Source: Marsupella aquatica (taxonomy: Eukaryota > Plantae > Marchantiophyta). From it: a stretch of DNA of 64,000 nucleotides. The stretch covers positions 22,580,558 through 22,644,557 of the forward strand of contig OZ316895.1 of assembly GCA_973895155.1 (NCBI GenBank). Reading direction: 5' to 3'. The position numbers were made by a program, and so were the translations under genes. The notes beneath the pieces are model-generated. The model did not search any database and was not told the DNA's origin. It worked only from the letters and a program-made list of their open reading frames with translations. Positions 1 through 64,000 of this stretch are shown here, piece after piece; the stretch's first letter is position 1; each line of letters starts with the position of its first letter.

Positions 1-2498
1 TTTGGAGGTATATTTTTCCAATGGGGAGGTATATATCTTGGCCTGTATTGTCATGTGTGTGAAAAATTCCATCACATGACACAAGATTCTGGATATGTTT
101 GCGATTTTGAATTTAAGTATCTCAACACTTCACTTTGAAGAGGATAGCCATCAAAGAAAGGGGGAGGGGGGAACTGTAGGGGACTGAACCCAATATGGGC
201 TTTGTTAATTTTAGGGCCTCCAATGATGGGCTAAACTTTTGGGTTTAGTAATCATTCACCGCTAAACCGCAAGATGTTATGGAAAGCGCAATGCCCAACT
301 CTTCCTCTATTTTGGGTGTGGTCTATACTTTGTATGCTATTAAAGTTATCCATAATGTAAGGGGGCCAAAACTGGTCAGATTGCCAATGTCTGCTTTTTG
401 GTGTGTTTCTTTAAACTCTCGCAAAGTTGCCCTACAACACGTTAGTTTAGCAAATAAGCAGGTGAATTTAGGCAATGGAGTTCAGCAGTGAAGCACTGGT
501 GCTCAGCAGATCCCAGAGATGAAGCTCAGCAGCTTGCAGCAATGGAGCACATCACCTCTATGCAGCTTGTGAAAGTGCATTGGTGCTTAGCAGGTCGCAA
601 ATGAGCTCAGCAGCTGGCAGCAATGTCACCTTCTCTTTTTCCAACAACTCGCAGCAATGGCGCCCAGCAGCCCAGCAGTGAAGGCTCAGCAGCGCCATGA
701 TGGAGGGGGGTGGGGGATCTTGATAATGGAGCTTGATCAGTATCGCAGCAATGGAGGCTATGGGAAAGGTGATTCCTGGGATGGGAAACATTGGGCCTTT
801 GCAGCGATGGGTAGAAACATTGGACCTGGGCAATAATGCTCAGGCACAGGCTCCCCTCACCCTAACTCTATGTGAGAAGGGTGAGAAGTGTAAATCGTTG
901 TTGGGGGGACGCAAAATGGGTTTCACCCTATATTTCACCCTCAATTGCAATTAACTTTTACTCGCCCAGAACTTTTACACAGTAGCGGCCAGTCACCAGT
1001 GATCACGCACATAGGGAGAACTTTATTGCGTTCGATTTTTTAATAGAGTATGCTTCCCAGACCCCCCAAAAAGAAAAAGGTATGAAAAGGTCATCAGAAT
1101 TGATAAAGAAAAATACATTGGAGGGACTCAATACAGTACTCTGTTTGTTCTTGTACCGAGGTCAAAGAGGGGGATACCTACGGTTGGGTCTTGGGGACAA
1201 CGCCGTAGACTTGTTGGTCTTGTGGCAAGCCCATGATTCCATGAAGGGGTACTTGCCTACTGCCTACGGTTGAGTACAGAGGTAGACCTGCTATTCTTGT
1301 GGCAAGGTCGATCGATCATTGCCTAACAAAGCATGAGTGTGCAGTAGACATTCAGTACTGTGCTGTCCTGTAGCTGGAGAGAGAAGCTGGCGAGTGGCGA
1401 TGGAGATTGGTGGGCAGCGTGATCTCAATGAGGCAGGAAGGGGAGACGATGAAGTACTGTAAAGATGTAATGCTGTGATGGTGCGATGGTGATGTGAGGG
1501 AGATTGGCAGATTGCATTCCATTCCGGCATGCTGACGATAGTGGCGACTAGGTGTCGTGTTGTGCAATGATGAAGAAGTTGCCGAAAGGAGGGAAAAGGG
1601 AATAGCACAGTGGTCCAGTACTCTGGTGATCTTGACAATAATATTGACAGCAGCCTGATCCCCGAAGGAAGCGGGAAGGGGAACGATTCTGTAGGGGAGA
1701 GACGAGAGGAGCAGAGGATCTTGTCTGCGTCTAGTCTGAAATTCAGTCTAATCAGGTAGAGGTAGTGGGTTGGGGAGATGAACAGGAAATGTGTCTTTGA
1801 CTGTCTGGGAAGGTCTTTTGTCTTGCCTTGTAATGGAGCAGGCAGCAGAGAAAGGGGTAGCACGTCGTCTCTACAGGGTAAGAAAGACATAGATCATGAA
1901 GACGGGGGGACCAGGGAGTAACTGACAAGGCATCCGTGTCATTTTTGTCTAATGGGGAATTTCTGTCCCCTGTAGGTTCTTCCTCTTCCTTTGGCACCTG
2001 ATGTGGTTCAGTCAAGGAGGAAGCAAAGGGGAGAGAGACAGATGCAGGGACTTCACGGATTCAGGACTTCCTCTGCGGCGAAGTCTCTCTTTCTTTCTCT
2101 CTCCATTCTGGGAGCCTCTTCCAAGGTTTCATCTTGTTGACACGGGAACTTCTCAGCTTCGGCCTGTCTGTACGATTTCCCTAGCTTCTGCTGACTCTGG
2201 CTGAAGTCGGAGCTCTCTGCAAGCACTCCGGGGGTGTGTGGAATTCTGTACTCGTGGCTCGTGATTTTCTCTCTATCCTCCTGCAGCTTTGCTCCAGCTG
2301 GGCCTATTGTGTATATGCCTTCCGTACTCATGTTCCAGTACTGAAGTATAGGGAATTAGGGCCATAGTGACATGGAGGAGCGCGCTAAAGAACCTGCCAT
2401 GAACGTAATTGTGGAGGAGCATAGGAAAGGAGGTGGCGAAATGGCCCAGAGCTGATAAACGTGATTGCTCGGGTAAGATTGGCTTCCAGTGGGGCAGA

Positions 2499-5344
2499 AT
2501 GGCCGCTATGAAATTGGGGTCAAAGGCGGATGGATTCCAGCGCCGAGGACAAGCATGGTAATATTCATTCAAAGATAATACCAATGGGATCCTCCTCCAG
2601 ATAATGTTGCTGTCCGGTTGCCCGTGGATTTTATTCATTGATTTGTTGAATTTTTCTTCCAACATGTCAGGCATTGTGTGGATCCAAGGATGCCTCTCTT
2701 GTGGTCGCTGCCTCGGTTTTGTTTGTTTCGCTGATGGCTGTGTTATTCAATCTCCGGCATTCGGAAACTGCAGGTTCTGCACCAACGGACTCCTCAGTGA
2801 TATCGTTATTCTAGTCGGGGAAATGGAGTTCAATCTGCATAAGGTATCTGTCTGGTTCTGCCTCAAGGTGTGCTGTGATTGGCCAGCTCACCGCTTTCCT
2901 CCTCTAGTGACTTGTGGATTCTCTTATGCTCTGTCTGATCACCGGTCAAAAGAAGGTGTTTATAACCAATCAGTGGCAGCTGTGTGCCCATCACTTCCGT
3001 TCGTTCAGGTTCATTGGGCCTGGGTAGATGGCGTCGTCTGTTATGGATGTGAAGCTTTTACGTTCGCTTGAGAAGTTTCCCTTGTCTGATCGCTCTACAT
3101 TTCATGCAGTTCCCTCTCTTGTCGAAAAGCGGGAAATTTGCCAGGCTGATAGAAGAAAGTTCGGATGAGGAGACGGGGGCATGTAAAATACAGCTGGATG
3201 ACATACCTGGGGGAACAGAGGCTTTCGAACTCGTGGCCAAATTCTGTTATGGAGTCAAGGTGGAGTTGATATCTGCCAACGTCGCTGCTCTAAGGTGTGC
3301 TGCCGAATATCTGGAGATGACCGAGGAGTTCGGTGAGGGCAATCTCATAGCGAAGACAGAAATCTTCCTAAGTCAGGTGGTCCTTCGTAGCTGGAAGGAC
3401 TCAGTCCGTGCTCTTCAGAGCTGCGAGTATCTTGGCCCCGAGGCAGAAAACCTTGGAATCGTGAAAAGGTGTGTGGACTCTTTATCTGTGAGGGCATGCG
3501 CTGACCCAAGCCTCTTTGGATGGCCGATGATGGAGCATCAGGGCGCTCTACAAAGTCCGGGAGGTAGTGTGTTGTGGAACGGGATTAGCACAGGAGCTAG
3601 AGGGAGAAATGCTCGGACGGATTGGTGGTATGATGACATTGCTTCCCTGAGCCTCCCCATGTTTGAGAGGGTAATGTTGGCAATGGACCACAAGGGCATC
3701 AGACCCGAAAGCATTGCTGGTGCTCTCCAGCACTATGCAAAGAAAGTGCTTCCGGGGTTGCATAGGCGTCAAGGCGGCGGTGCTAAGGATACTGGAAGCC
3801 GAGCCATTGTGCCAGTGGGATACGCTTCGACGGAAAACGAACAGAGGCTTTTGCTATCAACGATCGAGGGTTTATTGCCGATGCAGAAGGGTGTAACATC
3901 TAGCCGCTTCTTATTCGGTTTGCTTCGTACAGCGATGATATTGAATGCGAGCTCAGAATGTAAGACCAATTTGGAGAGGCGAATTGGGATGCAGCTGGAG
4001 CAGGCAAGCTTGGATGACCTCCTTATGCCCAACTACTCCTACGCCGTCGAAACTTTGTACGACATAGAGTGCGTCCAGCGTATTTTGGACCATTACATAT
4101 TGTTGGATCAAACCCCCGGGGCATTGTCCCCGCCTCATTCAGTGGAGGATGATGACCAGTTAGAACCCACAATGACCCCCATGATGTTGGTGGCGAAACT
4201 TATGGATAGCTATCTAGCAGAAGTAGCTCCGGATGTTAATCTTAAGCCCACCAAATTCCAGGCCCTGGCAGAAGCACTTCCTGAGTACTCCCGTCTCTTA
4301 GACGACGGTCTATACAGGGCCATCGATATTTATCTCAAGGTAAGGCTTCCCCACAGTCCAGTCACTGTAGTTATTCGTTCCATTATCCATCCAATGATTT
4401 GCTTGACGTAGATTCAGTTTCATAAGGACTTCCATTCAATTATGCATCTCCATGCTTGGCCTATTGTAGAAGTGTGTCTGGGTCCAGAACTGTGGTTTTT
4501 GAGGATCTCCAATCATGGCCGTACGAGATCATGAGTGAACTGTCAACTGAGTACGCCGGATTTGTTGCAAAGCACTGGTTTGAGGTACTGCTTCGAGATT
4601 GTATGGACCCGAAACCCATTTCTGGCAATGCTAATAACCATTGGCATCTTGCTTCTACTCTGACGTGAATGAGTATATGTTACCCTGCAGAATCATCCAT
4701 GGCTTTCAGAACCGGAGCGAGAAAGGCTGTGTCGGATTATGGATTGCCAGAAGTTATCTTTGGAAGCTTGTACTCATGCTGCGTCGAACGAACGCTTGCC
4801 ATTGCGTGTAGTGGTTCAAGTCCTCTTCTTCGAGCAAGTTCAACTACGCACGGCCATCGCCAGCGCGTTCATGGTGACGGATACGGTGGATACATCGCGA
4901 CCTGTCCCTCGCACCGGTCCCCTCGATAGTACTGCAGCAGTGGGTGCTCATACAGCCTTACGGGGAGATGGGTGGGCCAATGTAATTCGAGAGAATCAAG
5001 TGTTGAAGGTGGATATGGATAAAATGAGGTCACGAGTCTCCGATCTGGAGAAGGAGTGTTCAGACATGCGGTCCGAAATGGGTAAACTGGGTAAACCAAA
5101 ATCTTCGTTTAGCACATTTGGATTGATGAGTAGGAAGCTCGGCTGTAAGTTAAAATCTGAAGTGAGCACGGCTACTACTGCCCCATTGGAAGGAATAGCG
5201 GAGAATCAACCTCTTGATAGGGACACGACAATTGATGACGATGAAGGTGAAGGCGACGGTGATGTGGATGATATAGTACCTGAGCCAGCACCTTTGAGAC
5301 AGCGCCGGAAGTCCAGGCATGGTCGGAGCGTGTCACATTCTTGA
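2499..5344 (+). CDS. BTB/POZ + NPH3 domain protein (NPH3/RPT2-like, NRL family; At1g30440-like), 4 coding exons, ~670 aa
   Basis: GT-AG exons 2499-2557, 2774-2843, 3110-4339 and 4691-5344 join in frame. Product starts [51 protein letters not shown] and contains the NRL motifs [49 protein letters not shown] and [33 protein letters not shown], followed by a coiled coil. Confidence 0.96.
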
Positions 5345-8300
5345 GGCGGAGGTTGGAGGGTGTACATTGCACATTTTTTTTGTTCCACAAACAAGTCAGG
5401 CACATTTCTGCGCCTGTGTTATTAAGCCTGGGACGCTGATCCGGGACTCAATTTTTTTCTTCAGGGAATAAGAGCGCAGTCGGAGGTTAGGACAGCATTA
5501 CAGCCGGGCAAAATTTGGTCTGGATCATGAATTATTCTTGCCTGGGAGAAGCTTGGTGAGCAAAGTAGGATCCTTGCACTATATGCCAGGAGTGCCAATG
5601 AGTAACGTTGCGTGCCTCGTGAATAAGCTCGTTGCACTCGAGATTCTTGAGCCTCTAGTGTCGAAAGTTTTGAATGTTCACAGTAATTGGGGAAACACAT
5701 TGTTGAAATTGCGAGGCCTTCGCATCTCTGCCAATCTTACGAAGCTGTTGAGCATGACCATTTACCACTGAGGGTATGTACAGAATGTCGAAGGTGTGTA
5801 AACGTGGTATTTTTTTCCCGGTGCCATGATTTTTTTCCCGGTGCCATGACTCGAAAGCTGGATTTGACATAGCACAGGCTACGACTTCCAGATCTCGCAT
5901 CTGTCTATGCATCTATCTTTCACATAACTTTCTCAGCGAGCTTTTGCAGTAAGTTGTGGGATTGGGATTGGGTTTGGCGTTTTGGTGTCTTGTTAAGGCC
6001 TTGTTGTAATTTGTCCATTGTTGTTTGTGCCTGTGCATGACATGGCATTTGCTAGTTTCGTTTTATCTTGTTCTTTCGTCTTCTCGTGCTTTACTCTTGA
6101 TTGATAGGCCATCCACGAACGTGACTCATATTTGGGGTTCTTTCGTCTTCTCGTTCTTGACGCTTGATTGGTAGGCCATCCAAGAATTTGACTCATATTT
6201 GGGAATGTTCCCTTTCCTCTACTGGTCAGTTTTCTAATCCCCACATTTCTACAGTAATGCTAATGCGTTGGATTCTCTTCGATTCATTCCTTTTAAATAT
6301 CTGTTCTTCATAACATTTGGTGAGTCTCTGGATATTGTTGGTGGTCTCTCAAGGTATTCTATTGGTTTGCCCCTAACATGCAACACAAGTAGTTTGATTG
6401 TCATGAGTACATTTGATGACAAGTGATGATTAGAAGCCTTATGACGAATTGGCTCCTCAAGTTGTGGTAATACCACTTAAGTTGAACCATTTGTTGGAAG
6501 TGCAGCAGAGGCTTTTTGCAGGATCCAGCTAAGGCTTTGCAAAGTTCCTGACAGAATACATATTTCAATAAAAGAATTGTCACCAACTAGGTCTCCGTCT
6601 GTGCTTACACCATCACTTATGGTACCGGGTGCCGTAGTTTTTGAGAATCGAGCCAAGACCCATTTTCTTGACCACTTTGATACTTTTGTTCATGTGGTTT
6701 TACTTCAGTTGGATTTTGCATCATTCATCTCTTCAGTAGTGTCGTCATTCTGTCACTTCTAAGCTTCCTTTGCTTGTCTAATGGCACTGGAGATGTACGG
6801 AACGCTCCTTGGCCGGTGTCCATCTACTTTCATCCTGGTTCATTTCATCAGCTTCCTTCTGTGCGTAGTTGGAGAGGGGTCCTTCCCGTCGGGAAATGTT
6901 TGAACAATTTCTCGACCCACCGTGGATGAAACTAGTCCCTTTGAGATACGCTTCCGTTACAGTGTGGCCTTCACTGCGGGGTGAATTCATTGACTGGGAG
7001 CGACGGCTCGTTGCCCATAATTGGGGCTGCTCAACGGAAGTCGTCCTTGTGGTCGAGCCGACATCAACCTTTACCCAACCCGGAAAACGCGTACACGACA
7101 CAATCATCTACGGTTAAAGTCGGTGCAGTATCAATGCAACCGAGCACGGGCACATCTGGTGAGCTATTGATTGGATTGAAAGGGCGTGTGCCGCTGTTTA
7201 CATTAATTCGAAACAGCGTTCCGGGGGTCATCAGCTTTTTGCCTTCCAAGGACGGAGAGCGGGACCTCTGGAGGTCTATTCCATACCGTATAACTAGACA
7301 TTGCTGTGATTGAAAACAGCTCACTCATTAAAACGCTTCTACTCATTTCGTACGACGATTGGACAGATTGGTAGTTCATGGATTTCCCGCTCGTTTTCCG
7401 TGGTCGACTTCAAGTTCTCCATTTGCATTGATAGTATTATGGGAGCTGAAAAGATTGAGCCAATTTCTTCGTGGCGACAGCTTCTTGTGGGACAGGTCCA
7501 CTCTCTCCATAATCTCTCCGAAAGGAATGCACCAAGGGAGCTGAGGACCCAGCTTTGATATGTTACAAATCCTATCAAGAACCATGTGCAATCTCTCCAA
7601 GTGTGATCCATTACTGGATATACTTCAACAAAATCCGACAAAAACCCAGCAGAATGATGAACCAGATTGGATCTACTTTGACACCATCTTGAGATCTTCA
7701 AATTAACGAGTGTTGATCTGTATGATCACCTCTACACCTGTACAGTTTGGGCAGTTTTTCTGGAGTGAGTTGCTGAAGTGGTGAATTGCTCCAGAAAGTT
7801 ACAACCTTCACACCAAAAAGGGAGTCACAATTTTTCTCTAATACTTTCTTCACGCAGGACCTTACTCGCTGCTGAGTTGGCTCCAATTTGCCAACTCAAA
7901 AAATCCCAGAACAGGGATGCAGTATGTTAAGCTCTTTCTTTGGGTGAGGTTAGGCAGGAATAATGGAGGGAGGACTGGATGGGGGTTTTTCCAATTTTTA
8001 TTTATTTTACAACTTTACACGCATACAGAGCTTTTTCTAATGGCAGTGAACAGGTTGATGCTATTGAACACTGTTGCCGTTATCAAGCAAACATCTTATT
8101 CAACTCGTTTTACAAGTTGCTTGAACTCCCTTAATTTAGTAAAATTTGAATCCATTCAAAACTGTATCATATTACATCTATCAGGCATGTTGGATAATGA
8201 TCGTAGAGAAAACAGAATGGAAGACCCACTGTAGACATATGCGAGAAAACCTGGACAGATAAGTTGTGGCAATTTACAAGCCCACGTATCACCGCCAAGT

Positions 8301-10009
8301 TAGACTCCAGAAAATCATTAGTATGTGCCCCTTGTATTATGTGGAGCCTACAAATATTTAAGCTCTTGGAGATTGGGTCTTGCATGCCCCTCAAGGTTCG
8401 GCGATGGCCCATGACAGGCAACCTAAGGGGGACTTTCCAAGAAGGAAGACCAACAATTGAGTGGTCAAATTTTGCTGTTAGATGTCATCACAAACATTTG
8501 TATTAAATGATCCATCCACTTTGACGTTACATGAAGTTGAGGAGTCACTTGTAATGGGACTTCTCTCAATTCTATATGGACTCAATCCTATATGGACTAG
8601 ATTGGGTCCCCAAAATACTTGTGTACATTATAATTTGGCCAAAATTTAGACCATTTATGGACGGGTGGTATTTGGAAAGGACCTCTGGGTCTACTTTTAT
8701 TTTGTCAGGACTAAATGTAATACCCTACCACTTGTTGGTCTGGAGATAGTCCGAATGGATTTGTGTGGGCCAGGTATTTTAAAACTCATGTGATCCCTAG
8801 TTTTTTGTCATCTGTTTTGTAAGGCTCCCTAATTGCTTTTTGTAAAGAGGGTGAAGGGGGCGAAATTTTTTAGAATAAGATTGTTCAATTTGTGATGATG
8901 GGAATCCAGTGGGAAGTCACGTGGAGAATAGTAAACACTAACTCTACTCAAGATCTCCATTGCTTTCACAATAAAATATGTCTATAGCAAAATGATAAGA
9001 CTGGACTTTTTTTCGGTTGTGGTTGGTAGACCTTGTTTGGTCCCAAGCTAGAGACTTATCTAGTAATAAGTGGGTCCGAAAGGCACTGCTTGCAGCAAAA
9101 GCACTCCATATACAGTAGTATGTAACAATAAATTTCCTAAAGTTGTCTCCTCAAACCGTTGTTTGGTGACGAGGAAGAGGTACAAAGGGAGTGGGGTCGA
9201 ATCCCAGTGTCAACACGCTGGTCCGTGGGCCCGAGTATTGAAGTTACACAGACCCCAGACTTCCCCAAATACATGTGAATTTCTTTATCCGTCGATATTC
9301 AAATCGACCGTCAAACATAATAAATTCCAGGTTTGCACCCTAATAATTCGAACCGGTAAATCAGTCGTTTCCCCAAAATAATTCAGTCAAGTCTCCGCGC
9401 GAACGTCCGTCACCTTCGGAAGATTCTACGAATATACCCTAATTCCACCAAGAAAATAAGCATTCCTTACCCAAGTTCTAAATTTACATCACCGTCGATC
9501 ATTAATCGAACGTGGGAGACGACGAGATGCCAAGAAGATACCGTCAGTCCGAAAATAAAGTATTTACTTTATTTACGACTTACGTAATTACGTGGTTGGT
9601 GGGCGCGACTGTCGGAGGCGTTCCGGTTGGCGGTGTTGTTGGGGCTGGCACGACCGGAACCCGGGTCGGAAATCGCAAACCGAGCCGGCCGGTGAGGAAA
9701 GACGGGGGGCCGCATTCTGTATGAGTCCACCGCTTTTCGGCTCTTCCGTTCCTGTTGTTTGCTCCTCTCGTCTTTCTCTTCGTAGAAGAGTCACTCACAT
9801 TCTTTCACCATTCTCTGAAGGTGTTGTTGTGTAGTGATGTGTTGTGTTGTGAAGGGGGAGCAATAGCCGACCGTCGTCGAGTCTGTGGATCGGTGGTTTG
9901 TTGAATTATTAGTACTTCCAAATTGGGAAGCTGAGGCGGACGGAGGAGAGAGATTTCTGGAGTCCACCGAATCGTGAGCTCTTCTTCTCGAACGAGCGGC
10001 GGAGTTCTG

Positions 10010-10126
10010 TGCTGTGTTGTGTTGTGTTGTGTTGTGTGTTGTGTTGTGTTGTGTTGTGTTGCGTTGTGTTGTGTTGTGTTGTGCTGAGCTGAAACTAGAG
10101 GAGAGGAGAGGAGAGGAGAGGGGAGG
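10010..10126 (+). repeat. (TGTGT)n followed by (GGAGA)n microsatellites in the probable 5' UTR of the pyruvate kinase gene
   Basis: Pentanucleotide runs visible directly, about 400-500 bp upstream of the ATG at 10535. Confidence 0.85.
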
Positions 10127-10534
10127 CTTCACACTGCACAGGGCAGGAAGGTATTGAGTTGGAAGTGAGCGTACTTTTGCGAGGATATAGGAGAGATTTG
10201 TGGAGTCTAATTGAACGGGAAGCTCTCTTTGAAGGAAAGGGGAGTGTGAGTTGCCAGCGGATCGGATCGCTTCGTTGAGGAGTGAAACGAAAGCGTTGCA
10301 GGATTATCAGAGACCAGTTCGAGGAGTGAGTACGAGGGGTGGACGGAGGAGACAGAGGAGGAACGAGGCGAGGCGGGGAACTTGAAAATAGGACTCCTGG
10401 ATTAGCGAAAGTGAGCGTTTGAAAGGACCACGAAGAGAGGGACGGAAGCACGGGCAAGGCGCTGTTGAAGGAGTAGGAGGGAAGACGAGGGACGGAGGAA
10501 GTGAGATTCGGACGGAAAAGAAAAGGCAGTCAAA

Positions 10535-13500
10535 ATGCAGGCATCGCAGTTGCTGCTGGAGGAGCCGATCCGGCTGGCCTCCATTCTGGAATCTTCAACT
10601 TCAGTAAGTTCGAATCGCACACACAATACTGAGGTAAATTAATCAGATTGCCCTAAACCGTGCTGCTGCTGCCATGGTGGATGACGCGTTCGAATCAAAA
10701 CGCTGTAGTGCTTCTGAGGACGCTCATGAAGTGCGCATCCCTCGCGGTTGTGCGATCGAACAAAGCCGAACAAGCATCCTCTGCTGGCTGGCGTTGCGCA
10801 CTGAGGCTGAATACGGCCTTCAGCTGTTGTTTGCCCTGTGCTGTGATTTTCCCTTTCTTATTTAGTAGTTTGCCGATTTCAATTAGATTCATGTTCTAAG
10901 CACTTTTCTTGATCTCCTCTCATAATGCGGCTGATTCCGGTATATTTGCAAGCGTTTACCTCCCCCTACTACGTGCTGAAACTTGAGTGCCGCGGGCATG
11001 TACACCTCTTCGCGCGCCCTTTTTCAGGGCTTCTTATCCAAATATGATCCACTTTCAATCTTAAGAATGGTCCTCTGTTTCGTCTGTCGTTCAATTGAAC
11101 TTCAAATTACATGGATACTCGAATCTGAATGCCGCCTATATTTTCCCCATATGCTCAGATCTAGGTCCTATCATTTCAGGCAATCAAGTCTATAATATAT
11201 CGGGTGACAGATTAGTCCGTAGGTACTTGTGAAATAGGTTATTCAGAATGTATACGTCAGCGAAATTTCACAAGTAAATAAGGTCTTTCAGCTGTGATGA
11301 ATGAATTATTGAATGAATGCCCTCGGAAGACTAGAGCGAGCCCAACAAGATCATTGAGTAATTGAATTGAAAGATTTGTAAGCTATGGTTGTACTGAACA
11401 AGCACAAACCTCGACCATATAAAATGGACCTATTTCGTGCAGGTGAATATCCTGGCTGGTAAAAGGATCAACATTGAGTTGCAAGTGCCTAAAGTGAAAA
11501 ACAAGAACGATGTACTACACCCGTATTTTCTGAACCCTAATTTGAAATGGACACGAAATGACGGACTTCTCCTAAGTACAATAGATTTCTTCCAGTCTAC
11601 GCCATTTTCCGGTAATGCATGGTCAAGGTTCTAGAGGGAAGATTATGCGTCCTTGTCAACCTCGACGGTTTCCTCTTGTCCTGATGTCGTTGTCATCAAC
11701 ATTGGAAACCGCGTAACAGTTTTGGACAGAAACTTAGATTCCTTATCACTTGGAGCGACAATGAATCGTTTTAGACCTATCCACTCTCCTGTGCTCCTGG
11801 TTATGTCTCCTAAAAACTGGTAGCTTGTTTCCTTGTTCAGATAAGTGTAACAATAACAAGAAGTCTTTGCACTTCTGGTCGTGCACCTAGTTTTAATATT
11901 TCCGTAATGAAAGCCTTTGAAGGAAATACTCGGAATGGCTGCAGAGGAAGATTGACGTTAAGCTTCTGATTGGATCAGCTCGGTCAAGTGATCCTCAAGA
12001 CAGAGTATTAAACCCTTACCTCTATCAGATGGTGACAAAAACCCCAGAAAGTCATGTACACCTAATTAACTAAGATGATAATTCCAGGGGAAAGAACCCT
12101 TGTCTGGTCTCTTAAAGACGTCGGGTTGATGAAGGTGAGTAAGGATCTTAAGTCGAAGATTGAAAGGTTCTATATCAAGCCGGATGTTGTTGGTGGATTG
12201 TGCATTTCCATCTAGCTATCAGCTCCGTAGAAACCCTAACTGAGGTTTGCTTATCTTACAGAACCCCTTCTCATCCATGACGAAGATCATCGGAACTCTG
12301 GGGCCTATGTCACGTGATGTCGAGACAATTTCGAAACTACTCAATGCTGGCATGTCAGGTATGATCAGTCCGTGACCATCTGTTGTTTGACTTGCTCTTA
12401 GGTTGGTTCTTACAACCAGAATACTGTAGTTTGATTTGATGTCGAATTTGTCTCGGAAGAAAGCGGCAATGGCAAAACATTTGGAAGTATCGGTAAATAT
12501 CTCGAAATTGGAATGAGAAGGAAAATCAGAGAGGTCCATGACCTTTAAATAGTTGTGATAGTATGCCATGCGAAGGCTGCTTATGAAGCATCTGCTGTGT
12601 ATTGCAGTGGCCAGGTTTGATTTTTCTTGGGGAGATGAAGCCTACCACCAACAGACTCTGGACAACTTGAAGGTAGCCGTGAAGAATACAAGAAAGCTTT
12701 GTGCGGTATGTTTCCTTTATTCCAGACTTGCAAGTTATTGGAAGTTCTTTCCCCTCATATCCATTCCGGGTACCATGGGTTAGAATTTGTTTATTGTCGT
12801 TGGCCTTTATACAGAGAAAAGATTGAGAGAACAATTTTATCACCTATCTAGACTCTTCCGTGGTCGAGGTCGTATTTTGTAGACTATCAATGCCAGGTAG
12901 AATGGTGCTAGGTTGAGAGTTTACAGTTTAGCTTGTTTGTTTTCATTCCATTCTGTACATGCATGATGATTATGGCGGAATGGCATTTTGGGACAGGTGA
13001 TGTTTGACACCGTGGGGCCTGAGTTGCAAATCATAAACAAAGGGGAGCGTCCGATTGTGCTTCGAGCAGATGAATTTGTGACACTGACGCCAGACATGTC
13101 TAAAGAACCTTCATCAGCATATTTACCAATCAATTGGCCAGAGCTTGCTGACGTGAGTTGAAGTATCCTATAGGATCTCTCGCAATGCATGGGGAAAAGT
13201 AGGCCTTCAGGTGTTCCAAGTGGAGGCATGAAATCTGTTGCAAAGTTTGTATAAGGAAAAAAGGTATCAAATGTTCGTTAATATTGTTTATCAAGAATGA
13301 ACGAAGTCAAGAGGAGCGTATCGTGGAGGCACCTGCCGAAGGTCTTGGCATTGGTGCTGACTTCAGTGATGTATTTTTGTGCAGGCTGTGAAACCCAAGG
13401 ATACGGTCTTTGTAGGACAGTATCTGTTTACTGGGAGTGAGTCTACCTCAGTCTGGCTTGAGGTCTGTCACCACTATGACTAACGTTACTACACTCATCC

Positions 13501-16500
13501 TTTATTTGTTTGTGTTTTTTGGTTTAGGCAATGGAATCGTTTTTGCCCTGAATAGTGTCCTTGTTTTGTTCGAAGAACAGGTTGTTGAGGTGCAGACTAA
13601 GGACGTGAAATGTGTGATTAAAAATTCGGCGACTTTGACAGGTGGTCTGTTCACAGCACATGTGACTCAAGTCCCTGTCACACTTCCAACTTTATCTGAA
13701 TCTGACAAAAGGGTAAGAGCTGGCACATCACCAGTGTTGGTTACATGCTGGTCTTATTGCCGTCACCTGTTCCTGTTCAAGGAAGCTACGAAGTGCTATG
13801 AAAGCTTATTTAAATTTCTCATCTTTCCTTTTTATGAAGCTGAAGAGTAGGAGCTGTAAGGGAAGCGAGTTTTGATTTTACCGAGACCGTTCCTTGTGTT
13901 TCCTGCTGAGACCCTCATTTGTTTGAAAGCATAACCTAGCCTATCCAGCACTCAATTGAAAGTCGTCTCAGAGTGTCATTCAATTGGTTTTGCATTACAG
14001 ATAATTGCAACTTGGGGGGTGAAGAACAGCATTGATTTCTTGTCACTTTCATTCGCAAGGAATGGTGAAGATGTCCGTCAGGTATGTGTAGTTCATGCTG
14101 TCTGTGGCATATTTCTGTAGCAATCAATTCACTAGCCAGAAGAGTCTCCATCCTCCTTGACGTTGAAATTGGATCTTTTGGTTGTATGATGTTGATGTCA
14201 GGACATTAATACGTGAATCTTACTTTTGATGCGATTTCGTGGCAATCAGGCTCGAGCTTATATGTCCAAGCTGGGAGATCTTTATCAGACGCAGGTTTTT
14301 GCCAAAATTGAGAGTGTTGAGGTATGTCCTGAAAGGCCTTCATCCCGGCTTAAGATTGCTGGCAGTTGACGAAGTCCTGACAATGTCGCAGATTTGACGT
14401 TGGACTACATAAATTATCGCTGGCTCCACTTCAATGTCATCTCACAAGATCAACTTTAGTTGGATGTTAGCCGCATCAGCTTCGTGGCAATTCAGATACA
14501 TATCAAAGATATTCTGGTGATGCAAAGTTTGCATTTATCGATTTCTAATTGCCGGCATCACGTTGGGACTTCGACTAGCTTTAAATGCAGTAGCAAATGA
14601 ACTGATTGAAATTTCCAGAAGCTTAGAAAGCGCAAGCTGTCCCAACAGCCGAAGCACGCCCCATAATTTAAGCCCTGAGGCAGATAAACTAATGGTTCCA
14701 TCTCGTTCGGGTTCAGGGCTTAAGGCACTTCGATGAGATTTTGAAGGAGGCTGACGGTATTATACTGTCCCGTGGAGACCTCGGTATCGACTTGCCACCA
14801 GAAAAGGTCTTGAAATACCCCTCACTCTGAAGGATTCGATCACCCAATTTGAAACTCATAGGTTATGAGTGTCGTGGACAACTTGTAGCGGGCTGTCTTT
14901 TCTCTTCACTCTTCTGACCTTACGAGGCTTCTCATTTTTATGTTCTGCCAGGTGTTTCTCTTTCAAAAGGCAGCACTCCATAAGTGTAACATGGCAGGAA
15001 AACCTGCAGTTATTACTCGTGTTGTTGATACAATGACCGATACACCTCGACCAACTCGTGCAGAAGCCACAGATGTGGCAAATGCTGTTCTCGACGGTTG
15101 GTCTCTCTCTCGCTGCGTGCTGAATAAGTTGGACTCTTACTAGAGTCATAGACGTGTAGCAAGATCAGAGACTAGGTTCGAGTACTATAGCTATCGTATC
15201 GTCAGTTGGCACCTGCTCCTCGTTCACTCCTCAGATAGATTATTTTGCCGCAGGACTTCAGGTTATATCATTCGTTTATTTTTCGAGGCTTGCGCACTGA
15301 TCTTGTTGCCTACGTGTTTTCAAATCAGAACTATGGTATGGCTCCTTGTTTTAACATGGAGTTCTCTTTATGCAGGTGCTGATGGCATTTTGTTAGGAGC
15401 TGAGACTCTGAGGGGCATTTACCCTGTTGATACTGTCTCGACTGTACAAAAGATCTGTGCTGAGGTGTATATTTAACTCTAAGGAAAGGAATTATCATCT
15501 GAGAATTAGACACTGTTTTGAGGCAAGTTAAGCACATATCGTGGTAGGAAGCACTCGTAGCATATTAAAGAGGAAAATCTACATTGCCAATGTATTTGTT
15601 TACCAAATGACCAACTGTAAATGCTTTTCAGGCCGAGAAGGTATTTAATCAAGCTGTGTTCTTTAAGAAGACAGTGAAGACCACTGGGGAACCAATGGGT
15701 CACCTTGAATCAATTGCATCCTCAGCAGTATGTACCTCCTCCCCTTGCCAATTTTCATCTTGTCAGTACGAGTTGTTTTGGAACTTATCCGTGTCACTCA
15801 TGTTTTAAGATTGAAGAGTTCTGGGTCTTTGTGTACAGTACTTTCACAAGGAAATGCTATTCTTTTGCTAGACTCCCGTTTAGAACCTGAGGAACTTGGC
15901 CAGAATGGTTAAAGTTTGCTTTTGATTCTCGCGCAAGATATCTATGGCGTAGTTTTGCTCACTTCAAAGAACATGGTTTCAACACAGGTCCGTGCTGCAA
16001 CAAAAGTAAGGGCTTCAGTAATCGTTGTCTTCACAACATCAGGAAGAGCTGCTCGGTATTTTGTCCATGACCTCCATTTCTATAGATAGTATTTGGTTGA
16101 ATTGAAACTTTGTGTTGCTTCCTTAACTTGGGTATCTCGATGGGTCACCCTTCCGAAAAACGCAGTCAGATTGCGAGGGTGTTTACCCAACAATCTCTGT
16201 ATCACCTTTGCGATTGAAGACCTATGATGTCTATGCCAGATGGGCAACCATTGTTTGATCTTCTTGGATTTAACACCCATAAGGAATGTTCTTATCCAGA
16301 TTGGTCGCAAAATATAAGCCAACGATGCCAGTTCTCGTGGTGGTCATACCGAAGCTAACTACAAACCATCTGCGCTGGAGTTTCACCGGTGCATTTCAGG
16401 TATCCTTCTGACATATTTACCTTCGAAAATACTGAATATTCACTAGCACGCGTAAAGGGATGGATCATACTGTGCTCGTCAATTTGTTCAATTCTGATGA

Positions 16501-17889
16501 TGGTTCTGCTGAGTTTCGCAGGCAAGACAATGTTTGGCTGTAAGGGGTCTTTTCCCCATGCTCGCTGACCCAAGACATCCGGTAAGTGGTCTGATTTTTA
16601 TATTTCTGGTACTCCTCTTTTTCCTGTAACAACTCAAGACATAAAACCTATTTAGCAAGTAGAATCAATGGTGGAGACTTCTATAATGGCAGATGAAAAT
16701 GAGGGATGGTCGCAAGACTTACGTGGTATCTTTTAACAAAGCAATGGCCTTCCGTTTCTTGTACCCGCTTGACTCCAACCAACTTTCCTTTCCACACATT
16801 GAAAATTTTGGACTGAATGACGACGGATGTCCTGTTTGACAAGAGGCTCAGTTGTCTTACCTGAAATCTTCCAGGAAAGTCACTCCTGATTTTCGGGTAA
16901 TTGTGGTGCCTGACCTTGATCTATGATCCTGGATAAGGTGGATTGTTAACGTTAAGTCTTAATTATGAGAAACGGTCTTTGATGAAAATGTTGATGAATT
17001 TTTTGGCACAGTGAGCCAATTGAGGCAGAAATTGTCGTGCATATATTTTTAAAGATACATGAGTTTAAACGAATTCCACGCTGTCTGCACTTGAACAGGT
17101 GTTGGCAGACTACCCTTATGTGACGCCCAAAAAGTCCCCAGAGCCACAAGACCCAAAGCCGACAAAACTACTTTATGAACGAATTGTAACTATTAACCGA
17201 CACGATGTTAATTGTTGTCCTGCTTAATGATAAAAGTGAAGAAAACGAACAGTTCCATCTTAAGGGGCCTTCTCATCAAAAGCTTTTTAACCAGATGGCG
17301 TGATTCTTTTCGCTTCTAATTTTATTGATGATGATGTAGCTGAAGAATGGACTATTAAAATTGTCACTGATATTTATATTTATATTGGTAATTGGTAATC
17401 TATTTAATCTTTCTTTGTAGTAGCTCAAAATCTGGTCTGTGGCGTATTTGATGAACATTGTATGACATTTTAGTACGGGGTCCGGCGTCTGAACTCCTGA
17501 TGGGAGACGAAACACGGGTTTACATAGAGCGTGCTAGTTATATCCCGTGTCCACGAGGGATCGCACGGAATAATCTTGCAGTGTCAACAAAGTTGGGGAT
17601 TTGACACTTTTGTGAATGTAGTTGGGTGGGTTGTTGATGTAAACATACCTGTAGTAATTGCTGAAAAGTTCACCATCAGCTTAGGATATCCTAACAAGAG
17701 TTGTCTCACTACGTTCCGTGTTGACTATGGCAGGCGGAGGCAGCAATGTCGACAAACGAATCCATTTTAAAGGTGGCTTTGGATCATGGGAAGGTCGCTG
17801 GCATCATTAAGCCACATGACAGAGTTGTTGTCTTTCAAAAAGTTGGCGATTCGTCTGTGGTGAAGATCATTGAGCTTGACGACTTCTGA
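10535..17889 (+). CDS. PK: Cytosolic pyruvate kinase (At2g36580/At3g52990/OsPK1-type subgroup), 16 exons, 528 aa
   Basis: GT-AG exons 10535-10603, 12262-12358, 12608-12705, 12997-13152, 13385-13462, 13581-13712, 14001-14081, 14250-14321, 14717-14806, 14952-15096, 15376-15464, 15632-15727, 15988-16055, 16300-16399, 16522-16581 and 17734-17889 total 1587 nt with consistent phases. Motifs: [97 protein letters not shown]. Confidence 0.97.
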
Positions 17890-20800
17890 ATTTCGTAACT
17901 AGGTGATTTGTCCATGGATAACATCATGAGTTGATCAATTTCCTAGATCGTTGTTATCTGGATCTAATATGTATAATGATGTACCGAGGTGTGAATACCA
18001 CACCAGCATCATGAAGGGAAAGGTTTGGGTCGAGGCTTAATCAGGAGGGACTGAGTTTGTGATTAGGGTTGTACGAGGGATGGGAGCATTTGTATGCAGT
18101 GCTCGTAAGAGCTTGGGAGGAATCATATAGCAGATTGTTTTTTCATTATTGTCATCAAAGAAATCGGTATTCTTTTTGTTGTAGCGGCAGCATCTACTTG
18201 ATAGGTGCATATTACATGAAGTCGGATTCTGGGTGTAGTATCAATGTGGGCCTAAGATTGCCACAAAGAGATTAAGGCACTATGGCAACTAATGTTTTTG
18301 AGAGCCGTGTCAGGATTAGGAATCAGGATAAGGCGGAGGAGCTTCTCTGCGTGTTAGCAATAAAATGAAGGAAATTTTTTTCCTCACTGCGAAGGGTACG
18401 GTCACGAGCTGCGTCTGTCGGGTCTGTAGACTTATCTGCGTTGAAATGTCTAGAAATGCAGGACACGTTTATCCCGCGAGAGAGCGAAGTTAGGGGATGG
18501 ACTGAGTTGGTCAAACTCTTTTGGATCCGAGTTTGCAAGTGTTGGGTCTAGCTTCCTTATCTTCAACTTTTTGGAGAATTGTGACGCTAAACCAAGGTTT
18601 TGGCAGATGAAGTGTCAGTTAGGGGTCACACCGAGCTGTACTACGCATTACTCTAGCCCTTTTGCCAACCACCTGTTCGACCTAGGCTGCAGCTTCAGCC
18701 ATGAATTTAGTCTTCTCAGACATTTAATTCTAGCTTGCCTGACTTCGTTCAGTTGGACAAGTTTTCTAGCTGTATACACCAAGAAAACGAATGTATGATA
18801 GTGGCGACCAACCAGTCGTCAAGACCAACTCCACGGCAGATATATTGCCCATTGGGGACCTAACTTGTCCCTGATTTCCTTAAACCCTTGGCCTGATTAC
18901 CTGGCCATAACTCAACGTGGACCGGAATTCTAATTGTGCCAAAGCAAATGAAAGCCTGAAATCTGTCCTACGAACTCAAATCTTGAGCTCTGAGAATGGA
19001 ATTACGCCCATGAGCAAACAACACGTCCAAGTAAGGATGGCAGGGAACCGCACCACAAGAACGAGGAAGGGCAACGTGATGATGAGGAGTGTGGTCATGA
19101 TGCAAATGGCAGTACTAGTAGTTGCGTCATGACCACACTCGAGTGCTTCAAAGTAAAACACATGGCATCTAACTCAAGCATGAACATGGGTTGTATCAAA
19201 CTGCATGTATTCATTCAAAATGCATACACTCCTTTTAAGGGACTTCTATTTGTAAATGCCTGTGTCTACTGCAACGGACAACTTCAAAGTTGAGCTTCCC
19301 TTTGCTTATTCTGACTGCTGGTTAGTGTCAAGAAGACCTGTTCTGATAAGACTGATTCCTGCCACTCTCACTAACATAACAGACAAAAGACCCGGAAGTC
19401 ACATTTTGACCATACACTTACAGCACTTGGTTCAGGGCCACAAAACTGCAAAAGGCTGTGCCAAACGCCCATGCCTGCACCTAACTACTAGGCCTCGCAC
19501 ATAAGGGTGCCTAGACTGTTAAGGAAATGACTAACTACTTAAAATTCACTAGTCACTATCCATTGCACGGCCCTAGTCTTAGAACCTACCTTTATCCGAC
19601 TGATATATCTAACCACTCCTTTTCTTTGCATTTGACTTGAACTGGCTGCATGTGTCTCATTGCACAAGGCATCTCGTCTGATCACATTCCGCACTTCGTG
19701 TGTTATAAGTTCAGCTGGGGAGGTTAACTAAACATATATTTTGGGATAGCGCATGTGACCTTAGTAATAAAGAGGTATTCTAGAAACCTACATATTTCCA
19801 CTATTGATGGCCTATTTTAGTTTTTAATAGATGGTCATGTAATAGTGAATACTACCTTTTTTTCATTTCTACTTTCTAAAATACTTTTGCAATAGCTCTC
19901 AAATATACTTGGTTTTACTTGCATGTGCTTCCTACGGATTTCCATGGTTGACCCCTTGAGCTCCTCAACTACTATGATTTACCATGTTGGGCTTGGCCCA
20001 TTGCAAAGGTGTCAAATGTAGTATGTATATAGTAGTCCTGTTACATGGTATTGTGTGCCATAGAGCTCTAGAAAAATGAGAGCTTCAGCTCAAGTTTAGA
20101 GGGGCTATTATTACCCATGATGCCTCTGGTAGCATGACCGTAACAAACTTGAAGGCTAGGTAAGAGATTTTCTATCTTTACATGTTGTAGTAAAAGTAGA
20201 GGAAATTTAATTTTGAACGGATACAAATCTTCACTCTGCATTCTTCTTCAGAATTGCTGTTAAAGTTACAAAGAAAAAAATCATAAAAGACACAGCCTAT
20301 ATATCAAGAACAAGTCATACAAAGTCCAGAAAATAATTGTTAGTTAATTATAGTAGCCAAGGACCTTGGGGCCCCGTTAGCCCACTACCTTGGTTAACCT
20401 GCTAAGATGGTCTCCACATTGGATTTAAAGATACATATGTTATTTTACAAAAACAGTTAATCTTACCTTAATCCAATCAAATGATTCTATGCTTTGTCGA
20501 AGGTGATGTGACACTTATATGAAAATGAGACCCAGGAGCAAAAAGGCCTTGAGGAACACCAAGTTCCCTACTTGTTGGTGCACATTCAACTATGTTCACA
20601 TTCAGCCAATTCATGTTCAAATGTTTTCCAGTGACATCCTCTCAAATCCCTGTGTTCCACCCACATCCCGACCCTTGAGTTACGGGCCTAGAGTCACAGT
20701 CTAGTCTAGCGGCTTCACTCTAGACACTAGGCTATGAGAACACCTTCTGCTCGCCTTATATAGTTAGTAGATGACCACGTGACTGATGCTCTACACCCTC

Positions 20801-21278
20801 ATCTAAGTCCCCTCGCCTTTTTTGATTTTTTCTTAGGTCTCGTCCTGTGTGCTCAGGTTGGGTTTGACCTTCTGGCTTCTGTACAGATCAAGCAGCCATA
20901 GGAAAAGCATTTGAATGGGAGATTCTCCCACAGAGACTTTTATTTTCCATGTAGCCACAAAATGCATCCAAAGGCTCGTTCAATGAGATGCCGTCAGCGA
21001 AAGCTGTCTCGTCACCTGAAAACTGTGCTTCTTAAATAATTATGGATCTCTCCTACTTTATCAAAGTCCTGAACCGAAAGGTTATCAAAGTCCTGGAAAG
21101 GAAAGACATCATGAGACATCAACCCGTGCAACAAAGCTCACAATCTTTAGAGCATTCATGGCAAAGCTTGAAAAGATTGTGGGCCAAAGAAGGGAAAATG
21201 GCAAAGCTCGAAATGGCAGGAAACCCAAGCTGGAGGGACTTTACTTCGCAGTCAACATACGCAGAGGGGTGTTATTAA

Positions 21279-21408
21279 GAGTGATGATAAACAACGACCC
21301 TTAATAAAGAGAGAAGCACCATATTGCATTGGCACCTAGCGAATCCAGGAGTGATGATAAACAACGACCCTTTGTAAAGAGAGAAGCACCATATTGCATT
21401 GGCACCTG
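21279..21408. repeat. Tandem duplication, 70-bp period, with more degenerate copies downstream
   Basis: GTGATGATAAACAACGACCCTT..TAAAGAGAGAAGCACCATATTGCATTGGCACCT occurs at 21281 and 21351. Confidence 0.9.
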
Positions 21409-21902
21409 TCATGATAAATGACTTTTTCTAGAGAACATGATGATGCAAATATCCAGCAACGGGATTGTCGTGATAAATAAGTTACTTTAGAGAAAATAGT
21501 CTAATGATGATACAACAGGCCCATGACCTACGTGGTCACAATGGGATGGTCACAATAAGGTTTTGCAAATACAATAATGTTGCTTCAACTTTAAGCAACC
21601 TTCCCCAAATGATATCAAAAGACTTTTACGAATTGTATCGATAAAGCAGAAAAACTTGGTTCAGACAATTAAAGGTGGGAGGATTCACAATAGTATGCAT
21701 GTTGTTAGTTTGGATTCAACGTTGAGAGGAGAGGGGGGGGGGGGGGGCGGTTGTATGTATTGGAGTCTAGCAAGGTTCAAGGGTTTGTTACCTTGACTTC
21801 ATTACAAATCATGAATCTGATTCTCAAAAATAAAGGTTACCTTTTATTTTTCCTTTTTCTTTTTTCAAAAAGGGCTACTCGAAGTCTTCTTCAAGTAAAG
21901 AA

Positions 21903-23571
21903 TCCATCACTATTATTTTACAGAAAGAATCCTTTACTATGAGCTTCAACCTGTACTGAAACGTGGCACATAAACTAGATTGGAAGCTTTTTCATATATG
22001 AAAATATTATTATAATACAGTTGTTTAATGAAAAATCAAGAACGGGCCCGATTAGGAATTTGAAAAAAAAGGAGGGACTGACGTACAGGCATAGAAAAGA
22101 GTCCCGTGAAATTTGGGAAATAATCATTAGGTACATACGGGAAAAAATGTATACTACTCGTAAGAATGTTTGCATCTTACTGTTAATGATAACTGACATT
22201 TCTTGCTTTAATAACTTTATGTATACTGCTTGAAAGTGGCTGATAAAAAGCCTATCCTAGGGACGCGGGAAATTATTTCAGGACCCCTTTGGACATGTGA
22301 TGATTATTTTGGGGGAATAGTAGGGACCACTGTTTTTGAATAATGAACATTATGTACAAAAATCACTCAGCTGCTAACTATGGCGGTGGCAAAAAAAATT
22401 CTAACATATTTACGAAAAATATTAGTTCTTATAATACACAGTTGTGTCACTTTTTAGAGTGGTAGTCATTCAAATTTGCAGGGCACAAAAATTTAAAAAT
22501 CTGACCAAGAGAAGAAATAAACCAAAATTGAATTATATTTTGTGTGAAGTAAAAAGTGACACGTTTTCCAAGCAAGAAGTAAAGGGGAATGCCAGGGAAT
22601 GCCAATGCACAATAATCAAGCACTTTATGTACTATCTATGCTTACGAAGCCCCCTGCATACAAATAGTATTATCCATGCCAATGCACAATAATCAAGCAC
22701 TTTATAGACCATCTATGTATAGTACTATCCATGCCTAGAAAGCCCCATGCATAGAAATAGTATTCTCCATGCCTAGACATTCATATCAAGTACCCCATGA
22801 TAATCTATGTCCTAGGAGGAGTATAATTGATTACATAATGTAATAGAAAACATCAAACCAAAAAATAGTACAAAAGGCCTAAAAGAGAAGGGGGGAAGGC
22901 GGGCGGGTGGAGGGGCCTGCAGAGGGGTGTTATAAAGGTTTTCAAGGAATTAAAAAATGAAAAAGACAAAGACAAAAATCATTCTTAACTGGTGATACTT
23001 TGTGGTTGTTGTTACTCATTTTTTGCGCCTTTTTTTGCTTGACATTTTTTTCTTAAGAACATCTTGGGTGAGTCCACATCTTTTTTTCTTTATGGCATTT
23101 TGGGTGACAGAACATTTTTCTTCTTAAATAACAACATCTTGGGCGACACAACATTAGTTTTTCTTAATGACATCTTTTTTCTTAATAACATCTTGGACGA
23201 CATGACATCTTGTTTTCTTCATGACATCTTGAGGGACACGACATCTTTTTTCTTCACAATATCTTTTCTCTTCACGACATCTTTTGTGCAACGTATGAGT
23301 ATTTTATCATGACATCTTTTGTTCTCAACGACTTCTTGGCCGACACGACATCTTTTGTTCTCATCGACATCTTGGCCAACACAACATCTTCCTTCTCAAC
23401 GACCTCTTGGCCAACACGACATCTTTTGTTCTCAACGACCTCTTGGCCGACACGACATCTTTATTCTCAACAACCTCTTGGCCGACAAGACCTCTTTTGT
23501 TCTCAACGACATCGGGAACGACATCTTGGCCGTCACGACATCTTTTGTGCAATGCACGGGTATTGAGCTAG
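21903..23571 (+). mobile_element. Non-autonomous Helitron (~1.67 kb)
   Basis: 3' end: decayed hairpin TTTGTGCAATGCACGGG (23544-23560, consistent with CCCGTGCAATGCACGGG after C>T), 7-nt spacer, CTAG at 23568-23571, followed by T. Candidate 5' end A|TCCATCACTATTATTTT at 21903. Sits in an A|T target with no TSD. The 5' boundary is less certain than the 3' boundary. Confidence 0.68.
23040..23548. repeat. ~36-bp minisatellite (TTCTCAACGACATCTTGGCCGACACGACATCTTTTG-like) in the 3' part of the Helitron
   Basis: Repeated ACGACATCTT cores. The array is well preserved at 23310-23548 and more decayed at 23040-23290. It generates the repetitive spurious ORFs at 23064-23654. Confidence 0.9.
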
Positions 23572-23819
23572 TGTGTCATAACAGTTATTTTGAGCTCAAG
23601 TCATTAATTTCTCATAGTTTTAATGGATCCAGTCATGATTCATTTTTGCACTAACTCATGGTGGAGTACGTCGCACAAGAAAGGTACTCGTTAATCTTTG
23701 CCTATTACATAGCCTTTCACTTGCAATCCATTCGACCCGCCCTTAATTCAAATCATTTATTTAAATCAGCAACATTTTCTATTGTTTTTTACTCCTCTAC
23801 TCCCACCCCACTTTTTCCT

Positions 23820-24008
23820 TTCCCTTCTCTTTCATCTGACTGGTTTGACTAGTGTCATTGTAGAGTTTTGGGAAATTTGATTTCTTCAAATCTGCATAGT
23901 GAGTAGGTCCCCAAACTAGGCAACACATTAAAAAAATGTCAGCCCAATTGGCTTGAGACTACAAAGTAATGGCTGAAAAACTATTTTAATACAAGTAAGG
24001 ATGGTGAC
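23820..24008 (+). repeat. Dispersed host repeat, copy 1, left part (continues at 30390-30445 beyond the copia insertion)
   Basis: Colinear similarity to 48019-48202 plus 55930-55990, with shared blocks TCTTTCATCTGAC..GTTTGAC, AGGTCCCCA..CTAGG, GGCTTG.GAC, ATGGCT.AAAAACT.TTTT, AGGATG, CCCCA.TAGCATAGAAAT and CATGAAAA. Confidence 0.85.
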
Positions 24009-24530
24009 TATTGGGAATAATCCTTATCCTGAGACACCATGCACATGTGAACACCATACAAAGTAGTCGACACAACAAGTACGTGGTTCACCTCACGTTT
24101 GAAGCTACGTCCACGGGAAAGCAAGAGACCTTTACTTCTCTCTTGCTCCACTCCAACAATGAGCTGAAGATCCACCAGGGACTGGCACCAGCCCTGGCTT
24201 TATACACAACAGTACTACCGCTAACTTTAGCTAAGTCCTAACCTGAGTTAGCCTAACTGTGGTTAGCTCAAGAGTCACAAGACTAAGAGCAATACCTAAC
24301 AAACTCCCCCTTGACTCTTGTCTTGGGGATTGGACTAATTGCTACCATATGGAATCCTCAGCGGGAAGTTCTAGACAATCACCTAAATAGGTCTCCCCCT
24401 AAAAACCACAAGGGTTAACTAAGGGTTAACTAGAACTAAGTCGTAGCTAAACTGGAATGAGTAATCCATATACAAATAGTCACAACCTTGCTAAGTAACT
24501 CTGCTTGTGCTACAACTGCAAAACCTGCAA

Positions 24531-24795
24531 CCCAGGGCCCTCACTTCTTTTCTTCCGACCCATCACACGCGAATAAGTATAGGATTTTTTTATTGGGTTT
24601 AGTGAAATACTTTTAAATTTTTGTTGAAGAACATTAGGGTTATTTTAATCCAATTTTGAGAATTATAAGAATCATAGGGTTTTTTTAGGGATAAAAAAAT
24701 TCCTAAAAAAAATTTATTGACTTAACTTTTAGGGTGTTTATTCCCCCAAAACTTTGAGCGTGATATGAGACACCCCTTGGATTGAGGCCCCCGAG
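24531..24795. mobile_element. 265-bp MITE nested in the RNase H C-terminus of copia element 1
   Basis: 8-bp TSD ACCTGCAA (24523-24530 and 24796-24803). Imperfect 13-bp TIRs CCCAGGGCCCTCA / TGAGGCCCCCGAG around an AT-rich interior homologous to 46551-46754. Removing it restores ..HRAILQVLQL. Confidence 0.88.
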
Positions 24796-24803
24796 ACCTG
24801 CAA

Positions 24804-27800
24804 AATAGCACGGTGTCTTGAGAAACTCTCCAAAGGAATCACTTTGGTAAAGGCATCAGCGGGATTGTGCTTTCCATCAATCTTGATTAGCTCAAAAGTT
24901 TTATCAGACACTACTTGCCTGATAAAATGGTACCTGATATCAATGTGCTTCACCCTGCTATCCAAGTGAAGAGCACTCTGACTATCACAGTTTAGAGTCA
25001 TCATGCCATGCTCTAAACCCATCTCCGTGATCAACCTGTCCAACCAAATTTCCTCCTTTGCCGCTTCTGCTGCTGCAACATACTCTACTTCTGTAGTAGA
25101 TTGAGAGATACACTTCTGTAAGGTAGATTTCCAAGTGATACATCCTCCTCCAAGAGTAAATACATACCCAGTTGTAGATCTCCTTGTATCCAGACAGACT
25201 CCATAGTCAGAATTTACATAGCCAACCAACGTTCTATCTTGATCTGGCATCAAATAGTAATCCATAGTCCTGTGTTCCCTTTAGATACTTGAGAATCCAT
25301 TTCACACCTTCCCAATGTACCTTCCCTGGATTTGACATGAATCTGCTAACCTTGCCCATTGCTAATGCCAAGTCAGGCCTAGTACATGTCATCAAATACA
25401 TCAAATTGCCTACTGCCTTCTCATAAGGAATCTTAGCCATCAGACCTTTCTCCACAGCATCCGTAGGAGAAAAAACCGATGATAACTTGAAATGTGAAGC
25501 TAAAGGAATACTCACTGGCTTACAATCCTCCATGTTGAATCGTGCAAGTACCTTCCTCGCATACTTGCCCTGATTCAAACACAACTGTCCAGTATCAGAG
25601 TTCCTAAAAATCTTCATTCCTAAAATCCTCTTAGCCTTACCAAGATCCTTCATCCTGAATTCAGATTTCAATTTTGCCTTGAGTCTGTCAACCTCAAATT
25701 GATCTTTAGCCACAATCAACATATCATCCACATAGAGAACCAGAATGATGAAACCAAACACATCATTCTTGCCTGATTTTGTATACACACAAGAATCATA
25801 CATCATCCTTGTAAAACCTTGAGCAAACATGAAATCATCAAACCGCTTGTTCCACTGTCTAGGAGTTTGCTTTAATCTATACAAGGACTTGAACAATCTA
25901 CAAAGTAACTAAGTTCTCTTGGCCCTTCTTCATAAAGCCTACTGGTTGTCTCATGAAGATAATCTCTTCCAAGTTGCCATAGAGAAAAGCAGTAACAATG
26001 TCCATCTGATTGATCTATCACCAGACCAAAAAACACAACAAGCACACACAAGATCCGAATTGTGGAATACTTAGCCACCAGTCAAAAGACCTCATTGTAA
26101 TCCACTTCTTTCTCTTGAGTGAATCCCTTAGCAACAAGCCTTGCCTTGTAGATCTTGTCTCCACCCTCTGAAGGACTGTCCTTCAACTTGTAAATCCACT
26201 TGTTGTCCACCACTTGCTGACCTCTTGGAAGCTCCACCGGTTCCCATGTCTTGTTGTCACTCAAAGATTGCAACTCCCTCTACATTATTGCATTCCACTC
26301 ATGCTTATGCTCTAAAGCACAAGCCTCACTATACAAAGAAGGCTCTCCTTCTTCCAAGATCAAAGCCATATCATCATCATCAGGTGCAATGTTAATATCA
26401 TCTAGTTTAGATGAGTCTGCCCATTGACCATACTTGGTAGGAGCTCTAGTAGAACGATTGGAAGTTCTTCTAGTAGATGATTCAGGCTGATCTGCTGTTG
26501 CTGTTGGCTAAATTTGAGGTACCCCAACAACAATTTTCTCCTCTTGTTCCATCACAGGAACCAGCTCCATCTCCAGAGCTTCTCTATCTCTCCTGTCATG
26601 AACATCATCATGACTAATCTCCCCCTCAACCCGGTCCGGGATGGGAGATTTCCCCTTGTCAATTTATGGGAATCTTGAGAATTCTTCCCCTCCTTTGATG
26701 ATTTGGATTCAATAAAATACACATCTCTACTGACAATTAACTTACAGGTTACTGGATCCCATAACCTATAACCCTTCACACCTTTCTGATAGCCAAGGAA
26801 AATGCACTACTTCGACTTGGACTCCAACTTGGATCAAAGTTGGGAAGGTGTAAGCACATAAGCATCACATCCAAAAATCCTCAGATGTGAGTAATCTGTT
26901 GGACGCCCGTACCTCATTTCAAATGACGTCTTGAATCCAATAGAACTTGATGGAGAGAAATTTACCAAATAAGCTGTAGTGTTGACAGCTTCTGCCCAAA
27001 ATTCATGTGATAAGCATGATTGGCTCAACATACTCCTTGAGCGTTCCAATAGTGTTTGGTTGAGCCTCTCAAAAACACCATTTTGCTGAGGAGTATAACT
27101 AATTGTGAGATGGCGTGTAATCCCCTGCTCCTTACAATTTACGTTTCAAATTCCCCGAAACCATATTCACCGCCGTTATCCGATCGAAGATCTATCTCAC
27201 CTTGTTACCAATCTGATTCTCAACTTGGGCTTTCCACTCCTTAAAAATGGCAAAAACATTAGACTTATTGTGGAGAAAGTAGATTGAGTAATCGTCTATG
27301 AACGTGACATAGTATAACCGTTCTGAGTGTGAGAGAGTAGGGGCTGGTCCCCACACATCACTATGTACATACTCAAGTACCTCCTTGCTGGTGTGAGTTC
27401 CAACTCCAAAAGGTTTCCTATGCTGAGCACTTCCCAAGCACACAATGCTCACATAAATCTAACTTACTAGAATGCAAATTAGAAATTGAACCTCTTTTCA
27501 GAAGTACAGCCAAACCTTTTTCACTCATGTGACCTAGCCAGAAGTGCCACAGCCGGGCCCTCTCTTCATGAGATAAGGTTACATTGGCTTCATGACATAC
27601 TACTCTGCCCTCTAAAATATATAGATTTTTGTGCCTCTTTCCCTTCAACACAATCTTAGTACCGGTTGAAACCTGAAGGACACCATTAGCAGAACTCCAT
27701 CGATGGCCATTTGCTTCTAACATTCCAAGTGAAATGAGATTTTTCATCATGCAAGGAATATGTCTCACATTCCGCACCATTCTTACAACACCATCAAACA

Positions 27801-27990
27801 TCTGTAATCTCACAGATCCAAGTCCAACTACTTGGCATGAAATTCCATTTTCCATCAACATTGAACCATTGGAAACCATGTAAGAACTGAAAAACTCTCT
27901 CCTACAGCAAATGTAAAAGGTACAAGCACTATCTAGTATCCAACCATCATCTCTCTGATGTGATACTACGTTGAGGGCAAAGTAATGGCA
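24804..27990 (-). pseudogene. pol: Disrupted pol of element 1 (protease, GAG-pre-integrase/integrase, RT, RNase H)
   Basis: Fragments WILDSACT, LWHFWLGHMSEKG, YVHSDVWGP, FWAEAVNTTAYLVN, YKARLVAKGFTQ, LYVDDML and VKHIDIRYHFIR, separated by stops and frameshifts. Confidence 0.93.
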
Positions 27991-29043
27991 TCACAAAATA
28001 TCATCATCGAGTAAATCTACCTCATGTGCGTTGGATGCTGCATTAGCTGATGGTGTAGAGTCCTTTACCCGACAATCTCTCTTCATGTGGCCTGGCTTGC
28101 CACATTTCCAACATGCAGGCTTTCTCTCTTGTAATTTTCCTCTAGATTTAGATCTTCCCCTTGACGTAGATCTAAATCTGTTCCACCCATTCGTGCGTTG
28201 CGTTGGTCTTCCACGATTCAAGTTCAATGCAGTACCAGAAGAAGATGCTCTCTGTGCTAGACCCAACTTTTTCTGAGCATCATCAGACAGTAGAGAGCTC
28301 ACCGCCTCATCATACAAAATGGACTTTAGATCTCTGTACAAGAGCATCTGTTTCAAGCCCTGATAAGATGGCGTTAAGGAGCTTAGCAAAAGCAAGGCCT
28401 TATCCTCATCTTTAACTCCCTTACCCAGGTTTGATAGATCCACCACCAGGCTATCAAACTCATTCAAGTGATCCTGTAGCTTGCTCCCTTCCTTGAGCCT
28501 AAGGCTCATCAAGAGAGACTTCTTGTACAGCCGGTCTGATGCATCTTCCCGGTAGTACTTCTCTCTGAGGGCCTTGAAGAGTGATGCGCAATCCTCATAA
28601 TCTGAATCCAGCTTCTTGATGACATGCGTCTTGAGGTAAAGCATCACCGCATTGACAACAATCACTTGCTCTTGTCTCCACTGCTTCATAGAAATCTCCT
28701 CCTCTCCATCATACTGCTCTCGCGTAGAGAGCAGATGATCTAAGCCCATTGCACAAAGAACACCCTTTACTTGCGTCTCCCATAGCAAGTAATCAGTACG
28801 GCCGTCGTACTTCTCCACCTCCAACTTTACTCCTCCAAATCTTGCCATCTCTCTCTTCTTCCCAACTACCAACAACTCTGGTAGTAGAACAGCTTCCTCC
28901 ACTGCACGTTGCACTGGTGATCGTACCGGTGATACTTATTCTTCCTCAAACGGTACCAGCTCCTCCTCAGACTCTCCGTCTGACTGTCGCGAACCTGAAG
29001 CTTCATCGACTCCAATTCTCCCAGTCTCCTCCGAGTCACTCAT
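27991..29043 (-). pseudogene. gag: gag of element 1 (UBN2-type Gag with CCHC knuckle); one stop in the N-terminal extension
   Basis: ORF 27991-28914 contains VEKYDGRTDYLLW, LQDHLNEFDSL and CWKCGKPGHMKRDC. An in-frame ATG at 29043 (MSDSEE..) is homologous to 51104 in element 2. Confidence 0.92.
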
Positions 29044-29076
29044 ATGAGAGAATCACCACGCAACCAAATTGCGAGA

Positions 29077-29258
29077 GGCCACAAGCCGTGGGCGGTGGGT
29101 GCCAACCCACACAACCAAGATGAATCGGTCACAGGCCGTGGGCTGTAGGTGCTAGCCAAGCTGCAAGGGGCCACAGGCCGTGGGCTGTGGGTGACTACCC
29201 ATACAAACCAAACTGTGAGAGGCCATAGGCCGTGGGCTGTGGGTGCCAACCCACCAAG
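29077..29258 (-). repeat. Four GC-rich ~42-52-bp tandem units in the 5' leader of element 1
   Basis: GGCCACAGGCCGTGGGCTGTGGGTG-like core at about 29077, 29127, 29169 and 29221. Confidence 0.88.
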
Positions 29259-32200
29259 ACTCTCTTCGCTCAAGTCATGCGCTAAACACGTTGCAATTGA
29301 CAGGAAAATCACTATTCACTATTTGTTGTTTCCTCTGTGTCCTAAGTCACAGCCGCCTCGCACTCCGCGGTGCCTTATCTCATCGCGCGCCGACAATATA
29401 ATTCACCAACAGTCAACGTTATTTCTAATGCCATCGTCGCTTTACACCATAAAATGACTAGTTGCCAACGGGAAATGTTGTCAAATTGCACAGACACAAT
29501 CTGCAAGCTCAACAAAGAAAAAACTTCCATCACGTCGCCTTCACTCCGCGTCAAGTGCCAATCCCAGACTCAAAATGACCGCCTCGCCGTGATCTCACCG
29601 TTGAGCCCTAGCACTTTGCATTTTCTTCTTCAAGTTGAGTGTCACAACAAGTAACCCGGTTCAGGGAAAAACAAGCACCATAGCTTGTCAAAAAACCAGA
29701 ACTCAATTTCTACTCGTTATGTCACACTCGCACTGCAAGCGCCAGCAAACCAGGTGCCGAATCGACCAGCTTGCTTCAACCTACAACTTGAGCTATAACA
29801 TGTGATGCCTCCCTCACCGCACAGCTCACACCGTTGCAAAAACGAACTCTGGTCTCTCCCACGAAAAACCGTCGAACACGAAACTCCACAAACAAACATT
29901 TTCTGCAATTACTCCTCACTCAAAAATCTGATCAATGATTTCTAACCGCCGCTAGAAAGCCTTCTCAACGATCTATCCGATGAGCCCACCACCATCAAGT
30001 TTCATGCGACGAAACTCCCAGGATCTTCAAGCCGTCAATTACACAAGAAATTCTTGTCACCACAGTGTCACCTCCCAGACATGCTCTGATACCACTTGTG
30101 GGGGATAATCCCTATCCCGAGACACCATGCACATGTGAACACCATACAAAGTAGTCGACACAACGAGTATGTGGTTCACCTCACGTCTGAGGCTACGTCC
30201 ACGGGAAAGCAAGAGACCTTTACTTCTCTCTTGCTCCACTCCAACAATGAGTTGAAGATCCACCAGGGACTTGCACCAGCCCTGGCTTTATACACAACAG
30301 CACTACCGCTAACTTTAGCTAAGTCCTAACCTGAGTTAGCCTAACTGTGGTTAGCGCAAGAGTCACAAGACTAAGAGCAATACATAACAGTGACCCCCCA
30401 ATAGCATAGAAATCAAACCATGAAAAATCAAAAGGAACACTTGATGACCTTAAAATTTTTGTCAGTTCCATCTGTACACACAATCCGAAACAGAACTTGG
30501 AAACCCAGCTTGGATGGACTGACAAAGCTCAGATTTCTGAGAACAACAAATTTGACTCAGATGGCACCCTTTATATTTTCTATTCAAAAGTAATTTGAGA
30601 ATTGCTTGATGTTTTCCTTATGTTTCAAATTACTTAACTCAGGGTTCTGTTGCATTGGCTGCCAGTGGTCTAACTAAGAGTCTCTGTGAGAACTAAAACT
30701 TTGAGAGTCATAGACCTGATACAATGTTGTCCTTGTTTTAGTTTCTGCCATTTGAGCATTCAATTTTACACATACATCCACGTCCACCTGACCTAAATGT
30801 TGAAGTTCGATCCTTATTGAAGCTCATGCCTCTCGGCTAAGGTCCTTCTTAAACCAAAGCACTTGATTAGTACAGATCCCCATGAGCTTGTTTGCTTCAG
30901 TTTAATCTTGCTGTGCTGATTTCTTCTGCTGGCCAGCTTCTCAGCTGCGTCCAATTGAATTCAAGTACAATAGATCAACAAGCTTAAAAATGTGATTGCA
31001 GCTTTTCAGAGAAACATTCACAAACTCCATGAGTAATTAGGGCTTTCTAATGCAACTTGATGATCGACTCAACATGGTGGTCACGTCGTCAACTGTTCTG
31101 GGCTTATTTTTGACATTTCCGAGTAACAGAAAACTAAGGCTGTCATGTACGTGAAAAGCCAAGGCCTTATATAAAAATTGTTTTAAAGTGTAATATTATG
31201 TTAGGGGGCACATTCTATGAGCCAGGACGAATTAGCTAGTAATAAACATATGAAAACATTACTAGTTTTGCATTCAAATGTTTTTTGAAATACTTGGTTG
31301 TTAAAGTCTCTGCCGGCCCTAAACCATGCGGTGAACATGACGGTCAAGTTGCTTGCCCCCACAGTTTGGGTAGACTATAGTTGCAGTACACAATGATGCC
31401 ATGAACTGGGTTCACGGTCCCAATAGTAGAGAATATAGGGAATACATGTACTTTCTGCCATAGTAGAGAATATAGGGAATACATGTACTTTCTGTATAAA
31501 CGTGCAAAAGAGGGTAGATTGGGTAAGATATAGATTTGGGGGTTGATTGTGGCAGAAAGAGTAAGAAGGGGGTTGATTAAGCATATACCTCAATCACATG
31601 TGATCCAAAATAGATATTTTTGAATAAAAAAAATTAGAAAGCATGAGATTGTTCTTCGAATATTTCTTTATAAAATAGACATATTTATATTAATCTAGGA
31701 TCACACGTGGTACCCCAAAACATACACTAATCTAATCCCCCGAGAAGCGCCCATCTGACATTACAAACAATAGACAATCTTGAGTACACAATTAATTATC
31801 TTCTTGCCCACAAACAGGGCACTTTATGTTTGTCACACAAAAGGATCTCGTTGCTGCAAGAAATATTTTGTTCTGTTTTACAATTCTGAAGTTCACTTGT
31901 CACTGGAGTACCCCTTAATCGCCATACAATTCAAACAAAATATTCCAAGAACTTGGAGCTAGGTTGCATGGATCAAAGAAGGAGTAGTGTGGTCAAGAGT
32001 AAGTCTGCTCCGGGGGCCTGCCACTCATTCAGCTGATGAGAAGGGGATTATTGGGTGCAATTGGGCATTGCCCACTGCTTGCTGCTCCTGGTTGCCAGCC
32101 ATTGACTGGGATTCGCATTGGTTGCTCTCAGATCCGTTTTTCACATATAAGTTAGCAACAGCATTTGGTACCATAGGGACTAACTTTGCTTTTTTTTACT

Positions 32201-32716
32201 CATAACGGTAAATGTTTTACTAATTTCTCTCATGCTACGATTACCCTCTTGTCCGTAGTCTGCATTCCTCATCCATATGCACTCCATGCTGCATGGAACC
32301 TTGCTCTTAGCTTCTAGAATAGAATACCATCAGGCACAGGACATGCACCATGCAATTGCATGGTTGAAACTTATGCTCTGCATGGAAAAACTCTGATTTC
32401 TCCCAAACTTGACATCCATCTCATGTACATTTTGGGTAATACTCCACACAATGCAACAAGATAACTAGAAAAAAATATTCAAAAATGAGAAGAAAAAATG
32501 TGTAGAATATACAAAGCTTTTTCTCTCAGTATTTGTGCTCTACTCAATGTCTCACTCCTTGTATCCACTCAAATAATCACAAACACATTTATGCAATGAT
32601 TTAAAATGTCACACACAATCCAATGATTGTTGAACAAGTGATTCTAGCAGAACAACAGATGAAGATGGAGAATCTCACTCCTGTAGCAACTGTGGGTCTA
32701 CAACAATACCCCATGA

Positions 32717-32983
32717 TGTTGAAGGATGAACAAGGGCAAAGGAGGAAGAATTTCAATTCAAGGAGTTTTTGACTCAACCTTGGCGAGGTTAACTAGAGTA
32801 AACATTAGTTAACTACACTCCTCATGAAAAGATAACCCTTTTGTATCTCATGAAGAGTGTACCTTAGCAATTGTAAAAATAGCCCGAATGGTTTGAATCA
32901 TGTATCTGTGTGTCAGTGTGCTCGTGTTAAATGTGTCAAATGCGTCATGTTATCCGTTTTGATCTTACAATTGGTATCAGAGC
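32717..32983 (+). mobile_element. Relic 5' LTR end plus tRNAiMet PBS of a third, truncated LTR retrotransposon
   Basis: ..CTTACA (ends 32969) + AT + TGGTATCAGAGC (32972-32983), the same LTR-end/PBS geometry as at 48545-48559. No gag or pol follows, and the left boundary is a guess. Confidence 0.6.
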
Positions 32984-33574
32984 TTTGGTTTCGAATTGAT
33001 TGATGTTTGCATGTCTTTTGTGACTGATTGACATATTTTTTGGAATGCAAGGGATGTGCTTATGATCTGAATAGTCTCACTTATGTGCACAACAGTCCTT
33101 TTTTTATCCCCTTTTTATTGGCAAAAGTTTGCCATATACTGCCTCAGGATTGAGGCCTGCAATCCCACAAAGAGAATTTTTAAAAAAATCTAAAAACATT
33201 GGCCTATTTTTAGGAGACAATATTTATACTAAGGACAATTCCTGAGAGTTGACAGTACTAAAGACTACTAGCTAGCCACTCCCTCCCAAGACTCTTACTG
33301 CCTGAATAACCTGTTTCTTTCAATTGCACCTCCCTAACACCTCCGACTCATGTACCTTTGTACTATGTACCTCCTGATTGGGATTGCTACTTGCATAACC
33401 TTCATTTTAATTTCAGTGAGCACTTTGGATGGGGTGCAATAGATTTTGGAAGGGTTGGAGGGGGAGAGGAAGGGTGGGGTTCTTGCCACCATGTGTCTTT
33501 GGAGACATGGATGGGTTGAATTATTTCCAAAGAAAAACCATACATTTGAACATTAGTGTACATGGCCCTATTTC

Positions 33575-33575
33575 T

Positions 33576-33605
<30 letters not shown>
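33575..33605. repeat. (TTC)n microsatellite
   Basis: Visible directly; explains the poly-L and poly-R stretches in the spurious ORFs here. Confidence 0.9.
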
Positions 33606-33607
<2 letters not shown>

Positions 33608-34552
33608 ATGCTGTGGGTTGAACTCCCCAAATCTTCTGATAGACACCCTAAACATGTCGCCACTGATCCGCCACTGGATCCTTAATGGATGGATGCAACT
33701 GATTGCCAACAACATACCTTGGGTGAGCAAGAGATTGCCACCCCTCCTGATCCATTGATTCTTTTGAGGCAAGCAAATAATATATCACAGTGCGCAAGGG
33801 CCAAAAATGTCTAACCGGGAGACATGATCCTAAAGGCAAAGCAACCCAACGAAAGGAATGAGCAAATTGGAACTAGATCAAGAAAAGACTTAACAAGACC
33901 TCTCTAGCATCTCCTGGACTTAACTTTCCAACAAGATGCCATGAAGACTTCACTGACCCTAGCAAAATGCCATGAAGACTTAAGAGGACCCTGTGACTGC
34001 CCATCTTGCCCAGGTCTTGATGACATCTTACTACCAGAGGGGTCCTGTTAAGTATTTTCTTTGGAACTAGCTCGAGTGGCTACTTGTCCCACTTTAAAAA
34101 GAAAACGTGGTGCACAGTAAACAGCAGTATAGTGAATAGACTGCACGTACTTCATGTCAACCTTTACTATTGGGAGCATTGTGCCAGAGTCTGATTTCGG
34201 TTGCTTTTATTGGCACAAGTCAATCAGTTCTGTAGCACACTGACATTCTTTCTGTGCTTCATGATTCGATGGTCGGATGGTGGATGGAGGCAGATTGTGA
34301 TTGGATGTTGTGGTTGTCAACGAGCAACTAAACTACCCCCACTCAAAGCTTAATCATGCGTTTCGTTGTAGTGCCCTATTCCTTTGGTCTGGGCCCATGG
34401 CTCTATGACTAATAAAATGTTCTGAAATCTGAGGTACGGTGCACCGACCCTTTTGTCAGCAGGAGACCTCTAGTCAACGGGAACTTGTTGGCACTCAACG
34501 GCACCACTTGAGGACGGTGTGAACTTGAGTGGATTGTATTTTGTTTTAATAT

Positions 34553-35340
34553 GGGGGCTTTACAACAACTTGGGTGCACCAAAATGAACTGTTCACCCAT
34601 TGCAATATAGTGTAGCATGTTCATCATGGAAGTTTTTCAAGGTGTTTGTAGTCTAGTTTATTTATACTATCTTATTTGAAAATATTGAATCTTTCGTTAG
34701 TGCTAAAAGTGCGAGAGATGACACTATGGCAAGGAGGTAAGGGGGCTTTACAACAACTTGGGTGCACAAATAATATCTGATCTCATTGCAATATAGTATA
34801 GCATGTTCATCATGTCACTTTTTCAAATTTTCTACCTTTCAATAATTATTTTACATGATGTTATTTTAGAGCAGGAAATCTTAAATTTGTGCTACAAGCG
34901 CCAAGGATGCCATTATGGCATGGAGGGGTATAAGGCAATTATTAAAGTACCCTCAAGAACCAATGATCAAACTTCTCGCATGTGTGTCGTTTTAAAATAT
35001 GGCCTATATGAGTACGTAGCATGGGACAGGAGTAGGTGTAGCTCAGAGTAAGCAGGGAATTTAATAAAGGACTTCATGTATGGCACGAGTACTTAGAAAT
35101 AATGAAAGCTGGATTCAAGGATGCCAAGCATCTGCATAGACCTATGTAGATATCCCTGCAAAAAACAAAAGAGTCGTATCAGTAATAGTATCCATACGGC
35201 CAAAACCCAGTAAAAGGATATACACTACCAAAAAGACAGGCCTATATAGATATCCCTGCAACAACAAAAGAGCACGGATCAGTAATAGTATCCAAAAAGG
35301 CCACAACCCAGAAATGAGATATATAGCACACTGCCAAAAC
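34553..35340. repeat. Two local duplications (188-bp period at 34553/34741; ~100-bp period at 35141/35241)
   Basis: GGGGGCTTTACAACAACTTGGGTGCAC..CATTGCAATATAGT.TAGCATGTTCATCATG occurs twice. CCTAT.TAGATATCCCTGCAA..ATCAGTAATAGTATCCA occurs twice. Confidence 0.85.
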
Positions 35341-37651
35341 GACAGACTGGGAGATATGATCCCATAGGCAACAAGGCCCAAGACAGGGAGGAAAAATGTG
35401 GAATAACCAAAGACTCAGAAAGGCTATAGACCACAAGGCCCTAGAGTCAGAAAGGGCAAACGAACTGAACCCCTATTGAGTGACAAACTCAAACGCCACA
35501 CAGAGCTCCGAGGTAAATTGCATAAGAGGGTGGTGACGAGGTATTTGACTATAGATGCCTTGGCCCACTAAGGATAGTGAAACATCTATCATCAACTTTG
35601 GCCATAGATAAGAAAACAATTGAACTCTTCAAGTCACTTGGTCAAGCTTGGCGGTCCAAGTGACTCTTATAGAAAGTATCAGTGTGCGCAAACAAACGTG
35701 GCGTGTCACTAGAGTTTCAATTCTTCTAGAATTTTTTTAGAGGTCTTGGATCACATACTTTGAAGATTCTCCCTTCTCAAGCATTCTCAACAAGTTTAAT
35801 GAAGCTAACAGAAAACAAATGAACTTAATGCCCAACTACATCCCAGACGTTATTCCATGCAAACAATATAGTAGGATAAGGTTTATAAACTTCTATCAAA
35901 TCGACAGGATTCGTATTTGACACTGGCACGTTGCATGAATTGACTCCTAAAAAATCTTTTTTTTCAAAGAAAGAGGATAATGAGATTCCATCCTATCTTA
36001 GGACACCCGTAATCAGCCTAAAAGTTTGGCAGAAACACCTCTCTGAAAAGTCTTTGTAAGTGTTGACAAATATTGGTTTATGTTTTTTTGTCTTCCATGA
36101 CCTACTATAGTTCTCACCTAGTCACAGACCCCTTACCCAAAATCTGATGGTCCTCCTTGAATGTAGGGAAATGTAAGTGTCAAACATTAGCCTGGGATAA
36201 TTATTAGATAAAGAAGATTCTGACCATCCTCCTTGTCAACAAAGATGACATTCCACATTGGCGACAAAAATATAAAATTTGCGTTGCTCGAAAGGTATTA
36301 GACTTGACTCAACGCAGAAGATTTCATGACAGCTGTGCATTTAGGGCCGTCGAGTAGCGCCAAAGAGAAGCTCGAAAGGCCGACCGTCACTAAGTTGGCG
36401 ATGGCCCCACAGCGCTGGCACATGTGGCGCAACAAAAAAGGCCCCGTGGTGCCGTTTGAGAGGGCAGACGTGCTGGACAGGTGGCCTTGAAATTGGCCCA
36501 GGCCAATGGATTTGCATGAATGCGAACCTGACAGCTCGGATCCCCGCTGACAGAGGAGGCTGTCTTTTTGTCACGGAAAAGAAAAAGTAGAGAAAGAGAA
36601 CGAAGCGGGAGAAAGAGAGGGGTTTACCGGGGGCGCCAAATTCGGCTGGAGTGCCACCTAATAATATGTCGCGTCATCTCGCACGGAATAAATAATGGCG
36701 GCCAAAAAGACTCGATGATGCGATTGCCTTCTCCGACATTCGAGCCATAAAATCAGTCTCTGTAACGCGATTGCCTCCTCCCCTCCTTCTTTCTCTTCGC
36801 GATCGAGGTCTTCTGGCGGTGTTGACTACGGACGGATCTCGGATCCCAGAAACGAAAGATTGATATTGGAGATGATGCGAAGACAGACCATGATTTCGCA
36901 GAGGTCGGAAGTTCATTGCTTCGGAATGCATCATCGATTCATCCCGTACTACTGTAGCTGGATCAGAGGTGTATGCGGGATTCGCGATTCGTGAAATAAA
37001 TGAGAGTGGCTGCGAAATGATTGGGTTGCTAAAGTCGACGCGCATGCAATTCCCCCGTCCTGGACTTTACTCAAGTCAAATCGGCGTCGTCGGTCCTCCA
37101 TCGAGCCAATTCAGGCGTACTGTGGTTATGTACGTATTCGGACAGTGAGGCCGTTGGCAGCATGCCAGTCCTGCCGAAGCTTTTTGTAATTTAGTGCGCT
37201 CTTGACCTGCGACAACGAGTAAAGAAGAAAATGACTTCGGATTGGCCCGGCAGCACGAGGACGGCTCGTGCGAGTTGCTGGGGTCCTGGTCGTCTTTGTT
37301 GTAGGTCTCCGAATCCAACGCACTGACGAGACTTTTCAGAGGATTATATTCCGGTGGTGCTACAGTCGACCAAGACCAATCACACTGTTATGCGCTATGA
37401 CGGATATGTTGATGGGTTAGTGCCACAAGCGAATGAGGAGGGGATACCATGGCTACGGCCGTATATGTTCGATTGAAAGTTACTGGGATTCCTCTACTGG
37501 AACGTGTTTGGATGCTTCAATCACCGTATTCGATTCCTCGACTTGTTGGTCGCACACGGTGGGAGACAGACAGAGAAAAAGAGAAAAGAAAACTCTCTTA
37601 CAGCTAGGAGGAGAGACACAGAAAAAGAGAAGAAAACTCTCTAACAGATAG

Positions 37652-37654
<3 letters not shown>

Positions 37655-37683
<29 letters not shown>
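37655..37683 (+). repeat. (GA)n microsatellite in the probable promoter/5' UTR of the XBAT gene
   Basis: Visible directly, preceded by a short duplication of AGAAAACTCTCT.ACAG.TAGGAGGAGAGA. Confidence 0.85.
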
Positions 37684-37686
<3 letters not shown>

Positions 37687-38487
37687 CTTTACAAATCTCC
37701 GCCCATTTACGATTGTTAAGGAAATCGCATTCCAAAACTCCGCCAGACTTTTTCAAAATCCAAAATATCAACGGCTCCATAGACTATCCCTGGGAGGTCG
37801 TCGGTACTAGAAGCAGTCCAGTCTGGCCCTTCTAGTCTTCAACTTAGCTATAGACTTTTAGGGTCGAACTGCTGCCCTTCGTCACTGGTTCTCGGCTAGC
37901 TTCAACTTTGGAAAGGATGTCCCTTCTGCCCTTGCAATTAGTCCAATCTGTACAGTTATTGAGTAGTCTTAGCCTCTACACTTAAAATTAGTTCACCAAT
38001 CACTATCGAATTACTCTTTGCTTTTCCGACGAACCGACCAATTGAGGAATCCTCTGTTCTTTTCGTCGTGCGTTTCTGTTCATGACCCAATTCATCAATC
38101 CCGTGGACCCTAGAGAGTAGGTTGGATCGGAAGACTTCACTATCATCATGTTCTTATGTCGTTGCCTAGCATCATCACCCACTGGAGTTCCAGGCCAGCC
38201 TCTGTAACTTCCATCCCTTTTAGTTTCAACTTTCGTGGGCGGGGGTTTCAGCAGTCACACCATTTCTGGACGAGACTGGTTTTGCGGCCCATCCCTACAC
38301 TACACGTCTTTTAGCTTCCAATTGAGCAGGCCAGCGACTGGAGAGCTGGGGCTCAATTCTACATCAGAAACCCCTGTTCCGGGGGGTTACACACCATCAC
38401 GCTGTCCGACGTCAGCCAGCCACGGGTTGTAGGAATCCTGAAGCAGTGGAGAAGGAGATATAGAGGCAAGGTGGCCAGCTCCAGGCG

Positions 38488-41400
38488 ATGGGGCAAAATA
38501 TCTCGATCAGTGTAATCAGCTGCGGGAACATAGTGGGTCAACAGCTGATATCGGCTGTTCGCGAAGGAGATGCGGAGCTTGTGCAGCGAATGCTCGACGA
38601 TAAACCCAAGCTTTTGAACACCTTCCTGTCCTCTGAACGCCAGACACTCCTCCACGTCGCAGCGGCGCATGGCCAACTCGAGGTACTTTCTCTACCATTG
38701 TACTTTTCTGTAATCGCCCAACCTGGGAGGCATGATCTAGTAAGCAGTAAAATGGTATATGGGGACTTTTAGAAAGCAAACGCACACCGCCTCCTCCAAC
38801 GCTTTCCACTGCTGAAAAACTCGTCTCCATCGACGATCCCAATATCAGTCTGATTTCATTGATCTTCCAACCTTTTGGTCTTTCTCACTTCTTGAGGGTC
38901 TTTCTTAGTCTATAGTCTCAGCTCAAGTGAAACACTGAATTAGTGGCTGCTTGTGGGCATGGCTGGCACGGTGGAATTTCCGCTTTCGTAATTCATGAAA
39001 TGCCAATCCGTGTCCTACATCTTGCTATGGATGCCATCAAAGTCGAAGACTTGGTGCCTAAACAACGCATTGCCAGCATTTCGAAATCCCCTCAAACGAA
39101 ATTTCGGCTAACCTGTGCGGAATCCACTCTCGAGCCCTTCCAGTTGTCCATTTCTTCCCACCGAACCCAAGGGGTTTGAAACTGTATCTTTCATGGGATT
39201 GGCATAGTCTTTACATTTCAATCCTTCTAGATTGGACTGCTCACGAAGGTATTATTGTAGGTCGCAGTCCATCTGTGAACGGCCACTTCAGAACAAAATT
39301 CTTGGTCTCGCTACTGTGAGTACTTCACAGGCAGCATAGCCCATGCATGAAAGTGAGTTTGTTTGATTGAGATTGATGCCGCTTGAGTCGTCCGCTAGAT
39401 TTCTGCGTCTCCTTCATAGCCACATCGATAACTTTTGGTGGATTCCCTTCAAATGTGTATTAAGTAGAAATGCGTTTACTGAGTTTTGAAAATCTTCACT
39501 ATGGAAATTACATCGCATTCTCGGATCCAAGAATACTCATGTTCCTCACATTTGTTGCCGAGCGGCCCCACGCCTCACACGCGCGCACGTAGATTCGGTT
39601 GACTCTGATCTCTTTGTTCGTGTAAAGGGAACTGTAAGGCTTGACTTTGTTAGTACAACATATTTCTTGCGGGCCCTGGGTATCGACACATTTTTTTTGC
39701 CTTGAAAGGCATCGACACTTGCCGTGGAGCATACAAGCCATGTAGCAAGTGCAGGAACTGCTGACGTTTGTGCCTACTGGTATCTTCCGGCCGTCCTAAA
39801 CTGTGGTGCTCACTTTTGAAGAACTTGTTGACGGTAAGTGGAGGAGGGGGGTTCGTGGAGTTGTCACGTTCGCTGTTCCATAGCCTCTCCATCTTGTCAT
39901 AGGCTTGCAAGGCTAGTGACATGGAGGTTGTCTAACGTTAGTGAAGTTTCCAATTTGCCGGCGTTCTTACTAGTGGCTGTCATTTCGTTTGCTCAGGTGC
40001 TCTCTATGCTTCTGGAACGAGGCGCCCATCCGAATACTCTCAACAGAAATGGACAGGTGACTCCTCTCTTCGTACGTCTAGTAGCAAATTCTATCTTGTT
40101 CTGCTCTAGTCAGTTATGCCGTAGCACATCTGCTAAATGTCACACGGAAGTTCTTGCTTCGTAGCGAATCCAAGTTGTTGACAGTTAGTCGGACTATTCA
40201 GTGCGCGCATTCTCCTTGGTATTACGGCGTCCCCTGTATAGTCCGACGAGTTTTACATCCCAAATTATGTGATTCGTTGATGTAGCTAAAAGGTCTAATT
40301 TTCTGCCATATGCAACTGCAGACTCCCCTCATGCTGGCTTGTAAAAGTGGACAATGGACGTGTATAGAGCCTCTTCTTAAGGCTGGTGCCACTGTGAGTA
40401 ACAGCATTCTTAACCACATCTCTTAATTGTCTGCTCTGTACGCGGGTCCTCAAATATGTTGCAAAGGAATCAACCCGCTACGATTCTTAGTATTTGATTA
40501 TTTTCTCCGTCTGCCTACTCGAGATGCCCGCCCATGATCACACTCGAGATTCTGCAGATCTGTTCATCATGGTCCTTCTCTTGAATGTTCAAAACTTACG
40601 AGTTATCTCCTGAGTCCTTGTTCGTTACCTCGTTGGGCTTGGCGTCAGGAGATTGAGCTCAAATTCTCTACTTAAAACTTAAACTCACAAAATGTTGCCA
40701 GGCTTCTTTGGAGAAATCTTCCGTAAACTCTTTTCAGATTGATGTGTAGCTCTGCTAAAGACGGATGGCGATAGTTTGTTCACAGTAAGAATGGGTTTTA
40801 TTGTTGCTGCAGATTTTGGGTTTCGATTTCAGGTACGGGAGAACATGTCTACACTATGCCTGCAGGGGTGGCCACACGGAGTGCGTCCGCAAGATTTTGG
40901 ATTCGTCTCGGCAAGGCCCGGTATCTCAGTCATGGGGTCTTGCAAGATTTGTGAACTTGAGAGATTGCCGGGGCCATACTGCCCTACATGTGGGTTCGAG
41001 GATGGGACATGCATCTGTGGTGCGCCTGCTCCTTGACACTGGCGCCCTGGTGTCTTCCACCACCACCACCACCGGGAATGGGTAAGCGATCCTTTGCCGA
41101 CCTATCCCCCTCTTCAAATCATGGGCCGTCTATTGCAAGTTCCCGCTCTCAGTTCTCCATGTCCAGTTATCTCAACGGAGTTTCAACGTCCAACTAATTC
41201 CAAATCACTGTCTCCCGTTCTGTCCAATGTCCCATCTGGCTCTTCGTGGACGATCTTTGGCTGATTGGGGTACGTTGGTGGTTTGCTCTTCATTACGAAC
41301 CAACCGTTCGTCCTCGATTTGTGTGTCCAACGTCTCGTCCCACATTCCAATGTCTTATACAGGACTGTACTTTGCTATGTTCTGTTTTGGACTTCGATTA

Positions 41401-43853
41401 ATTTATGGTAATAAGCGACGAGCTATGCTTAAAGACATTGAATACCGAGTGGAGTCTATAGTGGTCGTCCCTGCTCTTTCATCCCTCTCACTGGCGAACT
41501 GAATTTCTCACTGGAGAGAGGGAATTGGTTGTCTGTTGCAGGCCTGGTCCTGGGAGCTCACCAATCCACTGTGCTGCACGTGTCGGATCTGTAGACTGCG
41601 TCAGAGAGCTTTTGGCATGGGGAGCCGATCGAAATCAGCGCGATCTCGCCGGGTCAGTGCCTCTCTCGCTCCCTCGATAACATACTTGATAGTAATTTCA
41701 ATTCAAATCAATTCACTCTCTCTCCCATTCCTGCGCCTTCGTTTGGATAAAATCCATTCAATCTCTATCTCCCCTTCCCGCGGCTACGTTTTGGATCGTC
41801 TGTTTCGGTCAGCCTGTAGCTTCTTCGTCTCTACCGACTCCGAAATCCGGTGGACCGCCTCTAGGCAACAATGGGTGGATATAGTATGGGAGAATCTTAC
41901 CAACGGAAAGTACGTAAATTTAAAAGCCTGAAGAGCATTATTTGACAAAATTGAGGTGTCACGGCCGCGCAAGAGTTTGACACCGCGCGTGGGCAAATTC
42001 TTCGCTGTCGGAGTATCAATATCCCGTTCAATTTCCTGCGAAATCTTCATAGCCGGCTAAAGCAATCAGGACCTGTTCATGATTCAATGCATAAGCGGTG
42101 AAAATTCGACCAAATAGTGATAAAAAGGAAAGGGAAAATGGCCCTCAAATCGGATCTGACATGCAGACATGCGATGTGATTCCAGGTACACTCCTTTTAG
42201 TATCGCGATGCAGCACAGCAACACCGCGTGCGCAGCTATTCTGAACCCCCACGCCGCTGAGCCATTGGTTTGGCCGTCCCCTTGGAAGTTCATGAGCGAA
42301 GCCGAGCTTGAGCCAGAGGCGAAGACGGTGTTGCAAGCCGCCTTAGCTCAGGCCAACATTGAACTAGACAGAGAAATCGCCATCCAAGCCAGTCAGGAAG
42401 AGGCCCGCAAGTCCAATCCGAGGAATCGCGGTTCATTGGCTTCTCTAATTGGTATATCGGAACAACGAGTAACTCCTACTGCTAACATTTTACAAGAGAC
42501 AGACACGGCTATACCCGCAAAGAAACCGTCCATAGAGGAGGCGCGAAGTTTTGTTGTCGGAGATCTTCAGAGTGAAACGGCCACCGAAGAGGCACGAATA
42601 TCTGGGGTTGGAGGTCTCCTCGATGAAGATCCCGTTGATGTAAGCCCCCTTCCTCTCGCTACAGTTTCCACTACTTTCCACCACCTATCTCTAATGATAT
42701 CACCTCTGCCTCAAACTCTGACTTGGTATCACGATTGAGTTAGATTCGTTTGATTTTCAGCTCTGTCCAGCACTGTAGTTTTACTTCTGCACTCCCTGAT
42801 GGTTACCATTGACGAACACCTACCGAGAAGCAAATACTTCTTTGCTTGCCAAACGCATAAATCTCACTGTAGCAGTACAAGTGATTCTTCCTTTATGGCA
42901 CAGATCTAATTTCTCCGTTATTTGCTGCGCTTCTAGTAGAGTATTCGCAGAGGCAAAAAGAGCCGGATAAATGAGCGTCCACCAATTTATAATTTGTTGT
43001 CCCTGGTAAATCCTGCCTGCAATAAGAACTGTATCTGACATTGTCTTACAGAGACATTGGCGGACAGTGTTTATGTGGATTTGACTGACGTGGTCGTTTG
43101 TTGTTAAATCAGACGGGAGGCAGTGGCGTCCAGGAAGTGTGTTGCATCTGTTTTGAACAATTCTGTACAATTGAGGTGATGGAGTGTGGGCATCAAATGT
43201 GCGCAACCTGTACCCTCTCACTGTGTTGTCACAACAAACCCAATCCGGCCATTCCGTATTCCCCGCCTCCGGCTTGTCCCTTTTGTCGTCACAGCATCGG
43301 GCGTCTGATTCTCGCACGGCCCAAGTCAAAACTTGCTGAGGCTTCCGAGAAGAAATCTAAACGCAAATTAAAGAGGTCACGATCCAAGCACTCAAGAGGT
43401 GAGTCCGGTGGTTTCGGCTCCTTCAGTGGCTCTATACTCGGTATCACGCTAGGCGGAAGTAAGAGACATGGAACCTCCGGCAGAGTTTCTGACGCTGTAC
43501 TCGAGCGATGTGGAAGTAAGAAGCTTGGAGCTTCCGGCAGACTTTCTGACGCTGTGCTTGAGCGATGTGGTAGTAAGAGGTTTGGAGCTTCTGGCAGATT
43601 TGTAGACGCTGTGCTTGAGCGATGTGGTAGTAAGAAGCTAGGATCTTCCGGCAGAGTTGCTGACTCCGACTGGCTCGAGCGATGTGGAAGTAAGAGAGTT
43701 GCTGACGCTGACTGGCTCGAGCGATGTGGATGTAAGAGAGTTGGCGCTTCCAGCAGAGTTGCTGACGCTGACTTGCTTGAGCGATGTGGTAGTACGAGAC
43801 TTGGAGCTTCCGGCAGAGTTGCTGGCACTGACTGGCTTGAGCCATCGGCATGA
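38488..43853 (+). CDS. XBAT31: Ankyrin-repeat RING-HC E3 ubiquitin ligase, XB3/XBAT31-like, 7 exons, ~633 aa
   Basis: GT-AG exons 38488-38682, 39997-40056, 40322-40393, 40813-41081, 41542-41652, 42186-42639 and 43113-43853 total 1902 nt. N-terminal MGQNIS myristoylation-type motif; ankyrin motifs TLLHVAAAHGQLE, TPLMLA, TCLHYA, WGLARFVNLRD and ELLAWGADR; AEPLVWPSPWKF; RING CCICFEQFCTIEVMECGHQMCATCTLSLCCHNKPNP..CPFCR. Confidence 0.95.
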
Positions 43854-43885
43854 GCGATGTGGAGTAAGAGAATTGGAACTTCCAG
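43452..43885 (+). repeat. Coding minisatellite, ~57-60-nt unit encoding ERCGSK(K/R)xG(A/S)SGR(V/L)xD(A/S)(V/DW)L; about 7 coding units plus one in the 3' UTR
   Basis: GAGCGATGTGG recurs at about 43503, 43560, 43617, 43677, 43719 and 43779, and again across the stop at about 43852. Confidence 0.93.
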
Positions 43886-44945
43886 CTGCATAGCAGAAAT
43901 GGACATGCTCGAGAGATTTTAAGTCTCCACTGTCAGATTAGGAATTTAAGGCTATTCACACCATGTCAAATAGTCATAACAGAGACAACAATCATACAGC
44001 GACCGGCATATTTGAGGGAGTTGTCAATTTGGGATCTTTGTACCTTGTCTCCCACTCGATGGAATTTAAAAGGCACGACACTTAAATTTAGGAGCTAGGT
44101 TTCTTACGACATCATTCTCTACGCACAAAAATTGTTCATGACAGACGCCTCCCGATGTGTGGCAATTGTCCTACACGTTCAGGTCTGCACTCTGGCGGCT
44201 GTGAAAACAACGGAAGTGCTTAGATTGAGTAGTGATACACCTACATTTTTTCTGGGTTGATCTCTGGAACCCAACGAGATTTTTGTCATCGTCTTGCCCT
44301 CATATTAGACAGATGTGGTCCCTCTGAGAGCTCTGAGAGAGTAGAGTGGACCAATTGATTTGATTTAGACCCTCCAAGTTGAGGGCAAGTGGCCTAAAAT
44401 AGTACTGTGTTTTAGCCCAGCTTGTTGCCTGACGAAATCCAGTTTTGGTTATGCGAATGATCAACTTGTGTGATGTGTTTCCGTTTGGAGGTATTTGCTT
44501 TCAGTTGGCAACTCATAAAGCCTGGAGACTGCTCAGACTAACTTGCACTGCATTCATCATGCGTTCCTCTCCATTGTTTCTCAATATGTGTTCAGGATTT
44601 GAACTCTCAGGATTTGAACTGAGAGTCGGTGGTTGGCAAGGATCGCACACGAAATGAGTTCCCACTGACTCCCACTTGAATAACGAAATAGAAGTCAGAT
44701 GAATACGACTTGAGTTGGAATCTATGTAAGATGGCTTTTCAAAGAGTGTTAATCTACTTCTGCTCGTCAGTGTCATCTAGACGAAATTGGAATCCTTCAC
44801 ATGAATCGTTTTGGAGGGTGACTGACTCAAATTCATGTGCACGTTAATATAGTCCTTTGAGTAAGTCCTGAAATGTATGTCTTTTCACATGATGCTCCTC
44901 AAACTTGCTGACATTCCTCTGGAGATTCCTTATGTTCTGAGGTGA

Positions 44946-45368
44946 GCTTGGAATGAACTTCACATGGATTCAACTTCACGATTACAAATTAGAAACATTC
45001 TCAAGTACTTATGCTTGGAATGAACTTGACATGGATTCAACTTCACGATTACAAATTAGAAACATTCTCAAGTACTTCTACTACAGTGCCTAATTATGTC
45101 GGAGATAGCTGGGCAGCTAATAACAGAAACCTGCATGTTCCTACTACCATCTCCCTTCAACAGTGCACTTTGGGACCTGAGAACCAAATTCTGTACGTGG
45201 AGGTTTCTCTCAGCAAAATCGATGCACTTTCCAACAGTATCTACCCTTAAATAGTAGGGAAGTTACACTGTCCACTGCAATTAGTAGCCCTTCAAATTTA
45301 CATATCACATAAAATAGTGTACACATTAATTAGTAGCCCTTCAAATTTACATATCACATAAAATAGTG
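44946..45368. repeat. Two near-perfect tandem duplications (67-bp period 44946-45077; 49-bp period 45279-45368)
   Basis: GCTTGGAATGAACTT.ACATGGATTCAACTTCACGATTACAAATTAGAAACATTCTCAAGTACTT twice; AATTAGTAGCCCTTCAAATTTACATATCACATAAAATAGTG twice. Confidence 0.9.
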
Positions 45369-46075
45369 AGACTCACATTATTCCAGTGTCACTCTAACTA
45401 CGGGTCACATGAAGTCACACTTTTGGTCTCACTAATTGAGGTGTTTGCCTTGAATACAGCTGCACACTTAGAATTGAGGCATAAAACACATAAAACCGAG
45501 ACTCAAGTCTACTCTCAATACAAAGTAAAGTATCTGACTTAACATTCTTAATTAGTGTGATTCGGGTTGGAAGAAAATGTTCACACAATTTAGTGCAAGT
45601 CACTCTAATTTTTGTATCACACTAATTATATGTACTCACATTATTTACGGTGGACAGTGTAGTGTATTCTGCAATGATGGTAATAGAAGTAGGGCAGTGG
45701 AATGATGGCTACTCTGAAGAGGCTGCAATGTTGAAGAAGACCGCTCACTTTACAAATTTGTTGCTGCTTGTCACTCAATTAGTTATTCAGATCTTATATT
45801 TGGTTCCTTGGCTCCAAGTTCCTAGAACAGTTGATCATTGGCTCCAGGTCGTAAGAACTCTCCAGTAGACTTGGCGTCCCAATAATTGCACTTCAAAATG
45901 AGACAATATACAATTGTACTAGGAATAAGTCTCAGTGGTTTAATTTAAACACAATAGTTGGGTTCAATATGGTATGGAGTGACATAGTAAACTGTATAGT
46001 GCCACAGTTTGGCATGCGGCTTTTGTGGCAAATCCAGCTGCTCTCACATTCAATTGCCGTTGTGAGCTTCACAGG

Positions 46076-46076
<1 letters not shown>

Positions 46077-46120
<44 letters not shown>
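46077..46120. repeat. (CT)n microsatellite
   Basis: Visible directly. Confidence 0.92.
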
Positions 46121-46124
<4 letters not shown>

Positions 46125-46550
46125 GATCTTAACACCATGATATACAATCCCATTCTTTTTTTCTCATGGTCACTTGTGTCAAATTGCCCCTCCTACTCCT
46201 CTCTCTCATCCTTTTCTCATCTTTGCACTATAATATGCAGTCCATCCTTTGTTTCTCATGGTCACGTTAGCAGGAAGCCCCCTCCCTTGTGGATTATGAG
46301 GGCACTTATTCCTAACCATGAGATGGATATGAAGGTGTCATTGTGTACCTTTCCAAACCCAACTCATCACTCTCCTTTAGCTTGTACATTCTTTGAAATC
46401 TAGTTGTCAAGCAGCAGATTTGTGACTCCCTGCAATGTCCTACCTGGCCATTTCAATGCTCAACAACACTTTTGCTCAAGATCATGTACAAAGGTTAATA
46501 TTGTGCAATGCCTAGCTAGTCCTTCAATAACCAACCCGAATAGGACAATT

Positions 46551-46754
46551 CTCGGGGGTTTCATTTCCACAAAAATGACACATCACGTGCAACAAAGTAT
46601 AGGGTCATTTTATTGGTTCAAAGGGAAGACTTAAGAATTTTTCTGAGAAGAATAATAGGGTTTTTCTAAATCAAATTTTGAGACTTATAAGAACATTAGG
46701 GTCCTTATAACCAAATATATCACGGGGAGGCATCCATATAGTGAGACCCCCGAG
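46551..46754. mobile_element. 204-bp MITE, same family as 24531-24795
   Basis: Perfect 8-bp TSD GGACAATT (46543-46550 and 46755-46762). TIRs CTCGGGGGTTTCA / TGAGACCCCCGAG match at 12/13. Interior shares AAGTATAGG..TTTTATTGG, AATTTTGAGA.TTATAAGAA and TAGGGT blocks with the other copy. Confidence 0.92.
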
Positions 46755-48018
46755 GGACAATTGGTGGTGCAATGTCTTCTAGACAAGGTTTTCTATGTGT
46801 GCATGAATTGTGGATGGTTGGTCTGTGGTAGTGTCCAGGAGTGGTGGACTTAGCCACCAAGCACCCTCACCAAGCCCCGTACCTTTGCCTAAGTACTCCT
46901 GATGCTTGAAAGCCTCCACAAAACTCCTTGAGCAAGCACCATGACACCGCTATCATCGCCAATGGAAACTCCCATACAAAGCCGCACTTGCTCTTCAACA
47001 CGATTGTAGCTCAATGCCCCATATTGTTTGCACATGCAACAAACCAACAAGTAAGCAACCCACCTTGATCTTGGAACCCAAGCCTACTGTCGTGCCACAA
47101 GCTCGATAGTCGTTAGTAAGTTGGTTAGCGCATAGAGTCTCCCACGCCCGCATGACCTTGCCATAAGCTGAAGCTACGGTCGGCACCCACTTTTTGTCCA
47201 AAATGGTCCCTCTACCACGTGCCACCCAAGCTTCTACACTTTCTATCCAGCTCTGGCTAACCACCCTGCCTCCATGACATGCCCACGGCCCAATTAGCTG
47301 GCCCGACTCTAGCAATTGTCTCCACAAATCCAACTCCACTATGTCACACCATTCTAGGTAGTATTATAGCATATTGTACTATCTAGGCTTGTACATTTTG
47401 TATGTAGGTTATATGAGTCGATAGGTTATATGAGTCGATAGGGTTCAGTTGGGTTTGTGTGGAGAGTAATTCTCCCATTGTGAGGCATTGAAAGGTAATC
47501 GTTCTATGTTGAACCTTGGAGAGGGGAGCTCGAGTTGTGGCTATGGTGGTTGAGAGCTGCTTCTGTGTAACGTCAATTCCTTGAGTGCAAGGTGCATTGG
47601 GCTTGACATACATGTGTGATCGGATCAGACGGGATTGATTGTGTGTTGATTGGTACTGATTGCTGTCGGATTTCATGAAAGATTATTGTGGGTTTTAGAC
47701 ATGTGTGGGCCTGGGTGTTGAGGTCTAAGTGCATCCCCGTGATCCTAGTTACAAATTCTTTTAGACATCCTATGAAAATGGGGCAGGAAAGAAATTTGGA
47801 GTTGCAAGTTTCCGTTTAGTTGACCTTTGCCGGAGCTACTTTTGTGTGCAAAATCCCAGGTAAACTGAAAATGCTTATGTAAAAAGTGCACTTCTGGCCA
47901 TACTAAAGGGGAATTTGTATCCCAAATTTCTTCCCCCTCCCTAACCACCCTAGCCTTCCACACATTCTATTTATTTCTTTTGTCCTCAAATCCTTACTAG
48001 ATTTTTTTTCTTGTTTGT

Positions 48019-48202
48019 TTCCCTTCAATGTCTTTCATCTGACCAGTTTGACGAGGGTAATGAGAAAGGCTCGGGACATCTATTTCTTGAGTCAAATTTT
48101 TTGGTAAGCAGGTCCCCACGCTAGGTAGCAAAGTGAAAAATCACAACCCAAAAGGGCTTGGGACAAAAACATTATGGCTAAAAAAACTCTTTTGATGCTA
48201 CC
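48019..48202 (+). repeat. Dispersed host repeat, copy 2, left part (continues at 55930-55990)
   Basis: Colinear with 23820-24008 plus 30390-30445, roughly two-thirds identical by eye. Confidence 0.85.
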
Positions 48203-51103
48203 TGTTAGGTATTTACTCAAGGTCTAGGGTTACGGCATGTAACCGTAGTTAAACTAACTGTAGTCAGAGACGTGGTTAGGTTAACTAGGATGCACACTAT
48301 ATGCCAAGCGGTGTTTGCTTGGATAAGTGGAACTTAGGCTCATTGTTATGGAGCCACTTGAGAGATGAGGAGAGCTTACACTGTGGAGACTTGGTATGGT
48401 CGACGGGCTTAGAGTTCAGTAAAGCTCTCTTGTGTGTTCCCATGGACGTAGCCTCGAGGAGATGAACCACGTATCTCTTGTGTCGACTACTTGCGCGTTG
48501 GATGTGTCATGTGCTTACCATTACGAGTGTCGTCTATGCTCAACAATTGGTATCAGAGCATGCCTAGGAGGTGACATTGTTCGTGACGGGATTTTGTGAC
48601 GGTTTTTTCCAGCGTTGAGTGTCGGTGGATTTTCCAGAGCTCCGTCACATGGAACTTGGAGTTTATGGGCTCAGCGGATAGATCGGGGCAAGGGCTTTCG
48701 AACGGTGCAAAGAAATTGCTAAACGGAGATCGTGGTACGGAGAGATCTAAGTTTTCGTCATTCTGGAATTTGTGAAAAAAGTTGGCAACATTCGTGTTCG
48801 ACGGTTTTTTGGAGGAGGGACCAAATTTTGTTTTCCCGACGGTGTGAGCTCTACGGCGAAGGAGGCGTCGCATGCTGTAGCTCTGCTTGTAGATCGGGAC
48901 GAGCTGATTGTTTTGGTAGATGGTTTGTTGCCGAGTGTGTAACGAGTGCGTCGCATTGAGCAAAAGAAGCATTGTCGGTGGGTTTGTTGCCGAGTGTGTA
49001 ACGAGTGCGTCCAACCCACCGACATCGGTTTATGATTCCTCACCATAATCCGAACGTTACAAGGTGCAAGCTTTTTTTGTTTGATTTCCACAAGCATTTT
49101 TGGATTTCTTACGGGCTAATTTTTTGTTCGAAAAACTCTCTCTCTCTCTCTGTGGATACGTTGCGACAGTATATAAATAAATGAGTATAAGTTTGACTAG
49201 TGATATGGAATCCCTAGAAACTAAATGAGTATAAGTTTGACTAGTGATATGTAATCCCTAGAAACGCCATTGACGTCCTTTGACATGTGTAACACCCACC
49301 AATTATAATACATTACACATTACACATATAATACCTATGTATGGTCCAAAAACATTTTATTTATTTTTTCTCTCAACCACGTGGGAGGCATTAACACCTT
49401 ACGATCACCATCCTGAGATTAGGTAGCCCAACACTACTTAGCGCCAGCTCTACTGGCGGCGACCCTAACTTACCCCCTCCTCTATGGCCTGCCTTCCACC
49501 TAAAACCTCTGCCCCAACTCGAACAATCAGTCATGCACACATTTCAGCGCGCGCTCAACAGGTACCGCTCTTCTCATATTGATTCCTTTTTTGTTATATT
49601 TCATGAATAGCTTAGTCTAGCCCATAACTGATATATGTCTCCCCGTTACCGCCTGGGCATCTTGGTAACAGAAACATATAGCATGAATTTGTCAGTAAAT
49701 TGGCTTGATTCACCCCAGGGACGGGGGCTGAATGACGGACCTGGGGCTTGCAATGTAGTCAAGTCAACTACATGTCAGTTATGGTTTAAGGTCTACTTCT
49801 GTCTATAAGACTAACAGATTTGATGCACCGATGGTCCATGCATAGAGCTCTGCTTAGAGCTATATGCTAGTTCTAACAAGCTACATATATGTCGTATACT
49901 GACCATGCTAACTATTAATAATTTTTTGTTGTTCCTAACACTGCAGCAATTCGCCCCTATCTACACCACTAGTATCTCCAAGAAATTGTTTTTTGTTGAC
50001 TTGATAGAGTAATCCTTCTTTCTATACCCTTGGCATTGAGATCTATCTACCTATTACTCTATGAAAAGTTTTTTAAATCCTGGTTATTCTTGACACTTGT
50101 TACTTCTATCATTAGTTATTTCTATCCCCTATTTTACGCTGTACTTCCAATTGCAGCACCTGCCACTACGCTTTGATTAAGCTATATTGAGACCTGTCCT
50201 CTTAACGAATTGAGGGCTGTATGAGTAGTAACTTTTTTGATACCTATAATCTCCGTCAGAACTTTTCATTGTACTTCTGTGAACTTACTTTACCATTTGT
50301 CACCGGCAATATATGAAGTTTTCTGACTTGGACTATAAGGTGTAATGTTTATCTATCCAGGACTCCTCCCAGACCCTACTAGACCCGCCCTTTGCTCTCG
50401 CCCTCGCGGTTCCGGCGCCGAAAACCCCTAGCCCCAGTTTTTTCTTGTGTACGCGGCTGCGTACGCAGCCGCTTTGTTACCCTTCCTTCCCCGACTATAC
50501 TCCCGGTCCTGCCTTGCCGGTACGCGGCAGCATATTGCCGCCACCCGGTTTGCATACTCTGCCCGTGTACGCCCGATTTTAAAAAAAGGGGTTCCCAACC
50601 CCCTTTAGGCCCTTATTTTTAATTCTTTTACTCCCTTCTGATTGGTAGCCGCATCTCGGGACCTGCCGCCCTCCACTTTAACCGCTTGGACAGGGGGAAT
50701 GGCTCCCTGTGAGCCTGCTGCTTTGTGTGGGAATATTCCCCCAAAAAACAGAGAGTGTGTTTTTGGTCATCCATCGAAGATTCCATCCGCCAAACGGTAA
50801 CTTTTTTGGTTCGTCTTTGGCAAGATGCTAGCCATCGGAGTTGGCAAAGCGGTGCACAAATTGAATTGCATTTCCGATGTTGGGTACCAGTTCACATTTT
50901 GGTTATTCCCCGAGGTGGTCAAAACGGGGGAGAATTCCAAGTTTTACCCACCCCGACCAAAAAGTGAATAACTTTTACGTCGGAGTTCGGTTTTGATTCT
51001 GGTTTTCAGCATTGGAGAGCTAGGCTTGTGGGCTATGCGGCGGTGATAAGTTTTGAGTTTTTTTAAGAAGTTGAAAAAACATCATTTTTTCTTGCATTCT
51101 CAC

Positions 51104-52132
51104 ATGAGTGATTTGGAGGAGATTTTTGAAGAAGTGGATCTTGAAGCACGAGGATCACCACGACGATTTGAGGAGGAGAGATAGGAGTAGGAGGAAGCGC
51201 ACATGACACCGGTACAATCACCAGTGCAGCGAGTAGAGGGAATTGTGAAGGAAAAACAGATGGCATCCAGGTTCGGAGGTGTCAAGTTTGAGGTGGAAAA
51301 GTATGATGGGCGTACGGACTACTTGTTCTGGGAGAAGCAAGTGAAAGGAATTCTTTGCGCTATGGGCCTAGATCATCTTCTCTCTACACGAGAGATGTAC
51401 GATGATGAGGAGGAGATTCCACTAAAGAGGTGGAGGCAGGAACGAGTAATTGTAGTGAATGCGGTGATGCTTTATCTGAAGCCGCATATCATCAAGAAGT
51501 TGGATGACTATGTGGATTGTGCAACTCTATTCAAAGCCCTAAGGGAGAAATACTATCGAGAGGATGCATCAGATCGATTGTACAAGAAGTCTCTCTTAAT
51601 GAGCCTTCGGCTCAAAGAGGGGAACAAGCTCCAAGATCACTTGGATAAATTTGACAGCCTAGCTGTTGATTTGTCTAATCTCGGTAAGGGCGTTGAAGAA
51701 GAGGACAAGACCTTACTTCTTCTCAGCTCCTTACCCCCATCTTATCAGGGTTTGAAGCAGGTTCTCTTGTATAGAGACTTGAAGTCTATTTCATACGATG
51801 AGGTGGTAAGCTCTTTGCTGTCAGATGATGCACAAAAAAAGTTGGGTCAAGCCCAGACAGCATCGTCATCTGGTGCTGCCTTGAATGTGAATCGTGGGAG
51901 GTCACAACGGCATCCCAAGCAGCGCATGAATGGCAAGGGAAGAAGTAAATCTAGGACAAGATTTGCTTCAAGGGGGAAGTCCTAGGAGAGAAAGCCAATA
52001 GTCTGTTGGAGGTGTCACAAGGTTGGTCACGTTAAGAGGGATTGTAAGGGTAAGGCAGTTGAATCTTCATCAACCAATGTGGCTAGTGTTGATGGAGAAG
52101 TTGATTTACTCAATGATGAGTATGTTTTATGA
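51104..52132 (+). pseudogene. gag: gag of element 2, with premature stops
   Basis: MSDLEE.. at 51104 is in frame with ORF 51203-51985 (VEKYDGRTDYLFW, LQDHLDKFDSL). The frame continues past a TAG to CWRCHKVGHVKRDC and ends at TGA 52130-52132. Confidence 0.92.
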
Positions 52133-55100
52133 AGTCAGGAATATGCCCTGTGCACATCATCTAGGAGAGCAAATGATGTGTGGATTCTTGATTGTGCTTG
52201 CTCCTTTCACATTTGTTACATTCGCGAGTATTTCAATTCTTATTCTGTGTCAAACGGTTCAGTTTTGATAGGAAATGATCACTCTTGTCGAGTTGAGGGT
52301 ATTGGGTCTATAAAGATTCAAATATTTGATGGCATTGTGCGCACAGTGTTCGGAGTCAGGTTTGTACCTGGCATGCGTAAGAATTTGATTTCACTCGGTG
52401 TGTTGGATACAAATGATCATCAATGGCAAGTAATTGATGGTGAACTTCAAGTCATGTCGGGAGAGACAATGATTTTGAAGGGTAGAAGACAGAAGAATAT
52501 GTATGTTTTACAGGGCAATATAGTATGTGGAGAGGCCAATGTAACCAAGTCTCACGAGGAAATGACTCAATTGTGGCATTCACGGCTAGGCCACATGAGT
52601 GAGAAGGGTTTGGCTATCTTGCGGAAGAATGAGCTCATTTCTGATTTGCAGTCTTGTAAATTGGATTTCTATGAGCATTGCATTTTTTAAAAGCAGCATC
52701 ATCGTACTTTCGGTGTTGGAACTCATGGTTCCAAAGCGGTTCTTGAGTACATACATAGTGACGTGTGGGGACCATCCCCGACTTCCTCACATTCTGGAAA
52801 ATTGTACTATGTATCCTTCATTGACGATTACTCAAGATTTGTATGGATTTATTTCATGACGCATAGGTCTGATGTCTTGTCCATTTTTACAAAGTGGAAG
52901 ACCCAAGTGGAGAATCAGACAGGAAACATTGTTAAGTGTTTGGATACAAGGGTGAAGAGTCTAAGGTTAGACAACGACGGGGAGTACACTTCAATAGAAT
53001 TTGAAGAGTACTGTGCAGAACAGGGGATAACTCGCCATCTTACCACAGTTTATACTCCGCAGTAGAATGGTGTCGTTGAGAGGCTCAATTGAACACTATT
53101 GGAGCGGTCACGGAGTATGTTGAGCCAATCAGGTTTAACACGGGAATTTTGGCCAGAAGCTGTCAATACTGCAGCTTATTTGGTAAATCTTTCTCCTTCT
53201 AGTGCAATCAATTTCAAAATGCCGTTTGAAATGCGTTATAAGCGGCAAGCAGACTATCATGGCTTGGTAGTTTTTGGAAGTGATGCATATGCTCTCACAC
53301 CAAAGCAGAATAGGACCAAGTTGGATCCTACGTCCAAGAAATGTATTTTTCTTGGGTATCAGAGTGGTGTGAAGGCCTACAGGCTATGGGATCCTATTGC
53401 CTGTAAGCTCGTTGTCAGTAGGGATGTTTCCTTCAATGAATCCAGATTATTGAAGGAGGGGGAGAATACTCAGGTCTCCCGTACTGACAAAGGAAAATCT
53501 CCTATCCCGGATCTTGTTGAGGGGGAGATTGATCATGAGGTACATGATCGGAGAGAAGGAGGTGCTCCAAGCATGGAGCTGGTTCTTGTGCCAGAGGAAC
53601 AAGAGGAGTTTGTTGATGCTGGTGAGCAGCAAGTGGATGTTGCTGAGCTTCAAATTGTACCAGTAGATGCAATTCAACCGGAGTCATCGACTAGAAGAAC
53701 ATCTGGTCGCACTGTACGCGCTCCTCCTAGGTATGGACAGTGGGTTGATTCATCTCAATTGCAAGAGGATGATTTTGCAGCTGATGATGAGGGTGATGCG
53801 TTGGTTTTGGAAGAAGGGGAACCTTCTTCATTTCATGAGGGAAGTGCTTCTAAGGAGAAGCAGGAGTGGACTGCAGCAATGCAAACGGAGATGCAATCAC
53901 TGAAGGACAACAAAACTTGGGAGCTTGTTAAGTTGCCTAAGGGTCAGCAAGTGGTGGACAGTAAGTGGATTTACAAGCTGAAGGATAATTCCGCAGGAGG
54001 TGGATCGAAGGTCTACAAGGCTAGGTTGGTAGCAAAGGGATTCACAAAAGAGAAAGGTGTGGATTACAATGAGGTCTTCTCACCAGTTGCTAAGTACTCT
54101 ACAATATGGCTATTGTGTGTGCTTGTTGTAATGTTTGGTCTACTGCTAGATCAGATGGATGTTATCACAGCTTTCCTCTATGACACCTTGGAAGAGGTAA
54201 TCTTCATGAGACAGCCACTAGGTTTTGTGAAGAGAGGACAGAAGGAATTGGTTTGCAGATTGCTAAAATCCTTGTATGGGTTGAAGCAGTCACCAAGACA
54301 GTGGAACAAGCGGTTTGACGATTGGATTTGGTCACAAGGTTTTCACAAGAGTGTGTTTGACCCTTGTGTATATTTGAAACCGGTGAAGAATGTTGTCTTT
54401 GGGTTCATTGTTTTAGTACTTATGTGGATGACATGCTTATTGCGGCCAAAGATAGGTCTGAGATTGTTAAGCTTAGCACTGCTAAGTGCAGAGTTTAAGA
54501 TGAAGGACCTAGGGCCAGCTAAGAGGATTTTGGGTATGGAGATCACTAGGGACTTGGAGGCTGGTAAGCTATGGTTGACATAGAGCAATTATGCGAGGAA
54601 GGTAATTGCTAGGTTCAACATGGGGGATAGTAAGCCAGTAAGTACGTACCTCTTTGGCTACACACTTCAAATTGTCATCAGCTTTTTGTCTCACAGATGC
54701 GACAGAGAAGGGGCTGATGTCAAAGGTTCTTTATGATAAGGCAGTGGGAAGTCTCATGTATTTGATGACTTGCACTAGACCTGATCTTGCCATGGCTATG
54801 GGCAAGGTGAGCAGGTACATGTCAAATCCAAGGATGGTACACTGGGAAGCAGTGAAGTGGATTATCAGGTACTTGAAGGGTACCGTGGATCATGGTCTTT
54901 TATTTGATGCAAATGCAAAGAATGCGAGATCATTGATTGGATATGTAGATTCTGACTATGGACAAGATCTAGACCGAAGGAGATGAACAACAGGGTACGT
55001 GTTCACACTTGGCGGTGGATGCATAAGTTGGAGGTCTACTTTGCAGAAGTATATTACTCAGTCCACTACAGAAGCGGAGTATGTTGCAGCAGCGGAAGCA

Positions 55101-55394
55101 ACGAAGGAAGCGATTTGGTTGGATAGACTTATCACTGAAATGAGATTGCCACAGGGGAATGTGAAGCTCCATTGTGATAGTCAAAGTGCGCTCCACCTTG
55201 CTGTGAACCAGGTGATGGACAGTAGAGTGAAGCACATAGACGGCAGGTACCATTTTATCAGGCAGGCTGTGTCTGATAATTTGTTTGAGCTAGTCAAGAT
55301 AGACGGTAAACTCAACCTAGCTGACGCATTTACCAAAGTGATTCCTTCGGAAAGTTTCTCTAGACATCGTGATGTGCAATTGCGTCACAAGTAA
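52133..55394 (+). pseudogene. pol: Disrupted pol of element 2 (protease, integrase, RT, RNase H)
   Basis: WILDCACSFH, LWHSRLGHMSEKG, SFIDDYSR, FWPEAVNTAAYLVN, YKARLVAKGF, SLYGLKQSPRQW, STTEAEYVAA and CDSQSALHLA, with several stops and frameshifts. Confidence 0.94.
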
Positions 55395-58300
55395 GGGTTT
55401 TTCTTAACATTCGTTGTAATTACTGATATATGCTCTTCTTCACTCCTAGTAATAGGCTACAACTTAGTTCTGGTTTGCTCTAGTTAGAGAGGGGAAACCA
55501 TGTTGGTTTTCGTCCAGAACTTCCCGCTGAGGAATCATATAGGTTAGCAGTATTACCCTCCCCTAGACCAGAGTCAAGGGGGAGATTGTTAGGTATTTAC
55601 TCAAGGTCTAGGGTTACGACATGTAACCATAGTTAGACTAACCATAGTCAGAGACGTGGTTAGGCTAACTAGGATGCACACTATATGCCAAGCGGTGTTT
55701 GCTTGGATAAGTGGAACTTAGGCTCATTGTTATGGAGCCACTTGAGAGATGAGGAGAGCTTACACTGTGGAGACTTGGTATGGCCGACGGGCTTAGAGTT
55801 CAGTAAAGCTCTCTTGTGTGTTCCTGTGGACGTAGCCTCGAGGAGGTGAACCACGTATCTCTTGTGTCGACTACTTGCGCGTTGGATGTGTCATGTGCTT
55901 ACCGTTACGAGTGTCGTCTATGCTCAACACTTCCTAGGATGCTCACATACCCCAGTAGCATAGAAATAACATCATGAAAACCCAAAATAAACAATAAACC
56001 AAGTTAAAGTAATGTTGGTTTAAAGAAAACACTCTAACCGTTAGTTATCAAGATTTGATCTCCTTTGTCGATCTAAGCAATTTGACAACATGCATAATTA
56101 TTGAATTTTTTGTGACCATTGTGCATTGTCGTCCACCCTCCTCTTTATTAGCTAGTGTTTGACTGTATGTGTCAATCACTCAGATCTAACAGCTAGAGTC
56201 AGTCATTGTTTTGTTTTTTAAAGTAAATGAATAAAATATCAAGAAATGATTTAACTATTGCAATTGAAAAAGTAGATAGAACTGTTACAAGAGGTTATAT
56301 TTCCCCCCACTCTTTGATATTTGCTATGCTAATTTCACATTTTCAAGGTTTTGCCATTCTTTGGTCAAACTATTTTTGCTGGCATTGCAACAAACATGAA
56401 TGGTGGTGTTTGTTTGTCTTTGCAAACATTGTTGTTTGTGTTTGTGGCACAAACCATTGATGTAGCACAACCATAGGCCAAGAATTTTGGAATGGACTTG
56501 TCATGGGGGTATGTAAATATCTGAATGACTATGGTAGCTCTGCATTGTCCCTGCTAGGCATGGTGACAATGTTGCAGCCATTGTATCCTTGTGTCATCCC
56601 TCCCTCAAATGACCCACAGTCAGTCTAGCCATAGGCTTTGATCAAAGGATTGATTAGTGCCTTATTATACACATATTGTGTGCAACAACATTAGGTAAAA
56701 AATAAATAAAATCCTGGAAATACACAAGGGTTTGACAATGTGCTCAGATGGACCAGCAAAACCCTGACAAACTGAAACCGTTAGGTTATACTTCCAGAAC
56801 AATAATGTTTATAGTTATTTCAGAGTACTTTTTTGTATTTTATTACACTATGGTTTGAGTGTCCTTTTTGAATGTCCATAAGCCACTTTTGTGTCTATGA
56901 AATCTCTTTTCCCAACAAAACAGCTAAAATAACTCACAGAAAGCAAAAAGAAATCAAGACACAACCAAGAAAATTGATTATTGTCAGGACTCACTCCCAT
57001 AAAGACCATGTTGTATAGTGATGAATATGAAACAACAGTACATACAACAATCTGAAATAATTCATTCACAGTACATAACAACCAGGCCCGTGACCAAAGA
57101 GAGTTTGGTCACAAGAGACTGAATTTAAAAGAGCAAATATTAAATTTAGTTCACTTATTGAAAGAGTGTTTTATTGGTAATGGATAGAATTAAAATCAAT
57201 TGAAAACATTGTTATAAGTGCTTAATCCCATCCTTCTCCCAGGAAAAAATAATAATCCCCATCCTTCTCCCAAGGAAAAGTAAGAAGAAAAATAAAGACA
57301 TCAACTAAAAAACAAAGAAAATAAAATTAAAAATTAAATAAAAACAAAAGACAAATGGAGTAAATGTTTCTTTCATGTCTTTCCTATTCCTAAGTAAGTC
57401 ATTATGGTCTTGTCTCAATAATAGTTTATATAAAATACATGCATCATTGCATCATAGGTTTGTTTACTCTTTAGAACAAGTGAAGTATTATTGCAATCCA
57501 TCGTACTGCAGTCCATTGTATTAAAAAATAAAAAATTGTATTGCAGTCCACATGTAATGCAAACAAAAGTATCTTGGGGATTTTTTTGGTACTCCATCAC
57601 ATAGCTGAACATAGTTCAGCCAAAAATAAATTCAAGCAGCAACCCAGAAAAAAACATTTGAGAAATTAGGCTCTCTTGTAAAACTCTTTTGTTCTTTGAC
57701 ATACTGTATATTTGAAAATGGATTCTTTAAAGACACTCCCTCTTACACTCCCATGACAGCAAAAGCTAGTTGAACCCCAATTTACATAGTTCTATAGAAA
57801 TTGTCCATTATTGCCTATTAAGGTAGACCATTCCTTGACCTATGTGCCTTGTCCCCTGATTAAGTTGGTGAATTTGTCATCCATGTAGTGTGAGTGCTCC
57901 TGTCTGAGACACAGTATGATGGGACTGTACTTGCACCTGCCTTTAAGGTAATGCATTCACTTATTATGGTCCTCTCTTACTCCTCACCACATGTAGGTTT
58001 TGATGTCTCATTGCAAGTCATTGTCTCTATACAATGTTGAACCTGGCAAACACAACATAGATGTCAGCAGGTCAAATCATAATTTAAAGAAGAACTTGAT
58101 AGTATAATCAAACCCATACTATACCCTTTATGTATATTGGGTCCCGAGATGGACCTTTACTGTGTCTAAGGTAGACCATATGCACATAATGTCCCATCAC
58201 GGGACCATTGGTATTCGTTAAAGGAATGGTTGCCACAAACAGGCCAAACATGATATGGCACAAACAAGAAACAGGAAACTAAAGTCCGACACACAATCTG

Positions 58301-61166
58301 ACTGTATGTTCTTGCACATCACAGATGTTTGTGTGTTTGACTGTCTTGGATGGTATACTCACTATCTCAAACCTTGCTAAGCATTATGAGATATAATCTG
58401 GTGATGTGACAGATCCTGATGGCCCAAGTGCTTATTCAGTCAGCCACTTCCCTTAATGAGTATATGGTCTCCTATACTTCTCCCCACATATGCAACTTGA
58501 CATAAGGTTGCCCATGAAGGTCAAGTGGTTGCTGTTATACATTTTCTGCCATTTCAAAGGGTGTCACTCACGGTGTTTTTGGCCCTTTTATTTCTCATAA
58601 AGAAATCACCCTATTTCATACCATCTCCATACAATGCCTCTTCTAAAGCCCAGTGATGTTCTCCATTGTCAGAGCTTTGGGGTTTGGGTCCTCACTCCTC
58701 AGCTAATGTACTTCAGCACCGTGTGCATGCATCACAACTTTACAACCTTTCAAACATTAAATTGTACAACTCTTAATTACTTTGCCACTAAAGATATCCA
58801 AATTGATAATACTGTCATGTTTTGTTTTTAGTATTTACAAATATGCCACAATTTGGTACAAAGATGACAAGTTTAGCAAAGCAACCAAGGTGGGAATATA
58901 GGAAAAATAGTGACAACATTGTAAATTAGAATATCTGTAGTGGCAATGTAGGTGCTGCTAAGTTGTATTTGAAATCTGTAACATTTTGGACTCAACACTT
59001 CACTCTTTGCAAAGTAAGGGATCCTGTCCTTCAATCTAGTGTTAGGAATTGACTTGAGTTTCCAACTGTAATTAGTTTGACCTTACTAGGGTTAGTTGAC
59101 CCTTGGTTAGTTTAAGATAAGATACATTTATTTAGGCCCACACATCTTAGTCTCCCTTTGGGGGGTATAGGTTGGAGAGAGAACATTCTCTCCCTCATTT
59201 TTCACATGTATTTTCTCATGAGCTATGGATCTTTCAAAAGTTTCTCCACCATTAGTATTTTGTAGGTGTAGTATGAGATTGTGTGCATTCTCATGTTCCG
59301 ATGGTTTCCTACATCTACAACTATACTAAAGAATCCCGCATTTTTTTGTTCTTTGTCCCAATACAAAAAAGCTCCTGGGCAGGAAAGATCCACAACCATT
59401 GGATTCATGTGATTGTTTTCCCTGACCATTGATGGAAGAAATGAGCACCCCTGGCGCATATGTGCTTCCCTAGGTTACCCCATAAATGCCCCTGCCCGAC
59501 TCCCTATGGACTGGCCCTCCTTGCCAGCGGGTTGGGCATAGGGGATTATGAGGCTCCCACATATGGTCTACCTGCATGGACCATATATATATATATATAT
59601 CCTTTATATCCCATTGAGGGACAGGTCCTGTCCCTAACCGTATTCAATTTCTCTTGATCCTATACGTAATTTATGGCCGTATGAATGAGCTTGACCGTAT
59701 GTGCACCATTATAGAGGAGAATTGGTGATGTGGCAGATTTCGATTCGCCCAAATGCTCGTGTAGTCAACCACTGCCATTAGCGAACAATCAGCACTCCTC
59801 ACTCAACATCTTGCACACCGAAAAAGCTGTCGATTGATCATATCACATAATGCATTCAGTCAGGCGTGTAAAGAAAGACACTGCCTCCATCATTCTCTCG
59901 GCCCACCGTCCTCCAGAGTGATCCGACCCTCACAGAGTCACAGCACACCGACCTGGGATCTTGGGAACTCTTCGAGCGCACCTTTGTGCTTCAGCAGATC
60001 GGATCAGCAGCAAATCTGCAGAAGCAGAGCAGAGCAGAGTCGAGTACAGTACAATGCAGTGCTGGCTCTTGTTCTCTCTTGGCTGTCCTTCTGCTGCTGC
60101 TCCTCATCCTCCACCTGCTTCACCACTTCGCACTGCTCGACTCCTCCAGCTGCTGGCGCTGGTGCTGCTGAGCTCCTATTTCTCGTCCCCTGCGTCTCCT
60201 TCTTCCTCCTGTTCCGTTCCACTTCGACCACGGTATGAACGATCCGACTCCCGCTGCAGCTGACGCGCCGGTGCAAGAAGTGTGTTCGTTGGAATCGCCG
60301 CCAGCAATGAACCACCTTGTTCTCCTTCTGCTTCTCCCGTCGCTCTGTCTTCTCCCTCTCCCTGGTCGTCAATTCTCGTATTCTCCTTGCGGGGCTTCCT
60401 TTTGTTGGCATTGAGAGGCCAGCGCGCTCCTTTCTTCGTCGACCTCCTTCATATCAAGCGAGACACGAGAGGACGCAAGACAAAAGCAGTCGAAGCTTTA
60501 TGTCGACTGATCAGACGAAACGAAGCGGCAATAATACATTCCTGCGTGGTCCGACGGGTGGAGTTCTGGGGGTGGTGGTCGGAGGGGGCGAAGAGCTTGG
60601 AGGGGAGGCATTGGAAGGCGAGAAGGGAACAATTGGGTAGTACAAGCGGAGCCGGATCTTGGGAGTCACTTGTCCATTGCTTTCGTTTGGTGGGTTCGCT
60701 TGGTCTACTTTTAGGAGAAAGACAATTTGCTACCTGTCCATTTGGGTTGGCACGACAGACCAGACAAAGTTCATTGGGACGGTTGCAGTGGATTCCCTCC
60801 ATGCATGCCATATTGGTATCCTCTCTGCTGGGGTGGAGCTAAGCGAGACTGGCAGAGGTCACAAATTAATGATAGGTTTTCCTCGTTGGTTGATCCTGAT
60901 TGTGCTACAGCCAGCAGTTCCCATGTCCACTTGGGAGAACAAATTTCATCCATGTGCGTTAGCTGATCTGGGGTCGTTTTGATCACACACATTTCATAGT
61001 TTTCGACGTCATTTTCTCCGTCCTACCTGCTGTTAATTTTCTTGAGCCCGGCATCTCAACCCAACTCAAGTGAAATCAACCCCAACTAAAACCACCCCTC
61101 GTCTCAGTTTTCTCTCTACCGTCGGTCTTTGTACGGGACTTACATTAAGCAGGCAAGCTGGCGTCC

Positions 61167-63761
61167 ATGTCGTTCAACTTCTTCAAGCAATTCAAGCTCA
61201 AAACGCCAGCGGAGCTGGTGAGGGTGACTCGGGATGCACTGCTTGCGCTGGATTCTAAAACTGTGGCAGAAGTCCGCCTCCTCGAGAAGGTTTGCGCTCC
61301 ACACCTAGAAATGAGGGACATTGTGATTGCCAGAGAGTAGAAATGCTGAAGTGTACACATTTGGTGAAAAATTGTTGCAACAACCTTTGAGGTCTCTCCG
61401 CCGTGATACCTGTCATAAACTTGCCAAGAAAAAGTTCTGGGGTTTGCGATTGCGTTACAGATGTGGGCATGCGTATACTGCCCAGTCTTCTGGAGAGACA
61501 ATGTTGAAGAGGATCAAAGCAGCATAGGTGCTGAAGTAGATTCCCGTTCACATTGCGTATTCGACCTCTGTGCATTGTACAAATGGATCACTTAGCTGGT
61601 CCATTCTGATGTTGACTCACGCAGCCACTCAGGCAATTAACTTATGGATCCAAAGCTCGGAAGGATGTACGCTGTCGTAGATAGAGATTTAGGTTCTTGC
61701 TGCGATCGCATTCATTCTTATTCTTATCGATTTCACTTTTTTGCGTATTCGACCTCTGTATAATGTATGAACGGATGACTTTAGCTTGCCCAAATTCTGA
61801 CTCAGGATCTCCCAACCAGTCGGGCAAATACAAGTCCTTGCATGCAATTATCCGTTTCAGCCATTTTATTACGGAATTGAGATCAAACTTCCTTCTATAA
61901 GTTAGGTCGCGGGTCGGAGCAACTACCACTCAAAAGATAACTCCAGTAGTCTGGAATAACAGAAAGCTAGTCATTCATTCAGACATAGTCCTTGAAAGGG
62001 CCTTCATGTATAATTGGGAAAGACATAAATGGACCTACTAGCCAAGCAATTGAAGGCACCTAAGAAAGATTTGTTGGACGCGTGCAAAGGTCAGGAGCTT
62101 GGAGAGATAATAATGAAGAAAGAGTGACTGAAAAGCAATGCCTCACGGAAGAAATGGTTCTGCTGGAACTAATTAAGAGTAGTCTGACATATGACGAGTC
62201 CCAGGTCCTGTGCAGCTTTCCAGTTTGTGGTAGCTCCCCTTTGCGATGTATGACAGAGCTGTAAGTTTCTTGATGCAGGCACTGGAAGAGGTGGACAAGA
62301 ATCTAGTGGCAATGAAGCATATGCTCTTAGGAGAGGGTGATGCAGAGCCGAATCCCGAGCAGGTCTCCCAACTGGCAGTGGAAGCGTGCAAAGATGACTT
62401 CCTAGAGCTACTGGTTCAAAAGTTGCCGACCCTTGGATGGGATGTACGTTTTCAATCCTATGTACAACGCTTCTTTCTAGGGTACTGTTTGGTAGTGAGA
62501 GGGTTGCGTTTCATCTGTAAGATTCCAGTCGGCAACTTCAGAACGGCGTGCTGCCCTTGTAGTTTACTTCCATGACTATCCGTGGCTGAGTCACCTAACG
62601 TAAATTGAAGCTTGAGAGGTACCCAGTTGTTCAGTTCGTGTTTGGATTTGTGCAGGCCAGAAAGGACTCGGTGAATATCTGGTGCGCATTATTGAGGCAG
62701 AATGTTGGGGGCAAACAAATTTGCTTGGAGTTGATAGAACAACACACTGAGCTTATTGATTTCCTTGTCTCATGGTAGGTACGTTCCTTGATACGCACAA
62801 ATGCATGTGCTCATATTTTCTGTACTTCTCTGGTCAACTGTATTTTTTGCAAAATCGTAAGCTTAGCATTACCGATTTGTGTTTGTTTCTCATAGTAGGT
62901 GTGTCCTCATTTTGCTCAAATATATGGGCTTCTTCTCTCCAATCTAGTCTGTTCAAAAGCCCAATCCTCTGACGTGTTCCACCTCAAACACTAATTTTCA
63001 GAGAGCTTTTTAGAAGATGAAAATTTATTGCTACTTCCAAAGAAACTTGTCCCTAAGATTTGTGGAAGGCGTTGTTCACACTCGCATCTGGTTGTGTCAG
63101 CTATGAGACCAAGGAGATTGCTCTAAATTGTGGCAACATGCTCAGGGAATGCGCGAGGTATCCCATCCTGGCGAAGTAAGCCCTAATCCCGTGATATGCC
63201 TACCAGTAGTAGTACATACAGGTTATGAGTGGAGTAGGAGGTACCAAGTGAGATTTCCTTGCTCTTTTGCTAGGGTCTGTGAGTACCTACACGTTGAAAG
63301 AGATTCTGTGTAAGGCAAGCCTATCCACATTTTTTTTCTATTTTATGGTAGTGAGATCATCAGTAATTAGTGTTAGACCTGTTGAAACAGGTACATGCTG
63401 GAGTCAGCAAGCTTTGAGCTATTCTTTAAGTATGTGGAGCTTCCAAACTTTGACATTGCTTCTGATGCATTCTCCACATTCAAGGTTGGGCATACTTACC
63501 TTCATAAACTCAAGCAGTCCCTGGATCTCTTTCTTTGGTATTAATTTGAAGTTTTCGACGGATGATGGAAAGATTTCGTGTCATGTGTTCAGTTAAATAG
63601 AACTAACTGGATTCGAGCAGCTGTTGGGACCTGACGATACTTTTTTTATAATCATTTTTCAATGAGTTCAAATAATATATATTTTTTATGCCCTTGTGCA
63701 GGAGCTTCTCACAAGACATGAGGTGATTGTGTGTGAATACCTCACCAAAAATTATTCACAG
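61167..63761 (+). CDS. MO25: MO25/CAB39-like scaffold protein (At5g18940-type), first 6 coding exons; gene continues beyond the window
   Basis: Exons 61167-61289, 62279-62443, 62656-62774, 63101-63175, 63391-63484 and 63702-63761 give [92 protein letters not shown]. A 5'-UTR intron acceptor lies at 61152. Confidence 0.95.
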
Positions 63762-64000
63762 GTAATTATTTGCGTAACCAAGTCTATTTTTATCGCCGCT
63801 CGCCAGAAATACAATCCAAAGCTTATGTTATATATCTTCGAGTTTACCGTAGGAGGTAGTATTGTATAATAATATTGAAGTTAGCAGCTTCGTTGGACAT
63901 GCTTGTCTGTGGGCATTTTCTTAAAAGTTCGGATGAATGAGCTTACAGAATAGAACGAGTAGTCGCGCTGTTTTAAAGCACTATCTGGAACGTAAGTATT

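What the first reader, a model, noticed from the sequence alone, without database searches (positions are those of the whole stretch)
23820..55990. Two independent copia retrotransposons landed ~12 bp apart in homologous copies of the same host sequence: candidate targeted-integration system
Seen: removing each element and one TSD gives empty sites that align without gaps across the insertion points. Site 1 is TTTTAATACAAGTAAGGATG[GTGAC]CCCCAATAGCATAGAAAT and site 2 is TTTTGATG[CTACC]TAGGATGCTCACATACCCCAGTAGCATAGAAAT, with ~190 bp of colinear similarity upstream (23820-24008 vs 48019-48202) and ~55 bp downstream. The TSDs are offset by 12 nt. A duplication of one insertion cannot explain this: orientation relative to the host is opposite, LTR lengths differ (293 vs 343 bp), TSDs differ, and the host copies are far more diverged (~two-thirds identical) than either LTR pair (3-5%). 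Established: integrase-tethered targeting is known for yeast Ty1/Ty5 and for centromere-targeting plant copia elements, but I know of no such narrow site preference for Tnt1/Tork-like elements. Inference: this family recognises the repeat, a protein bound to it, or its chromatin.
Basis: partly seen in the sequence, partly recalled or inferred. Interest (0 to 1): 0.85.

Follow-up and report, generated by a model that had tools for sequence, protein, structure and literature searches.

The report
Two jumping genes, near-identical landing spots
Two related jumping genes in a liverwort sit 12 bases apart in two copies of the same old repeat, but the other copies of that repeat that could be read are empty there and the family appears far more abundant than the repeat, so this is likely a coincidence or at most a weak hotspot, not a targeting system.

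Summary
Two decayed Tnt1-like copia elements (24009-30389, minus; 48203-55929, plus) of a leafy liverwort interrupt two 71%-identical copies of a ~245-bp sequence, with target duplications 12 bp apart. They are independent insertions. Family-wide targeting is not supported. Public contigs show the host is an old dispersed repeat. Six other copies with readable letters are empty at site 2 (one probably an allele or homoeologue), and four are clearly empty at site 1. LTR depth exceeds host depth at least 20-fold in all 4 runs. Flanks at other LTR 3' ends (20-41 contigs per run) agree only 0.41-0.46, close to unrelated flanks and below the 0.61 modelled for one fixed site; none joins the host. 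Chance per window is ~8e-6, giving 0.08-0.4 expected cases over 10,000-50,000 element pairs (pair counts assumed). A partial hotspot is not excluded (~22%): the sample of empty copies is small, both cuts follow GATG, the integrase tail is longer than in all 104 relatives measured, and an unexplained G-run borders other LTR 5' ends. No assembly was available for the decisive flank census.

The parts
23811..24008 (+). Host repeat copy 1, left part; ends with GATG and the TSD GTGAC (24004-24008)
   Evidence: multi-copy by depth and shared variant letters
24009..24301 (-). Element 1, 3' LTR (293 bp; terminal dinucleotide mutated)
24523..24803 (.). About 265-bp insertion near the end of element 1's pol region, flanked by an 8-bp duplication; likely a hAT-type MITE, related pieces at 20410-20538 and 46577-46709
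   Evidence: the hAT label rests on recalled knowledge that 8-bp TSDs are typical of hAT
24809..28935 (-). Element 1 gag-pol in copia order (gag, zinc knuckle, Pol beta-barrel, GAG-pre-integrase, RT); broken by stops and frameshifts
30097..30389 (-). Element 1, 5' LTR, with the primer-binding site next to it at about 30083-30094
   Evidence: that this PBS matches initiator Met tRNA is recalled, not tested
30390..30454 (+). TSD GTGAC (30390-30394) and host repeat copy 1, right part
   Evidence: (D13)
48010..48202 (+). Host repeat copy 2, left part; ends with GATG and the TSD CTACC (48198-48202)
   Evidence: other genomic copies
48203..48545 (+). Element 2, 5' LTR (343 bp), followed by the primer-binding site
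51191..55394 (+). Element 2 gag-pol in copia order (gag, Pol beta-barrel, GAG-pre-integrase, integrase core, SH3, 142-aa linker, RT); broken into several frames
55587..55929 (+). Element 2, 3' LTR, preceded by a polypurine tract
55930..56008 (+). TSD CTTCC (55930-55934) and host repeat copy 2, right part; a 14-bp near-palindrome starts one base before the TSD position in the empty site

Best explanation
Two Tnt1-like copia retrotransposons of one abundant liverwort family inserted independently, 12 bp apart, into two old copies of a dispersed repeat, and the near-coincidence is likely chance helped by weak local bias rather than a targeting system. Shown: independence, 5-bp target duplications, a multi-copy host, empty host copies elsewhere, and much higher LTR than host depth. 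Established for the class: integrase makes a 5-bp staggered cut. Inferred: site choice is largely unspecific, insertions survive where the DNA is dispensable (both lie between genes, in old repeat DNA), and a scan over very many windows picks out such a rare coincidence.
For: laid 5, 5, 8 and 10 contigs (X7-X10) on 48090-48222. Of the 10 'behind' rows shown, 8 continue into the empty-site motif TAGGATG, 2 (one copy seen in two runs) go into other sequence, and none starts an LTR. That is 6 distinct other copies empty at site 2 and 4 clearly empty at site 1; in each run the lowest LTR bin is at least 20 times the highest host bin (X7 4,773 vs 232; X8 9,292 vs 464; X9 260,353 vs 1,462; X10 61,400 vs 761), and the best LTR bin in X7 is about 3,600 times single-copy depth. 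Flanks at the LTR 3' end (35, 20, 41, 39 contigs) agree 0.41, 0.46, 0.42, 0.41. Modelled values are 0.38-0.42 for unrelated flanks, 0.48-0.49 for half at one host site and 0.61-0.63 for all. No joint to the host is listed (tables 5 and 5c). Chance model: 7.8e-6 per window with two elements, 0.08-0.39 expected over 1e4-5e4 pairs. No RNA gene or coding remnant marks the host.
Against: The per-window chance is very small, and the number of element pairs scanned is my assumption. The empty sample is small: one of the six copies is probably an allele or homoeologue, three are read from pooled rows, and 14 of 37 loose-end rows were not shown. The 95% upper bound on occupancy is 0.39 for six copies, and by the same formula 0.45 for five and 0.63 for three. 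Flank agreement cannot separate unrelated flanks from insertions spread over +-6 or +-12 bp of the host, and the observed values are at or slightly above the unrelated range (X8 0.46 vs 0.39-0.44; X9 0.42 vs 0.37-0.40; X10 0.41 vs 0.37-0.40). Host copy number is loosely bounded (about 20-600 if copies are 70% alike), and the tool warns that depth is no copy number. Both TSDs follow GATG. A G-run at other LTR 5' ends is not chance under my model.
Confidence: 0.62

Rival explanations
1. Partial hotspot: a minority of insertions is steered to this part of the repeat, likely by the integrase C-terminal tail binding a protein or nucleosome positioned on the repeat's short palindrome, while most insertions go elsewhere.
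For: 2 of 2 host copies in the window are hit within 12 bp by two subfamilies about 72% identical internally. Both cuts lie directly after GATG, and a near-palindrome lies between them. The linker between integrase SH3 and RT is 142 aa against 70-139 (median 106) in the 104 relatives where it could be measured (of 120 listed), and the aligned block that holds it is 61% identical between the two elements. In Arabidopsis ALE4 elements the integrase C-terminal region decides target choice (PMC11735389, passages).
Against: 0 of 6 other copies carry an LTR at site 2. The one copy that breaks off 12-16 bp before the site goes into sequence with no significant match to the window's LTRs (279-1833 of 2000 shuffles scored as well). 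The relatives used for linker length are distant (37-50% identity), so a longer linker may only mark the lineage. No GATG or CATC outside the TSD position in the loose-end rows.
Confidence: 0.22
2. The family has a short, general sequence or structure preference (GATG half-site, palindrome, G/C run next to the TSD) that makes these two positions better-than-average targets, without any recognition of the repeat as such.
For: GATG precedes both TSDs, though it occurs only 588 times on both strands of 64 kb. A G-run follows the TSD position in 2 of 4 runs at the LTR 5' end (at most 1 of 20,000 simulations per setting), and element 1 has a C-run there. A weak palindrome preference is reported for plant LTR elements overall (PMC6911290, section 8).
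Against: The same table shows no such preference for Tork (5.6 native vs 5.8 shuffled). GATG is not in the flank rows. The G-run is missing in X9 and on the other LTR end. By my rough estimate such a bias would raise the odds of the coincidence only a few-fold.
Confidence: 0.09
3. Strict targeting: most members of this family insert at this site of the repeat.
For: The coincidence itself; diverged host copies are easily missed at 80% likeness (detection 2-19% if copies are 70% alike).
Against: LTR depth is at least 20 times host depth in 4 of 4 runs, with no fixed-site flank signal; most visible host copies are empty. With 1,800 elements, at most 0.4-13% could sit in host copies at 39% occupancy; only the extreme case of 600 host copies and 200 elements allows it.
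Confidence: 0.04
4. One ancestral insertion was duplicated or rearranged, or the structure is an assembly error.
For: Both copies lie within 24 kb in the same orientation of the host.
Against: Opposite element orientation, different and offset TSDs, LTRs of 293 vs 343 bp that align poorly with each other while each pair is 95-97% identical; junctions spanned by contigs; a close empty version of site 2 exists in X9 and X10.
Confidence: 0.03

Closest known systems
Tnt1/Tork-like Ty1/copia LTR retrotransposons
   Same: Domain order gag, Pol beta-barrel, integrase, RT; 5-bp TSD; best relatives 37-50% identical, several named 'Pol polyprotein from transposon TNT 1-94'.
   Different: Liverwort host; integrase-RT linker longer than in all 104 relatives measured. 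The lineage was not placed on a reference tree.
Tal1/ALE4 centromere-targeting copia of Arabidopsis (PMC11735389, passages)
   Same: Copia element; precedent that the integrase C-terminal region sets target choice in a repeat-rich chromatin domain.
   Different: Tal1 targets CENH3 chromatin over whole satellite arrays; here the host is a dispersed, non-tandem repeat between ordinary genes, and no targeting is shown.
Yeast Ty1/Ty3 (Pol III genes) and Ty5 (silent chromatin) targeting (PMC5911963 seen in a search listing only; mechanism recalled)
   Same: Would give clustered insertions, in either orientation, near a protein-bound site.
   Different: No tRNA or Rfam family in the window; most family insertions appear to lie elsewhere.
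Non-random nesting and regional hotspots of plant LTR elements (PMC6911290, abstract and section 8; 10.1101/2025.07.14.664700, passages)
   Same: Insertion into older repeats, weak local sequence bias, recurrent hits in some regions.
   Different: Those hotspots are defined in 10-kb bins or as element regions, not as a 12-bp offset in a named repeat.

Membership tests
Ty1/copia LTR retrotransposon | Integrase upstream of RT, with copia-type gag and RVT_2 | tested here: met
   (both elements)
Ty1/copia LTR retrotransposon | Paired LTRs, PBS, polypurine tract, 5-bp TSD | tested here: met
   one TSD has a mismatch and one LTR end is mutated
Tork (Tnt1) lineage | Groups with Tork references in an RT/integrase tree | not tested
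   Only similarity to proteins named after Tnt1; no lineage-labelled reference set was held
Site-targeted LTR retrotransposon (Ty1/Ty3/Ty5/Tal1 type) | Most insertions lie in or next to one target class | tested here: not met
   indirect (contig depth and loose ends), not a full census
Site-targeted LTR retrotransposon (Ty1/Ty3/Ty5/Tal1 type) | Insertions enriched at the target over chance, even as a minority | tested here: inconclusive
   2 of 2 copies in the window (the ascertained ones), 0 of 6 elsewhere at site 2
Site-targeted LTR retrotransposon (Ty1/Ty3/Ty5/Tal1 type) | Integrase C-terminal determinant that binds a host factor | not testable with these tools
   Longer, conserved linker but no further Pfam domain
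Pol III gene or RNA gene target | tRNA or other structured RNA gene at the site | tested here: not met
   0 Rfam matches at gathering score and 0 tRNAs in the window as it stands, with the host copies interrupted

The most novel reading that the evidence does not exclude
A liverwort copia family with an extended integrase tail has a base-pair-scale hotspot at a short palindrome inside a dispersed repeat, used by two subfamilies in both orientations: a sequence-narrow target of a kind my six searches did not list for plant copia elements.
Probability: 0.22. Interest if true: 0.7.

Novelty: new member of a known kind. Interest (0 to 1): 0.3.

Why it matters
If the hotspot is real, it would be a plant copia element with near base-pair target choice in a dispersed repeat, giving a simple system to map how an integrase tail reads its target. 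If not, it is a useful caution: a 1-in-100,000 coincidence per window can be expected in a scan of this size, and only a genome-wide flank census can tell the two apart.

Tried and rejected
No whole genome is held, so the flank census was not possible. No third host copy and no further LTR of the family in the window. LTR motif scans of metagenome and prokaryote contigs and a host motif scan of metagenome contigs found 0 matches. Earlier findings: nothing in 3 look-ups. Rfam and ARAGORN: 0. Pfam on 108 short frames of 72-119 aa around the elements found only gene exons, no transposase or other clue to the host. Idea that the copy breaking off at 48186 joins an LTR fragment: suggestive by eye, not significant, left open. 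Idea that the G-run at LTR 5' ends is the host's C-run read backwards: it would need many occupied host copies, while those seen are empty and their C-run is shorter. A recalled precedent of elements targeting MULEs was not found in PMC545598 (0 hits for three terms) and is not used. The language-model atlas gave no result for the linker.

Full report
Setting. The window comes from a leafy liverwort or a close relative: the NPH3 exon at 3053-4411 is 94% identical to a Calypogeia fissa protein, then 85% to Riccia and 83% to Marchantia. It is a gene-bearing region: NPH3, pyruvate kinase (exon 14889-15140), an ankyrin-RING gene (38.4-43.9 kb) and Mo25 (62.2 kb). Both elements appear to lie between these genes.

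Observation. Element 1 spans 24009-30389 on the minus strand (LTRs 293 bp, 279 of 293 identical, TSD GTGAC twice). Element 2 spans 48203-55929 on the plus strand (LTRs 343 bp, 332 of 343 identical, TSD CTACC/CTTCC). Their interiors are 72% identical over 4.2 kb, both have copia domain order, and both are broken by stops or frameshifts. With the elements removed in memory, the two sites align over 255 columns (180 identities, 60 mismatches, 15 gap positions; score 126 against shuffle maxima of 29-38), and the similarity does not extend further. The TSDs are 12 nt apart. Opposite orientation, different TSDs and different LTRs rule out duplication of a single insertion.

What the host is. There is no third copy in the window, no RNA family or tRNA and no coding remnant. 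Four runs hold 41-51% of the sampled words of 22000-31999 (two studies, possibly including this DNA's source). On copy 1, depth over the host is about 3-19 times that of the neighbouring single-copy bins. At 23818, 23850, 23892, 23915 and 23928 other contigs carry the letter that copy 2 has (compared with the alignment). On copy 2, 5, 5, 8 and 10 contigs were laid, and their loose ends continue as colinear, diverged versions of the host on both sides. So the host is an old dispersed repeat. Its copy number is only loosely bounded: about 20-600 if copies are 70% alike, fewer if they are closer (the tool's seed length is unknown). Its class is unknown.

Test 1: are other host copies occupied? 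One search showed 23 of 37 loose-end rows. Of the 10 rows that run on behind the match, 8 continue into TAGGATG and the rest of the empty site, 2 are one copy that breaks off at 48186 into other sequence, and none begins an LTR. By the pieces table this is 6 distinct copies empty at site 2. Four of them are clearly empty at site 1's position too, one is unclear and one shows a single letter past it. One of the six (X9, X10) matches the whole stretch closely and 26 of 27 letters of the right flank, so it is likely an allele or homoeologue without element 2; this confirms the empty-site reconstruction but is not an independent family member. At least two more copies were laid without their onward letters being shown on their own. 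The copy that breaks off looked by eye like an LTR interior, but it scored no better than shuffles against the window's LTRs. The 95% upper bound on occupancy is 0.39 for six, and 0.45 for five or 0.63 for three by the same formula, so a hotspot with modest occupancy survives.

Test 2: do other family members share this flank? LTR depth is at least 20 times host depth in each of 4 runs and reaches about 3,600 times single-copy depth in X7. The tool warns that depth is no copy number, and the older host is more easily missed at 80% likeness. Flanks at the LTR 3' end (35, 20, 41, 39 contigs) have agreement 0.41, 0.46, 0.42, 0.41 and show no host motif. My model gives 0.38-0.42 for unrelated flanks, 0.48-0.49 for half at one host site and 0.61-0.63 for all at one site, but 0.40-0.43 for all spread over +-6 to +-12 bp. 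A single fixed site for most members is therefore excluded; a spread is not excluded by this measure alone, and the observed values lie at or slightly above the unrelated range. No LTR-to-host joint is listed (tables 5 and 5c); only 24 of 568 loose-end rows and 12 of 34 indel rows were shown.

Test 3: chance. 773 of the 49,892 bases outside the elements have a dispersed homologue in the window. The chance that one element lands in such DNA and the other within +-12 bp of the homologous place is 7.8e-6 per window with two elements, or 0.08-0.39 expected over 10,000-50,000 pairs. The pair count, genome size (300-700 Mb) and element number are my assumptions. The event is very rare per window but not out of reach for a large scan.

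Hints that remain. (a) Both TSDs directly follow GATG, and a 14-bp near-palindrome covers site 2's TSD and runs up to site 1; GATG does not appear at that place in the flank rows. (b) The stretch between integrase SH3 and RT is 142 aa in element 2 against 70-139 in 104 relatives (measured in 104 of the 120 listed), and the aligned block that holds it is 61% identical between the elements, with no extra Pfam domain; the relatives are distant. (c) At the LTR 5' end the majority letters show a run of 9 G (X7, 16 contigs) and 7 G (X10, 18 contigs) just outside the TSD position, not seen in X9 (28 contigs) or X8 (5 contigs). Unrelated flanks gave such a run in 0, 0, 0 and 1 of 20,000 simulations, assuming independent, unweighted contigs. 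It fits head-to-tail LTR junctions or a neighbouring polypurine tract at least as well as the host; I could not resolve it.

Mechanism. Shown: two independent integrations with 5-bp duplications into two copies of an old repeat. Established for the class: integrase makes a 5-bp staggered cut (also stated in PMC11735389, passages). Inferred, about 62%: site choice is largely unspecific, retention favours dispensable intergenic DNA, and the scan selected the coincidence. Rivals: a partial hotspot through the integrase tail (22%), a short general sequence bias (9%), strict targeting (4%), rearrangement or error (3%).

Literature. PMC6911290 (abstract, section 8): nesting is non-random, the palindrome preference is weak overall and absent in Tork. 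PMC12477314 (passages, section 12): review of integrase-guided targeting. PMC11735389 (passages): the integrase C-terminal region sets centromere versus arm targeting. 10.1101/2025.07.14.664700 (passages): copia hotspots in 10-kb bins; its supplements could not be seen and may hold finer positions. PMC545598 (term search only, no hits). Six searches (listings and abstract starts only) showed no report of a plant copia element with base-pair-scale preference for a dispersed repeat; the library lacks most subscription papers. Ty1/Ty3/Ty5 mechanisms are recalled.

Verdict. A real and striking coincidence between two ordinary copia elements. Family-wide targeting is disfavoured by the first outside evidence; a minority hotspot stays open and is cheap to test on the assembly. 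Interest 0.3.

Noticed in passing
window 24285-24301 (LTR 5' end), loose ends in runs X7 and X10: A run of 7-9 G just outside the TSD position in the majority letters of other insertions' flanks; in X10 it continues in register with the LTR's other end for a 4-nt spacer, as in head-to-tail or two-LTR-circle junctions. Absent in X8 and X9; unexplained.
   Followed up: partly
window 24523-24803; related pieces 20410-20538 and 46577-46709: About 265-bp element with an 8-bp duplication and imperfect inverted ends inserted in element 1; three related pieces in 64 kb, likely an abundant MITE family.
   Followed up: partly
window 23572-23910 and 48090-48199, runs X9 and X10: A second, roughly 5-8% diverged version of both regions beside or instead of the window's own, absent from X7 and X8: an allele, homoeologue or mixed sample. 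The second version lacks element 2.
   Followed up: partly
run X7 record 10 and X8 record 16 on 48136-48186: A host copy that breaks off 12-16 bp before site 2; the X8 contig ends exactly 30 letters later, which suggests entry into repeated DNA. No significant match to the window's LTRs.
   Followed up: partly
window 23040-23560: Degenerate tandem array with a 35-36 bp unit about 250 bp left of host copy 1.
   Followed up: no
window 43448-43917: 57-60 bp tandem repeats inside the open frame that carries the RING domain of the ankyrin-RING gene (43089-43853).
   Followed up: no
window about 47342-47752: About 410 bp that by eye begins TGT and ends ACA, possibly a solo LTR of another family; no TSD seen.
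   Followed up: no
window 48965-51098: Element 2's leader is about 1.4 kb longer than element 1's and holds a 44-bp tandem pair (49175-49262); no Pfam match in its longer frames.
   Followed up: partly
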